The notes under the pieces: generated by a model | Told to the model about the DNA's origin: nothing | The model's database searches: none | The model's input: the letters and a program-made list of their open reading frames with translations, nothing else | Shown here: piece by piece, positions 1 through 64,000 of the stretch | How the letters are laid out: each line of letters begins with the position of its first letter | Position numbering within the stretch: the first letter of the stretch is position 1 | Program-made: the position numbers and the translations under genes | Source: a virus | Taxonomy: Duplodnaviria; Caudoviricetes | Length of the DNA: 64,000 nt | Direction: 5' to 3' (one strand) | Virus record (IMG/VR): IMGVR_UViG_3300025706_000001 | Location: 32,001 to 96,000 of that record

Positions 1-1068
1 AACAAAGAAGTCTGCTGCGACACGCTTTGGATGTTGAGTAAGTTCGAGGCTCCATAGATGGGTTACCGAAAAACTGATTCCATCACCGTACTGCAGCAGT
101 ACGATTAAATGCACGTTCGGGTCAAGAACATGCAATGGAAATCCTGGGCACTGCTGAAAAATCTGTGTATATCCAGCTTGTAAATACACCGTAACAGTCA
201 CAGCGAAAGTGCTGATGCCAATGCTGAATCTAAACGTCTCGCTAATATCGCATGGTGAACATCCAGAAATATAGTACAAACCACCAATGCGAGAGCATAG
301 CGTGCCAGAGCCGAAGCTGCCAGTTTGAACAGTAGCCGATGCTGGAGTGCGACCTTCCAGCTTGCATGTCTCACATAACGGTGTCTCACATGTAAAGCAG
401 TATTTTCTTGCAGGGATATCATAATAGTAATCGTCAGTGGAGCAGTCAGTTGTGTAAGGAGGAGGTCCGCAATACCACAGTCTCCAATATCTAAATCGCC
501 TGACAAACATATTAGAGACGTGATCTGGACCAGTCCCAAAGGCGGCATAACTGCCAATGGGCAATGAGTTGTTATACACGGCGCACGCTGAGCACCTTGC
601 TGTTCCAGTCGCGGCGTCGGCAAGCTCGCCTTTGGCAACTCCAGTGTCTGGGTCGTAGCAAACAGTTAGTCGATACCATTCGTCAACGACAACGCCGCTA
701 CAAGTAACGGTTTCGCATAGCTCGGAATCATCTGACAAGTCGATGATATCAAGACTTGCTGTTCCTGCTTCAATAGTAACTTGAATACATATTGAACCAC
801 CAAGAATAACTCGTACCTGTCCGCCAATTGCATCAGCTAGAAAATCAATCTGAACTCGCGGAGGATATGGCGATTGCGGATGAGGTGTATTGGCTGTCGC
901 AGTCTGGCTGACGGCTGAGATTTCAATTCCACCGGGAGAGGCCGCGTAGTTGAAGTTAGCTGCTTCGTCGAGAGTGAAGTTGGTGGTTAGGTCCGCCAGA
1001 CTCATCAGGTTACTGGACTGAATTAAACAACAGCATGGGCACCCAGGATTTCCTTTCTTGCGGGCCAT
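1..1068 (-). CDS. Cys-rich tail-tip/virion protein, 3' truncated by the window edge (missed by the ORF track)
   Basis: ATG at 1068 overlaps the upstream TAA (TAATG). Manual translation MARKKGNPGCPCCCLIQSS... stays open to position 1. It ends the visible tail operon. Confidence 0.75.
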   Translation of the reverse strand, partial: MARKKGNPGCPCCCLIQSSNLMSLADLTTNFTLDEAANFNYAASPGGIEISAVSQTATANTPHPQSPYPPRVQIDFLADAIGGQVRVILGGSICIQVTIEAGTASLDIIDLSDDSELCETVTCSGVVVDEWYRLTVCYDPDTGVAKGELADAATGTARCSACAVYNNSLPIGSYAAFGTGPDHVSNMFVRRFRYWRLWYCGPPPYTTDCSTDDYYYDIPARKYCFTCETPLCETCKLEGRTPASATVQTGSFGSGTLCSRIGGLYYISGCSPCDISETFRFSIGISTFAVTVTVYLQAGYTQIFQQCPGFPLHVLDPNVHLIVLLQYGDGISFSVTHLWSLELTQHPKRVAADFFV

Positions 1069-2813
1069 TAGCCTGTGCCTCCCGTGTCGCAGCACTCGAC
1101 AATGACGCGTCTAGCGCAACACTGGAACGGCCCGGTGTCGATGTACACTTCTTCGGCCACGTCGCCGCAGATTGGCTGGTACACCATGACCATGTAGTCG
1201 TTGCCGCTATGCACAGAGTCGATGGCCGTGATCTTTTCTCGCGTTAATGTTCCACAGGCTATATCTCCTGCGACTCGATAGGCAGTGCAAAGTTCGCCGT
1301 AGATTGTGTCGCCGTCTGGTCCGGCGATCCCGCCTTCCGGGGTTTTGCAAATTAGGTGCCCAGGTAGTTCCAGGGCGTTCGTGCTATGCAGCTGACAGTC
1401 TACGCCAACATTAAGAGGCAGGCTCTGGATTCGTGAAGTGATGTCTCGTCGGTAGTTCTGGCGGAAGACGACTTCACTGGTCGTGGATTTGTCGCTTGGT
1501 GCCGCGACTACGCCAGTCTGCCCGTCTTCATGCTCGATGCCGAACTTGTGGATGATGCAGTCGTCGTAGCCACAGGGGTCCCAGGCCGTGGGGCCGACCG
1601 TCGTGAAGTCGTACTGTCGCCTGTGGTAGTTGAACCAGTCGCTGGCGATTTGATTGGCCAGGGTGACCAGTTCGGCGTTGTTCATTGGATAAGAGTCGCC
1701 GCAGACTCCCATGTCGGCCCAACCGCGAATGTGGATTGTCTTCGAGGTTGCCGCAACTGGACAGTTGACCGTCGTGTCCAGGTATTCAGTAATGGCGTGG
1801 TCGATGACGTGGTACGATTCGTGGCAGTCTTCTTCGGTTAAGTCATCCCCCTTGTCACATTGGCCGCAGAGCATTCCGAAGCGGGATTTAGGAAAGGCGA
1901 CATTGACGTAGGTAGGCATGGCGTGCGTCCATGCCTCAGTGCATTCTGTGCCGGCGAGCTGTTCGTGGGCTAGGTTGCCTAAGTTATCCAAGAAGCATTG
2001 TTCAGCGCCGAGGTGGCTTGAAATCTCAAAGCCGTAATCGAGTCCAGCAATGAGGCGGCAGCCAATACTGGCGAGCGCGGCGTCGAGAAGCTGTGCAGCG
2101 TTGTAGTTGGCCCGCATCCATTCGCCTTGGTGTGGACCCGTGCTGTAGCCAGACTGAACTCCGGTGTCCGGCAGTGCCCACGGCAGATTTCCAACACCCA
2201 GTTCGCCTGTCAGGTAGTTGATGAGATCAAGCCAGCTTGTGAGATGTTCGCAGATGTCTGGCGCATCGACGAACTGCCACCAATATCGCTGGTCAACGAG
2301 ATGGAGCAAGTACAGGTCGTAATCATTGGCGTCGGCGGCTACAAGCAGTTTGTCGGGGTCGTAGGTCTCGCCTTCCCGGCATCCTGAGACGCGACGAAAT
2401 GCGAGCGGATACATGGTCCACTCGCTATTTCGATATGGTTTGCCGAGAAGCTCGTTCTCTTGCGGATTGTAGTCGGTGTCCCAGCGAAGTTTGGCACCAC
2501 TGGCGGCCAGGGTGCATGAGTCTATGGCGTTTTTGGCTTGACCGTTACAGAGGAAAAGACCTTCTGCCCAACGAGTGGCACCTGTGCATGGCCAGTAAAG
2601 CTGATTCAGCCGAAGCGGTGGCGGCTTGGGCCAATTAGTAAGTGGCAGACCGATGTTTGTTTCATCCATCGGGTTGCCTTGCCACGTTCGTGACGGCCCG
2701 AACTCGCCATTTAGGATTGCGTCATCAAGTCGCTGGTATCTCTCCAGGAAGCCATTGGCTTCCATGTTGAAGTCGTGCAACAGCGCCTGGTCCGCAAACG
2801 TCAGGGTCGTCAT
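1068..2813 (-). CDS. Putative tail-tip/baseplate hub protein
   Basis: 581-aa ORF, translationally coupled to both neighbours, downstream of the tape-measure slot. Function inferred from position. Confidence 0.55.
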   Translation of the reverse strand: MTTLTFADQALLHDFNMEANGFLERYQRLDDAILNGEFGPSRTWQGNPMDETNIGLPLTNWPKPPPLRLNQLYWPCTGATRWAEGLFLCNGQAKNAIDSCTLAASGAKLRWDTDYNPQENELLGKPYRNSEWTMYPLAFRRVSGCREGETYDPDKLLVAADANDYDLYLLHLVDQRYWWQFVDAPDICEHLTSWLDLINYLTGELGVGNLPWALPDTGVQSGYSTGPHQGEWMRANYNAAQLLDAALASIGCRLIAGLDYGFEISSHLGAEQCFLDNLGNLAHEQLAGTECTEAWTHAMPTYVNVAFPKSRFGMLCGQCDKGDDLTEEDCHESYHVIDHAITEYLDTTVNCPVAATSKTIHIRGWADMGVCGDSYPMNNAELVTLANQIASDWFNYHRRQYDFTTVGPTAWDPCGYDDCIIHKFGIEHEDGQTGVVAAPSDKSTTSEVVFRQNYRRDITSRIQSLPLNVGVDCQLHSTNALELPGHLICKTPEGGIAGPDGDTIYGELCTAYRVAGDIACGTLTREKITAIDSVHSGNDYMVMVYQPICGDVAEEVYIDTGPFQCCARRVIVECCDTGGTG

Positions 2814-3364
2814 TAGGTGAAACTCAATTCTTGATCGAAGCTGAATGAAAGGCTTAGGCTCATTCCGAGATATTGGTGGTCGTCACGCCGGACGTACCTG
2901 GGTGCTGACCAGCCACGGGGAATGAATCCTCGTTCAACCAGGAAGTGGCCGTCAGCCCCACTGGGAGCAAACTGGTCGGCGTATCCTTCACAGGATTGCG
3001 TGTCAGAAAGCAGTAAGGCGCTGAGGATCGGTCGTTTGAACACCAGTAGTCCACGGGCGGTGTGCATCAGTGCTTCACGAGCTTTGGGCGGCGGGTCCAA
3101 GACGACACGGTTCAGTACCGTGATGATGACTGTTGACTGCTCGCAAAGAGCATTTGGGCCGGCTCCCATGTATGTTGCTTCGTCGTACTGTGAGTCCCCA
3201 AGGCAGATCGTGACGATGGGCGACTGAGAGGGCAAAACGTCGGGAACAGGGGTGTCACAGATGAAGCAGTTGGCGGCCGAAAGCTCAGTCACCTTGGTGA
3301 TCAGGCGGTGCTCGACATGGGACAGGACGAATTCTTCTGCGCCGTAAAGGGACTTTTCAGACAC
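2813..3364 (-). CDS. Putative tail completion/terminator-like protein
   Basis: 183-aa ORF in the tail module. Size and beta-rich C-terminus are compatible; function inferred. Confidence 0.4.
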   Translation of the reverse strand: MSEKSLYGAEEFVLSHVEHRLITKVTELSAANCFICDTPVPDVLPSQSPIVTICLGDSQYDEATYMGAGPNALCEQSTVIITVLNRVVLDPPPKAREALMHTARGLLVFKRPILSALLLSDTQSCEGYADQFAPSGADGHFLVERGFIPRGWSAPRYVRRDDHQYLGMSLSLSFSFDQELSFT

Positions 3365-3398
3365 TTCATCACCTTCAGTTGTTCTTTCTGACCTTTTG

Positions 3399-5057
3399 CT
3401 AGGCTATCAAGCTGTCGTCGAGCGTTGGAACGGCTGCCGTCGGGATCAGAAGATCCTTTGATCGCAGGTCAAGTAGGCGGTTTAGCCATTCGTGCAAAAG
3501 ACCCTGGCGTCCGTTACTCACGGCAATCGTCACCTCGTCCTCCAGCTCGAACTCAAGTGGCCCACAGAAGCACGCCAAGTAAGGTCCGCCGACGTACAGC
3601 CGCGTGGCCGCAATCATGCACAATTCGTCCAGGAATAACGACGTTCCGGTGCTCAAGGCCGTGGTGAGCGACACCCGCAGGTACACGGCGCGGGGTAGGG
3701 TGGTTGGGGTGTGAAAGAAGCCGTTGCAAGCCGTGTGCGAAGCGTCCAGGGTGGTCAGGTCCGTTGTGAACGAATTGGACGTGCCTTGGTCGTCTTCCAC
3801 GTTGTCGCCTGAATCGCCGTCAATCAGGTCCACCTGAAGCACTCCGGCCGCAGGAGTCACGTCAACGCAGGCCCAGAGATTGAAGGCGTAGCAGGTCTTA
3901 GCGGAGAGCGAGACTGGCACCAGCAGGGACGTTAGTTCCGAGCTGTTGCCGGTAATTTTTAGGCACCTCGCGCCTCTGGCTACATAGGCACTTCCAGGGG
4001 TTGGCGTGGCGATGGTGATCGTTGGCGTCCCACCTGTCAGCTTGGACGTGTAGGTCAGCGTAGTTGGGTTGGTAACGCCCACGAAGGTGACGGAATGCGT
4101 CAGGTTTGGGCTGGTCCCTGTGGATGACACGGTGACACTGGCCAGGAACGGGAGGGTTCGCAAGGCCGTCTGCACGGCAGAGGCCGTAGCGTTGTAGGCC
4201 AAGGGCGCGGTTGTGTGGCTTCGGCCGTACTTGTCGGTGAACGTCAACGTGTAGTGCCCGGCCGTTGGCGTGCCGTTAATCGTGACGATCTGGATTTCCA
4301 CGTCCGTCAATTGGATCGTCGTGCCCAGCGTGCCCGTTTCGACAACCCATCCGTATGGCAGGTAGTCGGCGACGGTGCTTTCGGTTTCCATGTCGCCGGT
4401 CGTGATTTTGTTACCGGACGCAGCCGTAGATGTAGTGACCGTGGCGGTCGCCCCCGATCCGCCCGGCCATGTCGGATCAAGCAGCGACTTACTCGGTTCG
4501 CACGTAATCGTCCAGGTTGCCGTGCCGGACGTATTAGCAGAAGTGCATCTAGCACGAATGGTCTCGGCGTAGATGAACTCGTTGACACGCCCATCACCGC
4601 GCTGATCGCAGAACACGAACTTCCCGTTGCCGGTGTTGTCGCCAGAGGTTCCAGAACTACTGCCAACGCCTTCGCCGTAGGTGATCGAGTAGCCAATCGT
4701 GGATGCTTCAACGGACTCGCCGTTTTCGATCATCTGTTCGATCAGTTCTTCCAAGGAAGCGTTGATCGTTTTGGCGATGGACGAGTTGTCTGCGTAGACC
4801 GTTTCGATGATCAGGTTCGTGATCGGGTCGGCGACCAAGGTCGAGAGCACTCCGCCGATGGTTGTCAGTGCGTTGTCGATGGAGTCTTCAAGACTGCCGA
4901 TGACCGCTTGTCGAAAGTCGCGGGCTTCGGTATCGAGTTCGTCCTCGAATGCACGGATGTCGGCGAGCACTTCCGTATCTACGGAAGCAATCAGATCGTC
5001 GGCAGCGTTGATGGCCTTGCCGAGGCGAGTAAACAGGGTGGTGAAGTTTATGGTCAT
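3399..5057 (-). CDS. Tail structural protein
   Basis: 552 aa, Thr/Gly-rich. Contains the 'QIVTINGTPTAGHYTLTF...TAPLAYNATASAVQTAL' module common in phage tail proteins. Confidence 0.6.
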   Translation of the reverse strand: MTINFTTLFTRLGKAINAADDLIASVDTEVLADIRAFEDELDTEARDFRQAVIGSLEDSIDNALTTIGGVLSTLVADPITNLIIETVYADNSSIAKTINASLEELIEQMIENGESVEASTIGYSITYGEGVGSSSGTSGDNTGNGKFVFCDQRGDGRVNEFIYAETIRARCTSANTSGTATWTITCEPSKSLLDPTWPGGSGATATVTTSTAASGNKITTGDMETESTVADYLPYGWVVETGTLGTTIQLTDVEIQIVTINGTPTAGHYTLTFTDKYGRSHTTAPLAYNATASAVQTALRTLPFLASVTVSSTGTSPNLTHSVTFVGVTNPTTLTYTSKLTGGTPTITIATPTPGSAYVARGARCLKITGNSSELTSLLVPVSLSAKTCYAFNLWACVDVTPAAGVLQVDLIDGDSGDNVEDDQGTSNSFTTDLTTLDASHTACNGFFHTPTTLPRAVYLRVSLTTALSTGTSLFLDELCMIAATRLYVGGPYLACFCGPLEFELEDEVTIAVSNGRQGLLHEWLNRLLDLRSKDLLIPTAAVPTLDDSLIA

Positions 5058-5067
5058 TGCGTTTTCC

Positions 5068-6993
5068 CTATGGTACGGCCGCTGCGAGTAAATCAGATGG
5101 GTTTAAGAAAAATTGTTCATCAATGGCAGAGCCATCCGGGTCGGGGTGATTTCCTGGAGAACCAGCGGGAGTGTATGCGCCAAGCACCAACGAATTTTTT
5201 GTTACATAAGGAAGGCGTCCGACTGCCAGCTTATATCCTGGGCCAACGTTGTATGGCCTGTCAAGGTAGTACCAGTATGTTGCAATAACTTCGTGCATGG
5301 CATCACGTCCATCTGCTGAAAGCTGCACTGGCGAAGGATCTATGGTGTAATGCTTTAGGACATGCACGATGTTTGTATTTGGGTCTTTCCAGTGAACTGG
5401 TTTGATAAGTTCTGGCCATGCGTTAACACGGCTAGCATGAATCGTCACCTTGCGAATTTGTATTGGACAATGAAGATGAGCAAACGCTACGGTGGCTTCA
5501 GACGATGAAGCACTACATTGTTTTCCTAGCGGAAATCCTCTCCATCCAGTGTCGGACGACAAGCTAGACGACATTTTGTAAAACGAATATGCCGCCTTCT
5601 GGTGAGATTCTGAATATCGGGCAGATGTGAATTGCTCTAATTGCGTGGCGTCAACTTGCGGTGTCGTGGTGTATGCAGGAATATCCGCTCCAGTTACTCC
5701 CGTTGGCGGTTGAGAGAGGTTTTTTGGGCAGCATGGATTCTGAAGGATCGACAAAAGTATGGACGCAGCAGCCGAAAGGTTTTTTGGCACAACAACCAGT
5801 TCTTTGTCATACATCCTGTCCCTGGGGTTTACTATTCCTCGCGTCCAATGAGACACGTCAGGTCTTAGCGGGCTTCCGAAGTCAAAGCCACCACCACTGC
5901 CTTTGAACTTGCTGACGTTCATGACCCAGGCATTGGCATCAATGGAGATTACTCTAGCATTGAATCTAATTTCGTTTTCGGCAAGATTTTCCTGCAGGGT
6001 GGACGATTGCAGGAAAATCGTCCCTGGAGAATTTGTGCGAATCCATTCCCAGTGTACTTTAGCTTCCAGTATGTACATTGCCAACGTTACAAGAAGTCTC
6101 TTGCTGACACTTTTATCTGAGCGAAGCAGAAGATTCAGTTCTTGCTCGCAAGAGACTCCGTATTGCGGGAAACTCATCGTGTATGTGCCTTCCCACGATG
6201 TAGCAGGCGCTGGTGCAGCAGCCCACGTTTCTTGGTCAATAATCGAAAACGTTAGCTCAAGCGCGTTGGGGTCTTCGTGATAGCTGACGCTTTCTCTTTT
6301 GAATCCTCGAAGAATCGGAGGAAACGCAAAGTTACGGGCTAGTACGTGCGGGTTAATGGATAATGCTCGGCTGCGAAAGCGAATTCTCCCTTGATACATT
6401 CTGCGAGTGAGCCAGCTTTTGCAATCTATGTCATCCGCGACAACCCATCGCATGTTCAGAATGTCTCCAATGCCAACAGGGTCTGTCCCGCATCGCATGA
6501 GCGCAACAAACTCGACTGTAAACCGGCATTTTGCAGTTCGCGTTCCCTTAATGGCTAGGATTTGACACTTCGTTCGCGGTCCATGCGAAATGTCATAGCC
6601 CTCAATTACACCCAAGGTAGTCATTCCGCCTTCAGAGTCGCGTTTGCCACTGGGCTCTCCGCATGGCGCAGTGGCGTCAGGTGAAATCAAAAACAAGACC
6701 TCGTCGTTGATGGTCATCTTGAATTCATGTCGCGGCTGCAAGAACTTGCGAAGCGTGTCGTGCAGTCCTGGTGCTAAACCGACTCCATCTGCCTTGCTCC
6801 AGTTGACGCGAGAACCATGTATTTCTTGATCGACATCAGAAGTATGCAGGTCGCCAGTAAACACGACAGTAGTGTGAATGCCAACTGGATCGACGTTGGT
6901 TGAGTCGTATGTTGGCGACATTTCAACGGACTCTGTGAGAACATTCCGTATGGTAACTTCGTTGTATGTTATGTCGGTTTGGCAAAGTGACAT
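5068..6993 (-). CDS. Putative tail protein (post-tape-measure)
   Basis: Start reassigned to ATG 6993 (MSLCQ), adjacent to the upstream stop at 6995. Function inferred from position. Confidence 0.55.
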   Translation of the reverse strand: MSLCQTDITYNEVTIRNVLTESVEMSPTYDSTNVDPVGIHTTVVFTGDLHTSDVDQEIHGSRVNWSKADGVGLAPGLHDTLRKFLQPRHEFKMTINDEVLFLISPDATAPCGEPSGKRDSEGGMTTLGVIEGYDISHGPRTKCQILAIKGTRTAKCRFTVEFVALMRCGTDPVGIGDILNMRWVVADDIDCKSWLTRRMYQGRIRFRSRALSINPHVLARNFAFPPILRGFKRESVSYHEDPNALELTFSIIDQETWAAAPAPATSWEGTYTMSFPQYGVSCEQELNLLLRSDKSVSKRLLVTLAMYILEAKVHWEWIRTNSPGTIFLQSSTLQENLAENEIRFNARVISIDANAWVMNVSKFKGSGGGFDFGSPLRPDVSHWTRGIVNPRDRMYDKELVVVPKNLSAAASILLSILQNPCCPKNLSQPPTGVTGADIPAYTTTPQVDATQLEQFTSARYSESHQKAAYSFYKMSSSLSSDTGWRGFPLGKQCSASSSEATVAFAHLHCPIQIRKVTIHASRVNAWPELIKPVHWKDPNTNIVHVLKHYTIDPSPVQLSADGRDAMHEVIATYWYYLDRPYNVGPGYKLAVGRLPYVTKNSLVLGAYTPAGSPGNHPDPDGSAIDEQFFLNPSDLLAAAVP

Positions 6994-6994
6994 G

Positions 6995-9900
6995 TTATGG
7001 TGCCATTGGTCCAGGTTTGGTGCTTCTGTAGCTAAATTCGCCAGTCTGCCAGCTTCGGGCAAACGCATCGAAGAAGGTTTGATCTTTTTGCTGTTTGCCT
7101 TCAAGTGCTTTGGCTATTGCCACAAGTGGCGCGATCCCAGGGAGGTATTCTAGGTATTTTGCATACCGAACAATTTCCTTGATGTCCCACAAAAGCCCGG
7201 CCAGAACGGTAGAGATAGTGTTGGTTAGTGCATCCTTTATTGGACGGACCTCGTCAAGGAGGTCTTGGTATGCAGTGCTCATTTCGGATAAATTGCCGCC
7301 AGTGGCTTGTGCAGACTGAATTCCCCTAGTTATTTCTCGAACCTGCGCTTGAGCAAACATGGTTCCGATGGTTCCGGAAAACTGTCGAAGTCCTTCTGTG
7401 CTGTGCAAAAGAGCTTCAGTCCAGTCAGTGACGTGACGCGGAAGAGACGCCATTGTCGCCAATACTTTGTCTGGTCTCGTGGCAAGCGATGCTGGGCTAC
7501 TATTGTTTGCCAAGTCGTACCCGAATTCCGCCGCGTCTCCAGCGATTTTACTTTGTGTCTGCCCAATAAACGGAGAGGCGTTTTCAGTAGTGGAGTGGAT
7601 TCCGCCTCGAACGGCTTGGTCTGCGCGGCTTCCTGCGTAAGTTGCAGCGGCGACAATGGCCGCTGGTCCAGCAGCGCCACCAATGCCCAGTAAAGACAGA
7701 AGTGCATTGGATGTTTCGTTTTGGTCTCCTGCAGCATCGTCAGTTGGGCCAGTTGGACTTACTGGACTCGCTGGGCTAGTTTGCGCTGACTGCAGGTGCT
7801 TCCCGGTAACCGCCCCTAAGCTGTTGATGTGATCTACAAGCTGAAGCTGACCGCCATCAACCCAAACGTGCATTACGTCTCGCGACCCACCTCCTGCTCC
7901 TCCTTGTGAGCCGCCTTGTCCGCCAGTGAGGGCGTCAAAAATGCCGCCAGCAATTCCGCCGCGCCCAGCTCGGCCTCTCCTTCGTTGGGCTCCGGTTGCA
8001 ACTGGCGGCAAGGCGGACCAAAAATCATCGTCGTCAGGCGGTGAAGACAGTGGCTCTTCTTCGTCAGGCTGATCAAAGACAGATCGTGGTTGATCCCTGG
8101 TTCCTTCGGAAAAACTGGCAGGATCTAATCGTCGAGGTTGTGTTGCAAATGGAGTAGTTGGCGGGTGAAATGTTTGCTGAAATGCCTGCTTAGCTCGCCG
8201 CGCCATTTTTGTCCACATGGACGTAGGAACGGCTTCGACAGATGCTTCCTCTGGGCCGTGGACTGGCAATCCTGATTCTGGTGCCGCCGTAGCTCCAATC
8301 TGTTCAAATTGTGCTGCTTCAGACAGTGCGTCACTGGCAAGATTGCCGCGATACTTTTCGGGGATCGTAGCCAAGGCAACTTGCGGCGGTGATTCTGGCG
8401 GCGGCTCTGTCCAGTCTGCAACGAATTCCGCAGGAGCAGTAGCGGACTGTATTCTTTGTAGTCGCGCTTGTTCAGCGGCCCCCCCTATCCGGACTCCTGC
8501 TTCATGCCAAAATGGTGTCGATGCTGCGGCAGGACGTGGGACAGCAAACAGGCTCTCGGTTTCAATTGGTCTTTCTGAACCAAAGGCAGGGGGTGAAGGC
8601 GGTGGCGGTGGTTGTGGTCCTTGCACTGGACCTTGAGTAACGTCTAAAACTAGGCTCTTGTATGCTTCTTTTGTTTTGCGGATCTGTTTCGCTTGCTGCC
8701 GCTGCTCTGGCGTCCAGAACTGACGTGGGGTGGACCGAAGTGATTCGATAACCTCTGCGTTTTCTTCGAGAAACCGCTGGTGTGCTTGGTACTCGATGGC
8801 AAGAGGCCATTCATGTGTGTCGTCAAATCGCGTGCCCAGATCAAAGTCAGGAAGAGAACTTAGTGATTGAGGCTTCTGTGTGTCTCCGTCATTGACTGCA
8901 ATTGGCGGAGGCGTTTCGGCTGTTTGCGGTTCGGGGCCGGACTCAAGGGCATCACTGGAAATACCTGGGGCTGGCTGGCCTTCTAGTACGGCAGGAAGCT
9001 CTTCTTCTGCGGCACGCGACCAGTCATAGTCAAATCGCCTACTCAGGCTGTATTCGTTGGACGTTTGGCTTGGCGATGAAGGGGTTTGCGATTCGCCGAC
9101 ACTAGCTACAGCAGGTTGTGGCGGCTCCGGTGGCTTAACAGGGGCCGGGCTGACGGCGGGCTGTGGTCCTGGTGCGGCGATATTGGCTACAGCGGGTGGT
9201 GTCTTAGCCGACTGGGAACCAACGTCCGGCTTGAGAACTTCAGCGGAATCGCTTGAGTCTAGCTTGTTTTCTGATACAGCTGGTGGTTGTACTGGCGGGG
9301 CAACTGGTGCTGGTGGTTGCGATGTCGTGTCGAGTGGCGGTGGTGTCTCAGCAGTCGTGCTCGGTGCGATGATGGATGTCGGGCTGGCAGCGGGCGGTGG
9401 TCCTGGTGCGGCGACATTGTCCGGGCTAACGGCAGCGGAGGGCGGAGTAACAGGTTCTCCGGCTGGCGAATTGACGACAGAATCGACGCCCTTTGGCTTA
9501 CCAACGTTGACGGCAGGTAGCTGGACAACAGGTGCTGGAGAATGCGGTGGCGCAGTGGTCGTCGGAGGCGTCGGTGTGGCTGGTGCTTGGACTGTGGATG
9601 GCGATGCGGCGACGGATGCCGGACTGGTTGTGGGCGACGGTACGACAATCGCTTCTGCACTAGGCGGGCGTGCTGGATGGCCAAAGACAGCGATGCTTTC
9701 AGGAACTTGAGATAGCGATGATTCAGCTTGCTGCTGACCAAAGGTGAAGATTGCTTCCGTGCTTGGATAACCCTCGGGCCGGGCGATAGGAGCGTCTTCA
9801 GTATCTAAAGCGAACGGTTGCGATCTGGCTGGTGGAGAAGTCGCGGTGACGATCTCTTCAGCGGCTGGTGCGTCTGGCGGCCGGGCGGCAGGGGCTTGCG

Positions 9901-11107
9901 GTTCGGGAATCGTGACGTTCGGCGTCGGTGGGGCGGCGTTCTCGAACGTCGGGGATTGCTGCGACTCAGCTTGCTTTGGCTTAAAAGTGACAACTGGGCT
10001 TGCACTATCCGAGTCGGGCGAAGCGACGGCAGGCTTGTTCTCAAGGATCGGTGCGAGATGTTGCGATTCGACTGGCGGAGAGGCGGTGACGATCTCTTCA
10101 GCGGCTGGTGCGTCTGGCGGCCGAGTGGCAAGGGCAGGCAGTAGTTCAAAAGGCGTAACGTTCGGCGTTGGCGTCAATGTCGGAGCGTTCTCGATAGCCG
10201 CAGGTTCTGGCGACTTAGCCGGCTGCTGACCAAAGGTGAAAAGCGAGCTTATGTCCGATGGGCTAGTTTGTGGAGCGACAGCAGGTTGACTTGGCTCAAA
10301 TACGATTGGCTCTGGATTGACTACAGCAGGAGCGTTCTCAGCGGCTGGGATGAGTGGCTGCAATTTTGCTTGCGAATTGGCGTCAATAACGGCTCCGCCA
10401 GTGTCCAGCGGATTTGTCGATTGAGCTACAAAGGCAGGCGGCGGTTCGGGAAACGTGACAGCCAGAGTCTGTTTGACATCACTCTCAGCGGTCGTGATTT
10501 TGGGCGTCTCAACCTGCTGTGGTTCAAAAGTGACAATTGGATTTGTGCCCGAAAGTTCTGGCGTGACAGAGGCGGAACCATTCTCAATAATCGAAGGGAA
10601 TGGCTGCGGCTCGACTGGCGGAGGGGCAGTAGCAACGACTCTTCCAATGTCCGGTGAGCTTGCCGGTGGGGCAGCAAGAACGGCTTGTGGTTCTGGAAAC
10701 GTAATATCCGGCTGCGGCTCGTTTTTGATGTCTGGCTTCGCGACTGAAACAACCGCTGGCGATGTAGGCTGCTGTGTTTCAGTGGCAAGACCAAAAGCCT
10801 GCTCAATGATTTCTGATTTGGATTGATCGCCAAAGATGGCAGGACGCTTGACTTCAGGTTCAGCAGCCGAAGTAGTTGCTGAGACGGGCGAAACAGGATT
10901 GGCAGGTTCACCCGTTTCTTGCAGTGCGGCAGGCGGCTCGTTGCCAAGCAGACCACCCTGCTCTGAAACGCTAAACGCATCGGGGTTGGCGGCGAAGCTA
11001 ACCTTCTCGCCTTCGCCTGCCTCGGTCTCAGAGGCAGTGGCAAGACCCTTCATTAGTTCCGCCACCATCCTGACAATCAGAGCGTCTTGGATTGGGCCTT
11101 CGTCCAT
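6995..11107 (-). CDS. Tape-measure-position protein with a long Pro/Ala/Ser/Thr-rich repetitive N-terminal region
   Basis: 1370 aa directly after the frameshifting tail chaperone. The C-terminal ~250 aa are Ala/Gly-rich, helical and TMP-like. Confidence 0.6.
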   Translation of the reverse strand: MDEGPIQDALIVRMVAELMKGLATASETEAGEGEKVSFAANPDAFSVSEQGGLLGNEPPAALQETGEPANPVSPVSATTSAAEPEVKRPAIFGDQSKSEIIEQAFGLATETQQPTSPAVVSVAKPDIKNEPQPDITFPEPQAVLAAPPASSPDIGRVVATAPPPVEPQPFPSIIENGSASVTPELSGTNPIVTFEPQQVETPKITTAESDVKQTLAVTFPEPPPAFVAQSTNPLDTGGAVIDANSQAKLQPLIPAAENAPAVVNPEPIVFEPSQPAVAPQTSPSDISSLFTFGQQPAKSPEPAAIENAPTLTPTPNVTPFELLPALATRPPDAPAAEEIVTASPPVESQHLAPILENKPAVASPDSDSASPVVTFKPKQAESQQSPTFENAAPPTPNVTIPEPQAPAARPPDAPAAEEIVTATSPPARSQPFALDTEDAPIARPEGYPSTEAIFTFGQQQAESSLSQVPESIAVFGHPARPPSAEAIVVPSPTTSPASVAASPSTVQAPATPTPPTTTAPPHSPAPVVQLPAVNVGKPKGVDSVVNSPAGEPVTPPSAAVSPDNVAAPGPPPAASPTSIIAPSTTAETPPPLDTTSQPPAPVAPPVQPPAVSENKLDSSDSAEVLKPDVGSQSAKTPPAVANIAAPGPQPAVSPAPVKPPEPPQPAVASVGESQTPSSPSQTSNEYSLSRRFDYDWSRAAEEELPAVLEGQPAPGISSDALESGPEPQTAETPPPIAVNDGDTQKPQSLSSLPDFDLGTRFDDTHEWPLAIEYQAHQRFLEENAEVIESLRSTPRQFWTPEQRQQAKQIRKTKEAYKSLVLDVTQGPVQGPQPPPPPSPPAFGSERPIETESLFAVPRPAAASTPFWHEAGVRIGGAAEQARLQRIQSATAPAEFVADWTEPPPESPPQVALATIPEKYRGNLASDALSEAAQFEQIGATAAPESGLPVHGPEEASVEAVPTSMWTKMARRAKQAFQQTFHPPTTPFATQPRRLDPASFSEGTRDQPRSVFDQPDEEEPLSSPPDDDDFWSALPPVATGAQRRRGRAGRGGIAGGIFDALTGGQGGSQGGAGGGSRDVMHVWVDGGQLQLVDHINSLGAVTGKHLQSAQTSPASPVSPTGPTDDAAGDQNETSNALLSLLGIGGAAGPAAIVAAATYAGSRADQAVRGGIHSTTENASPFIGQTQSKIAGDAAEFGYDLANNSSPASLATRPDKVLATMASLPRHVTDWTEALLHSTEGLRQFSGTIGTMFAQAQVREITRGIQSAQATGGNLSEMSTAYQDLLDEVRPIKDALTNTISTVLAGLLWDIKEIVRYAKYLEYLPGIAPLVAIAKALEGKQQKDQTFFDAFARSWQTGEFSYRSTKPGPMAP
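9780..10730 (-). repeat. Degenerate ~240-bp (~80-aa) tandem repeats inside the tape-measure-slot gene
   Basis: Identical 41-bp copies at 9843-9883 and 10083-10123 (RPPDAPAAEEIVTA). 'VTF(P/E)..Q' units recur. Confidence 0.75.
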
Positions 11108-11111
11108 GTGT

Positions 11112-11722
11112 CTACCGCATCTGTTGCATCATTCGCCTCGACTCCATCATGAACCGGTCCTTCTCGAACTGGTACTCGGCTTCTTCTGGAGTCCTTGCCA
11201 TCGCGTCAAACCAGGACTTGTCTAGGCCGGTGCCGCCGAAGCAGCTTCCGATGGCTCCAGCGACGGATTGAAGGTTGTGGTAGGCTCGACGCTTGGCGAT
11301 TCGTTCGGCGTGGATGACGAGCCCGAACCGGGTTTCGGCGTCGAGGGGCTCCCAGGGAGCGGTCGTCCCAAGAGACGCAAAGGCATCGGCAACTGGCCTC
11401 GTTTTTTTTTGAGTTCCACGACGAAACTGAGCCACTGCCACCACACCCGGCAGAATTCCAAATCGGTCAGGCCGGTGCCGTCGGCTTCGTTGAATTCGGG
11501 GATGCCAATCCAAATCCTGGCCCTGCCGATGAGTTCCTGCACGGCCTCCATTTCGTTGTTCTCAAACCGCTTGATTGCGCTTTCAAGGTCGATCGTTTCG
11601 TCTGCCCACATGGCAAACCAGATCTTCATGGGGTCGGCGGCGCGATCTTTGGTGCCGTCGTGGAAGCGAAAGATGTCTCGTTCGGTGGTGGTTTCTGGCG
11701 TTCCGTCTTTGGTTTCTGCCAT
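11112..11722 (-). CDS. Tail assembly chaperone (gpG 11222-11722) with -1 frameshift extension (gpGT to 11112)
   Basis: A9 run (CTC AAA AAA AAA CGA) at 11402-11410. An overlapping ORF in the -1 frame ends at 11112 just before the TMP-slot gene. Classic lambda G/GT arrangement. Confidence 0.8.
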
Positions 11723-11724
11723 TG

Positions 11725-12318
11725 TTAGGTCCTTGGGTGGGTTAGTGCGTAAAGAGTTTGGTGAGATTCAGTCCACGGATACGGGTAGGCTGGATCGCAG
11801 GGATCTTCCCCGTCGCCGTACTCAAGGATCTTGCAGTCACAGGCGTTGTCAATGTGACACTCAAACAGCAAGATGAATGCTTGATGTCGCGTGCCCATTG
11901 TCCATTTTCGACCCTGGCGAAGAACGGCCTTGGCGAACGTGACGATGTATTCTTTACTGGTTAGAACCAGTTCTTCCAACCCGTCGTCCTGCCGCATGTA
12001 CCAGCCAGCACGAGGCATGATTCCAGGCGCAGTAATGCGAGCATCTTCAGTCGCAATACTACTGAGGTTTTTAAGAGTCGTCTGGTTGAACCGATTCAGC
12101 GAGCAGCGGACGTAGATAAGCGATCCAAGATACTGCACGTCACAGGGCGGCCCTTCAGAGCCACCGAATCCATCGCTCTTGACTTCGTGGAAGAAGGGCG
12201 TTTCGTCGATTTGGATTCGGTCCTCGGAGTAGCCCAGATTGTAGCCGTGGAATTGGACCAACGTCGGCCCAGTGGCGAAGTGCGGAAACGACTGGGGTAC
12301 TACTCCGAGGAAAGGCAT
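11725..12318 (-). CDS. Tail tube-like protein (paralogue 2)
   Basis: Clear similarity to 12363-12986 (TG.TLV.F..LGY.EDR.QIDE.P; VQYLGS..YV.C.LNRFN; LRQG....MG.RHQ...L.FECHI). Lies just before the chaperone. Confidence 0.6.
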   Translation of the reverse strand: MPFLGVVPQSFPHFATGPTLVQFHGYNLGYSEDRIQIDETPFFHEVKSDGFGGSEGPPCDVQYLGSLIYVRCSLNRFNQTTLKNLSSIATEDARITAPGIMPRAGWYMRQDDGLEELVLTSKEYIVTFAKAVLRQGRKWTMGTRHQAFILLFECHIDNACDCKILEYGDGEDPCDPAYPYPWTESHQTLYALTHPRT

Positions 12319-12362
12319 AGTGGCAACTCGCGGCTTTGCTTACGTGCCAAGTGGGATGTCAA

Positions 12363-12986
12363 TTAGGTACAGGGGTTTGTACCGGCTGCGATTTCGTACA
12401 ACTCCAGGTCGCACGGGCTGTAGATGTGGCACTCAAACACGAGCATCACCTGCTGGTGCCGAACACCCATGTTAAACCGCTTTCCTTGCCGCAGAAATGC
12501 CTTGTGGAAAGTCAAGTTTTCTGTAGCAGACGACAGTCGTAGGGTTTCCATGTAGGTGATCGTCGCGTTGTCACCCTGTCGCATGAACGCGCCCATCGGC
12601 CCACTAACGACATCGCCAGTCGTTCCAGTCATCTGATTGGCCACTTCTGCGCCAACGACCTGAGAAAGTGACGGGTGAATAGAGGACAACTTCTTGATGT
12701 GGTAGTCATTGAACCGATTCAGGTTGCAATGGACGTAGACGACAGACCCGAGGTACTGGACCTCCGAAGGAATCCCGGCCATGCCGCCGAAGATGTCGTT
12801 CCTGATGTCTTCCCACTGAGGTCTCTCGTCGATCTGAACTCGGTCTTCGCAGTAGCCAAGTTTCAGCATCGTAGCGTCGTCACCGGAACCTGTATCTGCG
12901 GCACTGCCAAACTCAACGAGCGTTGCGCCGGTACTGCGATGCGGGAATCCCATCGGAAGAATGCCGCTAAAAACGCCAGCTGCCAT
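12363..12986 (-). CDS. Tail tube-like protein (paralogue 1)
   Basis: 207 aa between the adaptor and the chaperone; paralogous to the downstream gene. Confidence 0.6.
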   Translation of the reverse strand: MAAGVFSGILPMGFPHRSTGATLVEFGSAADTGSGDDATMLKLGYCEDRVQIDERPQWEDIRNDIFGGMAGIPSEVQYLGSVVYVHCNLNRFNDYHIKKLSSIHPSLSQVVGAEVANQMTGTTGDVVSGPMGAFMRQGDNATITYMETLRLSSATENLTFHKAFLRQGKRFNMGVRHQQVMLVFECHIYSPCDLELYEIAAGTNPCT

Positions 12987-13001
12987 GTTCGTTCTCCTTC
13001 T

Positions 13002-13511
13002 TTAACGTCCTGCGGGCAAACGGTTCCATCTGGGAACGAGGTGCCTGCCCATCTGTTCTGGGTAAAAGTTCAGGTTTGTGTAATCAACAACCGTCGGAGC
13101 AGTTGTGTCTGGGTTTGCGGCGTTGATGTGGTCGTCCAGGTTGAACAGGTTCTCGCCGTTTCGCAGTGCTTTCAGATAGGCTTGCGCCAGTTCTGTGTAA
13201 GCCTTGGCCTGTTCCATGTGGTAGCCCGGCCGACGTTCGTAAAGGTCGGCCATCGCAATCGTACAGACGATCTTCTTCAGGAACCCCAGCGAGTTGCCCG
13301 TCAGTGATTCCAGGTCGGCAGGCAGATACCGCTTGCCGGATAGCATCGCAGACTCGACTTGGCCGGACGCATCCACGAGCAGCTCACTCAACACATCGCT
13401 GGCAAGCAGCTCTGCGTCAGTGGGCGTGTCGTTCATGTCCCCCATTAACTCGCCGATGAGCCGTTTGTCACGGCGAGTTATGAGGTCCGAAATGGATGCG
13501 TAGGCGGCCAC
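13002..13511 (-). CDS. Head-tail adaptor (Mu gp36/DUF1320-like)
   Basis: 'YASISDL...L..AS..V.S....RY.P...L....C.IA...LY.RR.....Y..A...L.....G' pattern, directly after the capsid gene. Confidence 0.75.
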   Translation of the reverse strand: MAAYASISDLITRRDKRLIGELMGDMNDTPTDAELLASDVLSELLVDASGQVESAMLSGKRYLPADLESLTGNSLGFLKKIVCTIAMADLYERRPGYHMEQAKAYTELAQAYLKALRNGENLFNLDDHINAANPDTTAPTVVDYTNLNFYPEQMGRHLVPRWNRLPAGR

Positions 13512-13514
13512 AGA

Positions 13515-14600
13515 TTAGTCTCCGCTGCTGCTGTCGGTCGTCTCGGTGACGCCACGGAACAGGAAGCCGCTGACTGGTGCGGTCATGATCGGATCAAAGT
13601 GATCGACCACGCGGTGATCCCACCTGCGGTTGTCCACGTCCTTCTTGGTTTCCACGGTCATTTCTTCTTTGAAGAAGATCGTGATCGTGGAGAACGACGG
13701 GCCACCACCAGCGACGGCTTCGATTCCTCCCGGCCGGGCCAGAACGAACACGTTGCCTTCGGTCATCGCCCAGTCGTCCGTCGTGGTGGTCGCACCGCGT
13801 TCGCTTGTGACCTTCACGGCGTCTTCGATGACCACGGGCAGGCCGTAGAGCGTCGGGGGCATCCCGTAGAAGTCCAGGCCCCACTTCGCGCCTTCGGTGA
13901 TCTGCGGCGCGCTGGCCTGCTGCTTCACGAAGTCGATGATCTCTTGCGAGAGAGCGATCTTCGCAGCCGTGGCCGGGGACATGACCAGCATGAGGTCCTT
14001 GTGCGTCACGACGCCACGAGTACCCTTCTGGATGACCTGCACGGCGTAGGTGATCGACCGCTTGATGTCCATCAGCGAGGTCGTGGAGGCTTCCCAGCTG
14101 TAGCTGGTGTTTCCAGAAATCTCGTTGGTCCACTTGACGTGGGTCGAGTCCCAGTTGGCGACCGTTTCCAGCTGCTGGATGGTCTTCACCGTCCGCGCCG
14201 TCATGGCCTTCTGGGCGTTGAACATCTTGTGGACGCCCTCGATGTCCCAGTCGGCCTCCTCCATCGCCAGCTCGCCCAATTGCATAGGGTAGGCGTACCG
14301 AGTGGCCCGGTAGGACTCGTAACGAAACTGCTCCGTGTGGGTTCGCTTGGGGGCGTCGCCGCCGTCGGGCCACACGTAGTCGTTCAAGTCGGCGTCCAGG
14401 ATGCGGGCACATTCATCTGCCTTGATCCGCAAGAACAGGCCCGCGCTTTTGGTCACGGGTCGGTACTGGGCGTATCGCGGCAGGGCGAACTTCGACGGGT
14501 CGCGACTGAACGTGATGATCAGGTTGCCCGTAGCGTCGGGGTTCTGCACATAGGTGTTATATGCACCGGGCAGGGCGTAAGTTCCGGTCGAGAGCGGCAT
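13515..14600 (-). CDS. Major capsid protein
   Basis: 361 aa with strongly biased codon usage, after the scaffold and decoration genes. Lambda-E-like C-terminal 'P.....SGFLF' motif. Confidence 0.8.
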   Translation of the reverse strand: MPLSTGTYALPGAYNTYVQNPDATGNLIITFSRDPSKFALPRYAQYRPVTKSAGLFLRIKADECARILDADLNDYVWPDGGDAPKRTHTEQFRYESYRATRYAYPMQLGELAMEEADWDIEGVHKMFNAQKAMTARTVKTIQQLETVANWDSTHVKWTNEISGNTSYSWEASTTSLMDIKRSITYAVQVIQKGTRGVVTHKDLMLVMSPATAAKIALSQEIIDFVKQQASAPQITEGAKWGLDFYGMPPTLYGLPVVIEDAVKVTSERGATTTTDDWAMTEGNVFVLARPGGIEAVAGGGPSFSTITIFFKEEMTVETKKDVDNRRWDHRVVDHFDPIMTAPVSGFLFRGVTETTDSSSGD

Positions 14601-14666
14601 GGTAAATCTCCTTGGTTCCGGACATGCACCCCGTTCTTTGGCTACGGCACGTCGCGTTGCAGTGGG

Positions 14667-15074
14667 TTAGGCGTTCTTCTGGTAGATCATGACGTGAATC
14701 CAGGCTTTCTCGCCGGACGAATATGCGACACCTCGCTGGCAGATGCCAACGACGTAGTTGCCGGCAGTCGCAATCATCGCCACGCCATTGGTGCCGGCCA
14801 TGACTTCACAGCCATCCGTCAGCGTTTCGCCGATCTCAACTTCCGCCACATCGCCTGGACCGTGAACGCGAACAGGTTCTTGGTCCAGCGCCGCATAGGC
14901 GGTCGTGACAGACGGGATCGGTGCCTCGCGAGTTCCGTTGAAAACGACGCCAACAGGTACTGCCGAGCCGTCGTCAGCCATCAGAACTGCGTTGTTTTCG
15001 TCGGTGGCTCGTTTGACGATCCGAGCAGGATACAGGTTTTCACCGGCCACATAATTCGGGTTCAAGAGCGGCAT
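14667..15074 (-). CDS. Capsid decoration/cement protein (DUF2190-like)
   Basis: 135 aa, Gly/Ala-rich beta protein ('PVGV...V.V.G.G......G..L..G..V.....G.A') immediately upstream of the MCP. Confidence 0.7.
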   Translation of the reverse strand: MPLLNPNYVAGENLYPARIVKRATDENNAVLMADDGSAVPVGVVFNGTREAPIPSVTTAYAALDQEPVRVHGPGDVAEVEIGETLTDGCEVMAGTNGVAMIATAGNYVVGICQRGVAYSSGEKAWIHVMIYQKNA

Positions 15075-15117
15075 AGTTCTTCTCCTTCAAGTAACCGGAC
15101 GGAAGCCGGTGGTTGAG

Positions 15118-16977
15118 TTACTTCGTCAGTTCCTCGCGAGCGATCCGCTTCGCTTCCTCGTAGGCCATGACCTTGCCGGGGTTCTTGCTCGCGTAGTCGG
15201 TCGCGATCTTGACGGCTCGCTGGTTGATCTTCTGGGACATCGCGTACTTCTCCGGCGATCCCAAATCTTCTTCCGTCTTCGGGGCGTCCCCGGTCGGGAT
15301 ATAGACGCTGGCCTTGGCGTGCTTCTCGGCGTAACGCTCAACGTCGGCGATGTGTTTCTCGAACTCCGCATCCGTCATGCTGCCCTTCTGGCTATACAGG
15401 CATCGTTCCAGTTCTTCACTGGCGTCGATGAACGTCGGGAAGCGGCTTTGCAAGTCCGAGATTTTGGCGCGGCGAGCGTGATTGGCGTTAACTCGCTCCA
15501 ACTGCTGAATGCGAGCGTGCATGGTGGCCATGTCCTTCAGGGCCTCGTTGTGCGAGCGCTGAAGTTGGGTGTACTTTTCGACAACGGCATTGCCTGAAGT
15601 GCTCATGGATCGTTTCTCCGGTTCGGGTTCCTCTTCGGTTGGTGCCTCACCGGACGGTTCGCCTTCCGGTCCAGGCGTGGGTTCGGGTTCTTCTCCTCCG
15701 CCAAGGTCATCGCCTTCTCCGCTTCCAAGGGCGTCCAAGTCTCCCAGGTCGTCGCCTTCGGGCGCGATTCCGAGGCCCTGGTCCATCGCTTCGTCGCCGC
15801 CCTGGTCGAGTCCGCCTTCTAGGCCCTCGTCACCTCCCAAGCCCGCGCCACCGCCCTGAATGGCCTCAATGAGTCCATCGGGCGTCTTGAATGCTTCGAG
15901 CAGCTTGGTCAGGAAGTCGAACTGGGGAGTCTGCGAGATTGCGTGAATGACCTGCTGAAGGTCTTGCGGTGCCAGCATGGGCATGGCGTTATCTCCTGTT
16001 GATTGGGTAATGGGAGTCGCCTTGCCAGCCGGCTCGGCGGCGTAACGGTCTTTGGATTTGGGCGGTGGAATCGGGGGGCCAGCGGATGCTGTTGGAATGC
16101 GAGAGGTGACATTCGATCGAGGCGATGAAACGCTGCCGATTTTCTGCTTTTGCGTTATGGCGTTGCGAGCGATGACTGGAGGCTGTTCGTCTGTTTCCTG
16201 ATGCGGATCATGCCCCCAAGCATACTTTCCTTCCGGCTGTTTTTTAGGCTTGCGCTGATCGCCAATCATCGACGGCACAAACGTGTTCCCGCCCGGCGAA
16301 GCATAGTTGCCGGCAAAGGTGTACTTCTCCACCGTGGCGTCTTGGTAGGCGAACTGAGTGAATCGCTGCGGAAGCGGAAGCCGAGGTGCCTCAGAGCCAA
16401 TGGCCGCGATTGGGTCAAAATGCGCCCGGCCATCCTTGAACGTCCAAAGCTCGACCGATCGGCGGGGCTTCTCTTCCCGAAGCGTCTTGACGTGCTCTTT
16501 CTTCTGGTACTCGTCGTGAAAGACGGCCCAGCGAGGCTTCTTGTGGCCGATCAGACCGAGCCGATAGTTCCCGGCGTACCCAAGGATCGGCGGTTCACGC
16601 TGAGTGGGGTCTTCCGGGTTCGATGTGTGACCGTCGGAAATGGCTGGGAACGCGCCCACGTCGGAAATGCGGTCGTTGTTCCCCCGAACGATCTTGGCAA
16701 GCTCTTTCAGGTCGTACTTGCGGTGCTCGCCCTTGGCGGTGGTTGTCTCGTGCTCGGAGAATACGCAGATGCCCTTGTCGAGTTCGTACCGATCGGGGTT
16801 GAACTTGCGGGCGGCCATCTTCTCAGCGTCGGTCGGCCCCCGGTACTGCCCCCACATCGACCAGACCGCTTCGTTGAACTCTTCCGGATCAACGCCCTTG
16901 GCGAACTTGGCACAGCGAACGGTGTAGCGTTCGAGTGATTCGTTCTGTTCGGGAATCGGTAACTTGATCGTTGACAT
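15118..16977 (-). CDS. Prohead protease-scaffold fusion
   Basis: Globular N-half ('ISDGHT', 'RRSVEL'), an acidic linker and a coiled-coil C-terminus. Canonical position before decoration/MCP. Confidence 0.65.
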   Translation of the reverse strand: MSTIKLPIPEQNESLERYTVRCAKFAKGVDPEEFNEAVWSMWGQYRGPTDAEKMAARKFNPDRYELDKGICVFSEHETTTAKGEHRKYDLKELAKIVRGNNDRISDVGAFPAISDGHTSNPEDPTQREPPILGYAGNYRLGLIGHKKPRWAVFHDEYQKKEHVKTLREEKPRRSVELWTFKDGRAHFDPIAAIGSEAPRLPLPQRFTQFAYQDATVEKYTFAGNYASPGGNTFVPSMIGDQRKPKKQPEGKYAWGHDPHQETDEQPPVIARNAITQKQKIGSVSSPRSNVTSRIPTASAGPPIPPPKSKDRYAAEPAGKATPITQSTGDNAMPMLAPQDLQQVIHAISQTPQFDFLTKLLEAFKTPDGLIEAIQGGGAGLGGDEGLEGGLDQGGDEAMDQGLGIAPEGDDLGDLDALGSGEGDDLGGGEEPEPTPGPEGEPSGEAPTEEEPEPEKRSMSTSGNAVVEKYTQLQRSHNEALKDMATMHARIQQLERVNANHARRAKISDLQSRFPTFIDASEELERCLYSQKGSMTDAEFEKHIADVERYAEKHAKASVYIPTGDAPKTEEDLGSPEKYAMSQKINQRAVKIATDYASKNPGKVMAYEEAKRIAREELTK

Positions 16978-16992
16978 GGAGTTACGCAAGCA

Positions 16993-18204
16993 TTAACAGA
17001 GCACCAATGAACAACTCTCGTCTTTGGGTCGGGTAGTGTCCCGGATCGTTTTTCGCGAGCCGGTCGATCCCGTTGCACGCTCGCCGTAGCCGGCCACGTT
17101 AGGCAACGCCGGGCGCACTACCGCCCGGTGCAGAATGTTCAAGGCAGCGTTGTGATCGCGGCCCAGAACAAGCCCACAACTTTGACAAGAATGAACTCGT
17201 TCGGAGAGCGACTTTGGAACCCGATCTCCGCAGCGCGAACAGTCCTGTGACGTATAACGAGCATCGACTGAGACCAACTGACCACCGGCGCATTCTGCCT
17301 TGTAAGCCAGCATAAATCGCAATCGACCCCAGGCCGCGTCGTTGATTGACTTCGACAAATGCGACCGAGTGAGGCCTTTGATGTTCAAGTCTTCGACGGC
17401 AATCAAGTTGAATCGACGTACCAAGTCCGCCGATACTTGATGCAGGTACGTGCTTCGCGTATTGCGGATTGTCTCGTGAATTCGCTGGACTTTCGCCTTG
17501 GCTTTCGTGCGGCCGTTACTGCCTTTCTGACATCGCGAGAAGGCACGGTGGGCAACTCGCAAGCACTTCTCTGCACGAGCTGTCGGTCGAACGTTCGGGA
17601 TGCTTTCACCAGTCGAAAGCGTCGCTAACGATGTCAGCCCCACATCAATGCCAACCTTTGTCACAATCGGCTTTTTTTCTGGCGATGGAACCCGCAAAAC
17701 CAGGGCAACTTCCCACTTGTTGTTCGCTTTTCGCTTGAACGAACACGACAAGATTTTTTCGTACTCGGGAAGCGGACGGTGAAGATTGACTCTCAATCCA
17801 CCGCTAATGCCTTTGACTCTCAACTGCTTGCTAGTCAAGCGAACTCCAATGAATTCATTGAAGGCAAACGTTCTAAAGCGGTGATGACTACGAAAACGAG
17901 GATATCCAGCCTTGTCATGGCGGTTGACTCGACTGAAGAATCCGGAAAATGCACGATCCAAGAGCTTTAATGTTCCTCGCTGAATACTGAGTGGAAGCGA
18001 CGCCATTTTGCTGTCATTGGATCGCAGGTAGGTTAGCCACCGGCTTTGATCGACATACGAAACGTACACGCCGTAAGTTTCGTAGGCAAAAGTTCTCCAA
18101 CTTAACGCTTCGTTGTACAGCCACCGTTGCTGGGACAGGATTGAGTCAAGCTCAGATCGCTGTTTTACGGTGGTTCGGAGTTGGTAACGGTACGTAATGA
18201 TCAT
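16993..18204 (-). CDS. tnpB: TnpB RNA-guided endonuclease, solo copy 1
   Basis: N-terminal HTH 'YRYQL', RuvC GIDVG / AVEDL / RDHNAA intact, Zn ribbon CSRCG...CQSCG. No tnpA nearby. Confidence 0.95.
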   Translation of the reverse strand: MIITYRYQLRTTVKQRSELDSILSQQRWLYNEALSWRTFAYETYGVYVSYVDQSRWLTYLRSNDSKMASLPLSIQRGTLKLLDRAFSGFFSRVNRHDKAGYPRFRSHHRFRTFAFNEFIGVRLTSKQLRVKGISGGLRVNLHRPLPEYEKILSCSFKRKANNKWEVALVLRVPSPEKKPIVTKVGIDVGLTSLATLSTGESIPNVRPTARAEKCLRVAHRAFSRCQKGSNGRTKAKAKVQRIHETIRNTRSTYLHQVSADLVRRFNLIAVEDLNIKGLTRSHLSKSINDAAWGRLRFMLAYKAECAGGQLVSVDARYTSQDCSRCGDRVPKSLSERVHSCQSCGLVLGRDHNAALNILHRAVVRPALPNVAGYGERATGSTGSRKTIRDTTRPKDESCSLVLC

Positions 18205-18303
18205 TGTTTGGGCGTCAAAAACGAAAGGTCGCCGCACGTTTTTACATGGGGCGACCTCTCGTCTATGAGTCGGTCTGTAAGTTGAATGGCAGCTTCGCGC
18301 CGC

Positions 18304-18558
18304 CTAGCCTACGGGAACGTGTTCCTTGATTCTGAACCGGTCAGTGAACTCCACGCCGTCGTGCTTCTCGGTCGCGTTGGCATTCATCACGCGGCCACGG
18401 ATGACCTGAAACTGGATGTTGGCGTCCAGGTAAAGCTCAGGGTTGCGGTCGATGCGGCTCAAAAGTTCTTTTCGGAACAATGCCCATCGCTCGTCCAACA
18501 GGGATTCGTTGGCCAGTCGTTGCGTTGCTCGGTGACCGTTTCCGTTGTTTCCATTCAT
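18304..18558 (-). CDS. Small hypothetical protein
   Basis: ATG at 18558, downstream of a TTGACT-17-GATATT promoter-like sequence. Confidence 0.55.
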   Translation of the reverse strand: MNGNNGNGHRATQRLANESLLDERWALFRKELLSRIDRNPELYLDANIQFQVIRGRVMNANATEKHDGVEFTDRFRIKEHVPVG

Positions 18559-18592
18559 ACTTCTGGTAATATCGCTATCTACGGATAGTGAG

Positions 18593-21500
18593 TCAATGGA
18601 CTTTTGACCTCTTGGGGGCACTATTTTTGCGTGCTACCCGTTGGGGTGGAGAAGTCACTTTGTGGTAGTAGGCGGCGTGAACGGCGCTGTAAAGCTCGAC
18701 GGCGGCGTCGTGGCGTCTGGCTGTAAACAGGGTTGGCGACTTTGCTTGTGCAGACTTTCGTTTCTGTTCCTCGGCTTTCAGTCGCTCGACCTCCTCGGTC
18801 TTTCGTCGTGCCTTATGAACAGCACCGATTACGTCATCGAGCCAGGATGTTTCGGGCTCTCCCAGCAATGATCGTCCGCCAATGTCTCGCCGTCGATCGG
18901 ACGCTGCTTTGGCGATCTCGTGGAAGAGTGTTCTAGTGGCTGGTGAGCTGAAGCCTCCAGTCTTGTTTTTGGAGGCATACATCTCTTCCAGTAGTTTTTG
19001 CGTAACTCTGTCCACCTCTTTCCCGGTCTCAAAAAGCGCCCCCTGCCTTTTCGTTGCGTCGCGAAGCTGCTCCAGACTCTTTACGCCAGGATTGTTGGCG
19101 ATAAATTCAAACGCCTTTTCTAGCGGCTCAGTGATTTGAGATCCGATGCGAATAAGGTGCGGAAGAGCGGTGCCAATCGCATTTTTCAGGCTCCGGGTCT
19201 CGGACCCCTTCTCAAGCACTTGTGGACGAATGAAGCGACTGAGAATCATGTCTTCCACAAGGTCTCGTCCCGATTCGTGTAGTTGGCCGTTCGTTCCAAA
19301 GAACTTGTGGTAGCCAGCAGTGTTTTCAAGGCGATCTCGTAACTTCTGCACAATGGGGTGATTCTTTGCTTTCAGTACCTGTCCAATCGTTGTCTCACCA
19401 GAGACTTGGCCAGCAAGGTCGTTTAGGTCATCTTGGCTCAGGACCGTTTTGCCAATGGACGCAGCCTCACGAATAGGCATCTCAGTTTGCCGTGTTTCCT
19501 TGTTGCCAATGGCGGCGAACTTAGCGAACTCGTCACTCCCAGATCGGATGCCTGGATGGACCCGAACCAAGTATGGATGCTCCATTTGTTCCATCTGCTT
19601 GATCTGTTGGTCATCGAATCCATACTGCTTAGCCTTGGCAATGACGGCATCTTTGAGCCACTTGTAGTCACCTTTTTGCGCTGCGATTAGGGCAGTGACT
19701 GCCCTTCCATTGCCGTTACTTACTTGGCCGTGTTCATCTACGGTGGATGGCCCAGCGAGCGCGTCTGGGTTGTCTGTGGTCCAGTAGGCAGAAACCTTAT
19801 CGTCGAGGTGACGTAGGACTTTCCTGTGGTTCTCGCTGCCAGGGCTGTAGTCTCGTGGCTGCGCGTCCGGGTGCTTGTACTTCGGGTTTGGTGAGATCAC
19901 TCCTTGCGCGTCGGCAATGTGCGACGGCTGTAAGTCTCCAATGTTTACGACGGCGTAATGGGCGACTACCGGATTGATTCCTTCTCCGTGGATTTGCGTG
20001 GCACCTCCGGTGACCATAGGAATCGGCTGTCCTTCAGGTGTTCCACTTGATTTCAGAGTTACTCTCGCTTGGGTTGTTTCCGTCGGAACCGATTGCGACT
20101 TCTTCTGCCTAGATCTTGGCGGGGCTTCGCCTCGCTCAATCGCCTCAGCCCGCTCCCGGCTCTGCTTTGCCCGCAATGACTTGGCGATGGCGGTGTCACG
20201 ACGTGTTTGGGCTTCTCGTTCAATGTCTTCCTGAGACTTAGTTTGCGCAGCAGTCCGTCCAGTCTTTGGCGGCTTCACTGTGGGCGTCCTGCGCTGTTCT
20301 GCCCCTGCGGACAAATCCGGGTAGTCGATCATCCCGGCCGCTCCGGGTTTCGTGCGAGTTATTCGCCCGGCGTTGTCGGCCTTAACACGCGACTGGACCA
20401 TCTCATTGCCAAGTTGGTCGGCTTCAGATGCCGTCAAGGCTCTCGGTGGGGCCGGGGGCCTTGGGCCGGCAGGCTGACGAGTCTGTTTGGGCGTCGCAAC
20501 CGCGCGGGCCGTCTTTGCCCCGCCACGACGACCGCCAACCAGACCGGATGCGATCGCGCCCAGCACGTCAGATCCGACCGAAGGTGCTTTCTGACCCGAT
20601 GGCATCTCGGTCCCGCCGTAGGTTCGGTGAGGGGATACGTCTATGGCCAAGCCGTACTTTTCCGGTCGGCCTCGTTGAGTGAACCGCTGCTTCCACTTGG
20701 CAGGCGTGAAGGTGAACCAGCGAATGGACTCCATCTGCTGCTTACCGGTTGAACGTGGCGGCATCTTGATTTTGAAGATCAGACCGTGTTTGGTGGCAAC
20801 GGCGTGGAGCTTCTTGAGTTCGTTGATGTCACTGGATTCCCCGGTGTCCAATGCCCATCGTTCATTGCCTTCAAGCGGCGGTTGTCGTGGAGGGGCAGGG
20901 TGACCTGTTGGGGAGTCAGGGATGGTTTGCAGTTGTTCGACGGGTGCGGTGAGGGCGTTCTTGCTTTCCAGTTGAAGCAATGGTCTTGGAGCGAGCTTGG
21001 CCCGCTTGGTTGCAGCCCTTTTTTCTGCAGCTTGACGTGATTTGATTTCCTTGATGGCTTTGTCTCTGGCGATTAAGTCGGCCTCAGAAAGTCGCTCAGG
21101 CTCGGCCTGCGGCTTCGGCTGCGGGAAAAGATGCGGGAACATCACTTTCATCACGTCGTCAGCGAACCTCTCGGCGGCATCGCGTAGGTCTGGGTTCTCT
21201 CGCTTCTGTCGAATCTTGGAGAACGTCGGATTTTCGCGGAGCGTATCGGTAAGCCAACGAATTTTCATTGCCACCGTTTCAGGTGTTGGTCTCCACGGAA
21301 GAGACTTGACTACATTGGACCTAAATTCATCATCTACAATTGATCTGAGTTTCTTGTTTTTGTGCCTAGACATGAACTTCAGTTGATCGCTCCCTAAGTC
21401 GGCCTGGAGTACAGAAGAGATGTCTTTTGGCTCCCAGCCGGCTAGGTGTGCTTCCATTATCCATTGGTCAGTGTCTGGCCATGTTTTCATTTCTTCGTGA

Positions 21501-24031
21501 ACCAAAAAAGACTCGCGATTCAATGCCTCCTGTTTCTGTTGGCGTCCACTTGGCTCTTCTTGCGCCAACAGAACGTCGGCTGGATCGGCTTCGCGTGAAA
21601 CAGCCTCTCGTCCTCGAATCGGCTCGTCGTCGCCAGTGTATTCTCCTATGCCTGTGTCCGAAGTTTTGTCGGTATCCCAGGGATGTCGCTCAACGTATTG
21701 TTTAACGTAGTTGTACAGGATGCCTTGGTGATGGGTTGAAAAACTTGCTGGCTTGCCGCTTTTCTTTCCAAGTTTCGTTGGATCGTAGCTGTCGGCCGCA
21801 ATCTCAAAAGTTCCAGGAAGTGGGCTGCCGTCTTCGCCTTCGCGTTTGGAGACCAGCCTGTCGATGGCATTTGTGTAGTTCGGGAACTTCTTCTTCATGT
21901 ACTCGATGCTAGGCTGGATCTTTTGCCAAAGGAATGTAGTCGCTGGCTTGTCGCCTTGACGATGTAGCCTGACGAGTTCAGCGTGCGGAATGGACTTTAG
22001 GTCACGCGGAGGCGTGAACATTTTTTGAAGCGGCGACGAAGCGGTTGCTGGTTGAGTTTGCGGATTTTCCGCTCTGGGTTTTGTGGTAACAGGTGCGAGT
22101 CCGATCGCGTCCAATGCTTTTACGTGCCAGTCTTTCCCAGGCGGCACAGATGCTGATGTAACTCCAAATGGCACATTATGCTCTGGCTTCGGAAGATCTG
22201 CGGACAGTGGGGCATCAAACAAACTCGTCTGTCCAGGGGTAGGAGCACGATCTTTTGTTTCCTTGACCTTGGTAGCGGCATACTTGTTTGCGCCGGACAA
22301 TGGATTTGGCGCAAATGTACCAGCCTTGGCCCCGGTCCCTCGTCCGTGGCGTGGCGGCCCATTCCCGACAGCGGACTGCAACTTCATCGGCTGCATCATG
22401 GTTGCGGCCGGAATGCCGTTGTTGAACCCCTCGAAGTCGATATGGTGTCCGGCCTGCTGACCTCCGTACCGCTCGACCTCGCCGTAGTAGGCTGCGGAGA
22501 ACCGTTGGAGTAGGTCGTCTACTTGGCAAATTTGGGTGTACTTCTCGACCACGGCGTCGGCGAACTGCTTGGCACTAGACGAGAGCGAGAACGGGCTGAA
22601 TCGCCGTGTTTTTGGATCGAGTTGCTGAGGTGGCGTGACGACTGGTCCCGTAGCAACCGGTAATTGAGGATAAACGGTTTCGTCTGCGCGTCCACCAATC
22701 ACTGGCTCTCTTGGCTCGGTGGGTGGTGTTGCTGTTGGCGGAGATGGCTTCAAGCCTTCCAGCTTGCCCTTTCCGACGCCTCGCTCAGGAAAAACGGCGT
22801 TGGCCAGGAATGATGCTCGCTTTCTGACGAGTTCTGGATCTACGCCGGCGCTGACGGCTCTTCTTACGCCCGTCTTCGTAGTCTTAGTGATATCCTTTGG
22901 GCCGTACATCATTTCAGACGCGAGTTCGACTAGCGGGTGATTCGCAGGGAGGTATTTCATCGCCTGACTTGTTTCTGGAGAGACCGCTTGCATCTCGACT
23001 CGCGTTCCACGACCTTGACGTGGCACGTCGGATGGGACGCCATGTTCAACATGGATGAAGCTGCCATGTTCCGGGTGATCCACATGGCTCAAGCGAAACA
23101 GTCGTCCTTCGTGCGCAAGATATTTGACAAGTTTCACGGCAGAGTCGGGTGGAAGGCCGTGAATGTCCTGGTTATGAATTCGGAACCAGTTTCCTAAGTC
23201 ATCTTGCAGTCCCTTGACGCGACGCTCGTCACTGAGTGGACGGGCCTTAGTGGTCTTGGTGACTGTTGTGGGTGCTTTCGTTGGAGGCGGAGCAATGGAT
23301 TCTCCGCCAGCAACAAGCGATTTCTGTGCAGTAGATGATGGCGTGTCTGCCGTCGTCACCGGGGCCATTTCCGGCATGTCCGGCAGTTTGTCTACCTTGA
23401 CGACGGCTGGCTCGGCTGGATTTTTGTCAAACCATGAGGTCTGGCCTTGCTGTGGTTTGCTTTTACGACTCGACTTACTGGCGTATTTTTGCTCACGCCC
23501 AGGATCGGACAGGTCGGGCAAACTGTCAAAGATCGACCTTGGCTTCTTCACGGCGTACTTGTCCATTGGTTGGGCACCTACTGCGTACTGGCTTTCGCCT
23601 GCCATCTCTGTAGCGATGGTCTCGTTTCTGGGGTCAATCTCTCTGTCCGGCGCAGGCGTCTCTGGCTTGGCCATCTCCCGTTCCCACTCTGCCTTCTGCC
23701 TATTGGACAGCATCTTGTGGCCTGTCCCCAGGTCGGTTTTGTGGGTTACGATGCCGGTGTCGTGGGCGTCTTCAAGGAACTTGGCAAGGCGGCCACCGTT
23801 GCGTCTGTGATTCAACGCGCCAAGCATGTTCACATGGTCGCCAAACAGGTACTCGATTCTTCGTCCATCAGGATACAGCATCTTGATGTACGGACGCTCT
23901 TTGCTCCCCGATGACAGGAGCTGGGGCGGCATGTCGGGGCGTTCTGGCTGCGGCTCTTCGACCTGACGGTAGCGTTCAGGTTGTCCGTAGTACGCACGAA
24001 ACACAGCGGTGCAGAAAGAACTTTTGGTCAT
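18593..24031 (-). CDS. Giant polyvalent head-associated protein A (sigma70-like domain + ddrB-like ParB domain)
   Basis: Sigma region-2-like 'ELVRL..GD..A...L...ADSYDPTK...SFSTH' plus a region-4-like HTH (~21400-22000). ddrB-ParB-like 'YAVV...DLQPSH...NP.Y...QPRD...SNGNGR...LVRV' (~19500-19970). Confidence 0.75.
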   Translation of the reverse strand: MTKSSFCTAVFRAYYGQPERYRQVEEPQPERPDMPPQLLSSGSKERPYIKMLYPDGRRIEYLFGDHVNMLGALNHRRNGGRLAKFLEDAHDTGIVTHKTDLGTGHKMLSNRQKAEWEREMAKPETPAPDREIDPRNETIATEMAGESQYAVGAQPMDKYAVKKPRSIFDSLPDLSDPGREQKYASKSSRKSKPQQGQTSWFDKNPAEPAVVKVDKLPDMPEMAPVTTADTPSSTAQKSLVAGGESIAPPPTKAPTTVTKTTKARPLSDERRVKGLQDDLGNWFRIHNQDIHGLPPDSAVKLVKYLAHEGRLFRLSHVDHPEHGSFIHVEHGVPSDVPRQGRGTRVEMQAVSPETSQAMKYLPANHPLVELASEMMYGPKDITKTTKTGVRRAVSAGVDPELVRKRASFLANAVFPERGVGKGKLEGLKPSPPTATPPTEPREPVIGGRADETVYPQLPVATGPVVTPPQQLDPKTRRFSPFSLSSSAKQFADAVVEKYTQICQVDDLLQRFSAAYYGEVERYGGQQAGHHIDFEGFNNGIPAATMMQPMKLQSAVGNGPPRHGRGTGAKAGTFAPNPLSGANKYAATKVKETKDRAPTPGQTSLFDAPLSADLPKPEHNVPFGVTSASVPPGKDWHVKALDAIGLAPVTTKPRAENPQTQPATASSPLQKMFTPPRDLKSIPHAELVRLHRQGDKPATTFLWQKIQPSIEYMKKKFPNYTNAIDRLVSKREGEDGSPLPGTFEIAADSYDPTKLGKKSGKPASFSTHHQGILYNYVKQYVERHPWDTDKTSDTGIGEYTGDDEPIRGREAVSREADPADVLLAQEEPSGRQQKQEALNRESFLVHEEMKTWPDTDQWIMEAHLAGWEPKDISSVLQADLGSDQLKFMSRHKNKKLRSIVDDEFRSNVVKSLPWRPTPETVAMKIRWLTDTLRENPTFSKIRQKRENPDLRDAAERFADDVMKVMFPHLFPQPKPQAEPERLSEADLIARDKAIKEIKSRQAAEKRAATKRAKLAPRPLLQLESKNALTAPVEQLQTIPDSPTGHPAPPRQPPLEGNERWALDTGESSDINELKKLHAVATKHGLIFKIKMPPRSTGKQQMESIRWFTFTPAKWKQRFTQRGRPEKYGLAIDVSPHRTYGGTEMPSGQKAPSVGSDVLGAIASGLVGGRRGGAKTARAVATPKQTRQPAGPRPPAPPRALTASEADQLGNEMVQSRVKADNAGRITRTKPGAAGMIDYPDLSAGAEQRRTPTVKPPKTGRTAAQTKSQEDIEREAQTRRDTAIAKSLRAKQSRERAEAIERGEAPPRSRQKKSQSVPTETTQARVTLKSSGTPEGQPIPMVTGGATQIHGEGINPVVAHYAVVNIGDLQPSHIADAQGVISPNPKYKHPDAQPRDYSPGSENHRKVLRHLDDKVSAYWTTDNPDALAGPSTVDEHGQVSNGNGRAVTALIAAQKGDYKWLKDAVIAKAKQYGFDDQQIKQMEQMEHPYLVRVHPGIRSGSDEFAKFAAIGNKETRQTEMPIREAASIGKTVLSQDDLNDLAGQVSGETTIGQVLKAKNHPIVQKLRDRLENTAGYHKFFGTNGQLHESGRDLVEDMILSRFIRPQVLEKGSETRSLKNAIGTALPHLIRIGSQITEPLEKAFEFIANNPGVKSLEQLRDATKRQGALFETGKEVDRVTQKLLEEMYASKNKTGGFSSPATRTLFHEIAKAASDRRRDIGGRSLLGEPETSWLDDVIGAVHKARRKTEEVERLKAEEQKRKSAQAKSPTLFTARRHDAAVELYSAVHAAYYHKVTSPPQRVARKNSAPKRSKVH

Positions 24032-24082
24032 GGCTTGCAACCTGAACATCAAGTGGGTCAAAGAACTTCGTACCGAAGTCTA

Positions 24083-25669
24083 CTAGGACCAGGGCTTGTT
24101 GGATGGCGGAACCTTCTGTTGGGAATTATGCCGTTGCTGAATTCGCTGAGCCGCCATTCTCAATTCTTCGGGAATTCGTGGCTTGGAAGTTGCTGGCTTT
24201 GTCGCTGCTGGTGTTGGACTGGCTTGGGTTGGTGCGGCCGTTGTTTCGGAAGGCAGGAGATCTCTTAGGTGAATCCCGGTGCCTTGAAGCTGTTTGGCGG
24301 CTTTGGCTAAATCACCATAGGTGCCCTTGCCGGGCGGTGGAGGCGGAGGCGGGGGGGCGGCGGCGGCGTACTTGTCGTCAAATCTGTCTCCCGTGCCAGT
24401 CAGGGAATAGTCGATTTCTTCGTCTGGCAAGCTGTAGTTGAATTGTCCTGCAAATCCACCTTTCTTTTCCGCCGCGATCTGTTGCCCTGCAGATTCTTGT
24501 CTCTTTCGTTCTGCAGCACTAGGTGGCGGCGGCGGCGGAGACTTTCCTAGTTTCTGTAGTGTCTTGGTCGCCGGATACCTTGGCTTTGGCAGTGGTGGCG
24601 GCGGCAAAACGGTGCCCGTTCCGGTTAGGGAGTAGTCGATCTTTGGTGCCTGAACGGACACGCCCACTCCTGGCCCGCCTCCCGTCGCTTGTCTTGCCTT
24701 CATGCGGGCGACGTTATGCCTGGCATGTCGCAGCCGAGTCTGAACGTTGTTTTGTGCCGAATCGGTAAAGCCAGACGAGTCGGCCGTTGCAGCAGGTGGT
24801 GAAGCTGATTCAGGCTTGGCACATCCGCCGCCCATTGCCGACATGGCAATCCCCGCGCCCAGGGCCGCCTTCTTGGCCGCATCCATGATCCCGTAGTCTT
24901 CTTTGTCGGCAGTGACATGATCGCCTGTGCCGGTCTCGGAGTAGTCGGGTTTGGACGGATAGTCTCCAGCAAGCGTGATTCGAGTTCCAAAAGACGACAT
25001 CGGCCTTGGCTGCGCCGGGTACATTCCTGACGCTCCTTTTCGCTTCATCATGGGGTCGTCGTCAACGGAGCCCGTATTGGAATCACCAAGGGCGTACTCG
25101 AAATGCTTCTGCTCAGGGGTGTCTGGGATCGTTTCTGGCTGCGCAAACGTCGGCTTAACGTAACCTTTTGTTCCTGACGGAGCAGGCTGTCCTGCATGGA
25201 AATCTGCCTGATCTGAGTGATATTTGGCAAATCGCGCCGCTTCCAGGTCGTCCGTATTTTTGGCCAACGCGCCGAAATATCTTGCCAGTCCACTGTGCGC
25301 TTGTGCGGCATCCTTGTGCAAGCCTTTCTTAGACAGAAGCTCTGCCGCACGAAACAGATCGCCAGCGAGTGGGTTGTACTTTTGCAGAGACTTGCGGTTG
25401 ATGGCTGGCGTTGCTGTCGCCGGTGGTTTTTGTGCCACAGAAGGCTCGCTAACTGCTGGCGACGGTGCTGGTTCTGTCATCTTATTGAAAAGCGACGGCT
25501 GATCCTTCATCGGCTTGACGGCGTACTGGTCGGGCGCTACTGGGGCGTCGTCGCCGAGGGCGTATTTTGGCGGCGCATTCCCGCATGTTGCAATGTTGGC
25601 GAGGGTGTAGACCTCTGGCCCCACCCCATAGTACGCCCGCGCCGCGTCGTGAAAAAGATCGCTTGTCAT
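24083..25669 (-). CDS. Low-complexity head-associated protein with repeated xxY[AS] motifs
   Basis: 528 aa, Pro/Ala-rich, with repeated DYSLTGTG and KYA motifs. Lies in the head module. Confidence 0.7.
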   Translation of the reverse strand: MTSDLFHDAARAYYGVGPEVYTLANIATCGNAPPKYALGDDAPVAPDQYAVKPMKDQPSLFNKMTEPAPSPAVSEPSVAQKPPATATPAINRKSLQKYNPLAGDLFRAAELLSKKGLHKDAAQAHSGLARYFGALAKNTDDLEAARFAKYHSDQADFHAGQPAPSGTKGYVKPTFAQPETIPDTPEQKHFEYALGDSNTGSVDDDPMMKRKGASGMYPAQPRPMSSFGTRITLAGDYPSKPDYSETGTGDHVTADKEDYGIMDAAKKAALGAGIAMSAMGGGCAKPESASPPAATADSSGFTDSAQNNVQTRLRHARHNVARMKARQATGGGPGVGVSVQAPKIDYSLTGTGTVLPPPPLPKPRYPATKTLQKLGKSPPPPPPSAAERKRQESAGQQIAAEKKGGFAGQFNYSLPDEEIDYSLTGTGDRFDDKYAAAAPPPPPPPPGKGTYGDLAKAAKQLQGTGIHLRDLLPSETTAAPTQASPTPAATKPATSKPRIPEELRMAAQRIQQRHNSQQKVPPSNKPWS

Positions 25670-25680
25670 CGAAAAGCTCC

Positions 25681-26016
25681 TTATTCGTTTTGATCCTGGT
25701 AATAAGCAGTATACAACGAGGCGGCGAAGCTGCGAATAGCGTTCAGCGAGTGTTTTGACGGGCGGCCAGTGCTTCGCGAAGGTCGCGTGGGCTGGACTGA
25801 AGCCTCATCCTCGGACCCCTCCTGCTCTTGATCCTCGTCCGCGTCCTGGTCAGGCGTCTCCGACTCTTCTGAATCAGCATCGTCAGCCTCCATCTTTGAC
25901 AGCTTCGTATAGTACAGTGGGTCACTGGCTGAATGGTCGCGGGCGATTTCACTGGCCACGTCTTCGGATTCCGTGTGTTCCTTTTCGTGGCGTATTCCGT
26001 CTGTCAGTGCATTCAA
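25681..26016 (-). CDS. DUF5661-like small protein
   Basis: 'G...EKEHT....A.EIARDH....P.YYTKL..ME' signature followed by an acidic tail. Confidence 0.7.
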   Translation of the reverse strand: MNALTDGIRHEKEHTESEDVASEIARDHSASDPLYYTKLSKMEADDADSEESETPDQDADEDQEQEGSEDEASVQPTRPSRSTGRPSKHSLNAIRSFAASLYTAYYQDQNE

Positions 26017-26067
26017 ATCAAAAGTTCTTTCTGGCCTATTGTGTTGCCACTTTCATAGTCATTTATT

Positions 26068-27267
26068 TTAGGCTATCTCCAGTGCTTCCTGCTTCACAGA
26101 CCGCCCAACGGCAATCTCCACAGGCGTTAACCCTTGCGGATCGCTTCGGTCGGCAACCACCGCCCTAGCGTAGTTTTTAAGATTCAATGATGCGTTTACG
26201 TCTCTGTCGTGTACCGCACCACAATCGCACGTCCACTGACGAACCGATAGCGGCAACTTATCGCGTTTCAAGCCGCAAACGTTGCACGTTTTCGATGACG
26301 GAAACCATTGATCGGTAGCAACAACTGTTCCGCCACGCCACGCCGATTTATACTCGACTTGACGCCGAAATTCGCTCCATCCCGAATCGCTTATCGCCCG
26401 CGACAGATGTCGGTTTTTGAGCATCCCGGCAACGTGCAAGTCTTCAATTCCGATCAAACTGAAATTGGCCGTATAGTAATCACTTGCCTTGTGGATGAAG
26501 TCGGAGCGTTGGCAGGCGATATGGAAATGCAGCTTCGCAAGTTTGCCTGCTGACTTGCGACGGTTGTTTGATCCTTTCTGTTTGCGGGAATGACGGCGGG
26601 ACAGGCGACGCAATTTCTTCAATGAACGGCACAGTGGACGCGGCGGGTCAAGCCGAGAACCATCTGAACCAACACAGAAGTGAGATAGGCCCAAGTCGAT
26701 TCCAACCGCAGGCCCTTGGTTTTCAGGCACTACGATGTCTTCCTCGACCTGGACCGATACGAACCAGCGACCAGCACGCTGGCTGATTGTGGCGGAGTTG
26801 ATCTTGACGGTGGATGTTGGGATGTAGCCACAACGCATCAGGCGGACAAAACCAATTTTGGGAAGGCGTATGCGGTCATCACAAACAGTGACGACTTCAC
26901 CAGCAACACGATACTTCGGCGTTGACTTGTGTTTTGACTTGAACTTCGGAAAGCCGACCTTCTTACCGCTCTTGATACCTCTAAAGAAGTTCTTGAATGC
27001 CGCCTCGCAGTCTCGGATCGCTGCCTGATGCGACCACTTACTGACCGAGTTCGCCCACTCAAACTCGCCTCCAGGCCGCTTCTTCGCGTTGAACTCTGCG
27101 TCAACCTCGCGGTATGGCAGTGTCTTGCCTGTCTTTTCGTAGTGGGCGATTTTGCGTCCCAATGCGAAGTTGAAGGCAAATCGAGCCGTTCCACAATGCC
27201 GAGCCAGCGACTCCTGCTGCTCAGTTGTAGGTTGTAGCTCCGTCTTATAGGCTCGCTGGATCAACAT
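26068..27267 (-). CDS. tnpB: TnpB RNA-guided endonuclease, solo copy 2
   Basis: 'RAYKTEL.PT.EQ...ARF.FN', RuvC GIDLG / IEDL / DRDVNA intact, 'FPSSKTC..CG'. The 3' end carries omegaRNA-type CGCCTGTGGAG...GAAGCAGGAA. Confidence 0.95.
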   Translation of the reverse strand: MLIQRAYKTELQPTTEQQESLARHCGTARFAFNFALGRKIAHYEKTGKTLPYREVDAEFNAKKRPGGEFEWANSVSKWSHQAAIRDCEAAFKNFFRGIKSGKKVGFPKFKSKHKSTPKYRVAGEVVTVCDDRIRLPKIGFVRLMRCGYIPTSTVKINSATISQRAGRWFVSVQVEEDIVVPENQGPAVGIDLGLSHFCVGSDGSRLDPPRPLCRSLKKLRRLSRRHSRKQKGSNNRRKSAGKLAKLHFHIACQRSDFIHKASDYYTANFSLIGIEDLHVAGMLKNRHLSRAISDSGWSEFRRQVEYKSAWRGGTVVATDQWFPSSKTCNVCGLKRDKLPLSVRQWTCDCGAVHDRDVNASLNLKNYARAVVADRSDPQGLTPVEIAVGRSVKQEALEIA

Positions 27268-27373
27268 TGGACGCGAGTACGGAGCCCCGCCGCAGGTGTT
27301 AACAGAACGGCGGCAAGCAGCCGCAGAACTTACTGCGGGCGGGACGTGATCGAAATGTTCTGTTAACACCGTC

Positions 27374-27402
27374 ATCGTAGCATGACCTAAATCATCTGTC
27401 AA
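27374..27402 (-). promoter_or_regulatory. Sigma70-type promoter of tnpB copy 2
   Basis: TTGACA-17 nt-TACGAT with an extended TG, read on the minus strand. Confidence 0.7.
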
Positions 27403-27460
27403 GCGATCAGTTGAGGTAGCTATCGACTGTGCGGAACTATTGGTTTAACGATCATTGGCG

Positions 27461-30400
27461 TTAGCTTTCGTAATAAGCCGCGTAGAGATTCGCTGCAAAT
27501 TCTCGCACTGCATTGATGTTGCTGACAGACGTAGCCGCTCTTTCCAGTCCTTTGTCCGCCTTGCCGCCGATCAGTTGCTCGGCTTCGCCGCCCTGTCCCA
27601 CCGCTCCTGAATCTCGCGGTCCCGCTCGTTCTCTTGTTTCCAGGTCTTGATCGGGCATTCCTTCGACTTCTGGGTCTTCTCCAGGGCCTTCTGAATCACG
27701 TCTTCCAGCGGCAGCTTTTGCGGCATCTTCACGTTCCTTCTGGGCTTGGTAATACTTGGTCGTGCGGTGGAATTTGAGCCAATCCTTGAATGGCATGGGC
27801 TTCGTCCCGCCGACTTTCAGGAAGTCAACGTAGTCGTCGTAGGTCTTGCGTTCACCGGGGGTCGGCGGCCGGTCGATGGTCTGGGCCAGGGTCAGGCTGG
27901 CGTGCTTTTCGATGAAACGCTTGTTTTGTTCGTGCCTTGGGTGAATGTCTGAGAAGTCGTACTTGGCGGCGTACTTACTCACCTGCTCGGCGATTCGCCC
28001 CTTGTCTGGCATTTCACTGAGCCACGCCCTGAACTGTTCTGATGTCATCGCGGTCGCAGGCCCAACTCGCCAGCCTGACGTGTAGGCAGAACGGTACAGG
28101 TCAACTGCTTCCTTTTTGCTGTTGCAGCCAATGATGACCTTCCATTCGTCAAACCTTCCACTCGGTGTTTCCTGGTCGATGACCACAACCAAGTCACTGG
28201 CTGGATTTGGGCCAATGAACACGTCGGGCTTGTCTCCGTCGCGGGCATCTTCACTGGCTTGATCGCCTACACGGGAGAAATATCCGTAGTGGGCGGGCAT
28301 CTCTGGCCATGCTGGGTTTCGCTTCTTGCCCTTGGGTGTCTCGATCTTGATGGTGAGGCCCTTCCAGGCAATTGTGGGCTTGGTGTAGTTCTCGGCCTCG
28401 ATCTGCGCCTTACTGGGTTCCTTCCATCCCTTCACTGCTTCGGCAATCTCGCCAGCAGTCATGGTGTAGCGTTCGGGGGTGCCGTCTTGGGTGTAACTCC
28501 GACGCTTGTATCCCTTGGGCGGCGGCCGGTGAGCCTCGCTTCCACCCCGTTTCCTGCGGCCAAGGTCCATACCCTCGAACAGCGGCTTTTGTTGGTCTTC
28601 CTCTCGTTGGATTTGGGGAAGGCCTGTCAGTTGACGCCACTCGTAAGGTTCGTCGAGTTGCGAACGGGCAATCTGGTCTCGATTGCTGGCAATCAGGTCT
28701 TCCATGCCTTCAGAGCCGATGTCGAACGGCAATTGTAGTTTCTCGACCTCGCCCTTGACGACCGCGCCAAGTGTGGCCATCTTCCCGGCGAGCAACTTGC
28801 GACCCCAGTCGTCAATCGGCGCGTTGGAGAAGAACCATGCCAACCTAGAATTGGACTTGCTGCTAAGCCGGATGGTTCGACTGACTGCCTGTACGTTTTG
28901 GTCGGCAGCAAGTGGTCCGGTCATCATAATGACAGTTCGTGGCCGATCACCGCGCAAGTCAGGAAGATCAACTCCTGTCCCGCCTGTTCCAAGAGTGGCC
29001 AACATGACCTGATGCTTTCCTTCTTGGAATCCTCTGATCGTGTCCCGATGCGGAACGGTAGAGCCGCCATGAAGATGCGCAATGCCGGAGATTCCGGCGC
29101 GAGCAAGAGCGTCTGCCAGCATCTTGATGGTCCCTTGGCTATAGTGAACCATCTCACCTGATTCACCTGTGACTTTGGACTCGTTGATCCGGTCAGCAAA
29201 GATGACAATTTGCCGATTGGGGTCATCGGCGAGTTCGTTTTGGACGTGCTCGATGATTGCCGGAATCTTGTAGGTTTCCTGGTGACGGCGCATCGCAAGA
29301 AGGGCACGCCCCTTGGCACCGCCAGTCATGTTTTTGATGCCTAATCCGTGGCTCAGATTGTCTTCCAAGTTGGCAAGCTCGTCGTAGGCGTAGTCCGGAA
29401 GTTCAACGGTCTTGAAGTGCGCCTCGGTGCCAGTGAGGTCAATCTCGTGCTTGACCATCAAACCTTCTTTGGTCATCCGGTTGAACAGGCCGTTTAACCG
29501 GCGATGCACTTCAATGCCGCCGATCTTTGGGTCAATCTTCCATTCTGACCATTGAGCGCCTGTTTCCTTGTCGGTGTGCCGACTTTCTTTCAGGCCAAGT
29601 TCCTTGTATGTCTCTTCTGGCGGGCGATTGCCGAACACCTTGGCGCGGAACATGTGAGCAATGTGCAGGGGTTTGTCGGCTGGGGTAGCCGTCGAGTACA
29701 TGACTGAATGCGCCTTATGTGCAGCTTCGTCCATGACATTCGACCGCATGGCAGTTTCGTTTTTGCCGGAATGGGATTCGTCAAACAAGATCACCGTGTC
29801 ATTATCGACGTGTTGAAGAAGCGACGGCAGCTTGTCATAGGTCGTAATGTAGCTGTTGCCGATTTCAGGGACTACTCGCTGGCCGTCCAGGAGTTTCGGC
29901 AGCGTTCCCGGCGCATCCGCATCCATGATGCTTCCGTCTTTGTGGAATGATCCGCCGTAGGTGAACATGTCCCAATTTGCACCAATGACCTGCTTGCGGG
30001 TGACGATGATGGCCTTCATGCCTTGATCGGCCCACATTTTGGCGGCAGCCAACTGGACGCGGCTGTTGTGCGTGACGATAAAGTCGTCCATGACATAGAG
30101 TCGAGACGGATGATCTATCGTGATGCACTGGCATTGTTTTTTTGCGACAAACTCAACATTGGTGATGTAGCGGGTTGGCGGGTACTTGCTTTTCGGAACA
30201 ACGCGAGCCACTTTTCGCTGAAGCCTAAATGGGACGATGCTGGGAGGCATTGCGATATTGACGATGTAACAGAGTTGACCGTACAGTCTTTGGCCGTTGT
30301 GTTGATACTTGGGGATTTTTGTTGTATGGGTTGCGATTCCGCCAAGCGACCTGACCAGAAAAATAACGCCATCCACAAGGGATTTTGACACAGAACAGTA

Positions 30401-33400
30401 GCTCACGCAGTATCCATTGGCAGATATTGTTCCGTCTGTATCCATCAGGCCCTGAAGGACCGCCAGTCGTTTCGTTGGTGAATTAAACAGATAGTCATCT
30501 GGAATGAACTTGTCGCGGGAACGCTTCCCAATGAGACCAAATGCCCTGAGCGATGAGACGAGTGGATTTGGAGTATGGGAATTTTTGATTATTTTTGTGA
30601 AGTAATAGGCTAGACTTGCTTCACTGCTTGCTCGCTTGAGTTGCATTCCTGGCGGACAGGAGATTGCCGCAGCGTCAGCGATCTCTTTGTCTGCTGTAGT
30701 GATGGAGACTGAAGAATGAGATACTAAGCATCCATCGCCAAGCAGTAATCCCATGAGATATGGGTCGATGGGAACCGGCTTGTCTGTGAATTGCACTGGA
30801 GACACAATCGGGATTTTGTGATTAAGTCTTTGGTCCTGCTTGGTTCGCACTGATTTCATGATTTCCAACAACGGCTTAACAGAGCCTTCTTTCCCAACCT
30901 TCCTGTTGCCGACCGTTTCAGTGAACCAAAGGTGCTCGTCGCACGTTTCAGCTGTTGCGCCGTCGCTCATGGTGATGCGGTATATGTCTCGAATTCCGCG
31001 AGGGTAAACGCCAGTAACCTCCGTTGGTGTACCATCCACTGAGATGATTGCGTCACCTACTTTCACGTCGCCCATTCGCTTCCAACCGTCTGGGGTTAGT
31101 AAAAGAGAATCAAGCGGTGCAGCTTTCCCGGTCCCAGGGCCAGATGCGTCTACGAACCCCCCATGAGTACGCATTGCCGTAAACGCCTTGGCGGTGCGTT
31201 GAAGCTGGTAATCCAACTTCACTGGCGATCCTGTCGCAGGGTCGATGGTTCCAGCATCTTCATAGGTCAGATGTCGTTGTAAGACCTCTGGAACGATCGA
31301 GGTATCGGCGGGATGGGTATATTCGGGTCGGGCCGTGCGAACGGATGGAGCGATCCAAGGCCGTCCAATATCGCTTCCCCCGTCAGGTACTCCAGATCCC
31401 AATCCTCCGGATTGTCCTGCTGACTCGTCTGTGTCTGATACTGATCCAAAGTCTGGTCCGTCATCGGGTCCACTTGGTTTCTCCTTTGGTGAAGGCATGA
31501 TTTGCGAACGAGGTGAGATGCGACGGGCTTCGTGCATCTCTTCGTCCGAGAACAGTGATTGTGGCTTTGGTGCTTCTGGCGGCAGGGTCTTTTCTCTGTC
31601 CTTTGCGCGGGGAACGGAAATTGTTCCTAGCGGCGAGGCTCCCGACTTCGCCTGCGACAATGGTTTCTGTACTGGCGGCTCGTAGAGCGGCTGATCTTCT
31701 GGCCTCGATGCTCCGCTTACTGGACGATCCAAAAGAGGTGTCGATGTTTTCTGTGGCAGCGGTGCTGCGGCCCTTGGCTGACTCTGCACCGGCGCATCGA
31801 ACATCGACAACTGCTTGGCTGCGTACTGCTCTGGTCGGTCAAGCTGGTACTCCCCCTTCTGCCCTTGCAAAGGGATCTTGTGCGCCTCGTGATTCCTATT
31901 CACGAACGTCAGACTGTCCACAATGACCGATTCGCCTTCCAAGCCGTCCCATCCAATCCATCGGTCTGCTGTCCCTGGCTGAACGTCGGCAACCCGCAGA
32001 TGGGGAGCATAATTGTTTGTCGCTCTCATGCCTTCCAAGGCTCGTGACAGCTTCGCGTGCAACCGATTCAAGGCCGGTGAATGCACTTTGATCGCCACCA
32101 CGTCGAACGGTCTCGCTTCCGTGGCGTCCACGACCGTCACCTGTCCGAGTACGGCTCGGAATGGGGCTTCGTCTTGAAGCAAAGGTGCGATCTGACTCGG
32201 ATCGTCGTCGGCGAGCATCTTGATGGTGATGTGGGCGTCCTTGGTCCGGCCTTCACCATCCAGGAGGTAGTCGGGGATGTGCGCGGCGAGTTCCTGGACC
32301 TTGTTGTTGATCTCGTCGGGGAGGTCTACACGGGCCACCGCAGCACGGGCCGGTGGCAGTGGCGGGGCGACCATTGCCTGCGGTTCGTCCGATTCCATAC
32401 CGGGGCCACCGGGTTCCGGTGAACTCATCGCATCAGGGTCAACGCCGATCTTCCTGGTGAATTGGCCGGGATTGCCGGGACCGCCTCGGGGGTGCATGAT
32501 GGGGTTCCAGCTTAGGGCGGCATATTGGTCGAGATCTTGATCTAGCGCATAGTCTTCGTGCGAGACCACTTTGGCTTGGGATGCGATGTGGCCTGGAACA
32601 ACGAACTCTGCGCCCGGTGCAGCTCCAACGTTCTGTTCATAGCTGGGAAGATCTGACGAACTCACGTCCACGTAGGATAATGGCCCATTGTAGGCTTGTC
32701 TGAACGGAAGTGCGATGCCTTCTAGGGAGTTGGTGAACTGTGGATTGTGCCCAACTTCATCGGGCCTGTTTCCTCGCCACAGCCTCGTCATTCCTTCGGC
32801 TACTGGAGGAAGTGACGACTCAATCTTAGATGCCATTTTCCGAAACCGAACAATCGGAGGCTCTGAAGTTGCGTATTCATCGCGCTCCGGATACCGATCC
32901 GGCTCTGCCCCCAAATCAATCTCATCATCCGCCGAGTAGCTGGACGACCTCATGTCCAGCATGTCCGTCAATTGTGCAACGAGCATCTCGTGGTCCAGGG
33001 CGTCCCCCAACTGCTTGACCAAGTGGTGCCGGTCGGCTGTTGGGTCAAATCCTCTTGCCAAGGACTGTCGCCGCAAGGCACGGTCCAAGTCCTGCGTCCA
33101 CTCCTGGATGGTCCGCTGCTTTTGAACGTACTGATCCATGATTTCGGACAGGGTTGTGACCAGCGGATCATTCTGAACTTTTGGTCGAGGTTCAGGTTGA
33201 ACTTCTGGCTCCGGTTCAGCCTGAACTTCTGCGGGGGCAGATGCCTGCTCGTCGGGGACTTCGGGCAGCGGATCATTCTGGACTTCTGGTGACCCGCCCC
33301 TGGCCGCATTGAAGAACGATTCCCAGAAGCCGTCCCACGGGTTCGTGGCTTGACGCTGGATCTCGTAGGTTGCCTCACTAGTAGCATTCTTGGCTAGTTC

Positions 33401-33574
33401 TCCGGCCTCTATCCTGCCGTCGATGCGGTCGGTGCCTTGGGGGGATACGTCGATACGCTGCTGGTTGAACAGGTTCCGCCATTCGTCAAACGACTTGGGC
33501 GCGGCCCCAGCCTGCTGCATAAATCTCGCGTACCAGGAGTAGCGGCGTTGTTCGTCTTGGTTCAGATCAGGCAT
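27461..33574 (-). CDS. Giant polyvalent protein B (ART-like, 2H phosphoesterase, intein-split strawberry-notch-like SF2 helicase, InPase)
   Basis: LWRG/FTNS/EFVV (~32590-32790). HIT...HLR 2H motifs (~31870-32330). GPGTGK, DESH, STATP and QAVSRTIR helicase motifs. 'IETPKG...HYGY...DGDKPDVF...DEWK' InPase (~28010-28460). Start taken as ATG 33574 after AAAGGG. Confidence 0.8.
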   Translation of the reverse strand: MPDLNQDEQRRYSWYARFMQQAGAAPKSFDEWRNLFNQQRIDVSPQGTDRIDGRIEAGELAKNATSEATYEIQRQATNPWDGFWESFFNAARGGSPEVQNDPLPEVPDEQASAPAEVQAEPEPEVQPEPRPKVQNDPLVTTLSEIMDQYVQKQRTIQEWTQDLDRALRRQSLARGFDPTADRHHLVKQLGDALDHEMLVAQLTDMLDMRSSSYSADDEIDLGAEPDRYPERDEYATSEPPIVRFRKMASKIESSLPPVAEGMTRLWRGNRPDEVGHNPQFTNSLEGIALPFRQAYNGPLSYVDVSSSDLPSYEQNVGAAPGAEFVVPGHIASQAKVVSHEDYALDQDLDQYAALSWNPIMHPRGGPGNPGQFTRKIGVDPDAMSSPEPGGPGMESDEPQAMVAPPLPPARAAVARVDLPDEINNKVQELAAHIPDYLLDGEGRTKDAHITIKMLADDDPSQIAPLLQDEAPFRAVLGQVTVVDATEARPFDVVAIKVHSPALNRLHAKLSRALEGMRATNNYAPHLRVADVQPGTADRWIGWDGLEGESVIVDSLTFVNRNHEAHKIPLQGQKGEYQLDRPEQYAAKQLSMFDAPVQSQPRAAAPLPQKTSTPLLDRPVSGASRPEDQPLYEPPVQKPLSQAKSGASPLGTISVPRAKDREKTLPPEAPKPQSLFSDEEMHEARRISPRSQIMPSPKEKPSGPDDGPDFGSVSDTDESAGQSGGLGSGVPDGGSDIGRPWIAPSVRTARPEYTHPADTSIVPEVLQRHLTYEDAGTIDPATGSPVKLDYQLQRTAKAFTAMRTHGGFVDASGPGTGKAAPLDSLLLTPDGWKRMGDVKVGDAIISVDGTPTEVTGVYPRGIRDIYRITMSDGATAETCDEHLWFTETVGNRKVGKEGSVKPLLEIMKSVRTKQDQRLNHKIPIVSPVQFTDKPVPIDPYLMGLLLGDGCLVSHSSVSITTADKEIADAAAISCPPGMQLKRASSEASLAYYFTKIIKNSHTPNPLVSSLRAFGLIGKRSRDKFIPDDYLFNSPTKRLAVLQGLMDTDGTISANGYCVSYCSVSKSLVDGVIFLVRSLGGIATHTTKIPKYQHNGQRLYGQLCYIVNIAMPPSIVPFRLQRKVARVVPKSKYPPTRYITNVEFVAKKQCQCITIDHPSRLYVMDDFIVTHNSRVQLAAAKMWADQGMKAIIVTRKQVIGANWDMFTYGGSFHKDGSIMDADAPGTLPKLLDGQRVVPEIGNSYITTYDKLPSLLQHVDNDTVILFDESHSGKNETAMRSNVMDEAAHKAHSVMYSTATPADKPLHIAHMFRAKVFGNRPPEETYKELGLKESRHTDKETGAQWSEWKIDPKIGGIEVHRRLNGLFNRMTKEGLMVKHEIDLTGTEAHFKTVELPDYAYDELANLEDNLSHGLGIKNMTGGAKGRALLAMRRHQETYKIPAIIEHVQNELADDPNRQIVIFADRINESKVTGESGEMVHYSQGTIKMLADALARAGISGIAHLHGGSTVPHRDTIRGFQEGKHQVMLATLGTGGTGVDLPDLRGDRPRTVIMMTGPLAADQNVQAVSRTIRLSSKSNSRLAWFFSNAPIDDWGRKLLAGKMATLGAVVKGEVEKLQLPFDIGSEGMEDLIASNRDQIARSQLDEPYEWRQLTGLPQIQREEDQQKPLFEGMDLGRRKRGGSEAHRPPPKGYKRRSYTQDGTPERYTMTAGEIAEAVKGWKEPSKAQIEAENYTKPTIAWKGLTIKIETPKGKKRNPAWPEMPAHYGYFSRVGDQASEDARDGDKPDVFIGPNPASDLVVVIDQETPSGRFDEWKVIIGCNSKKEAVDLYRSAYTSGWRVGPATAMTSEQFRAWLSEMPDKGRIAEQVSKYAAKYDFSDIHPRHEQNKRFIEKHASLTLAQTIDRPPTPGERKTYDDYVDFLKVGGTKPMPFKDWLKFHRTTKYYQAQKEREDAAKAAAGRRDSEGPGEDPEVEGMPDQDLETRERAGPRDSGAVGQGGEAEQLIGGKADKGLERAATSVSNINAVREFAANLYAAYYES
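30065..31123 (-). mobile_element. Class 3 (Ala1, WCT) intein with LAGLIDADG endonuclease, inserted right after helicase Walker A
   Basis: Junctions GPGTGK|AAPLDS...VTHN|S. Block B 'EHLW', block F 'QCITI', block G 'THN'. LAGLIDADG motifs MGLLLGDG and QGLMDTDG. 353 aa. Confidence 0.9.
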
Positions 33575-33594
33575 TGAACTGGCCCTTTGTACGC

Positions 33595-33672
33595 TGTAAA
33601 ATGAGGCGAGCCAGGGGGCGTATGGTGCGCCCTTGCTGGCTCTTGCCACTTACACCTGAACGGAGGTTTCTC
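33595..33672 (+). promoter_or_regulatory. -10 box, hairpin and RBS upstream of the antisense HNH gene
   Basis: TAAAAT, then a GAGCCAG-GGGGCG...CGCCCTTG-CTGGCTC stem, then GGAGG 6 nt before ATG 33673. Confidence 0.55.
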
Positions 33673-34572
33673 ATGGCTAAACGCAATTCTAAATCGCCTT
33701 ACGTGCCTGCACAAGACTTGTTCGACGGCGCAAGGCTCGGCAGGTTGTTGCTGATCAAAAAAGACGTGGATGCGGCAGAAGACAGTTGGATCTGCCAGTG
33801 TGACTGCGGAACAACCAAGATCATCACGTCCTACCGGCTCATGCGCGGCGAAAAAAGTTGTGGCTGTATTAGTGGTCACGGCATGTCCCGCGATCCAATT
33901 TACAGCTGCTGGTCTGGAATCACGTATCGCGGCAAAGGCAAGTCGAAAGAGCCGTGCTATGCCAATGGTGACATCCATGTTTGCAAGCGATGGATGGAGT
34001 CGTTCGAGGCGTTTTACGAAGACATGGGCGACAAACCGAGCCCAAAGCATTCGATCGACCGAATTGTAAACGCGAAGGGGTACACCTGCGGAAAATGTGA
34101 GGAATGTCTTTCTCGCGGCGACACCGCGAATTGCCGGTGGGCCACCAAGCAGGAACAGTCCATCAATCGCTCCGTGACTCGCTTCATCACGCACGGCGGC
34201 GAAACATGCACGCTTACTGAATGGGCTCGCAGGGCAGGCATTTCGGTAACGACACTCGCTGGCAGGCTGGATCGCGGCTGGACCGTGCAAGACGCGATTA
34301 CGAAGCCGTCCAATCATGCGGGTCAATGTCGGCGAACTGGACTTCACTTGATTACCCATGACGGACAAACTCATTCGATAACAGAATGGGCAAAGATCCT
34401 TGGAATTAGTTCTGCTGCAATTTGCTCTCGGCTAAGTCTTGGCTGGTCTGAATCAAAGGCGGTCTCCACGCCCAGCAGAAGACCTAAAGTGAAAGTGTCG
34501 GCGAAAACGACTTCGCCAGAGCATAGTCCTCCAGTTGTTGCTGACTCCACTTCCCCGTCCGAAACCACGTAA
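33673..34572 (+). CDS. Free-standing HNH homing endonuclease, antisense to the operon
   Basis: 'WICQCDCG...KSCGC...HGMS...I.VC.RW..FEAF..DMG.KP....SIDRI....NCRWAT..EQ..NR' plus two C-terminal 'IT..G.T..EWA...GIS..RL..GW' repeats. Confidence 0.9.
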   Translation: MAKRNSKSPYVPAQDLFDGARLGRLLLIKKDVDAAEDSWICQCDCGTTKIITSYRLMRGEKSCGCISGHGMSRDPIYSCWSGITYRGKGKSKEPCYANGDIHVCKRWMESFEAFYEDMGDKPSPKHSIDRIVNAKGYTCGKCEECLSRGDTANCRWATKQEQSINRSVTRFITHGGETCTLTEWARRAGISVTTLAGRLDRGWTVQDAITKPSNHAGQCRRTGLHLITHDGQTHSITEWAKILGISSAAICSRLSLGWSESKAVSTPSRRPKVKVSAKTTSPEHSPPVVADSTSPSETT

Positions 34573-36265
34573 CGGCCTCCTGGTCGCTCTGTGGCGTCGC
34601 ATCCTGGGACAGGGCTGCCTTTTCTTCGGGTTGGCCGGCAGGCTGTTGTGGGGCCTGCTGGCCCTGTTCCTGGGCAGCTTCGGGAGGTGTGCCCATTTGT
34701 TGCTGCATCGCGGCCTGCTGCTGCATGGTTTCCATCTGGATCGTTTGTTGCAGCCTCATTTGCTTTTCTTGCATCTCCATATTTAAGTTATTCATAGCCT
34801 TGGTTTGGCGAAGCTGCTGCGTACTCACGGTCACGACCTCATCCCCTGGTTCGGGGGGCGTCATCCCCGTAAAAGAGTATAGGTCAGCCACCCTCACGGG
34901 GCAGTCCATTTGGTAAATCGAACTTATGGCTGCTAATCTCTTTTGCACATCTGGCTCATCGGTCTGAAGCTCTAGTCTCGGATAGCACCCCATCGAATCC
35001 CGCGCATTCTCGTACTGCAACTTCCGCAGTAACTCGCGGGTCAGCGTCTCACCCAAGTTCGCCGCATCGAATCGCACGATATCCGAAAACGTCTGGATGT
35101 GCGCCGCCGCCACCCCGCCGCCCATGCCCGTGGATTCAGCTTCGGTAGTGAGTAACTGACCGAGGATGTACTTCTTGATCTTCTTCAGGAAAAAGTTTTC
35201 GATCAGCTCGCGGATCATCTGTGCGCCGGTGATCCCAGGCTCAATCTGCTCCACGCCGTACATGCCGGCGTACTCGTTGGGTTCAACCGGGAACAGGATG
35301 TCCGCCACTCCGTTAGCGATGGCGTTCTTGGCGGCGCTTTCGACGGCGGTTTTCCAATTGGCGTTTCCCGACGGATACCGCCAAATTCTGACGCCCAGGG
35401 CAGCGCGGCTGACGAACGTCATCAAATCCGCCAACAGGGCGTTCATGGCATACCAAGTCCAGTAGATCCGGTCTCGGATTCCAACGCCCATGACCCGGCC
35501 CATCATTCTCGGTTCATGCCAGGGTCCGTCTTCCACAATGTGCTTGTGGACGACCATTGTGTCGCGCTCATAGTCATCAAACCAATACACCAAGCCGTAC
35601 TGGGTGGCTTCCACCTTCATGCGCAGCTGGTCGTATGGCAGGTTTTGCAGCTTGGGTGGCATGTTGGCGAAGAAGGCCGCGTGAACCCGAATGCCGAGCT
35701 GACCAGGCTTGTACTTGAACGTTCCGTCCGAGTAGCGGAACATGAGCTTGTCGCCGTGTCTGGGGGACCAGTCGGAAATGACTGTGCGGTACTGGTCACC
35801 TACCTGCTCTGTGCCAAACGTATTGACGTTGCACGACTTTCCGAACCAAAGGGCCTCCATTAGGGCGTATCGGTACTTTGTGAAGTACGGGATTCGTTCC
35901 AGGAGTTTGGTCAGAAGTTGGGCGAGCTTGATCTCTTTCGGGGACTTTTCGTTCTCGGGTACGACGTGGTACTTGAGCAATGCCGTTGCTCGCATCCGCG
36001 CCTCAAGGCACTCCATGATCGCCGATTCTGTGCGCATTCGCTCGGCGTTCTCGACGCTGTTTCGCGTAGCTTCATCATCAATTGGGTAGGCTCGTGCAGC
36101 AGACCCGACGTACCCCGTGGCCGTGTAGTAGTGCGGAACGATATCTTGCCCAAAGATGGGAGGTGCGCCCTCGATTTGCCTTGCCGGGTCCTGTGCGTTG
36201 GCAAGAATGACGCTCGCCGGAAGGGAGCTTAGGTCGATTGGACGGGTGAAGTCATAATTTGGCAT
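34484..36265 (-). CDS. Portal protein (DUF935/Mu gp29-like)
   Basis: 'I...LE.R...', 'EAL..G.S' and 'ILGQ.LTT...G.G...A.H.......D...L.ETL' motifs; Gln-rich tail. Confidence 0.85.
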   Translation of the reverse strand: MPNYDFTRPIDLSSLPASVILANAQDPARQIEGAPPIFGQDIVPHYYTATGYVGSAARAYPIDDEATRNSVENAERMRTESAIMECLEARMRATALLKYHVVPENEKSPKEIKLAQLLTKLLERIPYFTKYRYALMEALWFGKSCNVNTFGTEQVGDQYRTVISDWSPRHGDKLMFRYSDGTFKYKPGQLGIRVHAAFFANMPPKLQNLPYDQLRMKVEATQYGLVYWFDDYERDTMVVHKHIVEDGPWHEPRMMGRVMGVGIRDRIYWTWYAMNALLADLMTFVSRAALGVRIWRYPSGNANWKTAVESAAKNAIANGVADILFPVEPNEYAGMYGVEQIEPGITGAQMIRELIENFFLKKIKKYILGQLLTTEAESTGMGGGVAAAHIQTFSDIVRFDAANLGETLTRELLRKLQYENARDSMGCYPRLELQTDEPDVQKRLAAISSIYQMDCPVRVADLYSFTGMTPPEPGDEVVTVSTQQLRQTKAMNNLNMEMQEKQMRLQQTIQMETMQQQAAMQQQMGTPPEAAQEQGQQAPQQPAGQPEEKAALSQDATPQSDQEAVTWFRTGKWSQQQLEDYALAKSFSPTLSL

Positions 36266-36335
36266 AACGGAGTTCCTTGGCCGGACCTGTCGAACCCCGT
36301 CTATGGTTACGTCGATGGGTCGATGTTTGGGCCTA

Positions 36336-36566
36336 TTATAGCGGCTTCTTGCCCGCTTTCCTACTCGGTTTGTTGGCTTCTGGCGGCACTGGCTTGACCA
36401 GGGAGTGTCGCAGATCGTGCCCAATGGCTTCACCCGTGTAGGCATCCCAGACCATCGCTTGGGCGTCGTCTGGATGTCGCCCGACGGCGGTGGTTCGGTC
36501 CACGCGAAAGATATCCACGATCCTGTCGTCACGGGCTAGGTATTTGCCGGGGTAATCAATTCGCAT
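36336..36566 (-). CDS. Small hypothetical protein
   Basis: 76-aa ORF filling the gap, co-oriented with the operon. Confidence 0.5.
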   Translation of the reverse strand: MRIDYPGKYLARDDRIVDIFRVDRTTAVGRHPDDAQAMVWDAYTGEAIGHDLRHSLVKPVPPEANKPSRKAGKKPL

Positions 36567-36608
36567 GGCTGGTGGTCTGCCTTTCGTTGGTTCTTTCTGA
36601 ACTTTTGC

Positions 36609-37781
36609 TTACGGCCGTCCGCTGTTGGGTGTCCCTCGATTCGGCGTGCCTCGGTTCGGATATCCGCCCCGATTGCTGCGTCGTTTGTACGCCTGGAAGC
36701 TCCATTCGGACCCGGAGAATCCCCTGGCTTGTTCCTCGTCAACAGCCTGTCCAAAGCGTGTCAGCGGGCCGGGTCGCAGGGTGGATTGCATACGAGCCTT
36801 GACCCAAGCTGCCTCGTCTCCGGTTGCATTGGGGTCTACGACCAGCATTCTTTGACTGCGCCGCCTGAAGCCTGTTGGGGTTGCCATGCGCGGCACGTAA
36901 TCCCCTGTTACGCTGACAAGCCTGTAGGCGTGCTGGTGGCCGGATTGGGTGCCTCGAATGCGCAGGTAGTCCCATACTGCGTACCCGGCGCTTTCTGGTG
37001 ACGTAGAACCCAGGAACGCCTCGTACTTCATCCGGGACACGCCAGCATAGGCGTAAGTTGCACCAGGGGAGTTTGGTCGCTCCTTTTGCTTCATTCCAGG
37101 CGTCCATACCTTGAACGTTACGATCAGCGTCCCCATGTTCGTGGATCGTTGTCCGTACAGGTTGATACTGATCCCACCATCTTCGTCGATGGTGTGTTCA
37201 TCGTTCACCCAGACAAACGAGTACACGTTGGACGATCCGGGGGTCTTGGTGACGATGGCCTCTTCGGCGATGTCTTCCCGATACTCCTCTGGCCAGTTTT
37301 GAATGTTGGAAACGGGGTATTCAGAAGGCACACGAGCGGCCATGCCCTCTTCGCTTTCCCATGCTTCAGCAACACTCTCTTTTGGCTCACCCTGCGGTTC
37401 GGGGGCCTGCTGCGATTTGCGTCGATACGACTCGATCCAACGTTCCAGTCCACGAATCGCGCCCTGAAGCTGCGATCGGTACGGCTCAGGAATTGGCTCA
37501 AGAAGAATCGGGTAGGCGAGATTCAGAAGGGCTTGAATATTGGCGTAACCTTGCCAGTCGCTTGCGTTCGGATCGGCGGCCCTACTGGCAGCGTTGATGA
37601 CTTGGTTGTACAGGTCAACGTTGAACTGGTAGGGCGGTGGCCCTGCGCGGTAATCGGGGGGCGGTGGCGGCGCGCCTCTGTAGTACCGTGGTGGCGGCTC
37701 AGGTTCGGATGGCGACGCACCTCGGCCGCGCATACGGTCAAGATAATCCTTCGCACCACGGAAAACGTCAGACCAAGCCAT
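36609..37781 (-). CDS. KTSC-domain protein
   Basis: 'SSNV.S.....L.VTF.....Y.Y.GV....YE.F....S.G......R' matches the KTSC pattern. Confidence 0.65.
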   Translation of the reverse strand: MAWSDVFRGAKDYLDRMRGRGASPSEPEPPPRYYRGAPPPPPDYRAGPPPYQFNVDLYNQVINAASRAADPNASDWQGYANIQALLNLAYPILLEPIPEPYRSQLQGAIRGLERWIESYRRKSQQAPEPQGEPKESVAEAWESEEGMAARVPSEYPVSNIQNWPEEYREDIAEEAIVTKTPGSSNVYSFVWVNDEHTIDEDGGISINLYGQRSTNMGTLIVTFKVWTPGMKQKERPNSPGATYAYAGVSRMKYEAFLGSTSPESAGYAVWDYLRIRGTQSGHQHAYRLVSVTGDYVPRMATPTGFRRRSQRMLVVDPNATGDEAAWVKARMQSTLRPGPLTRFGQAVDEEQARGFSGSEWSFQAYKRRSNRGGYPNRGTPNRGTPNSGRP

Positions 37782-37782
37782 G

Positions 37783-38013
37783 TTAGTAAATCTCCACAAT
37801 CACTTCGCTGCCAGCACGCTCTAGGGCATCCATGCAGTTCACGCAAAACGGCCGCCGAAAGGTCTTCGGAAGCTGGCCAACGGTAAACTCATGGATGCTG
37901 TAGGGTGGCTCAAGCATCGCTTTGCACCCAAGGTTGGCGCAGCGGAGCGGTTCATTCCTGCTGCGATGATCTCGGTAGTGACGTGCGATACGAATGGCTA
38001 GCATGATGTTCAA
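37783..38013 (-). CDS. Small Cys-motif (possible Zn-binding) protein
   Basis: C....C and CVNC pairs. Confidence 0.5.
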   Translation of the reverse strand: MNIMLAIRIARHYRDHRSRNEPLRCANLGCKAMLEPPYSIHEFTVGQLPKTFRRPFCVNCMDALERAGSEVIVEIY

Positions 38014-38022
38014 GCACCGCCT

Positions 38023-38064
38023 GCGGGCCTAGACCAGAGAAAGGTGTAAGCCGGTCTAGCCCGC
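38023..38064. terminator. Intergenic stem-loop
   Basis: GCGGGC(C)TAGACC...GGTCTAG-CCCGC inverted repeat; no U-tract. Confidence 0.35.
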
Positions 38065-39122
38065 TAGGCGGCGGATTCTACTCCCTCAAGTGCTTCGGCT
38101 TCGATACCCCCGGCCTTCTCGTAGTCCTGGATGACACGGGCGACCTTCTGCGGTGACACAGTTGTCGCCAAACACATGGTCAACTTCTTGTGGATGTACT
38201 TTCTGCGCACTCCATCCAAGTGCATGGCGATGATTCGTGCGTTGATGTCGGTTCCACATTCGTCGTGCGGATCGCAGTCACGCAGGGCTTCAGCGTCTTC
38301 GTTGCGATCGGGCTTGGATCGCATTGTCTGGATGGTGTTGCCCTGCTCAACCATCCCCAGGAAAGCCAGTTCACGCCGCACGGCATCTTCGGTCATGCAC
38401 TTCATAAGTGCAATCTGTCTGACTGACATGTTGGGCAGGTTGGCTAACTGTTCGACGGAGTCCTTGCACGGCTCCCGCTTGCCACGACGACGATTGACGA
38501 CCTCGAACTCGTCTGCCATGCGTTCGCAGCGGGCTTCCCACTCGATCTTGAGTTCTTTCATTCGCTGACGCTCACGCGGGTGGACCCAAGTGGACGGGTC
38601 GTACTCTTCGTCTTCAGGCTTGGCGACAAGCTCTCGACGAACCCGCTCGATGTCAGGCATGTTTGGTGACGACCACCATCCGAGGGCCATTGCGATGGAC
38701 CGCAGGTCAGAACCCATCTCTTTTTGCATCTTTGCACTGGGCGGCTTTTTTGGTGCCGGGGCCTGCATGATTGCCACGATCTCTCTGTATGCCTGCCATA
38801 TCTCAGCAGATCCTCGCGGGTCAATGATCGCAGGCATGTGGCGTCCGTCCCCGGCAGCGGCCCTATCCTGCAGCCAGCGGCGAAGCTCGTCACGCAGCTT
38901 GTCCGACGCCATTGCGATGGCCCAAGCGTCATTCGCGACTTCAGTGGTAAAGAACATGTCAGCCAACGCAGACAGGGCTTGCACAACCTCGTCGCCCAAC
39001 GGCTTGACCATCATATTTTCGTAGCGATGCTTCTCGTCTTCGGTGGGCTTCCAAGCCTCCCACTCCTTGACGATTTCCTGACAGGACTTGATGGCCGTAA
39101 CGGCTGCTTCTCGGGTAATCAA
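38064..39122 (-). CDS. Hypothetical protein (possible HTH elements)
   Basis: 352-aa helical ORF with 'SVRQIA...TEDAVRREL'. Confidence 0.6.
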   Translation of the reverse strand: MITREAAVTAIKSCQEIVKEWEAWKPTEDEKHRYENMMVKPLGDEVVQALSALADMFFTTEVANDAWAIAMASDKLRDELRRWLQDRAAAGDGRHMPAIIDPRGSAEIWQAYREIVAIMQAPAPKKPPSAKMQKEMGSDLRSIAMALGWWSSPNMPDIERVRRELVAKPEDEEYDPSTWVHPRERQRMKELKIEWEARCERMADEFEVVNRRRGKREPCKDSVEQLANLPNMSVRQIALMKCMTEDAVRRELAFLGMVEQGNTIQTMRSKPDRNEDAEALRDCDPHDECGTDINARIIAMHLDGVRRKYIHKKLTMCLATTVSPQKVARVIQDYEKAGGIEAEALEGVESAA

Positions 39123-39133
39123 CCTTCTGCTCC

Positions 39134-39460
39134 TTAAATAACGGTTAAAACAGCGTCTCGAACTACAACTCGCCCACCGTCGGTGGACGCCGTGACGCGA
39201 ATGGAATACTGGGTATTGATTTTCTGGCCGGACACCTTGAACTGAACTGCCTTGCCAACAGCCACGTCCCGCTCCAGAATGCGAACGACTTCAGTGCTAA
39301 CGACTTTATTGCTGAGCGTTAGGTCAGTCGTTGTCACCTCGGCAACGGTCGGCGTTCCTGTTAAAAGCTCATCGGCGTCCAGGTATTCTGTATAGTCGAT
39401 CGAAACGACCTCGGTTTCACCGACAGAAATCACGGGCCGCTGTTCAAGTTTAATTGGCAC
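39134..39460 (-). CDS. Fibre-tail adaptor-like virion protein
   Basis: 'E.....IDY..YL...E.L', 'SG......Y.I....T..GR...R' pattern seen in phage fibre adaptor proteins. Confidence 0.55.
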   Translation of the reverse strand: MPIKLEQRPVISVGETEVVSIDYTEYLDADELLTGTPTVAEVTTTDLTLSNKVVSTEVVRILERDVAVGKAVQFKVSGQKINTQYSIRVTASTDGGRVVVRDAVLTVI

Positions 39461-39463
39461 GGC

Positions 39464-39685
39464 TCACCTTCCTTCGTTGACCCTGTAGTGGGCTGCCTGC
39501 TGCGTAAGGGCATAATGGACTTTTGCTGGAGACAGACGGTAGTGTGGTCGGCTGCTGCCAAGTGCAAGCTCTACACCGGCTGTCTCTGGTGGTTGTTCTA
39601 CGGCGGACGTATAGCCCAATGTCGGCAGATAATGCACTCCCGACCACGCGCCGTACCCACGAACTACGATGGTTGAAGTCGCCAT
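39464..39685 (-). CDS. Small virion protein
   Basis: 73 aa, coupled to its neighbours. Confidence 0.5.
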   Translation of the reverse strand: MATSTIVVRGYGAWSGVHYLPTLGYTSAVEQPPETAGVELALGSSRPHYRLSPAKVHYALTQQAAHYRVNEGR

Positions 39686-40533
39686 TAGCTTGCCCTTGTG
39701 GTCGAGGTTGGTGCGTCGGCGTCATCCAGTGTAAATGTGGCAGCAGTCGTCAGGCCATCCAGCTTTTTGACAGTGCGCGTCGTACCACTGAGTGAAAATT
39801 CGTGCAATGACTGCTGGATCAGGAAGATCGCCTGAGTCAGCGTCGGGGCTACGCCGTCTTCGGCATACGCTTCCGTCATTTGCGTGGTCAGCACGGCCGC
39901 AAACGCCTGTGCGGCAGTTAACTGTGCATCTGCAATCGCCTCCTGCGAATCCGTCGTTTCGTTGTACCCCGCCCCGGCCGTCGTGGCGTTGATCTCGGCC
40001 CGCGTTGCCGTGTCGGCGGTCTTGCCGGCCAGAGCACCGAGCCAATTTGCGAGTGACGTGATGCCGCTGAACAGATTGGCCGTGATTCTGGAGACGAGGT
40101 TGCCAGTGTCTGTCTTGATCGTGTCGAGCTGGTCGCTCAGGGTCTTCAGCGTGTCGCTATCCGCGCCGATGCGAGCGACTGCTGTTGCGCCGCTGTCAGC
40201 GCTTTGTAGGGAGTATTTCAGCCGAATCGGCGCATCCAGCACCACGCCACCCGCGACGGTTCCGCTGATGCCAACGCTCGGCACGCCAGCCACAAAGGCC
40301 GCGTCCGGCACACCGACCCAGTACCAGCCCCGCCCCTCTTCGTAGACTCCGCCGTCGGCGTGTGCGTCGCCAGCCGACTTGTCCGCGAGCGGCGTGATTG
40401 ACACTGGTGCCGCTCCCTCTCGCGCGTACCAGAAGGCAAAGTCGGTGGCCAGCTTGCCGGTCAGGGCAGCGCCCGCCGCTGTCATCGCGCGGACGCGGAC
40501 CCACTGGTCTGTCGAGCCAATCAGGATGTCCAT
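39685..40533 (-). CDS. Virion fibre-associated protein
   Basis: ATG 40533. Ala/Thr-rich with an Ig-like N-part ('GWY.V.VPDAAF..G'). Confidence 0.55.
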   Translation of the reverse strand: MDILIGSTDQWVRVRAMTAAGAALTGKLATDFAFWYAREGAAPVSITPLADKSAGDAHADGGVYEEGRGWYWVGVPDAAFVAGVPSVGISGTVAGGVVLDAPIRLKYSLQSADSGATAVARIGADSDTLKTLSDQLDTIKTDTGNLVSRITANLFSGITSLANWLGALAGKTADTATRAEINATTAGAGYNETTDSQEAIADAQLTAAQAFAAVLTTQMTEAYAEDGVAPTLTQAIFLIQQSLHEFSLSGTTRTVKKLDGLTTAATFTLDDADAPTSTTRAS

Positions 40534-40556
40534 TGTTTCGCCTGCGAAGACTGAAG

Positions 40557-40958
40557 TTACGCTGGGGCAGTCGGGTCTTTCACGTTGATCTTCCACGCTG
40601 GAACATCGACCGTCCCAGCCGCAACGAGGGCCTGCTCCGTACATGTGGTAACGAACCACAGTTTGGACGACCCGTCCGTCAGCGCGATGTGGTCGGCGGT
40701 GCCGCTGATGTCGATCGTAAGGCCGTTCTCAGCGCTGATCGTGCATTTGCGGCCAGACGTGTCATCTTCAATCGTCAGCGTCGGATTGACGACCCTTGCC
40801 AACACTTTACCCGCTCCGGTCCCTTTGTTGGAGTCGGCGTGCTCGAACGTGGTGGGAGCACCCTCACAGATCGTCATTTCTCCAGCCACTGCATCGACAG
40901 CAGCCTTCATCGCGTCGAGGCCGTCGTCCAAAACGTCGTTGTCTGCTAATCGTGCCAT
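40557..40958 (-). CDS. Small structural fibre subunit-like protein
   Basis: 133-aa beta protein ('SGTA.H.AL......L..G..V.VP.W.I....P'). Confidence 0.55.
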   Translation of the reverse strand: MARLADNDVLDDGLDAMKAAVDAVAGEMTICEGAPTTFEHADSNKGTGAGKVLARVVNPTLTIEDDTSGRKCTISAENGLTIDISGTADHIALTDGSSKLWFVTTCTEQALVAAGTVDVPAWKINVKDPTAPA

Positions 40959-40972
40959 GTTCTACTCTCCTA

Positions 40973-42181
40973 CTAGATTACCAGCAGTAGTTGCTGCTGA
41001 AAAAGGACTATCGAAAACACTGAAGTCGTGAGCGTCGGACTGTCGCTGGTGACGATACATTCCGCATCCCCAGGCAATAAGACGTGGTGCTGAGTTAATG
41101 TCGGTGAATCAGATTCTACCAAACACTCGGCGTCACCGATAGACAATATGTAAGTCGGAGTCAGTGTAGCGTTGTCGCTTGTTACCTCGCATTCCGCGTC
41201 GCCGACGGTTAGTACGTGGTGCTGCGTTAGCGTCGGTGATTCCGACTCGACAACACATTGCGAGTCACCAACGGCCAGAGCCTGGTGTTGCGCCAGCGAA
41301 GGCGATTGCGACTCGACTACGCATTCCGCATCGCCAACGGCAAGAACTTGGTGTTGCGTTAGCGTTGGTTCATCGCTAACTACTTCACACTCTGATGCAC
41401 CTACTGTCAGTAGGTGATGCTGCGTTAACGCTGGAGATTCAGAATCAACGATGCACTCCGCGTCCCCAACGGCTAGAACTTGATGCTGGGTGAGAGCAGG
41501 TGATTCGGACTCAACCACACACTCCGCATCGCCAACTGTCAGGACGTAGTATTGCGTCAGTGACGGAGATTGCGATTCGACAACGCATTCCGCATCGTTA
41601 ACGGTAAGCACTTGGTGCTGAGTAAGTGACGGCGATTCGCTAGTTACCTCGACCTCTGAGTTACCGACGGTCAGGGCGTGGTGTTGCGTCAGGGCCGGTG
41701 AATTGCTCGTAACCTCACATTCCGCGTTACCGACTTCTAGTGCTTGATGTTGTGTGAGTGCGGGGGCCTCTGATTCGACTGCACACTCCGCATCGCCGAC
41801 TGCTAAGACTTGATGCTGCGTGAGGCTTGGTGATTCGCTGGTGACTTCACACTCCGAGCCACCGACTGCCAGCGACTGATGCTGAGTTAATGCCGGGGCT
41901 TCAGATTCAACCGCACATTCGGCGTCACCAACAGTCAGCGGTCCATAGTGCTGCGCCAGTGAAGGTGACTGCGACTCAACAACGCACTCGGCGTTACCTA
42001 CCACAAGGACTTGGTGTTGGGTGATCGCCGGCGATTCTGACGCAACCACGCACTCGGCATCGCCGACGGTCAAGACCTGATGCTGAGTTAATGTCGGCGT
42101 TTCGGACTCGACAACGCATTGCACATTGCCGACGGCAAGCGATACCGCGCCAGATTTTCCGTAGAACCACCAGTGAAACAC
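40973..42181 (-). CDS. Tandem-repeat protein, 17 x 22-aa units
   Basis: Consensus LxVGDAECxVxSESPxLTQHQV repeated 17 times (66-nt period). Confidence 0.85.
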   Translation of the reverse strand: MFHWWFYGKSGAVSLAVGNVQCVVESETPTLTQHQVLTVGDAECVVASESPAITQHQVLVVGNAECVVESQSPSLAQHYGPLTVGDAECAVESEAPALTQHQSLAVGGSECEVTSESPSLTQHQVLAVGDAECAVESEAPALTQHQALEVGNAECEVTSNSPALTQHHALTVGNSEVEVTSESPSLTQHQVLTVNDAECVVESQSPSLTQYYVLTVGDAECVVESESPALTQHQVLAVGDAECIVDSESPALTQHHLLTVGASECEVVSDEPTLTQHQVLAVGDAECVVESQSPSLAQHQALAVGDSQCVVESESPTLTQHHVLTVGDAECEVTSDNATLTPTYILSIGDAECLVESDSPTLTQHHVLLPGDAECIVTSDSPTLTTSVFSIVLFQQQLLLVI

Positions 42182-43197
42182 TACTCGCTCCGTCCAGTAA
42201 TCAGGAAGTCATCGCCGGCCGCCGGCGCTTCAGTAAAGGCCGTCGCGACGGTCAAGACCTTTGTCGTGCCGTCGTAGTCGCTGATCTTGCGACTTTGCCC
42301 GGCTAACGCCCCGCTGTAGAAGACCACGAACGCGCCGTTGTAGTGGTCATTGCTCGCCTCTGCCAGATCCGTCTCGAAAGCCGTCGCCGATGGGTCTGGG
42401 TCATCGTCGTCAACCACCGAGCCCGATGGTGTTCCGTCCAGCAGGGCCTTCATTTTGACAACGGCGTCCAGGCCGGTTGCCGAGAGGGCAAAGCCGGTTT
42501 TCGTGTTGACCTCAACCGATAGTTTTGTCGTTCCGCCAGCGTACCCTGTGCCGTCGAACATCAACTCTGCGTTGTCTGCAGCGGTCGCATCGTCGCTGAC
42601 CGCTCTTATGTTCGCCTCCGGAATCTGCATCCCTTCGGGGAGATAGATTTTGTAGGTGTCGTCCGAGTCCGGCCCGCCGCTTACGTTCCAATCGGGCACC
42701 ACAGCACACTGCTGATTGCTGGCCGTGCAGGCTCCGAGGATGCGGGCCTCGACGTTGCTGTCCACCGTCGCCACGCACAAGCAGCCGGAGAATTGATTGT
42801 TAAACAGCACCGTTCCGGCCGCAAGCGTGATGTACCCGGCCGCCCCGCCCTGAGCCGTGCCGCTGGCGAGTTCAACGAGCTTGCGGGGATAGAGTACAAC
42901 GACCGTCGCCTTGCTCGTTGCCGATGCGATGTTGACCACGATGATGTCGCCGGTCATCTCCGCTGCGGTCAGCGTCAGGTAATACTGGCCCTTGTTCCCA
43001 GTAGTGGTGAACGGAATTTCCGTCCCCTCGTTCGTGCAATCGGCCCCCGTGTCACCATTCTTGGAGACTTCGCTGTCACACGTCGCCCCGGTGACAGGAT
43101 CGCCGTCAGCATCCAGGAGAGGAAAGACGATCGTGTAGGGAACTCCGTACACGGGATATGGGAGAGCATTGTTCCGAAAGGCCGTGACTTCAGCCAT
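42181..43197 (-). CDS. Virion/baseplate-fibre protein
   Basis: 338 aa, Gly/Ala/Thr-rich, with two related modules ('...D.Y.I', 'GQSR.I.DY.GTT...TV'). Confidence 0.55.
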   Translation of the reverse strand: MAEVTAFRNNALPYPVYGVPYTIVFPLLDADGDPVTGATCDSEVSKNGDTGADCTNEGTEIPFTTTGNKGQYYLTLTAAEMTGDIIVVNIASATSKATVVVLYPRKLVELASGTAQGGAAGYITLAAGTVLFNNQFSGCLCVATVDSNVEARILGACTASNQQCAVVPDWNVSGGPDSDDTYKIYLPEGMQIPEANIRAVSDDATAADNAELMFDGTGYAGGTTKLSVEVNTKTGFALSATGLDAVVKMKALLDGTPSGSVVDDDDPDPSATAFETDLAEASNDHYNGAFVVFYSGALAGQSRKISDYDGTTKVLTVATAFTEAPAAGDDFLITGRSE

Positions 43198-44073
43198 CTA
43201 CCATACTCCTCTATTGACTGCAGCATAGGGCACGCCGCCGAATCGCTTGATTGTCGGGTGGCCGGTGACTATCGTCGGCTTGTAACTTAGCGGTGCGCGA
43301 TGCCGGAACATCGCAGCGCCGCAGTCGTACAGATTGCGAATCTCGTTTGGCGTCAGACCACGAGACCACGCAGTCCAGCCGGCTGAATAAACGTTGCTTA
43401 ATCCGTTTCCACCGGTGGCACGGCAACCGATCGCAAGATTCCCTGCGATCCTCGGAGTAGTCGTGTAGCCATTTAGTTGCTCGATAGATTGGGCCACCGC
43501 GTCAACGTAAATGACCGTCGAACTCGCTGCGGCAGTCCAGGTGATGACGACGTGATGCCACGAATTATTGAACAGCGAATTGGTCGCTGCTTCCGAAATT
43601 TGGATGTACCCCTGACCTGTATCGGAAGACGCATTGTACGGCCAGACGCCGAACCGTGCTCCGTAGTTGTACAGGCCAACCACACCAGCCAATTCGTTGC
43701 CCGACGAGTACAGGTCTGCGATTGAACCATCGGCGTTTGGGTCCGCGCAACGCAACCAGAAGGCTACGGCGCCGCTTGTAGACTCTGCGATGGACGGTCC
43801 GCCGCTTACGATTCGCTGGTTCGCGGCAGTGACCTTAACGCATATCTCGCTGGGAACTCTCTCACAATTCCCGCCGTCGCACGAGAGGAAAGAGGGGGCG
43901 TTTGTCAGTGCTCCATTTCGCTTGCCGGCTCCGATCTCCAGCAGTGTGCCAGCCGGCCCAACGTAGCCCGGCCAACACGCCACAAGCCCACGCCACAGTG
44001 ACGGCGCAGTCGTGTCCTGACCGAGCGATAGCCCGGCACGGATGCAGTCAGAGCGTGTTGGCTTCCATCGCAT
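43198..44073 (-). CDS. LamG/concanavalin-A-like lectin domain protein
   Basis: 'WHHVVITW.....IYVD', 'L.IG', 'W.R.LT..EI..LY'. Confidence 0.8.
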   Translation of the reverse strand: MRWKPTRSDCIRAGLSLGQDTTAPSLWRGLVACWPGYVGPAGTLLEIGAGKRNGALTNAPSFLSCDGGNCERVPSEICVKVTAANQRIVSGGPSIAESTSGAVAFWLRCADPNADGSIADLYSSGNELAGVVGLYNYGARFGVWPYNASSDTGQGYIQISEAATNSLFNNSWHHVVITWTAAASSTVIYVDAVAQSIEQLNGYTTTPRIAGNLAIGCRATGGNGLSNVYSAGWTAWSRGLTPNEIRNLYDCGAAMFRHRAPLSYKPTIVTGHPTIKRFGGVPYAAVNRGVW

Positions 44074-44645
44074 TACTGGGCTTCATCAACGGTTGGCACC
44101 AAGACGAAGTGGTTCTCCACGTCGTCGTTCTCCAGTGCATCCCCGGCGTTATCCACGACGATCAGTTGGCCGTATCGCGTAGGCGGGTACAGGTCGCCCA
44201 CGTAGCCATTCTGCACGCTGGCCCCGTCATGGACGATCAGGCTACCGATGTAGATGCACTGCTTCAAAAACTCGGCCAACGTGATTGATCCGAGAGCCCC
44301 ATCCGGACATGCGGCATCTGCTCCACTGTTGCCCGCTACGTTGCCGTTTCCAGCCGTCGCGTTGCCGCTCGGAGCCCAGTAGAAATCGAACGTCGCTCCG
44401 ACAGTGGGGGTCTCGCCGGTAAAATCGACAGCAGCAAACAGCGAATAGCGACGTGCCCGCGTGGCTCCAAGATCCGCCTTCGCTGATTGCCGCCCTGCTC
44501 CGTTTGCGAGCGACGCACAGGTGATCGCATAGTCGATCGTCGTCAGGTCCGGCACCCAGTTGGTCCCATCGTCGGCGGGATTGAACGACCCCGACACGCC
44601 GAACGACACTGCCGTGCCTTGCTTTTGTAAAATTTCGCTGGCCAT
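44073..44645 (-). CDS. Virion structural protein
   Basis: 190-aa beta-rich ORF, coupled (TAATG). Confidence 0.55.
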   Translation of the reverse strand: MASEILQKQGTAVSFGVSGSFNPADDGTNWVPDLTTIDYAITCASLANGAGRQSAKADLGATRARRYSLFAAVDFTGETPTVGATFDFYWAPSGNATAGNGNVAGNSGADAACPDGALGSITLAEFLKQCIYIGSLIVHDGASVQNGYVGDLYPPTRYGQLIVVDNAGDALENDDVENHFVLVPTVDEAQ

Positions 44646-45109
44646 TACATGCCTCCCAATCGTCGGGCATCTTCGACGGCCCCCGGCGTCACCGTTCCGA
44701 TTCCGAGTTCCGTTGCCCGGCTGACCGTTTGTTCTCCGAGACTTTTGAATTGTGCTACATCTTGGGCCGTGATCGCCCCCGCTTCTGCGAGAGCATCCAT
44801 GATTGCTCGCGTCGATGGATGCCCGGCATCAATTCCTTCCTCACTCGGCCGCATCCAACCGATTGCCCGCTTGACGATGCTTCCAAGTGGAGTCCCGCTT
44901 GCTGCGACGGTCTCCAACTTCACGAGAAACGTATTTGCCGCAATCGGATCTCCGTTCCAGTCGGCGAGCACATCTCTTTCGTTGACGCGATTGGACATCA
45001 ACACAACGCGATCGGCGTGATTGAGGCTCGCCGCAGCTACCTCTGCATTCATCGCGGCATATCCGCGACTTAGCGGGTCAGTTCGTAATTCAGTAATCAG
45101 CCTATCCAT
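44645..45109 (-). CDS. Hypothetical virion-cluster protein
   Basis: 'L..EL..DP..RGYA.M...SRA.ELG...V...' helical protein. Confidence 0.55.
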   Translation of the reverse strand: MDRLITELRTDPLSRGYAAMNAEVAAASLNHADRVVLMSNRVNERDVLADWNGDPIAANTFLVKLETVAASGTPLGSIVKRAIGWMRPSEEGIDAGHPSTRAIMDALAEAGAITAQDVAQFKSLGEQTVSRATELGIGTVTPGAVEDARRLGGM

Positions 45110-45345
45110 ATCATTGCTTTCTGTCGCCGGACCCAAGGACCGAGCGCGTAGATGAAATTTGCCATTCCTATTCCGTGTCCGTCTCCGTGTCGTCGAGTAA
45201 CGCCTCCGCTGCCGCCTTCAGGATCGCACACAACACACGCCGGCGGTCCCTGCCTTGCAATCGTCGCTTCACGGCCGCGACTGTATCAAGCCCATTGCGG
45301 GCCAACATACGAGCCGCTTCTTCGGGGTCTGACTGCCCGTACACC

Positions 45346-45762
45346 TCATACCGGCGTCCCGTGCAAGCAGGTTTCCAGCGCGAACCACGCGTCGTTGTAT
45401 TCGCCCATTGCGACCATATACGTGGTGACGATCTGCTGATAAACCGGCAACGGCATATAGCCGCCGCTGGCGAGGATCCTGTCGGCCCTCAGCAACTTAT
45501 CAGCCGCGTCGGCGAGAATGAACCACGCTATCATCTCCGAGTACGCCTGTTGCCAGCACGGCGCGCCGTAGGACGGATATTCGCTGCTGTGCGGCGGGTT
45601 GTACCCGCTGGCAAATCTGAGCCCATTGTGTTTCGCTAGGCCCAGCTTGGCGCTCCCCTTTCGCAGTTTCCGCAACGCACGATTGTACGCCGCCCTATCG
45701 GCCGTCACCGGCTTTTTCTCGCAGCAGGCCGCGCATCGTTTCGTAGTCTTCTTTCGTGCCAT
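45346..45762 (-). CDS. Hypothetical protein
   Basis: 138-aa co-oriented ORF. Confidence 0.5.
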   Translation of the reverse strand: MARKKTTKRCAACCEKKPVTADRAAYNRALRKLRKGSAKLGLAKHNGLRFASGYNPPHSSEYPSYGAPCWQQAYSEMIAWFILADAADKLLRADRILASGGYMPLPVYQQIVTTYMVAMGEYNDAWFALETCLHGTPV

Positions 45763-45780
45763 GTTCGTTCAGCCTTTCAA

Positions 45781-46200
45781 TCAGCCGCTCGATCCGCTCC
45801 CTGGTACTACAGGGGTCTGTCGGTCGTTTTTTCGTGATGCCTCCGTATCTCGCAACGCCTGTACAAGTTCCGTTATTGCTCTGCGAAGTTCGGTAAGTTC
45901 GGCTTTGATTTCCAGCCGTTCGGCATGCGCGGCGTCGGTCTTCAGCCGCATGTATTCCGCGTTGATTCGCGAGTCATCACGGATCTGGGCGGCAATCGCC
46001 GGCAGTTCCTGCGCACACTTCGTCCAAGCCACGAGCACGTTGTTCGCCGTCGCGCTCGTATCCTGGTTGCTTTCGCGAACGAGGTAAATGAGTGCGGCGC
46101 AAATCACCACGAGAGCAGATAACACACCGAGCGACAGTACCCATTTGAGCGCGGCGGATGCGGTTGCTTCGTCAGTTAGTTTCTTAATCATGGTGAGCAT
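45781..46200 (-). CDS. Single-TM coiled-coil protein (holin/spanin-like candidate)
   Basis: N-terminal hydrophobic helix followed by a coiled coil. Confidence 0.5.
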   Translation of the reverse strand: MLTMIKKLTDEATASAALKWVLSLGVLSALVVICAALIYLVRESNQDTSATANNVLVAWTKCAQELPAIAAQIRDDSRINAEYMRLKTDAAHAERLEIKAELTELRRAITELVQALRDTEASRKNDRQTPVVPGSGSSG

Positions 46201-46793
46201 CTTTCTACCCCGAAATTCACTTGTTTGGAATCACGTATGATTTTTCCGCCTTCGCATAGCGGACGATCGGCTGATAGTGTCGCTCTTTTCCGCCGTCGTG
46301 CCCGATGTACACGTTGCCGAACGGTTCCCACTGCGGCAGATACCCGCGCACCGCTTCGGCGAGTTCAAACGCGTGATCCGGTCGCTCATATCCAACGCTC
46401 CTCTCTGCATCCGCACCCGGTGCACCAGCGATGCAGCAGCCTATGTACCGGGTGCCGCAGCCAGCGCGTCCATGTCGGCCTTCGTTTGCATAAGCATGTC
46501 ATTCCTGCACTCCCTCTCCGTGATGCACTGTGCCAACGTTTTCTTCCACGGGGTGCCATTCCAGCCAATCGACCGTTCCGCGCGGGAAAAACGCCTCGAC
46601 GTACAGGGCATCGCCAACTGTCACAGCGTGATGGTAAGCCTCTGTACCGAGCGGACAAACGGCGATGCCAGTGTATCTGACGCCGAAAACCACCCCGCGC
46701 CCGTTCCACCGCGGCCCGGTGATCGTCACCTTGTGCCCGTCAACGACGATGTGGATTCGCTCCGCACGGTTGCCGTTATGATACACGTCATAG

Positions 46794-47513
46794 TCACCTG
46801 TCCGCATTGCATGCCTCCTTGATGAACCGTGCAACGATTTCGGGCAGTCCTGACCGTCCGGCCAATACTGCCCGCCTTCCGGTATCCGCCAGCGTTTGCA
46901 CTCGTTCACTGAGTTCAGGCCCAGCCTCTCGCTCGGCAACTCGGACTGCGATTCGTCGCACAAGGCGGCAGCGGTCTCCGGGGAGGTCAATAATCGCTGA
47001 GCACTGTAGCGAGATTCGCGTCTCGGTATTTCGTCTAAAGGCATGTCCATCGTCTTTGGCCTCCAGCGTAAGCACCGCGCACCGTACCCGTGGATCTCCC
47101 AGCGGGGGGCCGATCACGACCCGCACCCTGACTCGCCCGTTGGTGACGGTATCAACGACCCGCACGCTATGGCCTCGGACGGTAGCCGTGGTTGTTCGCT
47201 CGATCGTGCCGGCTTCATCCCAGAGGACGAAACCAGCGAGTCGTCGTAGAGATGCGAGAATGCCGAGGCGGGCGACGGGTTGGCCGTCGATTGTGAGCGA
47301 GGTATCAACACGTCCCACCTCTTCCATCCATCCCGCTCCGTTACGTTGGTTGCGTTCATGCACAACTCCCGTTATCGCTTCCAACGCGAGTACCGCAATC
47401 GGCCGCTCGCTCGTGATTGTGGTTCCCCGGCTGGCAACGTAGTCCCAAGCCCGCGCGTCGCAGGTACAAGAGAGACAGATTCCGGCGAGTAGGCTAAGCA
47501 GCATCCAACGCAC
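46794..47513 (-). CDS. Secreted hypothetical protein
   Basis: Signal peptide MRWMLLSLLAGICLSC...ARA. Confidence 0.55.
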   Translation of the reverse strand: MRWMLLSLLAGICLSCTCDARAWDYVASRGTTITSERPIAVLALEAITGVVHERNQRNGAGWMEEVGRVDTSLTIDGQPVARLGILASLRRLAGFVLWDEAGTIERTTTATVRGHSVRVVDTVTNGRVRVRVVIGPPLGDPRVRCAVLTLEAKDDGHAFRRNTETRISLQCSAIIDLPGDRCRLVRRIAVRVAEREAGPELSERVQTLADTGRRAVLAGRSGLPEIVARFIKEACNADR

Positions 47514-47708
47514 GTTTCACCGCCAACCCCGACGCAACCCAGCGCGCCGATTCTTGTGCCCCTTGTGTCTCCCAGATTGCTAACGCCTTTCGAGCGAACC
47601 GGATTTCTTTTGCCATCTCGGCTGAGTCGATGTCGTGGGCCTCGCTGGCGTCCAGGATGTTGCGGCACATTTCGATCAGCCGCTTTTCGAGTCGCGTTCT
47701 TTCGGTCA

Positions 47709-48740
47709 TCAATACGTCTGGCATCCTACCCTCGCTGTTACGCCCTTGGAATCCTGGATCGTCACGTTACTGACCTGGTTGCTTCCGTCCGTCTTGTCAG
47801 ACGTGACGGGCGTTGTCCAGCCGCGTTGAATCAGAGCATCTGTCACCGTGCAATAGCTGGTCTGTACCCCGCTGTTGTCCTTTCCGAAGAAGACCTGCGG
47901 CCCTGTCGGCTTCTCTTTCTCATAGCCGATTGTCAGACCGTCAATCAGGCAATGCGTGGCCCCCGTGAAACCGACTGCCGCCGCTCCGCCATCAGGCTTG
48001 ATTGCGCAGTCGCGAACAGAAAGGCCGAAGAACGAGATCGCGTAGGGGGCGAATCCGGCGCCTGTCGATGTCCCGGCGTCGATGGCTACCCCAGCGTCAT
48101 TGCATTCGCTGACCGTCGTATCGAAAAACGTGACGTGGTGCGGCTGCTTCCACCCGACCCCGCCTGATCCGCTGCCATATACCCAGATTCCGATTCCGTA
48201 GAGCTTCTTCGACGTGCGGTAGATCCGGTGGACAGACAGCCCACGAAACTCACAGTAGGACGTAAGACGATGCTGCAGCCAGACGCCTCGGCCTGTGAAC
48301 TGCTCCACTCTCACGTTCTCGACCTGCGCCTCCTGCGCCGCGTGAAGACAGAGCCCGATGTCATTGGCCGTCGCTGAGTATCCCCGGCCTCTGATCGTCA
48401 GGTTGGCAATGCGGCTCCCGACGGTGTCGAGAATCAGGACGCAAACCCGACTCCCATCGACCAGCGTCCCACCCGCCCCGCTGTCCAGAATCACTGTTGC
48501 GGCCCGGTCCTCTCCAACGAGGTTAGTCCCAGCGGCAAGCTGAATTTGGGACACGCGGTAGGTTCCGGCTGGCACGCGGACCAGTTTGCCGGCTGCGATC
48601 GCCGCTTGGAACGCGGCCGTATCATCGACGCTGCCGTCACCTACGGCACCGAAGTCCTTGACAGTTTGGCCGTGGCAAAAAGCAATGGCTACCAGCCAAC
48701 CGAAAACAAAACACGCCAACATGAACGCGAACCGTCTCAT
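47709..48740 (-). CDS. Secreted right-handed beta-helix (pectate lyase-like) protein
   Basis: Signal peptide, then 'VKDFGAVGDGSVDDTAAFQAAI...V.VPAGTY'. Confidence 0.85.
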   Translation of the reverse strand: MRRFAFMLACFVFGWLVAIAFCHGQTVKDFGAVGDGSVDDTAAFQAAIAAGKLVRVPAGTYRVSQIQLAAGTNLVGEDRAATVILDSGAGGTLVDGSRVCVLILDTVGSRIANLTIRGRGYSATANDIGLCLHAAQEAQVENVRVEQFTGRGVWLQHRLTSYCEFRGLSVHRIYRTSKKLYGIGIWVYGSGSGGVGWKQPHHVTFFDTTVSECNDAGVAIDAGTSTGAGFAPYAISFFGLSVRDCAIKPDGGAAAVGFTGATHCLIDGLTIGYEKEKPTGPQVFFGKDNSGVQTSYCTVTDALIQRGWTTPVTSDKTDGSNQVSNVTIQDSKGVTARVGCQTY

Positions 48741-50092
48741 CGCACCGTCTCCAATCCTGTTGAGCAGAAACCTTCTTCAGCCAGCCGCTGCTTGGCGACC
48801 TTGCCATATTTTTCGTTGGCTGCCATCGCCATGATCGTCGCCGTGTGGTTTTTCGTCAGTTCCCAAGTACGGGCGCTGGCAGCCTTAATCGCAGCATCGC
48901 TGTAGACAAACTCGGAACACGTAGCCAAGCATTCTCGGAAGTGCTCCAGACACTCGAATCCCTCCGGGACGAAGGTAGCGTCCACGAAGTCGTAGTTGCC
49001 CCAGTCATGCGGGAACGCCGTGTAGAGCAGCCGATCATCTTTGTACAGCCGGTCGAACAGGCGCGTGCCAGGCAGAGGGGTGAGAACCGTAATCTGCCAG
49101 CAGTCTACGCCGCTCGCGTGGACAGCTCGCATCCGGTACATCATGGACTCTGGCGTGTCAGTCTCCAGCCCTAAGATGAAGAAGCCAAGCACCGCCATGC
49201 CAGCCTTCTGGACACGGCTGAAGTCGTAGACGAACTTACGGTTGAGCGTCTTGCGAACGCTGGCCAAGCCTGCGGAGTCGTTGGCCTCGATGCCGATCAT
49301 TACCAGCCGACAACCTGCTGCAAACATGGCCTCCAGAACTTGGTCGTCGGTCGTCACGTTGATCGAGCACTGACACATCCAAGGCTTGTTGAAGCCGGAT
49401 GATGTCATCTGCCGCAGCATGGCCAGGGTCTCAGTCCGGTCTCGCTCGCCATAACCGATCAGGTTGTCATCGACGAAGAAGATGCCACGGTTTTCGACGA
49501 CTGACAGGTCCTGCAAAGTCCGCTCCGGTAGTTGACGGCGAATCGTGTGGCCGCTGAATAGCGGGACAGAGCAGAAGTCGCAGGACATCGGACAGCCCCG
49601 GCTCACTTGGATGCTGCCATAGCGATAGCGGCTGTCGAGAACAGACCTGTTAGGGAGGGCAAAATCGGACTCGTGAACCAGTCCGCCCATATAGAACGAT
49701 TTCAATTGATGAGAGCGAGTGAAGTCGTTGAGCAGTTGTGGCCAAACTACGTCCGCTTCTCGGAGAACGACCGAATCAAAGTAGCGGATTGCCTCATGCT
49801 GACAAGCAAGGGCATGAACGCCACCAAGCACCGTAGGGATGCCCTCGTGGCGGTAGAAAGCTGACAACTCGTAGGCGCGAGGGATGGATGAAGTGAAAGC
49901 AGTCAAACCGACGAGATCCACGTCCGTGCGCATAGTGGCCGGCGTCCAGTTCTCATCCTCGACGATCACTTCCCAATCGTCAGGTGTCACGCCCGCGAGC
50001 GTCGCCAGAGACAGGGGCTGAAAATAGCCCCCGTTGTGCAGGTTGAGCCCTGCACGGCGAGACGATCGCGGGTTAATGAGCAACAGACGCAT
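48737..50092 (-). CDS. B12-binding radical SAM enzyme
   Basis: N-terminal cobalamin-binding domain (P.SLATLA...VLGGVH), SRGCPMSCDFC, FVDDN, GIE, TPLPGT. Confidence 0.9.
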   Translation of the reverse strand: MRLLLINPRSSRRAGLNLHNGGYFQPLSLATLAGVTPDDWEVIVEDENWTPATMRTDVDLVGLTAFTSSIPRAYELSAFYRHEGIPTVLGGVHALACQHEAIRYFDSVVLREADVVWPQLLNDFTRSHQLKSFYMGGLVHESDFALPNRSVLDSRYRYGSIQVSRGCPMSCDFCSVPLFSGHTIRRQLPERTLQDLSVVENRGIFFVDDNLIGYGERDRTETLAMLRQMTSSGFNKPWMCQCSINVTTDDQVLEAMFAAGCRLVMIGIEANDSAGLASVRKTLNRKFVYDFSRVQKAGMAVLGFFILGLETDTPESMMYRMRAVHASGVDCWQITVLTPLPGTRLFDRLYKDDRLLYTAFPHDWGNYDFVDATFVPEGFECLEHFRECLATCSEFVYSDAAIKAASARTWELTKNHTATIMAMAANEKYGKVAKQRLAEEGFCSTGLETVR

Positions 50093-50364
50093 TAGTCCAC
50101 TCCCCAGGGGGCACAGATCACGTCCCAGACCCAATCAAACAGGCTGACCGGCTCGACGATGACGCCAGTCTCAATCTCGTCCAATCCCTCCCCGACGTAC
50201 CAGTTGGCTTCGGGGATCGGGAGCCCTTCGGGACTCGTCCACAGGCCGGAATCGTCTCGCATGATCGGGGCCGATGGGGTGCCGATCTGGTCTTGACCGA
50301 GGGCGATGCCAGCCAAGCCGAAAAGCAGGACGACGTACAGCAATGTCTTCACGATTCGCCTCAT
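50092..50364 (-). CDS. Small secreted protein
   Basis: Signal peptide; coupled to its neighbours. Confidence 0.55.
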   Translation of the reverse strand: MRRIVKTLLYVVLLFGLAGIALGQDQIGTPSAPIMRDDSGLWTSPEGLPIPEANWYVGEGLDEIETGVIVEPVSLFDWVWDVICAPWGVD

Positions 50365-51212
50365 TTGACCTCCCAGGGTGGTAAGACCACCGAACAGGCG
50401 CAGTGAGCCCCGTAGCGGCTCGCGCCGGTGCCATAAGCAGATGGAGAATCGAGTCCGTAAGCCTGGATTCCGTGCAAGGTCTCACCCCACGCGCCCCAAG
50501 AATTGACGTACACAACATAGATCGTATTGCTCTTGAGAGCCAACCGCACGGCGAGGATGCTATGCCCTGACCGACCGTAGTGGACAGGCCAGCCGTGGCA
50601 GAGGGCCGTTAAGAAACCCTGAGCTGAGTCGATCTCGTAGGACTCCTGGATCTTGAACCAGTCGGCCGTCGCCTCCCAGCCAGTCTGGTAGAGCGACTTA
50701 CTGTAACCGACTGGACGCATGAACTTGGCGGACGCGGCGTACTGACCCATGATCGCGCGGGCTTCCGGCGTGTCGATCGGCAAGCTACCTACGTCCTGCT
50801 GCTGCTCCAGGCAGTCGCCAACGGATGAACCTGTGTTCGGCCCCGGAGCGATTTTCATGTAGATGCTGATCGGCGACTGAGGAACAACGCGGTGCTTGCC
50901 GAACTGACGAGCCGCGACCACGTTGTACTTCTGGGCACCGGCGTTACAGGTACAAGTACCCTCTCCGTCTTGGTCGTAGCGGTGGACGATCAGCCGGTCA
51001 AGGTTGCCGTCCTGCTCGTCTTGCACCTTAATGAAATCTTTGATCTCCGCATCGGTCATCAGCGGGAAGGCTTCCTCAAACGCAGGAGCCTTGAACGTGG
51101 TCATCGTCGGTTCAGTAGCACCAAGCATCCGGCCTTCAGGGACTACGGCACGGAAGTCGATATCCAGCCACTTGTCGGACCACGTTTGAAAGATAGGGCT
51201 CTCATAGGTCAT
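50361..51212 (-). CDS. Papain-like (C1) cysteine peptidase
   Basis: DQ..EGTC, GHS and NSWG..WG catalytic motifs. Confidence 0.85.
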   Translation of the reverse strand: MTYESPIFQTWSDKWLDIDFRAVVPEGRMLGATEPTMTTFKAPAFEEAFPLMTDAEIKDFIKVQDEQDGNLDRLIVHRYDQDGEGTCTCNAGAQKYNVVAARQFGKHRVVPQSPISIYMKIAPGPNTGSSVGDCLEQQQDVGSLPIDTPEARAIMGQYAASAKFMRPVGYSKSLYQTGWEATADWFKIQESYEIDSAQGFLTALCHGWPVHYGRSGHSILAVRLALKSNTIYVVYVNSWGAWGETLHGIQAYGLDSPSAYGTGASRYGAHCACSVVLPPWEVK

Positions 51213-52060
51213 AGTCCAGCCTCCTTCAGTTTCGCGGTGATAGCTTCAATCGTCGTAGGCAAGTCAACGACGCTTACGACCGAGCCACCCGCGTTGAACA
51301 GGACGAGGGCTGGAAGTTGCCGGCCGGCTGCTGCTTGGACGGCTGCATTGACCCGTGGCACAGTCTCCCCCTTCTGTCCCTTCGCGTCCTTGTCCAGGAT
51401 CTGGAGCTTCTTGCTCAGACTCTCGTCGTCCCTGATCTTCAGTAGCAGGAGGTTCTGGGCCGGCGTCATCTTCTGGGATTCGTACAGGATCATCGCCGAG
51501 ACCGCCGTTGGAGTCGGCGGTGGAGGAGGGGGGACCGGCCCACCTCCTAATTGAGCCTGCGCGATGCGGTACGCTGCCAAGGCGTCGGCGAACGTCATGG
51601 GGGCAACCAGGGCGATCATTCCGTCTGTCCAAGGCTTCCATGCCGCCGTCTTGCCTGTTGTGGACAAGATCACTGCCTCAGACCCTTGGATGATCGCCCG
51701 CAGGGTCAGCACATCCTTGATGGTGCCGCTCTCCGCGAACCTGATCTGGGCAGCATAGGTGTCCCCCAAGGAAGCCGATGTCTTGGCCTTGTCGGCATCG
51801 TTCACCGCCTGCAGAAAGCCCTTGATCTTGCTCGTTACGTCAGGGACAGGCGGGGGAGGGATGGGGCCAGAGCCAACCTCGAACAGAACTGTCTTAGTCA
51901 GCACCGGTTCGCCGTTGACAAAGCCGACGCTGACCTGCCAGTATTTGCCTTGAGCCAGGGGTTGACCATCAGGGCCAATGAAGAGCGTTGTAAGGTCCGC
52001 CGCTTGCCCCACCGTTGCCAGCAGGGCCAGGAGCAGAACTGCCAGCAGTCGTGGTCTCAT
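51209..52060 (-). CDS. Secreted protein with Pro linkers and a thioredoxin-like C-terminal domain
   Basis: Signal peptide, two PPPP linkers, 'ILYES...ILD.D...LPALVL'. No CxxC. Confidence 0.6.
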   Translation of the reverse strand: MRPRLLAVLLLALLATVGQAADLTTLFIGPDGQPLAQGKYWQVSVGFVNGEPVLTKTVLFEVGSGPIPPPPVPDVTSKIKGFLQAVNDADKAKTSASLGDTYAAQIRFAESGTIKDVLTLRAIIQGSEAVILSTTGKTAAWKPWTDGMIALVAPMTFADALAAYRIAQAQLGGGPVPPPPPPTPTAVSAMILYESQKMTPAQNLLLLKIRDDESLSKKLQILDKDAKGQKGETVPRVNAAVQAAAGRQLPALVLFNAGGSVVSVVDLPTTIEAITAKLKEAGL

Positions 52061-52101
52061 GACAGTGCCTCCATTTCCACAGAGTTGCGTGGCCGGGAAG
52101 G

Positions 52102-52485
52102 TCACTTCGAGAACAGGCTGATGACGATGTTGATGATCTCCGGCAGGTGAGACAGCAGAGCCTCGAAGAAGCTCTTGCCGTTCTTGATGTCGTTGATAAT
52201 CGCAATCACCAGGGGGATAGCCACCGGGATGATCTTCAGGATGATCTCGATGAACGACGCGCTGAACTTGCCGGTCACCAGGACTTCGCCCGTGGCAAGG
52301 TCGATGCCGACGTTCGTCGCGCCTTGCCCTCGCAGGGCTTCGATCACGCCGGGCAGGGCTGCCGAGAAATCCTGCGCCCCGGCCGAGGCGAACACACCAG
52401 CGTCCAGCCCGACGATGCGGATGGAGTTCTCCGTCGCTTGGACTAACACACTGTTACCACCGGCTTGAAATCTTGCTTCTGCCAT
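52102..52485 (-). CDS. Membrane protein
   Basis: Hydrophobic/amphipathic C-terminal helices. Confidence 0.6.
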   Translation of the reverse strand: MAEARFQAGGNSVLVQATENSIRIVGLDAGVFASAGAQDFSAALPGVIEALRGQGATNVGIDLATGEVLVTGKFSASFIEIILKIIPVAIPLVIAIINDIKNGKSFFEALLSHLPEIINIVISLFSK

Positions 52486-52585
52486 ACTGCACCTCTCTTT
52501 GAGTTTGCCCCGCCCTCACTTCCGCCGAGGCGGCGAGCAGCGGGGGCGAATACGAAACGCACCCACAAATCTCCTAATGCGATGG

Positions 52586-52616
52586 ATTATAACCGCTAAA
52601 GACATTGGCATGTCAA
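52586..52616 (-). promoter_or_regulatory. Promoter heading the late/structural operon, 19-bp spacer
   Basis: TTGACA-19 nt-TATAAT with the dyad GACAT-gcca-ATGTC. Confidence 0.6.
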
Positions 52617-52663
52617 GGCCGAAATACAGAAATGCCATCAGCGCATAAAGAAAGGGCAGTGTC

Positions 52664-53836
52664 CTAATTTGGACTTCCTGTTTCACGGACGAGGCAACCC
52701 TCGCCTCCACAGGCATTACCGTGCGTCCTACCGACGCCGGATGTTGCACCATTAAGTGCCCGCTGCAACACGTTGCGGGCCGCATTTAGGTCGCGGTCAA
52801 CAACCAGACCGCACGAAGGACAGCGATGAACACGAACCGACAACGACTTCGGTACAGTCTGGCCACACTGGCTACACTCCTGACTTGTGCCGCTGGGATT
52901 CACGCGAATGAACAGGCCACCAGCTTCTTCCGCTTTGTAGGCCAGACGTTGCGTGAATTGAGTCCAAGCGGCGTCCAAAATGCTCTTTCCGAGCCGTCCC
53001 TGTACCATGCCGTTGACGTTCAAATCCTCCACTGCAATGAATTGATGCTTGCTGACGATTTCCTTGCTGGCGTGATGGGTAAAGCTCGACCGCAGGTTGG
53101 CTACCCGTTCATAGACTCGTTGGAGCCGGTTCACGGCCTTGCGGAAGTTGCGGCTCCCCTTGACCTTGCGGCTCACTTCGCGATGGGCGTGAGCGAGTTT
53201 CCGTTTTGCTTTGCGGGCGAATCGCGGGTTGTCAATGGTGTCCCCGTTGCTCATGGTCGCGAACGTCTTCAACCCCACGTCGATGCCGACGCAGGAATGG
53301 ATCGGAACCGGTTGTGGGACCTCGCGATGATCGTCTACGACCAGTTGGGCGAACCACTTGCCAGCCCGCCGCACAACGTGAAGCTGCTTGATCGTGCCCT
53401 TGGTGTACTGCACGTTGCGGGCCTTGATCGGGCCGTTCACGCCGGATACGCGGATGCGTTTGCCACGCACGCACTTGCCGGGCGATTGAATCGAGAAGCT
53501 ATTCCAGCGTTGCCACGCCTTGAATCGGGGAAAGCCCGCCTTGCACTTGCCTTCGCGGACTCGTCTAAAAAAGTGCTGAAACGCAAGGTCCAGACGACGA
53601 AGGGCGTCGCGTTCGATTTTAGAGGGCACGTCGGCGAGTGTCGGCATAACCGACCGCAAGATCGTCAGGTCGGCGGTTTGCGTCATGTAGGACAGAGAGG
53701 TTTTGTCGGCTTCGTAGGCGACGATACGTTGTTCGAGAGAGGCGTTGAACAACTGGCGTCCGACATCGAGAAGATGCTCCAAGCGGGATTGCTGAGCGGG
53801 CGTCGGATACAGGCGGGCGGTCATCGTTCGCAACAT
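52664..53836 (-). CDS. tnpB: TnpB RNA-guided endonuclease, solo copy 3
   Basis: 'RLYPT..Q', GIDVG / AVEDL / DRDLNAA intact, 'TSQECS.CG'. 3' GCCTGTGGAG...GAAACAGGAA. Confidence 0.95.
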   Translation of the reverse strand: MLRTMTARLYPTPAQQSRLEHLLDVGRQLFNASLEQRIVAYEADKTSLSYMTQTADLTILRSVMPTLADVPSKIERDALRRLDLAFQHFFRRVREGKCKAGFPRFKAWQRWNSFSIQSPGKCVRGKRIRVSGVNGPIKARNVQYTKGTIKQLHVVRRAGKWFAQLVVDDHREVPQPVPIHSCVGIDVGLKTFATMSNGDTIDNPRFARKAKRKLAHAHREVSRKVKGSRNFRKAVNRLQRVYERVANLRSSFTHHASKEIVSKHQFIAVEDLNVNGMVQGRLGKSILDAAWTQFTQRLAYKAEEAGGLFIRVNPSGTSQECSQCGQTVPKSLSVRVHRCPSCGLVVDRDLNAARNVLQRALNGATSGVGRTHGNACGGEGCLVRETGSPN

Positions 53837-53842
53837 GCCATA

Positions 53843-53871
53843 ATGCTACCAAAACACCATTGACTTGTCAA
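53843..53871 (-). promoter_or_regulatory. Promoter for a leaderless tnpB transcript
   Basis: TTGACA-17-TAGCAT, with the ATG 7 nt after the -10 box and no SD. The -35 abuts the TIR. Confidence 0.7.
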
Positions 53872-53890
53872 TCCAAATTAGGACACTACC

Positions 53891-53924
53891 AAAGAAAGCC
53901 CGTCGTTTCTGGCGGGCTTTCTTT
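53891..53924. terminator. Bidirectional intrinsic terminator
   Basis: AAAGAAAGCCCG-tcgtttctgg-CGGGCTTTCTTT. Confidence 0.75.
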
Positions 53925-54113
53925 ATCCGGATGGCCGGCGTCGGTGGAGAACTATGATTTGATCTGGCTCCCGGCGATGGGCGGGCCTCGCTCGTATCGC
54001 CGCGTCTCACGCGAAATGTACCTCATTGACCGTCCTCCTAGTGCCATCATGGAACATTGTGAAAAATTGGTTTGCCGGTCTTTCTCCGGCGTGTAATTGC
54101 ATTGTAGCTAGGC

Positions 54114-54521
54114 TTACTCGCCTTCGTCAACCTGATTCGCTCCGATTATTTCGTACACGAAGTCAACGGCTTCTTGAATCTCCCTTTCCGTCTGCCTTTC
54201 ACTCCCTTTCCATGCGACGACATCTCCCCTGGACAGAGAATCCCGCACGTCAGATATGGTTTCACAGCCATTTCGGTCAAGTAACTCCAGATGTCGAACG
54301 CCAAGGCCGTAGTAGGCCAGGATGTGAATCGGAGACAGTTCTCCTACAGGTTCCGACAGGTCATCGGCGTACTCAAGCCTTGCGCCGCGAACCCGTGAAA
54401 AGTGCGTCTCTGTGCCGTCGTCGTCTGGGCCGTGCCGGGCTTCAATCTCCATTCGTTGTCTGACGTACTCAGGGGTCACGATCTTTCTGGGTCCTTCGGC
54501 AAGCTGATCGAGCGTCAACAT
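54114..54521 (-). CDS. RNA polymerase alpha-CTD-like domain protein
   Basis: 'I..L...GLGVR....L...G.ETI.D.......G......EI' resembles alpha-CTD. Confidence 0.55.
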   Translation of the reverse strand: MLTLDQLAEGPRKIVTPEYVRQRMEIEARHGPDDDGTETHFSRVRGARLEYADDLSEPVGELSPIHILAYYGLGVRHLELLDRNGCETISDVRDSLSRGDVVAWKGSERQTEREIQEAVDFVYEIIGANQVDEGE

Positions 54522-54537
54522 ATCGAGATCTCCTGTG

Positions 54538-54990
54538 CTAGACTTCCTCGATAACCCAGTTACCACCTTCCTTTTTTGGCAGGCGATAGGCCAGTGCGAA
54601 TGCAATTGGAAAGATTTCGGCAGCAAGTTTGGCCTTGATTTTCGCATCTTCTTCGACGAAGGGCTTGTACGCGCCGTCTTTCTTGGTTGTGCCCTTTGTG
54701 TCAATTAGCCACAGCGAGCCATCGCGGTAGAGCACGGCGAAGTCTGGCGTGTAGAAGGTGTTGTCGGCAAGCCGAAACTTCATCGCCTCGAATGCCCACC
54801 ACTGAATGGTTCCGGCCGCTTCGTCTTGCTTCAGCTTCTCGGCAAACGATGCCTCAGTATTGTTCATTTCTCCAGATCGTTTTCGCACCCTGCCGCGAGC
54901 ACGTAGGCCAGCCTTGTCCTGTATTTTCAGGTCCCCAGGCAGTGCTGCAGAACAACCTGTTTTCAGCCCCGGATAGTCGCGGATGCTCAC
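54538..54990 (-). CDS. DUF1064-like PD-(D/E)XK nuclease
   Basis: 'MN.TE..FA..L', 'F.LA....YTPDF', 'DTKG'. Confidence 0.75.
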   Translation of the reverse strand: MSIRDYPGLKTGCSAALPGDLKIQDKAGLRARGRVRKRSGEMNNTEASFAEKLKQDEAAGTIQWWAFEAMKFRLADNTFYTPDFAVLYRDGSLWLIDTKGTTKKDGAYKPFVEEDAKIKAKLAAEIFPIAFALAYRLPKKEGGNWVIEEV

Positions 54991-55018
54991 GTTCGCGCCC
55001 TCAAAGGTTCTTTCTGGA

Positions 55019-55855
55019 CTAAAGGTTCCTGGTAATCAGGAACTCGATGTTCACGTCGTTTGCCTGATTGCGGCTTGCCATTGTCCGCCATGCCCAACCA
55101 AATTCCGGCAGATACAGGCTGCGAATCAGTGGATGATCTCCGAATCGAACCACAACCCTGGCTTGCTGAAACAGACTTAGGACTGAGGCAAGCCTGCGTT
55201 GGCCTGCTTCGTCGATTTTATGCCTGTACTCTTCGCCAGCGCCTGGCCAATTGCAATCGACGTACAGACCGTGCATTGGTTCATCTTGGCATTTTGCCAG
55301 GAAGTCAAAGGCATCCATGCAAGTGAATTCGCATCGTCGGAAGGTTTCTCCCCAGGAGTCCAGGGCTTCGATTGCAGTGCGGTAGCGGCGATTGGAGCCG
55401 CCTCCGCTGGCGTTCCAGCGGATCGGGAGGCTGCCGTTGAATTCCGAGGCTGTCCCGGCTTTACCTCCCCGTCCCATCCAGACGCAGACAAAGTAAGCCA
55501 GGGCTGCATACTGATCTGGGCACGACGGAAACGATCCGATTGGTCTGGACGCCGCTTCTTGATGCCGTGCTAACTCGTCAGGATGATACGGAAGAGCGTC
55601 TGCTTGTTGCGCGAGCCATTTTCTCGATTCGTCATCCTTAACCACACGACATAAGTTCACGACGTGTCGATGCAGGTCGTTGCACAAAATCTGTTTGGCG
55701 TCGATCCACGGAACCTCGGAACAGCCGCCACAGAACGGAATGTAGACCATTCGGCAGCCAGCAAGTAAATCGCCGACATTCCTGGCTACATCGGTGCCAG
55801 AGCCAAACCACTGGACGAATCGGTCGCTCTTTCGAGGCTTTGCCTTACTGCTCAT
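55019..55855 (-). CDS. Dam-like (D12-class) DNA methyltransferase with a variant catalytic motif
   Basis: 'WFGS', 'PFCGG.S', 'ND.....N'. Motif IV reads DCNW instead of DPPY. Confidence 0.7.
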   Translation of the reverse strand: MSSKAKPRKSDRFVQWFGSGTDVARNVGDLLAGCRMVYIPFCGGCSEVPWIDAKQILCNDLHRHVVNLCRVVKDDESRKWLAQQADALPYHPDELARHQEAASRPIGSFPSCPDQYAALAYFVCVWMGRGGKAGTASEFNGSLPIRWNASGGGSNRRYRTAIEALDSWGETFRRCEFTCMDAFDFLAKCQDEPMHGLYVDCNWPGAGEEYRHKIDEAGQRRLASVLSLFQQARVVVRFGDHPLIRSLYLPEFGWAWRTMASRNQANDVNIEFLITRNL

Positions 55856-56130
55856 CTACTAGCCCTCAGCATCGACTCATTCAGGTGGCCAACCGACTTG
55901 TACCAATGACATCCACCATTTCCAGTGACGTAGCCTGCGTCCATGAGCCACATTCTAGCAGCGGCACTGCTTACAGCGGTTCCGGTGGTTTGACGAATCG
56001 CGTTCTGAAAGCAGGCTGTATTGAATAATGCGCCATGCTTTCCTGGTCCGCCATACGACTGCTTGGCTTGCCTTGTCCACAGCCAGATCAATAGTCGCCA
56101 TAAAACACGCCCCATCTGCCTGTCTCCCAT
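55852..56130 (-). CDS. Hypothetical protein
   Basis: 92-aa coupled ORF. Confidence 0.45.
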   Translation of the reverse strand: MGDRQMGRVLWRLLIWLWTRQAKQSYGGPGKHGALFNTACFQNAIRQTTGTAVSSAAARMWLMDAGYVTGNGGCHWYKSVGHLNESMLRASR

Positions 56131-56163
56131 AGATCAATAGTGTTCGCGAGCCGGCCGCGTCCG

Positions 56164-56643
56164 TCACGGCCGGCTATCCTCCTGCCCTCTTGGCTCGTCC
56201 CCTTTACACGCTGGTCCATCACCGCAGCCGACTCCCGGCACCCCGGAGGATTGTGTTGTTTGATTATCGAAGTAGTCTTTGAAAGTCACTTGCGCAGGTT
56301 CTGGCAGGCGCTGAACACTGCACGATTGTAAGACCTCTTCGTCGTACCAGTCTTTGTCAAGATGTTTTTTGATCGCCAAAAGTTCAGAAAGATCCAATGG
56401 TCTGCGACGGTCCTGGGGAAACATCTCGCCGTGCTGTAGTCCGTGGCAGATTGAACACAGTGGCAGGCAAACTTCGCGGAGCAGCTTGCGGGGCTTGTTC
56501 GTTATGTGCGCCCTTTGAATCCAAAACGGAGCATTATACCATTTTGGTCTACTGTGGCCGTAGCGCCCGCACCGCCAGCAGCGGTTTCCGGTGTCTTGGA
56601 TGAAGGTCTTGTACTTGGCTTCCTGCTCTGGGGTCGTCTTCAT
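56164..56643 (-). CDS. HNH/NinG-like Zn-binding nuclease
   Basis: CWRCG...AHI...PLCSICHG.QH. Confidence 0.65.
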   Translation of the reverse strand: MKTTPEQEAKYKTFIQDTGNRCWRCGRYGHSRPKWYNAPFWIQRAHITNKPRKLLREVCLPLCSICHGLQHGEMFPQDRRRPLDLSELLAIKKHLDKDWYDEEVLQSCSVQRLPEPAQVTFKDYFDNQTTQSSGVPGVGCGDGPACKGDEPRGQEDSRP

Positions 56644-57020
56644 TGCTCTGACTCATCCTGTATCCGCTGAAGTTCTTTCCGTCGCCTTCGCCCGATCTCC
56701 GAGATTAGACGGAATTCCTCTTTGGTCAACAAGCCGTATTTGTGTGTGGCTACCAGTTCTTTGCCGGTGGCCGACAAATCTTCCTGAGTGTGGCATTTAT
56801 CCTGGACGTACTTGATGATCCCTCTGGCTAACGGCCCAAGGCAGGCGTGTTCCTTGAAGATCCGCAAGCACTTTCCACAGGTGTTCCCAAAGGGATCGTC
56901 TAGCAGTGTAAACACTCTGCCATCTGGCATCTTCTCACCGCACACGCTCTCTGTGTCGGTTTCGTAGTAATGCCAAAGGCGTCCATCAACGGAAACCCAG
57001 ATCGGCTCACTTAGGTTCAT
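56640..57020 (-). CDS. Hypothetical Zn-finger protein
   Basis: 'H.......VCG...C.KC' motif; ATG 57020. Confidence 0.5.
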   Translation of the reverse strand: MNLSEPIWVSVDGRLWHYYETDTESVCGEKMPDGRVFTLLDDPFGNTCGKCLRIFKEHACLGPLARGIIKYVQDKCHTQEDLSATGKELVATHKYGLLTKEEFRLISEIGRRRRKELQRIQDESEQ

Positions 57021-59466
57021 TCTGGACTTTTGGTGCAAAGTTGGGGTACACTTCTGCGACAGGCTTTTTCCAGTCGCCGAATTTGGGAACTCGTTGCAAG
57101 CCCCTGGTATTCCACGGGGGAGATCCGATGGCGCGGGAGTACATCCGCGCCGCAGCGCCACAGGTGCGTCCCTTGCGGGCCATGACGGCGAGGCACTGGT
57201 TCCAGTATTTCTGCTTCTGCTCGAAGCTGTTGACGACGGGCTTCTTCTTTTCCCGCTTGATTTCTTTCAGTAGGCCGCGTTCTACGGCGATGGCTCGGCC
57301 TTGACGCGATTGTCGTGAGCCACAGTTCGGACAGACGGGCATTCCAGAGTAGGCACATCCGCAGGTCGTGCAGATGATCGGTTCCTTGGTTCCACCTTCC
57401 TTGCGTTTCTTCTGGTATTCCTGGTCGATGGACCGGGATTTCTCCAGCGGCCACTCGATGTCTTCGTCGGGGAAGCCGTGGGCGACGACGCCGCCCGCAT
57501 GATCCAAAATTATACAGTTGTGGACGAGGCAATCGTTTGCGGTGAACCTCTGTAAAGGCCCTGCATTGAGAATGTCCCATACTTCCCTTTTGGCTTGCAA
57601 GACGGACGGTTCCAGCGAGCAATTATTTCTTCGTCTGTCATCTGCAAGAGAATCAAGTGTTGAAGAGTTGCGTCTGCGTACCGAATCTCTGGGTAATTTG
57701 CTCGGAAGCTGACAAGTCGTTCCCGAGATCCGCGATTTCTCCTCGTATTGTTCTGCTGCTGAACATTGTTGGCCCACCGCAAGTTTCCCGGTTCGTAATG
57801 CCCCATGTTGTCGATTCTGTCGATCGTCCACTCTCTCCCATGAATTCCAAGATTGTCCGCAATCCATTGAGCGGCTGCGTTTGGACTTGAGAACCTGAAC
57901 TCGACTCCACGGGCACCGTACCGATAGTACGCATAAGACTCCACGTTTTGGCACCTGTCCTGCTGCGACTGACATCGTTGATACAGCCATTTCGGCACTT
58001 TCACAGGCACTCGTGGCGTACACTTCGGACACGCCCTTGTATTGGGTCGCCTGCGCATATTGTGGTATCGACTCATGTAGACAGTTCCGCACTCCGCACA
58101 CTTGACTTCGACAAGCAGGCTCCAGGATGTGCCCTGTGTTTTGCGTGATACGATGGTCAGTGACCCAAACTGGGCACCCACCAGATCCGCTCTTAACAAT
58201 CCGCAGTCGTCCACTAGCCGCTTCGGAGATACTTTTCCATCCTTCATTGGTCATTACCCTGTGGTCTGGAGTAGCAGTAAGCCCGTCGTATGACATCACA
58301 GACTGCACGCCTTTACAAACAGCGCCGCCGTGACTAACAAAGCGTACACCATCCCACACCTTGTGGTCAAGAGTAATATCTTGTATTTCGACCAGTCCTA
58401 ATTGAGTAAGGATAAGTGACCCTCTGGCTATGCAATCCTGCTTTCCTTCAAATGGTCGTAATGCACGTCCGCACCTTTGTCGATACATGACCAGGGAGCG
58501 GCACGGGGATGCAATGACAACGCAAGAAACTTCTGGAACGTCGATTCCGTATGAGCATATATTGACATTGCACAGCACTTGAATCGCCCCTGATTTCAGG
58601 TCATCAAATGCTTGGGCGCGTTCATCGGAAGGCGTGGTGTCATCAACATGTGCCGCTCGAATTCCTGCTTTGAGAAATTCGTCTCGCAGGTGAGTGGCAT
58701 GAGATTGGGTTGCCCCAAACACAAACGTTTTGCGGTCGCTGGCAAGGCGAATCCAGTTTTCAACGATGTCGCCAACGAGCTTAGGCTTGTCCACTCGCTT
58801 GGCAGCTTCGGACTCCCATTCAATTGAGCGAACGCCTTTCATGTCCGGCGCGTGACCCAGGAACACCCTGGCCGGCACTAGGAATCCAAGTTCTCGCAAT
58901 TCCTCGTAGCCTGCGGCAGTCACGATGCTTTCCCAGAAGTCGCCCAGTCCCTTGCCGTCTGCGCGTCCTGGAGTCGCAGACAGGCCGAGTGTGACCATGC
59001 CTGGATTCTGCTTCTCGATTTCCAACATTAAGGCCATGAAGCGAGGGGCGGCTGACAGGTGGCATTCATCGACCGCAAGTACGTTTGTCTTGGGGATCGG
59101 TATTTTGCTGCGGCGCACAGCACGATGATGCAACGTATCCTTGGACACCACCAAACATTCGCTGCCGGCCATCTGTTCACCCAGTCCAGCAGCAATGAAC
59201 GAATACTTGATATCGCAGTCGATCAAGTGCTCGGCTGTCTGACGAAGAAGTTCTCGTCGCGGGGCCATGAACATCGACAGCGAGCCGCGATTAGCAGAGA
59301 GCTTTATGATACCGCACGTTAGGGTGGTTTTTCCCGATCCCGTCGGCGAGTTGATGATGATCCGCCTGCGCCCCTTCCTGATCTCGTCTCTGACCTTCTC
59401 GATCAGGTTGCACTGGTACGGGCGAAGACGTTTACTGCCGAGGTCGAGTTCAGAAAGATCGGTCAT
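57007..59466 (-). CDS. SF2 DExH helicase (RadD/YejH-like) containing an intein
   Basis: LRPYQ, PTGSGKT, DECH, LSATP, GIDVP, QRCGRALR, LDHAG, and a C-terminal Zn finger. Confidence 0.9.
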   Translation of the reverse strand: MTDLSELDLGSKRLRPYQCNLIEKVRDEIRKGRRRIIINSPTGSGKTTLTCGIIKLSANRGSLSMFMAPRRELLRQTAEHLIDCDIKYSFIAAGLGEQMAGSECLVVSKDTLHHRAVRRSKIPIPKTNVLAVDECHLSAAPRFMALMLEIEKQNPGMVTLGLSATPGRADGKGLGDFWESIVTAAGYEELRELGFLVPARVFLGHAPDMKGVRSIEWESEAAKRVDKPKLVGDIVENWIRLASDRKTFVFGATQSHATHLRDEFLKAGIRAAHVDDTTPSDERAQAFDDLKSGAIQVLCNVNICSYGIDVPEVSCVVIASPCRSLVMYRQRCGRALRPFEGKQDCIARGSLILTQLGLVEIQDITLDHKVWDGVRFVSHGGAVCKGVQSVMSYDGLTATPDHRVMTNEGWKSISEAASGRLRIVKSGSGGCPVWVTDHRITQNTGHILEPACRSQVCGVRNCLHESIPQYAQATQYKGVSEVYATSACESAEMAVSTMSVAAGQVPKRGVLCVLSVRCPWSRVQVLKSKRSRSMDCGQSWNSWERVDDRQNRQHGALRTGKLAVGQQCSAAEQYEEKSRISGTTCQLPSKLPRDSVRRRNSSTLDSLADDRRRNNCSLEPSVLQAKREVWDILNAGPLQRFTANDCLVHNCIILDHAGGVVAHGFPDEDIEWPLEKSRSIDQEYQKKRKEGGTKEPIICTTCGCAYSGMPVCPNCGSRQSRQGRAIAVERGLLKEIKREKKKPVVNSFEQKQKYWNQCLAVMARKGRTCGAAARMYSRAIGSPPWNTRGLQRVPKFGDWKKPVAEVYPNFAPKVQNEPK
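57510..58247 (-). CDS. HNH homing endonuclease nested in a shifted frame within the intein
   Basis: 'DLVG.QFG.LTI', C..C pairs, 'Y.RYGARGV', 'TIDRIDN.GHYEPGNLRWA..QQQNN.R'. Frame differs from the helicase (offset 1219 nt). Confidence 0.85.
   Translation of the reverse strand: MKDGKVSPKRLVDDCGLLRADLVGAQFGSLTIVSRKTQGTSWSLLVEVKCAECGTVYMSRYHNMRRRPNTRACPKCTPRVPVKVPKWLYQRCQSQQDRCQNVESYAYYRYGARGVEFRFSSPNAAAQWIADNLGIHGREWTIDRIDNMGHYEPGNLRWANNVQQQNNTRRNRGSRERLVSFRANYPEIRYADATLQHLILLQMTDEEIIARWNRPSCKPKGKYGTFSMQGLYRGSPQTIASSTTV
57517..58434 (-). mobile_element. Intein (306 aa) in the helicase after motif VI
   Basis: Junctions GKQD|CIARGS...LVHN|CIILD. Block B 'ATPDHRV', block F 'VWDI', block G 'RFTAN..VHN'. 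Confidence 0.9.
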
Positions 59467-59472
59467 TAGTTT

Positions 59473-59760
59473 CTACATCGTTATAGAGTTAGAGAACTGA
59501 AACCGTTCCGCTTCACGCGGTAACTTGTTCCACAGTTCGATGGTCTTTGACTTGTCCGATTCGCACCACGTTGCTACGAATCCGCAGTTCTGGCAGTCGA
59601 TGAAACAGACTCCAAACATCGACATCAAACGCGGCGAGTACGATTCCCACGGGCCTGTTCGTCCTCCCATTCTGCGAACGTGTTCGTCGTAGGCATCGCG
59701 GTCGAAACCACACGACGGGCATGGCTTCAACTGAGTGTATCCAGTGGCATCAGTTGACAT
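59473..59760 (-). CDS. Lar-like restriction alleviation family protein
   Basis: LKPCP.CG ... C..CG ... I..WN. Confidence 0.65.
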   Translation of the reverse strand: MSTDATGYTQLKPCPSCGFDRDAYDEHVRRMGGRTGPWESYSPRLMSMFGVCFIDCQNCGFVATWCESDKSKTIELWNKLPREAERFQFSNSITM

Positions 59761-59905
59761 TTAATTTTGCCTCGGCTTTCTGCTTTCAACGTAGTCACAC
59801 CAGTTGAGCATGGCTTCAACGACGCTCGGTTTGTCGTGCCGAAACACCTGTCCGTCGGGAAGGGTCACGACCCATTTGCGGGCTTCTTTGTCCCAAGCGA
59901 AGCGA

Positions 59906-60133
59906 TTATCCATCATCATCCTCACTCCACCAATCATAGGCATCCCATTCAGGCTCGTCGTCTTCGCCAATTTCGTCGCACATTCCACCAGCCAGCACGC
60001 CATCACAAGGGCCGTTGGCACACCGGCAGTGTTTCGATACTTGCGCGACAAACTCTTGGTACTCAGAGCTGTTCATGAATTCTTCGGGTTCCGTAGTGCC
60101 AGATGGGTTGTTGTCGATAAGCTCGCTAGTCAT
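59906..60133 (-). CDS. Small acidic Cys-containing protein
   Basis: 75 aa, coupled to the upstream gene. Confidence 0.45.
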   Translation of the reverse strand: MTSELIDNNPSGTTEPEEFMNSSEYQEFVAQVSKHCRCANGPCDGVLAGGMCDEIGEDDEPEWDAYDWWSEDDDG

Positions 60134-60632
60134 CGCTCTTTTCTTTCAGCCGGAAATTGTCATCGGGAACGTGCTTTACGTCAATGATCTCGTAACCGCT
60201 GTCGCCTAGCCAGTATGGCATACGCAGCCACTCTTTGTAAGTCAAGCAAACACGAGTCTTTGCGCCGGTGATGGCTTGGACGTTTTGGCGAACCTGTTCG
60301 TCTGGAACTGAGAACTCGAACGGCGACTGAAGCGATGCCATTTCACCGACACCGAGTTGCACTTGGCCTTCCCAGGTCTTCCAGATGACTCCCTTGCGGC
60401 TCAGCTTCGTGACGTAGCCAATTCGCTCACCGGTGCCGTAGTCTGGCATCAGGCCGCCTGTGACGCTAATTAGCGGCGGCAGTGATAGGCCGCCGACGAG
60501 AGACATAACAGCGCCTGTCACGATCGCTACTGCGATGACCTCTACTGCGTCAAGGTCATGCGACCTGGCGATCTTTATTGACATGGCAACCGCGATTACA
60601 ATGAGAGACAGGACAAACACTATGCCGATCAT
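60126..60632 (-). CDS. Conserved phage membrane protein
   Basis: Two TM helices, then 'G.R.G...KLS.KG...KTWEG', 'FEFSV'. Confidence 0.65.
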   Translation of the reverse strand: MIGIVFVLSLIVIAVAMSIKIARSHDLDAVEVIAVAIVTGAVMSLVGGLSLPPLISVTGGLMPDYGTGERIGYVTKLSRKGVIWKTWEGQVQLGVGEMASLQSPFEFSVPDEQVRQNVQAITGAKTRVCLTYKEWLRMPYWLGDSGYEIIDVKHVPDDNFRLKEKSDD

Positions 60633-60674
60633 GTTTCACCTTTCAGTAGTACGATTAGATACAGCGCAGCTGGA

Positions 60675-61910
60675 TTACTTCTTCCCCTTAGTCTTGGCTT
60701 GGTAGTCCCGGTACGTCCACGCCGGCATGACGCCCGACGCTTGGCACCATCCACACGACTGGCCCTTCTCGTCTTTCTTCTTGCCCTTGCACGCCGGGCA
60801 GACCACAGCCGGCTGACAGTTGCCGATAGCCTGGGCGTAGTCCTTCAGGTCATCACAAAGTTGTGAAAGCTCTTTGATCCAGTAGGGCGTCTTTTGGAGG
60901 TGGACCTTAGCTTCAACGACGATCCGCTTCAGCGTCTTTTCGGTTTGCTCATACCATCGGTTCATTAAGACCGATTGCAAGGCGGCCGGGATCTCCTGCT
61001 TGGCCGCGTCCTTCGGCGGGCCGTCGAACTCGCCCATCGCTTGACCCAGGGTGCGGATTCCGTTTTTGCCGATCAAGGCCACGATCTCGCGCTGCTTGTC
61101 CATGTCGTACTCGGACAAGCGGGTGATCTCGGCTTCACCCGGCTTGATCTCGTTCTTCAACTGGTCCTTGATGTTGGTGGCAATGTTATCCCAGGGGTCT
61201 GCGTCGGCCTTGGGTTTGGACGCCTTCTTGGGCGGCTTGCGCAGATAGCCGCGTTTCTTCATGGCGGTCTGGAGATTGGGTGCGTTGCCAACCCTGACAT
61301 CGCGGGCGATTTCCTCTTGCTTGCTGCGTTCGAGCGTGGCCAACTTGCGAACCGCTTCGTCGGTGCCCTTGATTTGTCCGGTCTCGATCATGGCCGCGAT
61401 CTTGGACGGCATCTTTTCCAGGGCTTCGGCGAACTTGCCGTCGCGCTTGATCGTGGATTCGTCCACGCCCGTCTCTTTGGCCACGACCTCGGCCGTCGAA
61501 CTGCTGTTCGTCTCGGCCAACAGTTCAGTCTGGCCTTTTGAACGGTCACCGCCCCGCTGGCCTTTGATCCGGTTGTATCGCATCCCGCGCAACTTGCGAA
61601 CGGCGGCTGGCTGAAGGACGTTGCGGCGATTGTACTGGTGGTAGAACACCCAGTCTTCGGCGTCGTCCAGGTTGTCGATTTCAGGGAATAGCTTCGTCTC
61701 ATACTTCTTCAAGCCATTCTTTTGGATCAGCTTCCACCGCGTCATTCCATCCAGAATCACATCCCTGCCGTCGATTCTGGCGTACACAATTGGGTCCAGG
61801 ACAACCTTGTCGTCAATCAAGTTTTCTTCCAGGCCGTCGAGCTGTTCCTGGGTGTGGGCTGGAAGGACTTTGACGAGGCGGGGATCAATCACGAGGTCAG
61901 GAGTCGGCAT
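60675..61910 (-). CDS. ParB/Srx N-terminal domain protein with HTH and a C-terminal CxxC finger
   Basis: 'L.E.L....DPI......ILDG.TR', 'RRN', 'GGDR', 'VAKETGV..STI.RD', 'CPACKG...C.WC..SG'. Confidence 0.75.
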   Translation of the reverse strand: MPTPDLVIDPRLVKVLPAHTQEQLDGLEENLIDDKVVLDPIVYARIDGRDVILDGMTRWKLIQKNGLKKYETKLFPEIDNLDDAEDWVFYHQYNRRNVLQPAAVRKLRGMRYNRIKGQRGGDRSKGQTELLAETNSSSTAEVVAKETGVDESTIKRDGKFAEALEKMPSKIAAMIETGQIKGTDEAVRKLATLERSKQEEIARDVRVGNAPNLQTAMKKRGYLRKPPKKASKPKADADPWDNIATNIKDQLKNEIKPGEAEITRLSEYDMDKQREIVALIGKNGIRTLGQAMGEFDGPPKDAAKQEIPAALQSVLMNRWYEQTEKTLKRIVVEAKVHLQKTPYWIKELSQLCDDLKDYAQAIGNCQPAVVCPACKGKKKDEKGQSCGWCQASGVMPAWTYRDYQAKTKGKK

Positions 61911-62004
61911 AGAATGTCCTTTCGTGGGAAGGGGTGTGAACTGGTTATTTTCGTAGAAAAAGGGTGTTAGGTCAACCTGGACTGGAGAGTAGCAATGCTG
62001 GTTT

Positions 62005-62304
62005 CTATCGCCCCACCTTCCTTCCTGGCTTCGGAAACAGAATCCGCTCGCCGTTGTCTGGCAGGACGGCCTTTAGTGGCAGCCAGCAACGTCCTTGGTA
62101 AGCCGAGGCGTTGTAGATTCGTCGGAACGCATTTTGGTATTCACGCGAAAATGTTCCTCGCTCGAACCGAACGACAACTTCCTCGTCTTCCAGACTGTCA
62201 ACTGTGGCCACTGCACCACCAATTTCAAAGCCCGGAAGGTCTCGGTCGTGGTAGCCATGACGGATTCGCACTTTCATTCCGACTTTGATGTTACGCTTGC
62301 GCAT
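62005..62304 (-). CDS. Hypothetical protein (SH3-like)
   Basis: ATG 62304; 'IKVGMKVRI'. Confidence 0.5.
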   Translation of the reverse strand: MRKRNIKVGMKVRIRHGYHDRDLPGFEIGGAVATVDSLEDEEVVVRFERGTFSREYQNAFRRIYNASAYQGRCWLPLKAVLPDNGERILFPKPGRKVGR

Positions 62305-62315
62305 TGAGTGGTCCT

Positions 62316-63107
62316 TTATTCGCCGCCTTCCGGCAGGTCGTCCAGGTTGATCCCGTTCTCGGCCTGATCCGGCTGCGGAACCAGGGATGTTTGCGGCTCT
62401 TCGCGCTCGGCTTGCTCGTCCAGAGCGACGGCGTAGGCCATTTGCCGGGTCAATCGCCATCGCTTAGCGGCGCGACGAACAGCCGTCTTGAGCGACATGG
62501 CCGGATAGTTCGTTTTCCACACGTTCCGTCCGGTGTCGATCTGCTTCAGTTCCTCACGCTCAACGTAAACAACGCCCTTGCCACCGGCCTTGGTAGCATA
62601 AGTGCAGTATACCCCGATGATGTTCTCGCGGGTCGGTTTGTCCCGTGGGATCGGGATGCGGTGCTTGACGTAAGGGCCTTGCTCGGTGTGGCCCCGGTAG
62701 ATTTCTTCGCCGTTCAGGACGAATTCAGGGTCACACTGAACCAGGAAGTCGTTAGCGAAGGCTAAGTCCAACATGCCCTTGTAGCCGGGCATGAACTGGA
62801 CTTCGACGTATTCGCCTTTCTGGCCGCGATGACGGGTGTAGCCAACCAAGTACGAATGGCCGAGCGCAGGCCCCAAGAGCAGTCCGACCACCGCGCCGTT
62901 GAACACGGACTTGACGATGCTCTCGATGGTTCTCGGATCACTCAGTTGCTCGTCCGAGAACTGCATCCGCAACATGTTGACTTCGGCGATCGCGGACGCG
63001 AGATACTGGTCCGGGTCGATGCCCGGCGAGACGAAAGTTGCCAGGGTGTCCTTGAGCGACACGAGGACTTGTGCAGCTTTGGTTTTGGCGGTTGGTAGTA
63101 GGTTCAT
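62316..63107 (-). CDS. recT: RecT-family single-strand annealing recombinase
   Basis: 'GL......G.SYLV.Y', 'QF..GYKG...LA', 'W...Y..M..KT.VRR..K'. Confidence 0.9.
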   Translation of the reverse strand: MNLLPTAKTKAAQVLVSLKDTLATFVSPGIDPDQYLASAIAEVNMLRMQFSDEQLSDPRTIESIVKSVFNGAVVGLLLGPALGHSYLVGYTRHRGQKGEYVEVQFMPGYKGMLDLAFANDFLVQCDPEFVLNGEEIYRGHTEQGPYVKHRIPIPRDKPTRENIIGVYCTYATKAGGKGVVYVEREELKQIDTGRNVWKTNYPAMSLKTAVRRAAKRWRLTRQMAYAVALDEQAEREEPQTSLVPQPDQAENGINLDDLPEGGE

Positions 63108-63121
63108 TTGTTCCTCTTGCG

Positions 63122-64000
63122 TTAGGTTCCCAAGTAGTAGTCGATTACGCGATCCGGCAGTCCACCCCACTCGATCTCATTGGAGTACCCCTGCCATTCC
63201 CCGGTATTCTTGCCAACTAGATACTTCGACAACAATTCCCTGTACTGAATCCTGCCGACGAGGATGTCCTTGCGAGTTGCGCCAAGGGCGAGAATACCGT
63301 GGGGGTAATCTTCCTCGATGGCGATCCACACGAACGTTGGCGGATCGTTGGTCAGGCTGGTCACGGCGTCGCAGTACCATGCAGCCTTAGCGGCGTAGTT
63401 GTAGTTGTCGATCTCGTGCTGGAACTTGTCCTTGCGAGCATAACCGAGTCGGCACTTCTTCAGATCCACGATCACCGGGGCCAGCTTATCGTTGCGCGGA
63501 ACGAGCTTGTCCAGTCGTCCCTTGCACAGGATGCCTTCGGTTTCCCAGATGACTGTGGCCTCGAATCCACCGCGCTGCCGCAGAAGCCGCACCACCTTGT
63601 GCGACTTGATCTTGTGGGCCATTGCCTCAACCCGCTCGGCTTCTTCCTGCGTCAGTACGTTCGGGGCGGGTTCCATGCCGTCCCAAGCGTGCTTACCACA
63701 GAGCCATTTTCCGCCTTCGACGTGGTAGATCGCAGAGCAGCCACAGGGCTCGCCCTTGCGCTTTCCGGACTTCAGCGGTTCCTGGCAGCCTGGGGACACC
63801 GAGAACGTCTTGGCGTATACGTTAGGCTCCAGCAATCGGGCATGTACAGCCCGACCGAAGTTCATGGCCTGGGAGTCCTTCTTCAGCTTGCCGTCCAGGG
63901 CGGCTTTCAGGTGTTCGGCGCTGAACTTGCCCCAGTCCAGGGTTGAGATGTTCAGGGCTGGGATCTTGCAGTATTCGTCGAACGGAATGTCATAAAAGAT
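63122..64000 (-). CDS. RecE/exonuclease VIII-like PD-(D/E)XK nuclease, 5' truncated
   Basis: Frame open to the window end (IFYDIPFDEY...). 'FG.AVH..LLEP', 'KGRLD', 'VDLK'; adjacent to recT. Confidence 0.85.
   Translation of the reverse strand: MFYDIPFDEYCKIPALNISTLDWGKFSAEHLKAALDGKLKKDSQAMNFGRAVHARLLEPNVYAKTFSVSPGCQEPLKSGKRKGEPCGCSAIYHVEGGKWLCGKHAWDGMEPAPNVLTQEEAERVEAMAHKIKSHKVVRLLRQRGGFEATVIWETEGILCKGRLDKLVPRNDKLAPVIVDLKKCRLGYARKDKFQHEIDNYNYAAKAAWYCDAVTSLTNDPPTFVWIAIEEDYPHGILALGATRKDILVGRIQYRELLSKYLVGKNTGEWQGYSNEIEWGGLPDRVIDYYLGT

Follow-up and report, generated by a model that had tools for sequence, protein, structure and literature searches.

The head and cargo proteins encoded in the window, a 64,000-nucleotide stretch of caudoviricete DNA, share a short motif centred on tyrosine, which is statistically real and conserved in relatives. 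Its best explanation, which in our estimate has an even chance of being right, is that the phage's own prohead protease recognises the pattern h/P-[ED]-[KRQ]-Y-[A/T/G] and processes the scaffold as well as the cargo. A maturation-protease code had been proposed in the first-pass annotation of this DNA, and that proposal is partly supported: the protease domain, the conservation within the protein family and the core sites at domain borders and near N-termini speak for it, while the major capsid protein and the cargo of distant relatives speak against it. All genes and sites located below lie on the minus strand.

Occurrence and enrichment of the tyrosine motif

The observation of the motif is confirmed, every string named for the scaffold, giant A, the 528-aa protein, giant B and the portal being found in the protein stated. 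Its first definition was a loose one, picked after the data had been seen; counted as [DE][KRQED]Y[AST], the motif occurs 15 times in five head-cargo proteins (5146 aa), compared with 1.5 +/- 1.1 copies in shuffled sequences, and twice in the remaining proteins of the window, where 2.5 copies are expected. Across the whole 128.9-kb genome, 16 copies lie in the head block and 3 elsewhere; set against the five cargo proteins, the other ~34,000 aa of the genome hold 4. The comparison of head proteins with the rest, which had been suggested as a check, shows the cargo to be enriched even when the scaffold is left out, with the motif on 9 of 128 cargo tyrosines versus 4 of the 838 tyrosines elsewhere in the genome (Fisher p = 4e-6). 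This enrichment is specific for tyrosine, since the phenylalanine version of the motif is not enriched: the density of [ED][KRQ]Y is 3.69 per kaa in head cargo and 0.44 in the rest, while the corresponding values for the control [ED][KRQ]F are 0.78 and 0.70.

The string AVVEKYTQ is present, as had been claimed, in exactly the same form in the scaffold protein p623 (residues 468-475) and in giant A (503-510), with 24 of 27 nucleotides of the coding DNA identical. By a crude composition proxy, motif tyrosines do not lie in more disordered surroundings than other tyrosines (p = 0.29, 0.12), and their surplus of conservation over other tyrosines is not significant (p = 0.11). About one half of the copies listed for the cargo lack conservation, are intrinsic to a domain or are part of another repeat.

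The protease-scaffold protein p623

The gene of p623 (623 aa; 15118-16989) sits between those of the portal and the major capsid protein and encodes a fusion protein, with a predicted prohead protease in residues 1-225 and a scaffold behind it. In the AF2 model, the stretch 228-336 behind the protease domain (pLDDT 89) is a disordered linker, and residues 341-379 form a small helical domain. An acidic linker leads from there to the coiled-coil helices 466-516, 540-560, 579-602 and 610-622; the C-terminal portion is a coiled-coil scaffold with long helices at 466-516, 540-560 and 579-622. The best PDB match of the model is T4 gp21 (5jbl; Z 6.4, rmsd 4.4, 118 aa aligned), and the VZV protease is also matched (1vzv; Z 6.2, rmsd 3.6, 104 aa aligned), both at a modest Z. 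In BFVD, the matches (best E 5.6e-6) include numerous prohead proteases and protease-scaffolds. H80, H121, S178 and E180 do not vary among 66 sequences, and the invariant His and Ser residues are the candidate catalytic ones. The N-terminal 225 residues have the fold of a prohead protease of the assemblin/T4 gp21-like kind; this is the phage-encoded candidate for the maturation protease that had been predicted, and it is fused to the protein in which the motif is densest. At the level of sequence, p623 has no Pfam family match even at E <= 10, no match in a PDB profile search and none by tblastn against 50,697 phage records, and its sequence does not place it in S77, S78/U35, Mu gpI PF10123 or DUF2213. 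One protease-scaffold homologue is annotated as a protein of Roseiconus lacunae (Planctomycetota).

Among 87 homologues of p623, 277 copies of the motif are found where 17 are expected, with the consensus V-E-[KR]-Y-[AST] and a position profile of V(-3) 4.1x, E(-2) 3.5x, K/R(-1) about 4x and S/T/A(+1). In the protease-scaffolds of 16 related loci, the motif is 11-fold enriched per tyrosine relative to downstream structural genes. Its copies are conserved in this family at the positions that self-cleavage would lead one to expect. The best conserved is VEKYT at Y223 (16318-16332), with the tyrosine present in 87/88 homologues; it stands right behind the protease domain, on the final beta-strand ahead of the disordered linker, and its beta-hairpin may belong to the protease fold. 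KDRYA at Y316 (16039-16053; tyrosine in 65/88) lies in the disordered linker, where pLDDT is < 50, and in the related locus L001 this region holds a conserved island, DRYAAEPAGK, behind a divergent stretch. The scaffold carries VEKYT at Y473 (15568-15582; 78/88) in the first turns of helix 466-516, VERYA at Y553 (15328-15342; 61/88) within helix 540-560, and PEKYA at Y582 (15241-15255; 71/88) at the start of helix 579-602, ~40 aa before the C-terminus. In the model, Y22, Y473 and Y553 are within confident helices, and motif sites are at borders between order and disorder. By analogy, the Y223 copy may correspond to the herpesvirus R site and to the 141/142 cut of P2 gpO, and the Y582 copy to the herpesvirus M site. 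An apparent co-variation between lineages, ELMRYA, was rejected, being the strand of the putative catalytic Ser.

If these sites are cut, the protease would free itself at the Y223 junction after procapsid assembly and would take the scaffold apart at Y316, Y473, Y553 and Y582, the sites in the linker and toward the C-terminus. The sequence also offers a possible start for a nested, scaffold-only product of p623, at an ATG (M336) that follows 8 nt behind an internal AGGAG (15993-15997; the whole element 15982-15997); in locus L005, a separate scaffold paralogue starts at the equivalent point.

The main rival, which we regard as rather unlikely, is that the tyrosine motif is an uncut docking or co-assembly signal that, together with AYY helices, attaches to the core of the scaffold, to the groove of the protease or to the inside of the capsid. 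Cargo would then be co-assembled, as it is by the cargo-loading peptides of encapsulins or the capsid-targeting sequence of T4, and the scaffold would bear the motif because it associates with itself through it. Such a role is suggested by AVVEKYTQ, which begins the long coiled-coil helix of the scaffold and has its exact copy in giant A, by the helical state of several copies, and by the AYY helices at cargo termini (the C-termini of giant B and p111, the N-termini of giant A and p528, and a place near the C-terminus of giant A), which are conserved in all homologues. The strict preference for Tyr over Phe suits specific binding and a P1 pocket equally. Docking leaves unexplained, however, why the best-conserved copy lies exactly at the junction of protease and linker and why copies occur in the disordered linker (Y316), and loading does not require internal copies between domains. 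Docking and cleavage can, moreover, coexist.

Motif sites in the polyvalent cargo

Giants A and B are encoded between the portal and protease genes. Giant B holds several unrelated effector domains in one polypeptide, and giant A a ddrB-ParB domain; both giants are encoded among virion genes and are polyvalent proteins, a kind thought to be packaged (PMC5512222). About four conserved sites are found per giant protein, at domain borders or ~30 aa from N-termini, and the sites near the N-termini of the cargo support a propeptide-like reading. Homologues keep every core site of the cargo (100% conservation), with flanks that are 37-68% identical.

Giant B (2062 aa; 27461-33649, with its true start probably at M25, position 33577) is a multi-enzyme polyvalent protein according to Pfam and PHROGs. 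Limits drawn from 1810 homologue matches place a mobile ART-like domain at residues 262-364, a 2H domain at 444-561, an SNF2 helicase, interrupted by an intein, at about 835-1200 and an InPase at 1748-1877. The claim that the motif brackets these domains stands for DQYA at Y376 (32519-32533), PEQYA at Y609 (31820-31834), PERYT at Y1728 (28463-28477) and SKYA at Y1893 (27968-27982), which are all conserved in the homologues P0096-P0098, the equivalent of Y376 falling at about residue 33 in P0097 and P0098. It fails for DEYA-259, which was rejected as a junction and belongs, in many homologues, to the domain behind it. PEYT-777 was rejected as a conserved site and looks like chance; among the copies in the giants, Y777, Y1420, Y808 and Y1480 show no conservation in homologues. 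HPR tags stand behind two of the motif sites of giant B, and the C-terminal tail contains NLYAAYY (27479-27493).

Giant A (1822 aa; 18593-24061), a polyvalent cargo protein in which Pfam recognises a ddrB-type ParB domain at 1366-1501, has PERY at Y31 (23966-23980), VEKYT at Y508 (22535-22549), VERYG at Y532 (22463-22477), NKYA at Y594 (22277-22291) and PEKYG at Y1136 (20651-20665), each kept in 7/7 homologues (P0089-P0095). The mosaic and mostly low-complexity cargo protein p528 (528 aa; 24083-25669) carries an AYYG helix at its N-terminus, and its motif sites are PEVYT (Y21), PPKYA (Y36), PDQYA (Y49), FEYA (Y192) and DKYA (Y434). Its family is highly mosaic; the N-terminal module is kept in 8/8 homologues, and DQYAVKPMK..QPSLFNK in three of them (P0247, P0249 and P0250). 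Three DYS strings that had been counted as motif copies in p528 turn out to be a distinct repeat, [DN]-[YF]-S-x-T-G-T-G. The protein p111 (25681-26016) has DUF5661 (Pfam) and, behind an acidic linker, the C-terminal tail F-A-A-S-L-Y-T-A-Y-Y; its match in the giant B homologue P0096 is the C-terminus of that protein.

The Mu-type portal (34484-36532; PF06074, E 1e-30) does carry the reported EDYA in its tail, 12 aa before the C-terminus (34520-34534), but a comparison of portals did not show it to be conserved, and a single copy is within chance expectation and may be due to chance. In the major capsid protein (361 aa; 13515-14600), the N-terminus has no conserved tyrosine site, and its homologues begin just before a conserved NTY motif, without a propeptide. 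In more remote relatives whose protease belongs to the p623 family, the giants show no enrichment over downstream genes (odds ratio 1.07), and their best matches to the sites of their own scaffolds are no better than controls.

These unenriched distant giants, the domain-intrinsic DEYA-259, the separate DYS repeat and the strong mosaicism of the p528 family, like the PE[KR]Y copies at helix starts and p623 Y22 within a folded helix, would fit a heterogeneous set of copies without a single function, in which unrelated conserved features have been pooled: S/T-P-E-x helix N-caps, structural tyrosines of the protease fold, strands intrinsic to domains and paralogous modules spread by recombination. 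We consider this improbable. The enrichment is specific for tyrosine and restricted to head-cargo proteins, and V-E-[KR]-Y-[AT] recurs at five to six non-homologous positions within the protease-scaffold family; the flanks of the copies are not homologous, and the copies therefore arose independently.

It is less probable still, and in our estimate very unlikely, that the motif has its role after injection, or that it is recognised by a protease of the host, by another protease or by a peptidase encoded in the cargo. Downstream of several tyrosine sites, at 5-30 aa, stands Q-x-S-[LM]-F-[DN], and the motif could bind a host factor together with this neighbouring, clamp-binding-like Q-x-S-L-F-D and the HPR tags behind the two giant B sites. 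In the staphylococcal phage 80alpha, the host protease Prp cuts at Phe|Ala. The motif is, however, densest in the scaffold, a protein that is not injected. Embedded processing peptidases were proposed by Iyer et al. (PMC5512222), but a domain search found no peptidase family in the giants, p528 or p111, and the HEKEH of DUF5661 was rejected as a peptidase motif, as it is not a conserved HExxH.

With the p623 protease as the reader of the motif, co-packaged polyvalent proteins would be trimmed or cut apart. Short N-terminal targeting segments would be removed, consisting in giant A and p528 of the AYYG helix and then PERY, and the homologues of giant B would lose an N-terminal segment at DQYA, ~residue 33. 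Interdomain cuts would separate 2H, helicase, InPase and tail in giant B and would fall at 508/532, 594 and 1136 in giant A, and the released units would be ejected along with the DNA. A wider and more tentative proposal, to which we give clearly less than an even chance, is that an unclassified assemblin-like protease-scaffold family reads a code of tyrosine and small residue for self-release, dismantling of the scaffold, separation of effectors and address-labelled products. The junction grammar would run from an aromatic targeting helix (..AYYG) through h-E-K/R-Y | A/T to a new N-terminus bearing a Q-x-S-L-F-D or HPR tag, so that each injected enzyme would have its own address label.

Significance and relation to known maturation systems

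For the packaging of phage polyvalent proteins and their conversion to working units, the published proposal is self-processing. The concrete alternative presented here consists of a defined protease domain (p623 residues 1-225, Ser178), a conserved short motif and a few predicted cut positions, which lie in proteins with recognisable enzymes (2H, helicase, InPase, ParB nuclease). If true, it would add a tyrosine-based specificity to the assemblin/HK97 protease superfamily, and for a group of uncultured phages that is widespread, sequence alone would suffice to predict the mature ends of injected effectors.

The sites of T4 gp21 follow L/I-x-E and those of the herpesvirus protease-scaffold (V/L)-x-A|S, and the fusion of protease and scaffold is also the architecture of Mu gpI/gpZ and herpesvirus pPR. 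As in T4 gp21, phiKZ gp175 and SPN3US gp245, an assemblin/HK97-fold protease here appears to go together with a short motif that recurs in scaffold or core and in packaged proteins. The giant-phage systems process scaffold, portal and ejection proteins, many of which have N-terminal propeptides, and SPN3US gp245 cleaves ejection proteins at AXE sites and takes off their N-terminal propeptides (PMC10052503). Unlike in T4 and the giant phages, where it is centred on Glu, the motif here is centred on Tyr and a small residue, the protease, for whose family Pfam has no model, is joined to the scaffold in one protein, and the putative substrates are multi-enzyme polyvalent proteins with sites between domains.

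P2 gpO, which cleaves itself, gpN and presumably gpQ, resembles p623 in its order of N-terminal protease, linker and C-terminal scaffold, and in having conserved sites at the end of the protease domain and near the C-terminus (PMC7552001). A nested scaffold-only product, as in P2 gpO and the herpesvirus precursors, would be possible for p623. Pfam and PDB profile searches detect no similarity of p623 to P2 gpO, Mu gpI/gpZ or the herpesvirus proteins.

Like the polyvalent proteins of Iyer et al. and the P1 Dar proteins (DarB, DdrB), the giants combine InPase, 2H, SNF2 helicase, ART-like and ddrB-ParB domains among head genes, and they are likewise predicted to be packaged and processed into units (PMC5512222). 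Embedded zincin-like (MPTase) or C-terminal assemblin-like domains have been proposed to carry out this processing (PMC5512222); unlike in that proposal, the cargo here is without a peptidase domain, and the candidate for the task is a separate protease-scaffold gene with a defined junction motif.

A predicted protease-scaffold in the head module

The 623-residue protein p623 (15118-16989, minus strand), labelled a scaffold in the first-pass annotation, is more than a scaffold according to its predicted structure, which has an N-terminal domain of the prohead-protease type. The AlphaFold model of residues 1-235, calculated with 69 homologues in the input, is confident (pLDDT 89). Foldseek against the PDB returned only noise and was insufficient to reveal the fold, which became visible through VIA-align and the viral models of BFVD. 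Among 48,161 chains, the top VIA-align matches are the T4 capsid protease gp21 (5jbl, Z 6.4, 118 residues aligned) and the varicella-zoster virus protease (1vzv, Z 6.2), with the cytomegalovirus protease likewise among the matches, and Foldseek against BFVD retrieves many entries named "prohead protease", "capsid maturation protease" or "prohead scaffold and peptidase", with E-values down to 5.6e-6. All 66 sequences compared in the p623 family share H80, H121, S178 and E180. No Pfam model matches p623 even at E ≤ 10, and tblastn finds no match to it in GenBank phages.

According to the full-length model, residues 1-225 form the protease domain and residues 228-336 a disordered linker. Next come a small helical domain (341-379), a stretch that is acidic and disordered, and a series of long helices (466-516, 540-560, 579-602 and 610-622). 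The same architecture is found in Mu gpI/gpZ and in the protease-scaffold precursors of herpesviruses. It also resembles P2 gpO, which is composed of an N-terminal protease and a C-terminal scaffold and cleaves itself (PMC7552001). An AGGAG sequence that precedes the in-frame ATG of M336 by 8 nt (15982-15997, minus strand) suggests that p623 may also give rise to a nested, scaffold-only product. In L005, a related IMG/VR viral locus, the equivalent part has a gene of its own, directly after the protease-scaffold. Nested scaffold-only products are known from Mu (I/Z) and lambda (C/Nu3).

The parent IMG/VR record, of which the window covers bases 32001-96000, has 128,867 bp and direct terminal repeats and is estimated to be 100% complete. 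The genes of its head region all lie on the minus strand and, in the order of transcription, encode a Mu-type portal (34484-36532; PF06074, E 1e-30), a 270-residue ORF with no family assigned, giant B (2062 residues; 27461-33649), a TnpB (26068-27402), p111 (111 residues, DUF5661; 25681-26016), p528 (528 residues; 24083-25669), giant A (1822 residues; 18593-24061), a second TnpB (16993-18237), p623, a 135-residue protein and, last, the major capsid protein (13515-14600). The two giants, p528 and p111 are putative head cargo. The gap of about 0.8 kb between portal and giant B (33562-34572) holds overlapping ORFs, the one of 270 residues on the minus strand and another of 332 residues on the plus strand, neither of which matches Pfam; the former has no match in PHROGs either. 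Alignment with P0096, a homologue of giant B, suggests that giant B starts at M25 (33577). With a third copy at 52664-53836 (minus strand), the TnpB genes (IS605 OrfB/Cas12f-like) number three, two of them within the head-cargo block; in locus L001, whose protease is 86% identical, a TnpB gene (178-1434) lies directly upstream of the protease gene. DNA and protein searches of the GenBank phage collection gave no related record, viral contigs contained no relatives of giants A or B, and scans of genome contigs gave no match; the genomic context of homologues was read from IMG/VR loci only.

Distribution of the tyrosine motif

A recurrent tyrosine motif, written here as [DE][KRQED]Y[AST], had been proposed as a code that marks domain borders in head proteins. 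Every instance quoted in that proposal is present in the sequence, and the enrichment in head and cargo proteins is borne out: p623 and the four cargo proteins (5146 residues together) contain 15 copies, compared with 1.5 ± 1.1 in within-protein shuffles, and the other proteins of the window contain 2, with 2.5 expected. Across the whole genome, the head block has 16 copies and all other regions together have 3. When p623 is left out, 9 of the 128 cargo tyrosines bear the motif, and outside the cargo 4 of 838 do (p = 4e-6). The regular expression was picked after the list of instances was known, but a choice of this kind could produce only a far smaller effect. The enrichment is specific for tyrosine: the density of [ED][KRQ]Y is raised eight-fold in cargo, and that of [ED][KRQ]F is not raised.

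The enrichment recurs in homologues of the protease-scaffold. A search with p623 yielded 87 of them, one annotated as a protein of Roseiconus lacunae (Planctomycetota), and together they carry 277 copies of the strict motif, with the consensus V-E-[KR]-Y-[AST], where 17 are expected. Outside the protease parts, the profile around the tyrosine shows V at -3 (4.1x), E at -2 (3.5x), K/R at -1 (about 4x), S/T/A at +1 and A/Q at +2. In the alignment of 88 sequences, the tyrosines of p623 are kept to different degrees: Y223, on the final strand of the protease domain and just ahead of the disordered linker, in 87; Y473 in 78; Y582, which opens the penultimate helix about 40 residues from the C-terminus, in 71; Y316, a conserved island within the linker, in 65; and Y553 in 61, while the column of Y22 holds 40 Y and 32 F. 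Such a layout, with a junction site behind the protease, several sites within the scaffold and one close to the capsid-binding C-terminus, would suit a maturation protease whose tasks are its own release and the breakdown of its scaffold. In 16 related viral loci, the motif is 11-fold enriched per tyrosine in the protease-scaffold relative to downstream structural genes (p = 6e-14).

Motif sites in the cargo proteins

Giant A contains a ddrB-type ParB domain (1366-1501), and giant B contains a 2H phosphoesterase (444-561), an SNF2-type helicase (~835-1200) and an InPase (1748-1877). These families belong to phage polyvalent proteins, which are predicted to be packaged and injected (Iyer et al., PMC5512222). 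A tie between this type of cargo and the capsid interior is indicated by L005, since its Mu-type portal (3-2282) is itself fused to a C-terminal InPase domain; the next gene there encodes a giant of 2258 residues with ART-PolyVal and DUF5661. A role of the motif after injection, or in recognition by some other protease, is very improbable. The giant B helicase region (30050-31147, minus strand) contains an intein that carries a LAGLIDADG homing endonuclease (Hom_end_hint, LAGLIDADG_3, Hom_end) and splits the helicase. The intein is seemingly absent from the homologues P0096-P0098, which are shorter than giant B by about 400-500 residues.

Five tyrosines of giant A are kept in all seven homologues (P0089-P0095): Y31 (PERY), directly after the conserved N-terminal helix F-x-x-A-V-F-x-A-Y-Y-G; Y508 and Y532, which form the conserved double module FADAVVEKYTQ...LLQRF-x-A-A-Y-Y-G-x-V-E-R-Y-G-G; Y594 (NKYA); and Y1136 (RGRPEKYG). 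In giant B, DQYA (Y376), PEQYA (Y609) and TPERYTMTA (Y1728) are kept in 3/3 homologues and QVSKYAAK (Y1893) in 2/3, so that conserved sites bracket the 2H domain (376 and 609) and the InPase (1728 and 1893). In P0097 and P0098, DQYA stands at about residue 33 and resembles a short N-terminal propeptide. All eight homologues of p528 keep the N-terminal DLFHD-x-ARAYYG-x-x-x-E-[VL]-[YF], and the rest of the family is a mosaic of modules split by x-K/Q-Y-A sites. These mosaics are extreme, since what they have in common is limited to short motifs and the N-terminal helix, and p528 itself is mostly of low complexity, with proline runs.

Among the copies of the earlier list, Y777 (PEYT), Y1420, Y808, Y1480, Y169 and Y193 are weakly conserved or not conserved. 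A heterogeneous origin of the motif copies is improbable. Other entries proved to be of a different kind. The three "DYS" copies of p528 belong to a separate repeat, [DN]-[YF]-S-x-T-G-T-G, that freely accepts Phe in place of Tyr, and the portal copy is single, within chance expectation and without visible conservation. DEYA-259 of giant B had been taken for the border of an ART-like domain and turns out to belong to the domain itself. This mobile domain of about 100 residues (giant B 262-364; 32558-32866; consensus RLWRG...TNS...G-x-EF, R-S-E ART-like) has more than 500 homologues at E ≤ 1e-10, stand-alone or inside giants of up to 6000 residues, and no Pfam match. Flanking tyrosine motifs as its general rule were rejected on 96 homologous domains: the upstream copies (17/92) are an intrinsic G-x-E-Y-x strand, and downstream copies occur in 2/83. 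The major capsid protein has neither a propeptide nor a conserved tyrosine site.

The tyrosine site is often the middle part of a composite, whose elements (the AYYG helix, Q-x-S-F and HPR) are confirmed to exist and to be conserved. Upstream, a helix ends in aromatic-aromatic-Gly, AYYG in this phage and AFWGFG, QYWGL or KYWGL in the related locus L010. The downstream element, Q-x-S-[LM]-F-[DN], follows 5-30 residues past the site as QPSLFN, PRSIFD, QTSLFD or QLSMFD here and as SQLMFD or SQLAFN in L010. Such peptides are located in p528 (59-63), giant A (176-180, 621-625), giant B (614-619, 697-701) and the L010 giant (~1311, ~2254); their sequence is reminiscent of the bacterial sliding-clamp-binding consensus, and both homologues and a distant relative have kept them. 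Two places in giant B have HPR tags after the site, HPRGGPGNPGQF at 386 and HPRHE at 1903. These tags, YAALSWNPIMHPRGGPGNPGQF and YAAKYDFSDIHPRHE (386-397 and 1903-1912; ~32458-32493 and ~27913-27942), are of the type HPR-x(n)-G-x-F, each behind a conserved Y-A site, and the canonical form is present in P0097 as HPRDPSGHF. Four tags in 157 representative proteins are too few for a test of the preceding tyrosine site. A C-terminal tail of the form F-A-x-x-L-Y-x-x-Y-Y is present in p111, in giant B and in all its homologues, and a related tail lies near the C-terminal end of giant A. The giant B-like protein P0096 carries DUF5661 and the AYY tail fused to its C-terminal end; in this phage, DUF5661 forms the separate p111 behind TnpB, and the 3' end of giant B (27461-27600) has its own AYY tail. 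Duplication of the tail by TnpB insertion was dismissed, as the two tails match at the DNA level in the AYY codons only.

AVVEKYTQ, with which the scaffold coiled coil starts and which giant A shares exactly, and the AYY helices at termini fit well with a docking or co-assembly signal that involves no cleavage. This is the main rival to recognition by the protease and is rather unlikely, and docking and cleavage can both hold.

Proposed recognition by the protease and comparison with known systems

The most economical reading, held with about even confidence, takes the motif to be the element recognised by the p623 protease. The protease would free itself at the junction site, dismantle the scaffold and act on the cargo sites. 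Several observations argue for this reading: the motif is densest in the scaffold, the canonical substrate of such proteases; its best-conserved copy sits where self-release is expected and another where release of the scaffold from the shell is expected; cargo copies lie about 20-35 residues from N-termini or between domains; and the strict pair of an aromatic and a small residue resembles P1-P1'. Confidence goes no higher because helical or possibly structural positions account for several of the copies and distant relatives lack the cargo signal. In the more distant loci, the motif is no more frequent in the ORFs lying upstream of the protease, among them giants of 1,300-3,000 residues, than in the genes downstream (odds ratio 1.07), and when the scaffold sites of each phage are matched against its own cargo, the result is clearly positive only in this phage and in the related locus L003. 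Motif tyrosines of the giants are conserved above other tyrosines relative to their flanks, not significantly (p = 0.11), and a crude composition proxy for disorder does not separate them significantly. ELMRYADS of the L010 clade, considered as a lineage-specific junction site echoed in cargo, is really the strand of the putative catalytic Ser, and the co-variation argument was dropped.

In the literature searched, a tyrosine-centred prohead-protease motif is not reported, which is absence of evidence only. The position of cargo copies near N-termini and between domains is similar to that in the ejection proteins of T4 and giant phages (PMC10052503). For polyvalent proteins, processing has been proposed to occur via embedded zincin-like or C-terminal assemblin-like domains (Iyer et al., PMC5512222). 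In contrast, no peptidase domain was detected in the cargo of this phage, and DUF5661 of p111 was rejected as a hidden zincin peptidase, since its HEKEH is not a conserved HExxH and the first His is Val in homologues. Because the cargo has no detectable peptidase and a separate protease-scaffold gene is present, the combination of this gene with a common tyrosine motif is a variant of a known principle rather than a new one.

Follow-up and report, generated by a model that had tools for sequence, protein, structure and literature searches.

The window analyzed here is a stretch of 64,000 nt, bases 32001 to 96000 of a phage genome that is complete at 128,867 bp and has direct terminal repeats. 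It carries a tnpB gene on the minus strand, which, together with a promoter-like site and no other gene, is enclosed by a pair of inverted ends and an 8-bp duplication (Table 1). An original prediction, made from the sequence alone, had described this locus as 19-bp terminal inverted repeats and an exact 8-bp target-site duplication enclosing only tnpB and its promoter, and direct reading bore this out in every detail. The two ends, one on either side of tnpB, are identical at 18 of 19 positions, and the end on the 3' side includes the tnpB stop codon and is also predicted to supply the last hairpin and the 3' terminus of the guide-RNA scaffold. A scan with the end pattern found two occurrences in the 64,000-nt window against 0.01 expected, and none of 100 shuffles gave two. 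In the entire 128,867-bp phage the pattern likewise occurs twice, both times as the element's own ends. The phage holds a single copy of the element, with no sign of recent movement.

Table 1. Features of the tnpB element and its flanks (positions are those of the window)
Feature	Position	Strand	Basis
Non-autonomous element, 1,236 bp (tnpB strand)	52655..53890	-	Bounded by inverted ends and 8-bp duplication
Inverted end, tnpB 3' side, GGCAGTGTCCTAATTTGGA	52655..52673	+	Direct reading and pattern scan
Inverted end, tnpB 5' side, GGTAGTGTCCTAATTTGGA	53872..53890	-	Direct reading and pattern scan
Target-site duplication copy, guide-RNA (3') side, AAAGAAAG	52647..52654		Exact 8/8 repeat of 53891-53898
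Target-site duplication copy, promoter (5') side, AAAGAAAG	53891..53898		Direct reading
tnpB, 390 aa, RNA-guided nuclease	52664..53836	-	Pfam, NCBIfam, alignment, solved structures
Promoter-like site, TTGACA-17-TAGCAT with upstream TG	53843..53871	-	10/12 consensus positions
3' domain of omega RNA scaffold, predicted; overlaps end of tnpB ORF	52655..52790	-	Consensus fold
Guide, predicted, CTTTCTTTATGCGCTGATGG (minus strand)	52635..52654	-	Duplication copy plus 12 nt of flank
Terminator hairpin of upstream gene, AAAGAAAGCCCG, loop, CGGGCTTTCTTT	53891..53924		Direct reading and folding

The tnpB gene, its promoter and the insertion site

The TnpB protein matched the Pfam domains HTH_OrfB_IS605, OrfB_IS605 and Cas12f1-like_TNB (PF12323, PF01385 and PF07282), each above its cut-off, and the NCBIfam model guided_TnpB with 304 bits against a cut-off of 100. 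It aligned over nearly its full length with the ISDra2 TnpB structures 8bf8, 8exa and 8h1j (E value of 5e-53), and its GIDVGL, AVEDLN and DRDLNAA segments aligned with 9yyg, the top-ranked solved relative (same chain residues as 8bf8). The RuvC residues D186, E270 and D349 are intact and were invariant in a 40-sequence alignment of relatives, and the protein has a CxxC..CxxC zinc finger. Only 35 nt lie between the 5' end of the element and the tnpB ATG. They contain the promoter-like site, which begins one base inside the 5' end, with its -35 box adjoining that end. A TTGACA was found at the equivalent place in two relatives, L126 and L340.

It had been predicted that excision of the element would restore a long palindrome, placing the insertion in the arm of a terminator. 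When the flanks were joined without the element and without one octamer, they formed a 14- to 16-bp hairpin of -39.5 kcal/mol, as expected from that prediction, with the refinement that the 12-bp stem on the right side was re-created by the insertion. The duplication copy at 53891-53898 also serves as the base of the retained terminator stem and, because the octamer was duplicated, the 12-bp stem at 53891-53924 is still whole.

Origin of the ends and absence of a transposase from the phage

Cas12 descends from TnpB, whose role in nature is bound up with the movement of the transposon that carries it. Functional work on TnpB has almost all been done on carriers of the IS200/IS605 and IS607 types, which leave no scar on excision. 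IS200/IS605 elements have neither inverted ends nor a target duplication, and the phage element has both. Profile searches of the complete phage found no IS1-type DDE transposase, no Y1 TnpA and no serine recombinase. The Y1 profile (PF01797) gave matches in control genomes and none in the phage, and PF00239, the serine recombinase profile that would mark an IS607 carrier, was also absent from the phage. The earlier view that the carrier is of neither IS200/IS605 nor IS607 type therefore agrees with the inverted ends (18/19), the exact 8-bp duplication and the absence of PF01797 and PF00239. Since no transposase was found in the phage, the element is non-autonomous, and any movement would be in trans. 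Movement in trans is the most likely reading, and the proposal of a non-autonomous tnpB element with DDE-type ends mobilized in this way was supported by the absence of IS1, Y1 and serine transposases from the phage.

More than 120 contigs of bacterial MAGs, spread over many phyla and labelled Acidobacteriota, Verrucomicrobiota, Planctomycetota, Dehalococcoidia, Bacteroidota and Proteobacteria, among others, contain the exact 19-mer of the end. The bacterial stretches examined contained at least 39 inward-facing pairs of ends, with spacings of 121 to 3,678 bp. Just outside the ends, 26 of the 39 pairs had an exact direct repeat of 8 bp, and a further 8 pairs matched at 6 to 7 of 8 positions; the duplicated octamers showed no consensus. 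These bacterial elements comprised MITEs (121 to 391 bp), units of 2.4 to 2.7 kb and larger cargo carriers with extra genes. The consensus of 155 bacterial ends is GGTAGTGTCCTAATTTGGATT, with conservation ending at base 21. The 5' end of the phage element together with the next two bases matched this consensus at 21 of 21 positions and the 3'-side end matched it at 19 of 21.

One protein family was common to 20 of the 25 bacterial pairs spaced at least 1 kb apart. Its core of about 275 aa matched Pfam DDE_Tnp_IS1 (PF03400) above the gathering score, and the best NCBIfam match of the core was transpos_IS1 (NF033558; E value of 6e-20, 72 bits, which is under the 100-bit cut-off). The core was 43 to 46% identical to plasmid genes annotated at NCBI as "IS1 family transposase," and the protein occurs in two forms, one fused (approximately 600 aa) and one split, as in IS1, into two consecutive ORFs. 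On a plasmid of Acidiphilium multivorum JZ-6, an IS1-annotated transposase lies in a 2,634-bp element whose ends are GGTAGTGTCTCAGTTTGAAA and GGTAATG... and whose 8-bp duplication, AAGCCGAG, is exact.

The ends had originally been called IS256-like, and the general features of IS256 elements in ISfinder, ends starting with GG and an 8-bp duplication, also fit what is seen here. That assignment is contradicted by the transposases of the identical-ended elements, which match IS1 models; PF00872 (IS256/Mutator) and the NCBIfam IS256 models gave no match at an E value of 0.01 or below in 13 different transposase-cluster ORFs taken from same-ended elements. An IS256/Mutator origin of the ends is hardly tenable in the light of these matches. 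The suggestion to look for same-ended elements and their autonomous IS256 partners thus proved right as to the elements and wrong as to the partner, which is of the IS1 family. Members of this family have GGnnnTG termini and target duplications of 8 to 9 bp (ISfinder), a pattern that the GGTAGTG heptamer fits, and the window element combines the termini GGTAGTG and GGCAGTG with a duplication of 8 bp. Because the transposases within same-ended elements match both IS1 models and annotated IS1 genes, the ends are of IS1 type, from a distant group within that family, and not of IS256 type.

The same-ended group resembles the IS1 family in its IS1-type DDE domain, GGnnnTG ends, 8-bp duplications, split or fused transposase ORFs and MITE and cargo derivatives; passenger-gene forms are known in the family (the ISMhu11 group of ISfinder). 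Its autonomous members are far larger than classical IS1, at 2.4 to 2.7 kb with a transposase of approximately 600 aa, and the window element differs from the family in being without any transposase. The two genes were not found together. TnpB was absent from all 39 bacterial elements with shared ends, and an IS1-like transposase was present in none of the tnpB loci. TnpB and an IS1-like transposase did not co-occur in five sampled genomes carrying IS1-like elements, nor in 301 sampled genomes from the phylum of G002, a Planctomycetaceae-labelled MAG (E value of 1e-90). As tnpB and the transposase were never in one element, the link between them consists solely in the identity of the ends and the duplication.

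The guide-RNA scaffold and the relatives of the element

The 3' end of tnpB is overlapped by a conserved structured segment, predicted to be the 3' domain of the omega RNA scaffold. In a consensus fold of eight relatives, 15 of 28 predicted pairs were preserved through changes on both sides, and the fold of the single sequence had an energy of -55.1 kcal/mol (z of -2.48). An Rfam search of the scaffold region gave no match to a guide-RNA family. The predicted pairing includes GUGG with the CUAC of the terminal CACUACC, and the A-to-G difference in the terminus of the window element keeps this pairing as a U-G pair. The guide was positioned by the point at which similarity among the relatives ends. 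With the 3' terminus of the scaffold coinciding with the right end of the element, the guide would be taken from the DNA just outside, that is, the duplication and about 12 further bases. The sequence of the duplication differs freely among insertions, so the duplication should be part of the guide and not of the scaffold. In the six bases preceding the duplication, compared across eight elements, only a G at position -1 was common (6 of 8), which is too weak for a TAM.

A common 3' anatomy was seen in TnpB homologues of 41 to 80% identity, which lie at unrelated sites, many of them in phage contigs. It consists of GCCTGTGGAG, a stem with compensatory substitutions, GTGAAGCAGGAAG, a short hairpin and (G)GACACTACC. 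Similarity among the homologues ends exactly after ACC, with the CACTRCC terminus conserved down to 41% identity, and their stop codon is usually a TAG within the 3' end. Both inverted ends and a duplication were found in four homologues, namely L340 (68% identity; ends GGTAGTGGTACAGTTTG matching at 17/17, duplication CAAATCAG at 8/8), L241 (on a 98-kb viral contig; duplication CCATGATG, 8/8), L155 (duplication 7/8) and L132, which has, as does L354, the ends GGTAATGGTCAAGTTTGAC and a duplication matching at 7 of 9. Decayed ends with no duplication were present in L341, L129, L128 and L126. Approximately half of the clade members described below retain the 3' end motif only, and the 3' end alone was also seen in the phage relatives L123, L350 and L127 and in the window's own copy at 16993-18237. 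Guide-RNA function, and not mobility, may be what maintains the 3' end motif. A single-protein search found no close TnpB relatives in viral contigs, and a motif scan of viral contigs gave mostly chance matches, 1 of 118 being real.

A quick maximum-likelihood tree was built from 84 relatives, and all loci with inverted ends fell within one clade of 41 rows with 99% SH-aLRT support. GGTAGTG-type ends were concentrated in a subclade of 16 rows. The sister subclade has another class of ends, GGGAWTTATATAC..., likewise with 8-bp duplications (AAACACAA in L168, CTAAGAAT in L170 and AAAAATAT in L357); a search for the partner of this second class in 301 genomes from the phylum of G001, a MAG labelled Terracidiphilus (Acidobacteriota), yielded no excess of matches over the reversed control and no pairs. 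In relatives outside the clade the right end is a GC-rich hairpin followed by GTTCAC, and two of these, L164 and L181, have a Y1 TnpA-like gene directly upstream of tnpB (Y1_Tnp with a Pfam E value of 2e-41 in L164; assigned by the conserved C-terminal motif in L181). No Y1 motif was found in the sampled loci inside the 41-row clade. The association with inverted ends is a property of this TnpB clade and not a local accident.

These relatives bear on two other explanations of the locus. An IS200/IS605-type solo tnpB might have landed in an IS1-type MITE already resident in the phage, given that MITEs of 121 to 391 bp with these ends exist and that standard hairpin-TCAC right ends are seen in TnpB relatives at a greater distance. 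Such a nested insertion is, however, difficult to reconcile with a stop codon that lies inside the 3' end, with a spacing of only 35 nt between the 5' end and the ATG, and with the presence of the same fusion of ORF end, scaffold and CACTACC in the relatives of 41 to 80% identity at unrelated sites, several of which have ends and duplications of their own. Recurrence at unrelated sites indicates that the fusion is old and travels with tnpB, and we regard a nested insertion as very improbable. The other explanation concerns the terminus of the RNA, where the scaffold might end at CAGGAAG and the 19-nt inverted end might itself be the guide; TnpB would then bind or cut the opposite end, beside its own promoter, for self-regulation or for targeting sister elements. 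The 18/19 match between the 3' end and the 5' end, which abuts the -35 box, could be understood in this way, as could L241, in which a second end-like copy follows the first and makes its guide end-like. However, the relatives have 12 to 34 nt after CAGGAAG, a segment that closes as a hairpin in the place occupied in standard relatives by the last scaffold hairpin before TCAC. In L340, moreover, the bases of the would-be TAM-proximal part of the guide mismatch the other end, and self-targeting by a TnpB whose RuvC site is intact would cut the DNA of the element itself. A guide made of the inverted end is therefore unlikely.

Population data, proposed mechanism and significance

Thirteen studies, covering digesters, activated sludge, wastewater and sediment, yielded runs with the phage. 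Nine related phage contigs have the element unchanged or with one base altered, and all related contigs reaching across the site have it there. No empty site was found among 24 related contigs, with all 8 of the 8 places examined in detail carrying the element. Searches of viral contigs with the exact empty-site junction and with the guide 20-mer gave no match, and no empty-site joint across the element was seen in four sequencing runs (X3, X18, X19 and X20), whose low word shares reflected thin cover. In L348 and L349, which alone were more distant relatives of the neighboring gene, synteny was lost approximately 120 nt past the element, making them uninformative on the empty site.

Six contigs of one study (L210 to L215) had a clean 20-bp deletion of exactly 52635-52654, set in approximately 4 kb otherwise 99.9% identical to the window. 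The deletion begins at the last base outside the 3' end and removes the predicted guide exactly. Only the window allele has the duplication and restores the palindrome, so it must be older than the deletion allele. The deletion could be an IS1-style adjacent deletion, the product of one cut at the end of the element and another at the guide's far side, or a chance event.

Fixation at one site in related contigs from 13 studies raises the question of whether the element is immobile and domesticated, its tnpB kept as an RNA-guided weapon or homing nuclease and its ends mere relics. Several phage relatives retain the 3' end only, and the phage carries two further tnpB copies, both in keeping with such a role. 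Against it stands the near-perfect state of both ends, with the 5' one agreeing with the family consensus at all 21 positions, which points to an element that is recent or still competent. Domestication as the whole account of the locus seems to us doubtful at best; it describes a present role only, and as such is compatible with an origin from IS1-type movement in trans.

We therefore favor, with a probability of roughly 0.78, the reading that this is a non-autonomous element of an IS1-family group whose sole cargo is tnpB with its promoter and guide-RNA scaffold, which was inserted in trans and has a right end of dual purpose. An IS1-like DDE transposase encoded elsewhere, most likely by the host bacterium, would have recognized the two 19- to 21-bp inverted ends and made a single insertion into the base of the intergenic terminator, probably in an ancestor of the phage lineage. 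In an IS605-type ancestor, the right-end hairpin and its TCAC would have given way to the IS1-type end, which may serve both as a transposase site and as the source of the tnpB stop codon, the final hairpin and the guide-RNA 3' terminus. The guide would then be the flank read from 52654 to 52635, which is expected to match an unoccupied allele in full and the occupied allele only beside the element's own end. Given a full match to the unoccupied allele, we speculate that TnpB could cut empty alleles in co-infecting phages, in the manner of a homing nuclease, and that the element might then be copied into the cut alleles by recombination.

A broader scenario can be put forward only tentatively, as it is possible but on balance not the one we would expect. 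In this scenario the well-supported TnpB clade would have left Y1 (IS200/IS605) carriers for DDE carriers of the IS1/IS1595 kind through fusion of the transposon end with the guide RNA, with RNA-guided homing as a consequence and the 20-bp deletion as a footprint. If this were true, each new insertion would automatically gain a guide from its own target duplication and flank, the result in phages would be an RNA-guided homing drive into empty alleles, and the guide-length deletion would record the action of the nuclease or the transposase at the end.

The element shares with IS200/IS605 and IS1341-type solo tnpB elements such as ISDra2 a homologous TnpB, a predicted scaffold overlapping the tnpB 3' end and a predicted guide in the right flank, and the scaffold core GCCUGUGGAG...GAAGCAGGAAG is common to the window element and to relatives with Y1 TnpA. 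It differs from IS200/IS605 elements, which have no inverted ends and no duplication, in having both, and an IS1-type end stands in place of the right-end hairpin and TCAC. A previous study described six DDE-associated branches of TnpB (DDE-1 to DDE-6), all with inverted terminal repeats, and took solo TnpBs with near-identical flanking ends as evidence for mobilization in trans (Altae-Tran et al. 2023, PNAS, PMC10691335). As in the TnpBs described there, the window tnpB lies between the inverted ends of a DDE transposon with its 3' end near the transposon end; unlike in those branches, the transposase was never found together with tnpB, and the catalytic site of the window TnpB is standard, the protein being of the typical ISDra2-like kind. 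The DDE partners named in a 2026 review are ISL2, IS630 and IS1031 (PMC13565253), and IS1 is not named as a TnpB partner there or in the main text of PMC10691335. A literature search, which took in the 2023 study by its main text, found no paper naming IS1-type ends for TnpB. TnpB in DDE transposons has been known since 2023, and the element described here is a phage-borne example with an IS1-type partner. A parallel is offered by Fanzors, whose guide RNAs incorporate the inverted end and the duplication of their transposons (Yoon et al. 2023, NAR, PMC10711439). As in these TIR/TSD transposons, the inverted end is predicted here to lie in the scaffold, and the RNA would read out across the duplication; Fanzors differ in being eukaryotic or viral, in belonging to other transposon families and in having the duplication counted as scaffold (PMC10711439).

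The practical value of the element is modest and lies in the compactness of its TnpB, whose scaffold end is short and well delimited. For the biology of TnpB, the locus provides a clear case of the nuclease on a DDE carrier that duplicates its target, with the family of the borrowed transposase identified as IS1-like. It offers a system for asking what defines a guide RNA if the end of the transposon doubles as the site of the transposase, and whether RNA-guided homing still benefits DDE carriers, and it indicates that phages of wastewater bacteria acquire such tnpB cassettes.

Sequence adjoining the 3' end of the element

Comparison with sister-strain phages revealed that six contigs (loci L210 to L215) lack exactly 20 bp beside the element. 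The deletion begins at the base adjoining the element's 3' end and corresponds to the predicted guide of TnpB, one copy of the 8-bp duplication included, while the remaining sequence is ~99.9% identical. Further downstream, a TTGACA-19-TATAAT site was found to precede the next gene. This site is likely the promoter of the next operon, and the element would therefore be placed between the terminator hairpin of the upstream gene and that promoter. The 20-bp deletion shortens the distance between the element end and the -35 box of this site.

Features of the window beside the element and other tnpB genes of the phage
Feature	Window position	Strand	Remark
20 bp missing in sister strains	52635-52654
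Promoter-like site (TTGACA, 19 nt, TATAAT)	52590-52625	-	~25 nt downstream of element 3' end
Gene preceded by this site	52485-52102
Second tnpB	16993-18237	-	42% identical to element's tnpB
Third tnpB	26068-27402	-	34% identical to element's tnpB

TnpB relatives in this and other phages

The second tnpB also terminates in GGGACACTACC, at 17032, lacks a 5' inverted end, and has an 18-nt imperfect direct repeat, CCGACyCAwAGACGAGAG, on both sides. The TnpB of a 128-kb phage (L123 and L124) was 78% identical to that of the element, and the terminase and portal genes of this phage contain inteins (LAGLIDADG, Hint). Phage genes also adjoin the close TnpB relatives L350, L127, and L341.

Terminal repeats and their cargo

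Among the bacterial loci sharing the element's ends (L003 to L122), IS1-like elements carry passenger genes, as seen in L058:3347-4762 and other long pairs; one example is a Schlafen AlbA_2/HATPase_c_4 protein. A transposase-less derivative of ~1,138 bp was present in three unrelated MAGs.

In the sister TnpB subclade (L168, L170, L152, L167, L139, L357, and others), the bounding inverted ends are of another type, GGGAWTTATATACNTGACTMCC, and are accompanied by 8-bp duplications. They resemble the ends of the IS1595 group listed in ISfinder as ISNwi1; a pattern search of 301 genomes of one phylum found no transposase partner for them. A third end class, CATGCGTGAYTSCTTAAGCC, with the exact 8-bp duplication CCCGTCGA, was observed for a TnpB relative on a 205-kb viral contig (L378), which holds three TnpB relatives in total. 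On a 98-kb viral contig, the inverted end of a further relative is followed, after 13 nt, by a second partial copy (L241:8260-8290). The 8-bp duplication, CCATGATG, fits the outer copy, and the guide predicted for this TnpB therefore resembles an inverted end.

Follow-up and report, generated by a model that had tools for sequence, protein, structure and literature searches.

An HNH-like homing endonuclease candidate overprinted in the +1 frame of a class-1 mini-intein in a phage SF2 helicase gene

The origin of intein endonucleases is a long-standing question, and in one model splicing came first and the nuclease invaded later. Nested out-of-frame nuclease genes are predicted intermediates of nuclease acquisition, and they have been described only recently, as rarities.

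Such an arrangement was first proposed for the cyanobacterial dnaX intein by Gorbalenya (NAR 1998). In a recent account of this intein, which carries an out-of-frame LAGLIDADG endonuclease, the overlapping ORF was found under purifying selection and the intein frame relaxed (Phillips, DeSimone and Gogarten, bioRxiv 10.64898/2026.09.14.751524). For the EndoVII-like out-of-frame inteins (bioRxiv 10.1101/2025.01.02.630785), the passages of the preprint that deal with them propose that the intein was invaded by a free-standing endonuclease gene. Short coding overlaps between nuclease and intein were reported in fractured genes with split inteins and were modelled as endonuclease genes invading mini-inteins (Dassa et al., NAR 2009, PMC2677866). 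In the ShiLan-type hidden HNH of phage DNA methylases, the translation route of the hidden ORF was left as an open question (Arsenault et al., Genes 2025, PMC11855218).

Here we describe an intein in a phage helicase gene whose DNA also encodes an HNH-like protein in a shifted frame. The initial annotation of this locus had set its out-of-frame endonuclease against the in-frame one that inteins normally carry. The arrangement is not unique: it was reported by Gorbalenya (1998, cited here through later papers) and in two Gogarten-lab preprints (2025-2026), and the locus is a new and very widespread member of this known type.

The helicase gene and its intein

The window analysed is a stretch of 64,000 nt, part of a complete 129-kb phage genome. 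The helicase, the intein and the HNH-like ORF all lie on the minus strand, and their coordinates are given in window positions. The host gene (57007..59466) encodes an SF2 (RadD/ResIII-type) DNA helicase precursor of 819 aa with the intein, identified from its ORF and its matches to Pfam (ResIII, 6.5e-20; Helicase_C, 1.9e-18) and PHROG (phrog_16 DNA helicase, E 1.4e-77). It is one unbroken ORF, not a pair of ORFs that each carry one half of the intein. The N-extein of 344 aa (58435..59466) ends directly past helicase motif VI (...GRALRPFEGKQD), where the intein is inserted in frame, and the C-extein of 169 aa (57007..57516, stop codon included) begins with CIILDH. The empty-site junction was read from the sequence as GGAAAGCAGGAT|TGTATAATT, exactly as had been predicted.

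An intein-less helicase of 507 aa (L180) was aligned across the insertion point. It is 60-69% identical to intein-bearing helicases and colinear on both sides, and the alignment breaks exactly at the insertion point (residues 350/352). Among IMG/VR relatives of the N-extein of this phage, none exceeded 30% identity; no close relative of the helicase was thus found, so a recent homing or gain event in this particular genome cannot be shown. Loose ends at 57403 and 57480 were seen in a second contig of X1 and in one contig of X5, and come from a diverged helicase relative; these contigs are too short to tell whether that relative has the intein.

The intein is of class 1 and comprises 306 aa in the helicase frame (57517..58434, helicase residues 345-650). 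It was recognised by its splicing blocks, its invariant residues and its Hint fold: C1 stands in CIARG, block B reads TPDH, block F reads VWDI, the end is VHN and the +1 residue is Cys. Across 36 homologues C1, T55, H58, D287 and N306 never vary; SN replaces the terminal H305-N306 in some relatives. In the AlphaFold model, the Hint N-terminal half (residues 1-92, blocks A and B, 58159..58434) reaches pLDDT 96-98 and the C-terminal part (residues 280-306, blocks F and G, 57517..57597) pLDDT 97, and the predicted fold was matched by Foldseek to the Mtu RecA, Ssp DnaB and Npu DnaE mini-inteins (probability 1.0, best E 4.7e-4). PHROG intein-N families match this frame only. Beyond residue ~91 no family matches the intein frame, and the central region (residues 97-273, 57616..58146) is modelled as a stop-free disordered linker with pLDDT below 50. 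The initial annotation was accurate on both points, namely normal splicing blocks and a central region with no recognisable domain.

The HNH-like protein of the shifted frame

The overprinted ORF (57510..58247, stop included) encodes a 245-aa HNH-like homing endonuclease candidate, as assessed by PHROG, homologues and AlphaFold. The +1 frame is open for 246 codons between its stops at 58253 and 57510-57512, while elsewhere in the helicase gene it has one stop per 30-80 codons; the third frame has 9 stops over the same stretch. With the continuous helicase ORF, this agrees with the earlier observation that both frames stay stop-free for about 700 nt. The ATG lies 3 codons past the block-B His and the TAA stop is built from C-extein codons 2-3, which places the ends of the ORF where they had been described, near block B and just past the C-terminal junction.

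Three PHROG families of HNH or restriction endonucleases matched the ORF (E 1e-20, 2e-18 and 3e-15), among them phrog_374 (1.2e-20) and phrog_3377 (1.7e-18), and PHROG HNH families matched the +1 frame only. Homologues numbered 263, each of ~240 aa. Matches in BFVD were phage proteins named HNH, AP2 or homing endonuclease (E 3e-13). The AlphaFold model had pLDDT 85, and above 90 for residues 10-215. A Cys4 zinc ribbon (C50/C53/C73/C76, 58020..58100) is invariant or near-invariant in 41 sequences and has weak Pfam zinc-ribbon matches. A putative beta-beta-alpha core (residues 141-168, motif DRIDNxGHYEPGNLRW...N, 57744..57827) was assigned from conserved residues and from DSSP of the model, which gives one strand at 141-144, another at 156-159 and a helix at 161-168. 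The best solved-structure match was the HNH enzyme PacI, and it was weak (Z 5.0, rmsd 3.5 over 77 residues, residues 79-168). The unnamed viral clusters of Protein Atlas, a few of them with NUMOD modules, give a lead at most.

The structural and metal-binding Asn positions are present, since N155 is invariant and N167 and D143 are near-invariant in the 41 aligned sequences. The general-base His of the D-H dyad is replaced by R144, invariant in the same sequences, and a near-invariant H150 stands six residues on. Pfam HNH models did not match the protein even at E 10, and Pfam scans of the HNH core, of two paralogues and of eight distant members returned nothing relevant. Foldseek of the whole model against the PDB gave nothing at E 0.001 or better, and a profile search of solved-structure sequences gave zinc-ribbon noise only. 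The two paralogues are free-standing proteins of the same phage and lack His in their motif, H150 included; with an E-value cut-off of 1e-10, the wider free-standing superfamily comprises 55,595 clusters. The canonical catalytic His being Arg, the protein is a putative nuclease. Of the "complete HNH endonuclease" seen earlier in this frame, the ORF and its HNH relatives in PHROG stood, and the catalytic His and a Pfam HNH match did not.

These features would also suit a translated protein that is no homing nuclease but a DNA-binding descendant of HNH enzymes, which is inactive or acts together with another nuclease and persists by hitch-hiking in a vertically inherited intein. The D-R pair in 41/41 aligned members, the paralogues without His in the motif, the zero Pfam HNH matches and the weak matches to solved HNH nucleases speak for it. 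We regard it as rather unlikely, however, because the intein and HNH are conserved about twice as well as the exteins, the unit is present in two unrelated host genes, a related helicase has an intein-less allele, D143, N155, N167 and H150 are conserved, and the PHROG and BFVD neighbours are annotated as homing endonucleases.

Translation, distribution and selection of the two frames

Two stop codons in the HNH frame, TAA TGA (58251..58256), directly precede the ATG (58245-58247) and bar read-in from upstream in that frame. A Shine-Dalgarno-like AGGGT (58256..58260) is found 8 nt upstream of the ATG. The pattern RRGGT + 8 nt + ATG was present in all but two of 19 close-clade loci, both exceptions reading TTGGT; the motif is AAGGAGGT-like in the PolA clade, and strong and AAGGAGGT-like in the Firmicutes clade. 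Overall 74% of loci have an SD-like 4-mer, compared with a background of 31% for random positions. The AGGGT of this locus is weak, and the same bases are also constrained by helicase-frame codons. The conserved ATG 8 nt after an SD-like motif points to internal initiation, and separate translation of the HNH-like protein by this route, as proposed earlier, is supported by the sequence evidence alone. Two contigs of metatranscriptome run X4 cover only 57469-58320, about the nested ORF, without the helicase flanks; being contigs, they cannot reveal transcription or transcript ends, and DNA may be present.

Embedded copies were found in 390 IMG/VR stretches and in 125 stretches of species-representative genomes. 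The hosts of the intein/HNH unit are SF2 helicases and family-A DNA polymerases, with one PolA clade nested among helicase clades, and the carriers, both phages and prophages, span at least ten phyla. Loci were fetched with two patterns, one of which (KPKG[KV]YGT) is the +1 reading of intein block F, so that the sample is enriched for embedded copies; in this sample the host frame was stop-free across the HNH at 143 of 149 distinct loci, with the HNH in the host +1 frame and 10.7 stops on average in the remaining frame. The conservation of the HNH frame among homologues, earlier named as a check, was thereby confirmed. Carriers from cultured or isolated sources include Streptococcus phage Javan113 and Gardnerella phage vB_Gva_AB1, and prophage regions of Centipeda periodontii DSM 2778, Acetobacterium carbinolicum DSM 2925 and Clostridium homopropionicum DSM 5847. 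The occurrence of the arrangement in such sources makes splicing, internal initiation and homing directly testable. Gene callers either report the host gene alone or discard it for the nested ORF.

Selection acts on each frame in its own segment. Only 6 pairs of loci were available at ≥70% nt identity, so the analysis turned to the single closest pair and to a positional profile over all pairs. Between the window and its closest relative (L174, 88% nt identity), the central substitutions were distributed 56/15/11 over helicase-frame positions 1/2/3, concentrated at the HNH wobble position, and every indel was a multiple of 3. In the all-pairs profile the most variable codon position changed at intein residues ~77 and ~292: the helicase-frame third position was the most variable up to residue ~76 and again in the C-extein, and intein codons ~77-291 were under purifying selection in the +1 frame. 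Amino acid identity among relatives followed the same segments, with 66% for Hint-N, 81% (median) for Hint-C and 51-65% for the HNH, versus 29-35% for the exteins and 25% for the central DNA read in the helicase frame. The initial annotation had held that the shifted frame is a real gene, and these substitutions, the wobble switch and the model at pLDDT 85 agree with it. The comparison of both frames by profile and structure that it had suggested placed the PHROG HNH families and a confidently modelled protein in the +1 frame, and the Hint ends and disordered centre in frame 0.

The helicase frame is kept open by selection, as had been suspected. A T-ending HNH codon before AA, AG or GA (NNT|AA/AG/GA), the sole HNH codon context able to create a host-frame stop, occurred 0 times in 7,914, compared with 25.9% T elsewhere. 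When the central 191 HNH codons were shuffled synonymously, a mean of 7.15 helicase-frame stops arose and 0/200 shuffles were stop-free; shuffles predict 7-10 stops. The constraint is very clean: with a single dinucleotide-across-codon context forbidden, the host frame stays open and the nuclease pays nothing in amino-acid sequence.

This strictness bears on how the HNH-like protein would be made. That the frames lie +1 apart on the same strand, and that homology changes frame near the ends of the Hint halves, would also be expected if a programmed +1 frameshift inside the intein fused the HNH onto the N-extein and Hint-N, or if two shifts rebuilt an in-frame HNH intein. If ribosomes left the helicase frame in this way, strict stop avoidance over the whole overlap would be needless, and a single shift would give a truncated helicase. 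Moreover, two HNH-frame stops directly precede the conserved ATG with its SD-like site, and a conserved slippery site did not stand out when the start-region sequences were read. We therefore consider frameshifting very improbable.

A further possibility is that the HNH frame is the decaying relic of an in-frame HNH intein after two compensating frameshifts, and phages do have in-frame HNH inteins (cited in passages of bioRxiv 10.1101/2025.01.02.630785). This is scarcely tenable, because the HNH frame is under purifying selection and remains open among sequences that are 28-65% identical and come from at least ten phyla, its start signal is conserved, and no true in-frame HNH fusion was found among the homologues searched. 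Only three fused (long) forms were met, two of them shown to be single-indel breaks and the third apparently one as well. The candidates P0121 (L182) and P0122 (L061) were rejected as in-frame fusions, since one indel in each shifts both genes together.

An assembly or sequencing artefact, in which compensating indel errors put an in-frame HNH out of frame, was an a-priori possibility only, for which no support was found, and it can be dismissed: a contig at depth ~300 from the probable source run is an exact match to the window, an independent metagenome (2022 run, other study) agrees with it over both frame-switch zones without a single difference or gap, the arrangement is common to 143 independent assemblies, and errors would not explain the stop-free helicase frame.

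A probable composite mobile element and its known counterparts

We read the locus, with a probability of roughly 0.8, as a composite mobile element: a class-1 mini-intein in a phage SF2 helicase with an HNH-like homing-endonuclease gene in its endonuclease slot, in the +1 frame. Ribosomes translating the helicase would read straight on, turning the central ~185 codons into a disordered loop; the Hint halves would fold together and excise it, leaving a 513-aa helicase. Other ribosomes would start at the internal ATG (58247) from its own SD-like site and release a free 245-aa protein with a predicted N-terminal beta domain, Cys4 zinc ribbon, beta-beta-alpha core and helical C-terminal DNA-binding part. 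In a mixed infection the expected action of this protein is a cut or nick in helicase alleles that lack the intein, near ...GGAAAGCAGGAT|TGTATAATT..., and repair would copy the intein and nuclease gene together. The data show the dual frame, the selection on each frame in its own segment, the stop avoidance in the helicase frame, the modelled folds of both products, the conserved start signal and intein-less alleles in related helicases; translation of the HNH, nuclease activity, splicing and homing are inferred.

The element may have originated when a mini-intein was invaded by a free-standing nuclease gene. This origin, already put forward in the initial annotation, fits the two free-standing paralogues, the large free-standing superfamily and the finding of no true fusion. 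We also lean, if only slightly, towards overprinting as an old and stable design rather than a brief accidental stage before an in-frame or split intein, in which one mini-intein/HNH composite, always in +1, spread in SF2 helicase and family-A polymerase genes and no in-frame derivative was ever fixed. If so, making the nuclease apart from the host protein would have to bring a durable benefit, e.g. a dosage or timing of its own, or splicing free of interference, and no known non-canonical intein family would exceed this one in abundance, largely unannotated as it is in databases.

In-frame HNH inteins (1997, as cited in passages of bioRxiv 10.1101/2025.01.02.630785) likewise lie in phage genes and pair an intein with a nuclease of HNH type, here a putative one. 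Their nuclease forms a domain within the intein polypeptide, whereas the present one has an ORF of its own, with no true in-frame relative found. The ShiLan-type genes (PMC11855218) share an out-of-frame HNH and a stop-free host frame; they have no splicing domain and the insert stays in the host protein, whereas a complete Hint domain flanks the insert here. The fractured genes (PMC2677866) share a free-standing-type endonuclease gene at the endonuclease slot of the intein, but their host is in two ORFs and relies on trans-splicing, while the host frame here is continuous (143/149 loci) and kept so by selection.

The dnaX intein (bioRxiv 10.64898/2026.09.14.751524) is similar in its disordered in-frame region, in SD-like motifs before the nested start and in the secondary invasion of a mini-intein proposed there. 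It differs in carrying a LAGLIDADG nuclease in a +2 ORF, in a cellular gene and in one phylum, compared with an HNH-like protein in +1, in phage replication genes and in many phyla.

The EndoVII-like case, as described in passages of bioRxiv 10.1101/2025.01.02.630785, has the same layout of intact splicing blocks with a nuclease gene between them, on the same strand and in another frame, and a disordered in-frame reading. There the nuclease is IPR004211 in frame 3; here it belongs to a different HNH-like family in frame 2, with no Endonuclease_7 match. The hosts of non-canonical nucleases named in those passages are DNA polymerase (DNA pol III alpha), minor capsid, terminase and thymidylate synthase, four types that cover these nucleases jointly and are not assigned there to the EndoVII-like type; the hosts of the present family are an SF2 helicase and family-A polymerase. 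The same passages call the architecture rare, whereas the family described here, with its 390 IMG/VR and 125 species-representative stretches, is common, occurring in two host genes, many phyla and hundreds of phages.

Helicase intein and its nested reading frame

The virus record containing the window is complete (128,867 bp) with direct terminal repeats. Its minus strand carries a helicase precursor ORF of 819 aa (57007-59466), which matched Pfam ResIII, Helicase_C and DEAD as well as phrog_16, phage DNA helicase (E 1.4e-77), and which is interrupted just past motif VI by an intein (58434-57517, minus, helicase residues 345-650). All class-1 hallmarks were present, namely C1, TPDH in block B, VWDI in block F, a terminal VHN and a +1 Cys. 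Against PHROG, the intein frame matched intein-bearing families over its first ~90 residues only. The AlphaFold model of the helicase-frame intein (36-sequence alignment) reached pLDDT 96-98 at both ends (residues 1-92, 280-306) and stayed below 50 between them (97-273), and its folded part resembled the RecA, DnaB and DnaE mini-inteins (Foldseek, probability 1.0).

On the same strand, the +1 frame runs for 246 codons without a stop, bounded by those at 58253 and 57512. Over the rest of the helicase gene it is interrupted every 30-80 codons, and nine stops fall in the third frame across the same stretch. The open frame holds a 245-aa ORF (58247-57510, minus), whose residues 21-216 match three PHROG HNH or restriction endonuclease families (E 1e-20 to 3e-15). 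The coordinates of intein and ORF in the initial annotation were confirmed, as were the ORF's start, which lies just after block B, its stop just past the junction and the stop-free state of both frames.

The HNH-frame protein was modelled from a 41-sequence alignment with a mean pLDDT of 85, residues 10-215 exceeding 90 and the last ~25 residues, overlying blocks F and G, falling below 50. Over about 20 codons (intein residues ~72-92), the two models both predict structured protein. The best solved-structure match was the HNH enzyme PacI, weak at Z 5.0, while the predicted-structure neighbours were phage proteins named HNH, AP2 or homing endonuclease. The canonical D-H dyad reads D-R, with R144 invariant; H150 is near-invariant within the embedded clade and missing in two free-standing paralogues of the same phage. 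These lie outside the window, as L176 (272-aa ORF, G000:C1:20937-21170) and L177 (291-aa ORF, G000:C1:97433-97900, adjoining an SMC-like ATPase gene), and share the core motif DRID..NG.YEPGN.RWAT without any His. No tested member of the family was matched by the Pfam HNH models. The claim of a complete HNH endonuclease therefore held in part, agreeing with the PHROG matches and the confident model but not with the missing Pfam match and the D-R dyad. For these two reasons and the weak PacI match, we call the protein HNH-like and its nuclease activity putative.

Compensating indels introduced by assembly were ruled out. A contig at depth ~300 from the probable source run matched the window exactly, and three contigs from an independent activated-sludge run (other study, other year), spanning 57300-57897, 57980-58339 and 58395-58592 and including both frame-switch zones, did so without gaps. 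In addition, two contigs of a 2018 activated-sludge metatranscriptome (run X4) were identical to the window at 57469-58320, roughly the nested ORF with the helicase flanks absent, although contigs alone give no reading of expression. At window 57403-57480, two runs each had a contig from another, diverged helicase gene that parts from the window sequence at either side (for one run, 6 differences over 78 bases); a related phage coexists in these samples.

Around the helicase, weak Pfam matches below gathering score were found at 55019-55855, 59473-59760 and 60675-61910 (all minus), to a D12-class adenine methyltransferase, a Lar restriction-alleviation protein and a ParB N-terminal domain. A nearby 159-aa ORF (56164-56643) has CxxC...CxxCH motifs reminiscent of small HNH proteins and no family match.

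Frame maintenance and start signal

When the central 191 HNH codons were shuffled synonymously, 7.15 helicase-frame stops were expected and 0/200 shuffles were stop-free. Such a stop is possible only where a T-ending HNH codon precedes a codon starting with AA, AG or GA; across 142 loci T occurred in 0 of 7,914 of these contexts, against 25.9% of other contexts. Therefore, the helicase frame is held open purely through synonymous choices in the HNH frame, in line with the initial annotation, which had it kept open.

Selection on the two frames differs by segment. When the window was compared with L174, the relative nearest to it at 88% nt identity, 56, 15 and 11 central substitutions fell at helicase-frame positions 1, 2 and 3, concentrated at the HNH wobble position, and the C-extein returned to 5, 3 and 14; every indel was a multiple of three. 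In a 20-locus codon alignment, variability was highest at the helicase-frame third base throughout the exteins and over intein residues 1-76, at the HNH third base over residues ~77-291, and at the helicase-frame third base again from ~292, so that conservation of the HNH frame among homologues was borne out. Median amino-acid identity of relatives to the window was 35% for the flanking N-extein, 29% for the C-extein, 66% for Hint-N and 81% for Hint-C (helicase frame), 25% for the intein centre read in the helicase frame, and 51-65% for the central DNA read in the HNH frame.

In the window, the HNH-frame stops TAA TGA are followed by CCA and then ATG, with AGGGT 8 nt upstream. The ATG was at the same place in 19/19 loci of the close helicase clade, preceded at 8 nt by AGGGT, GAGGT, AAGGT or similar in 17 and by TTGGT in the remaining two. 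In the polymerase clade, mostly Firmicutes prophages, AAGGAGGT or AGAGAGGT stands 8 nt before the ATG. An SD-like 4-mer was found at -18 to -4 in 99/134 loci, compared with 31% at random host-ORF positions. On sequence evidence, the conserved ATG, the preceding stops and the SD-like motif favour internal initiation over frameshifting as the probable route by which the nested nuclease would be made.

Distribution and putative mobility

In the clustered protein collection, 263 homologues of the HNH-frame protein were found, most of them 238-241 aa long. Scanning by pattern gave 390 confirmed stretches in IMG/VR and 125 in species-representative genomes; because one of the patterns, KPKG[KV]YGT, is the +1 reading of block F, embedded copies are over-represented in this sample. 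Among 149 distinct fetched loci, 143 had zero stops one base upstream of the HNH frame over the whole match (the other frame averaged 10.7 stops); this stop-free frame is the host ORF (median 874 aa), and in the embedded loci examined the HNH was always in host frame +1. One of the six exceptions, L061, has the same architecture with one internal indel, and the remaining five look like free-standing copies. At E 1e-10 or better, a whole-library profile search returned 55,595 clusters; among the best 150, many alignments end at profile position ~171-214, short of the tail that overlaps block F, which suggests a wider, mostly free-standing superfamily.

The unit was found in two unrelated host genes, with 75 loci in ResIII/Helicase_C helicases and 68 in family-A DNA polymerases, where the break falls at Pfam profile position ~213. 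In the HNH tree, five polymerase-borne copies form a clade nested among helicase-borne ones (95% SH-aLRT). The helicase L180 (507 aa), which lacks the intein, shares 60-69% identity with intein-bearing helicases over the N-extein and 42-52% over the C-extein, and its alignment breaks at residues 350/352, where intein-bearing genes carry ~945 extra bases; the empty-site junction had been predicted correctly. Carriers include Bacillota, Actinomycetota, Pseudomonadota, Chloroflexota, Acidobacteriota, Planctomycetota, Lentisphaerota, Chlamydiota, Ignavibacteriota, Synergistota and others. The two host genes, the nested clade, the broad carriers and this empty allele are signs of mobility. Across pairs of loci, Hint-N identity correlated with HNH-core identity (Spearman 0.53, or 0.65 when restricted to one host type; relatedness among the sequences inflates such figures), which fits co-inheritance as one unit.

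One clade of embedded HNH copies (L075, L078, L079) may represent a third host gene; the host ORF of ~760-800 aa has a C-extein starting CIDYADN and no helicase or PolA reference match, and that of L075 had no Pfam match.

GenBank records of this architecture, including Streptococcus phage Javan113 (MK448670.1, 892-3774) and Gardnerella phage vB_Gva_AB1 (MW387018.1, 871-3774), each with a +1-frame HNH in the intein of a DNA polymerase I gene, annotate only a 'DNA polymerase I' CDS, leaving the nested ORF invisible. Gene callers do badly at two further loci: at L001 (2004-4455) the 817-aa helicase was uncalled because the nested 239-aa ORF was chosen, and at L002 (1155-3497) the helicase was called in pieces, with one in-frame stop in the intein N-domain (TDRG*VEIE). 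In L061 (about 3880-3900) and L182 (about 3150), one indel within the overlap displaces the helicase and HNH frames at once, and gene callers then output 'helicase-HNH fusions' of 640-644 aa (P0121, P0122). Each is either a copy in decay or a sequencing error, and P0186 (639 aa) appears to be another such case.

Relation to known systems

The overall interpretation of the initial annotation, an out-of-frame HNH gene within a mini-intein, is supported. In our literature search, no paper described inteins of helicases or PolA that carry this HNH family. Later papers credit Gorbalenya (1998) with the proposal that inteins can contain endonuclease genes placed out of frame or antisense. A preprint on actinobacteriophage inteins describes out-of-frame EndoVII-like and antisense LAGLIDADG and VSR-like nucleases, terms such nucleases rare and proposes invasion by free-standing genes (bioRxiv 10.1101/2025.01.02.630785). 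A cyanobacterial dnaX intein follows the same logic with a +2 LAGLIDADG ORF (bioRxiv 10.64898/2026.09.14.751524), and hidden out-of-frame HNH genes occur in phage methylases without a splicing domain (Genes 2025, PMC11855218). Fractured genes with split inteins (PMC2677866) are the broken-frame counterpart of the continuous frame described here. The helicase intein with its nested HNH is thus a new, unusually widespread case of a described phenomenon and not a new principle.
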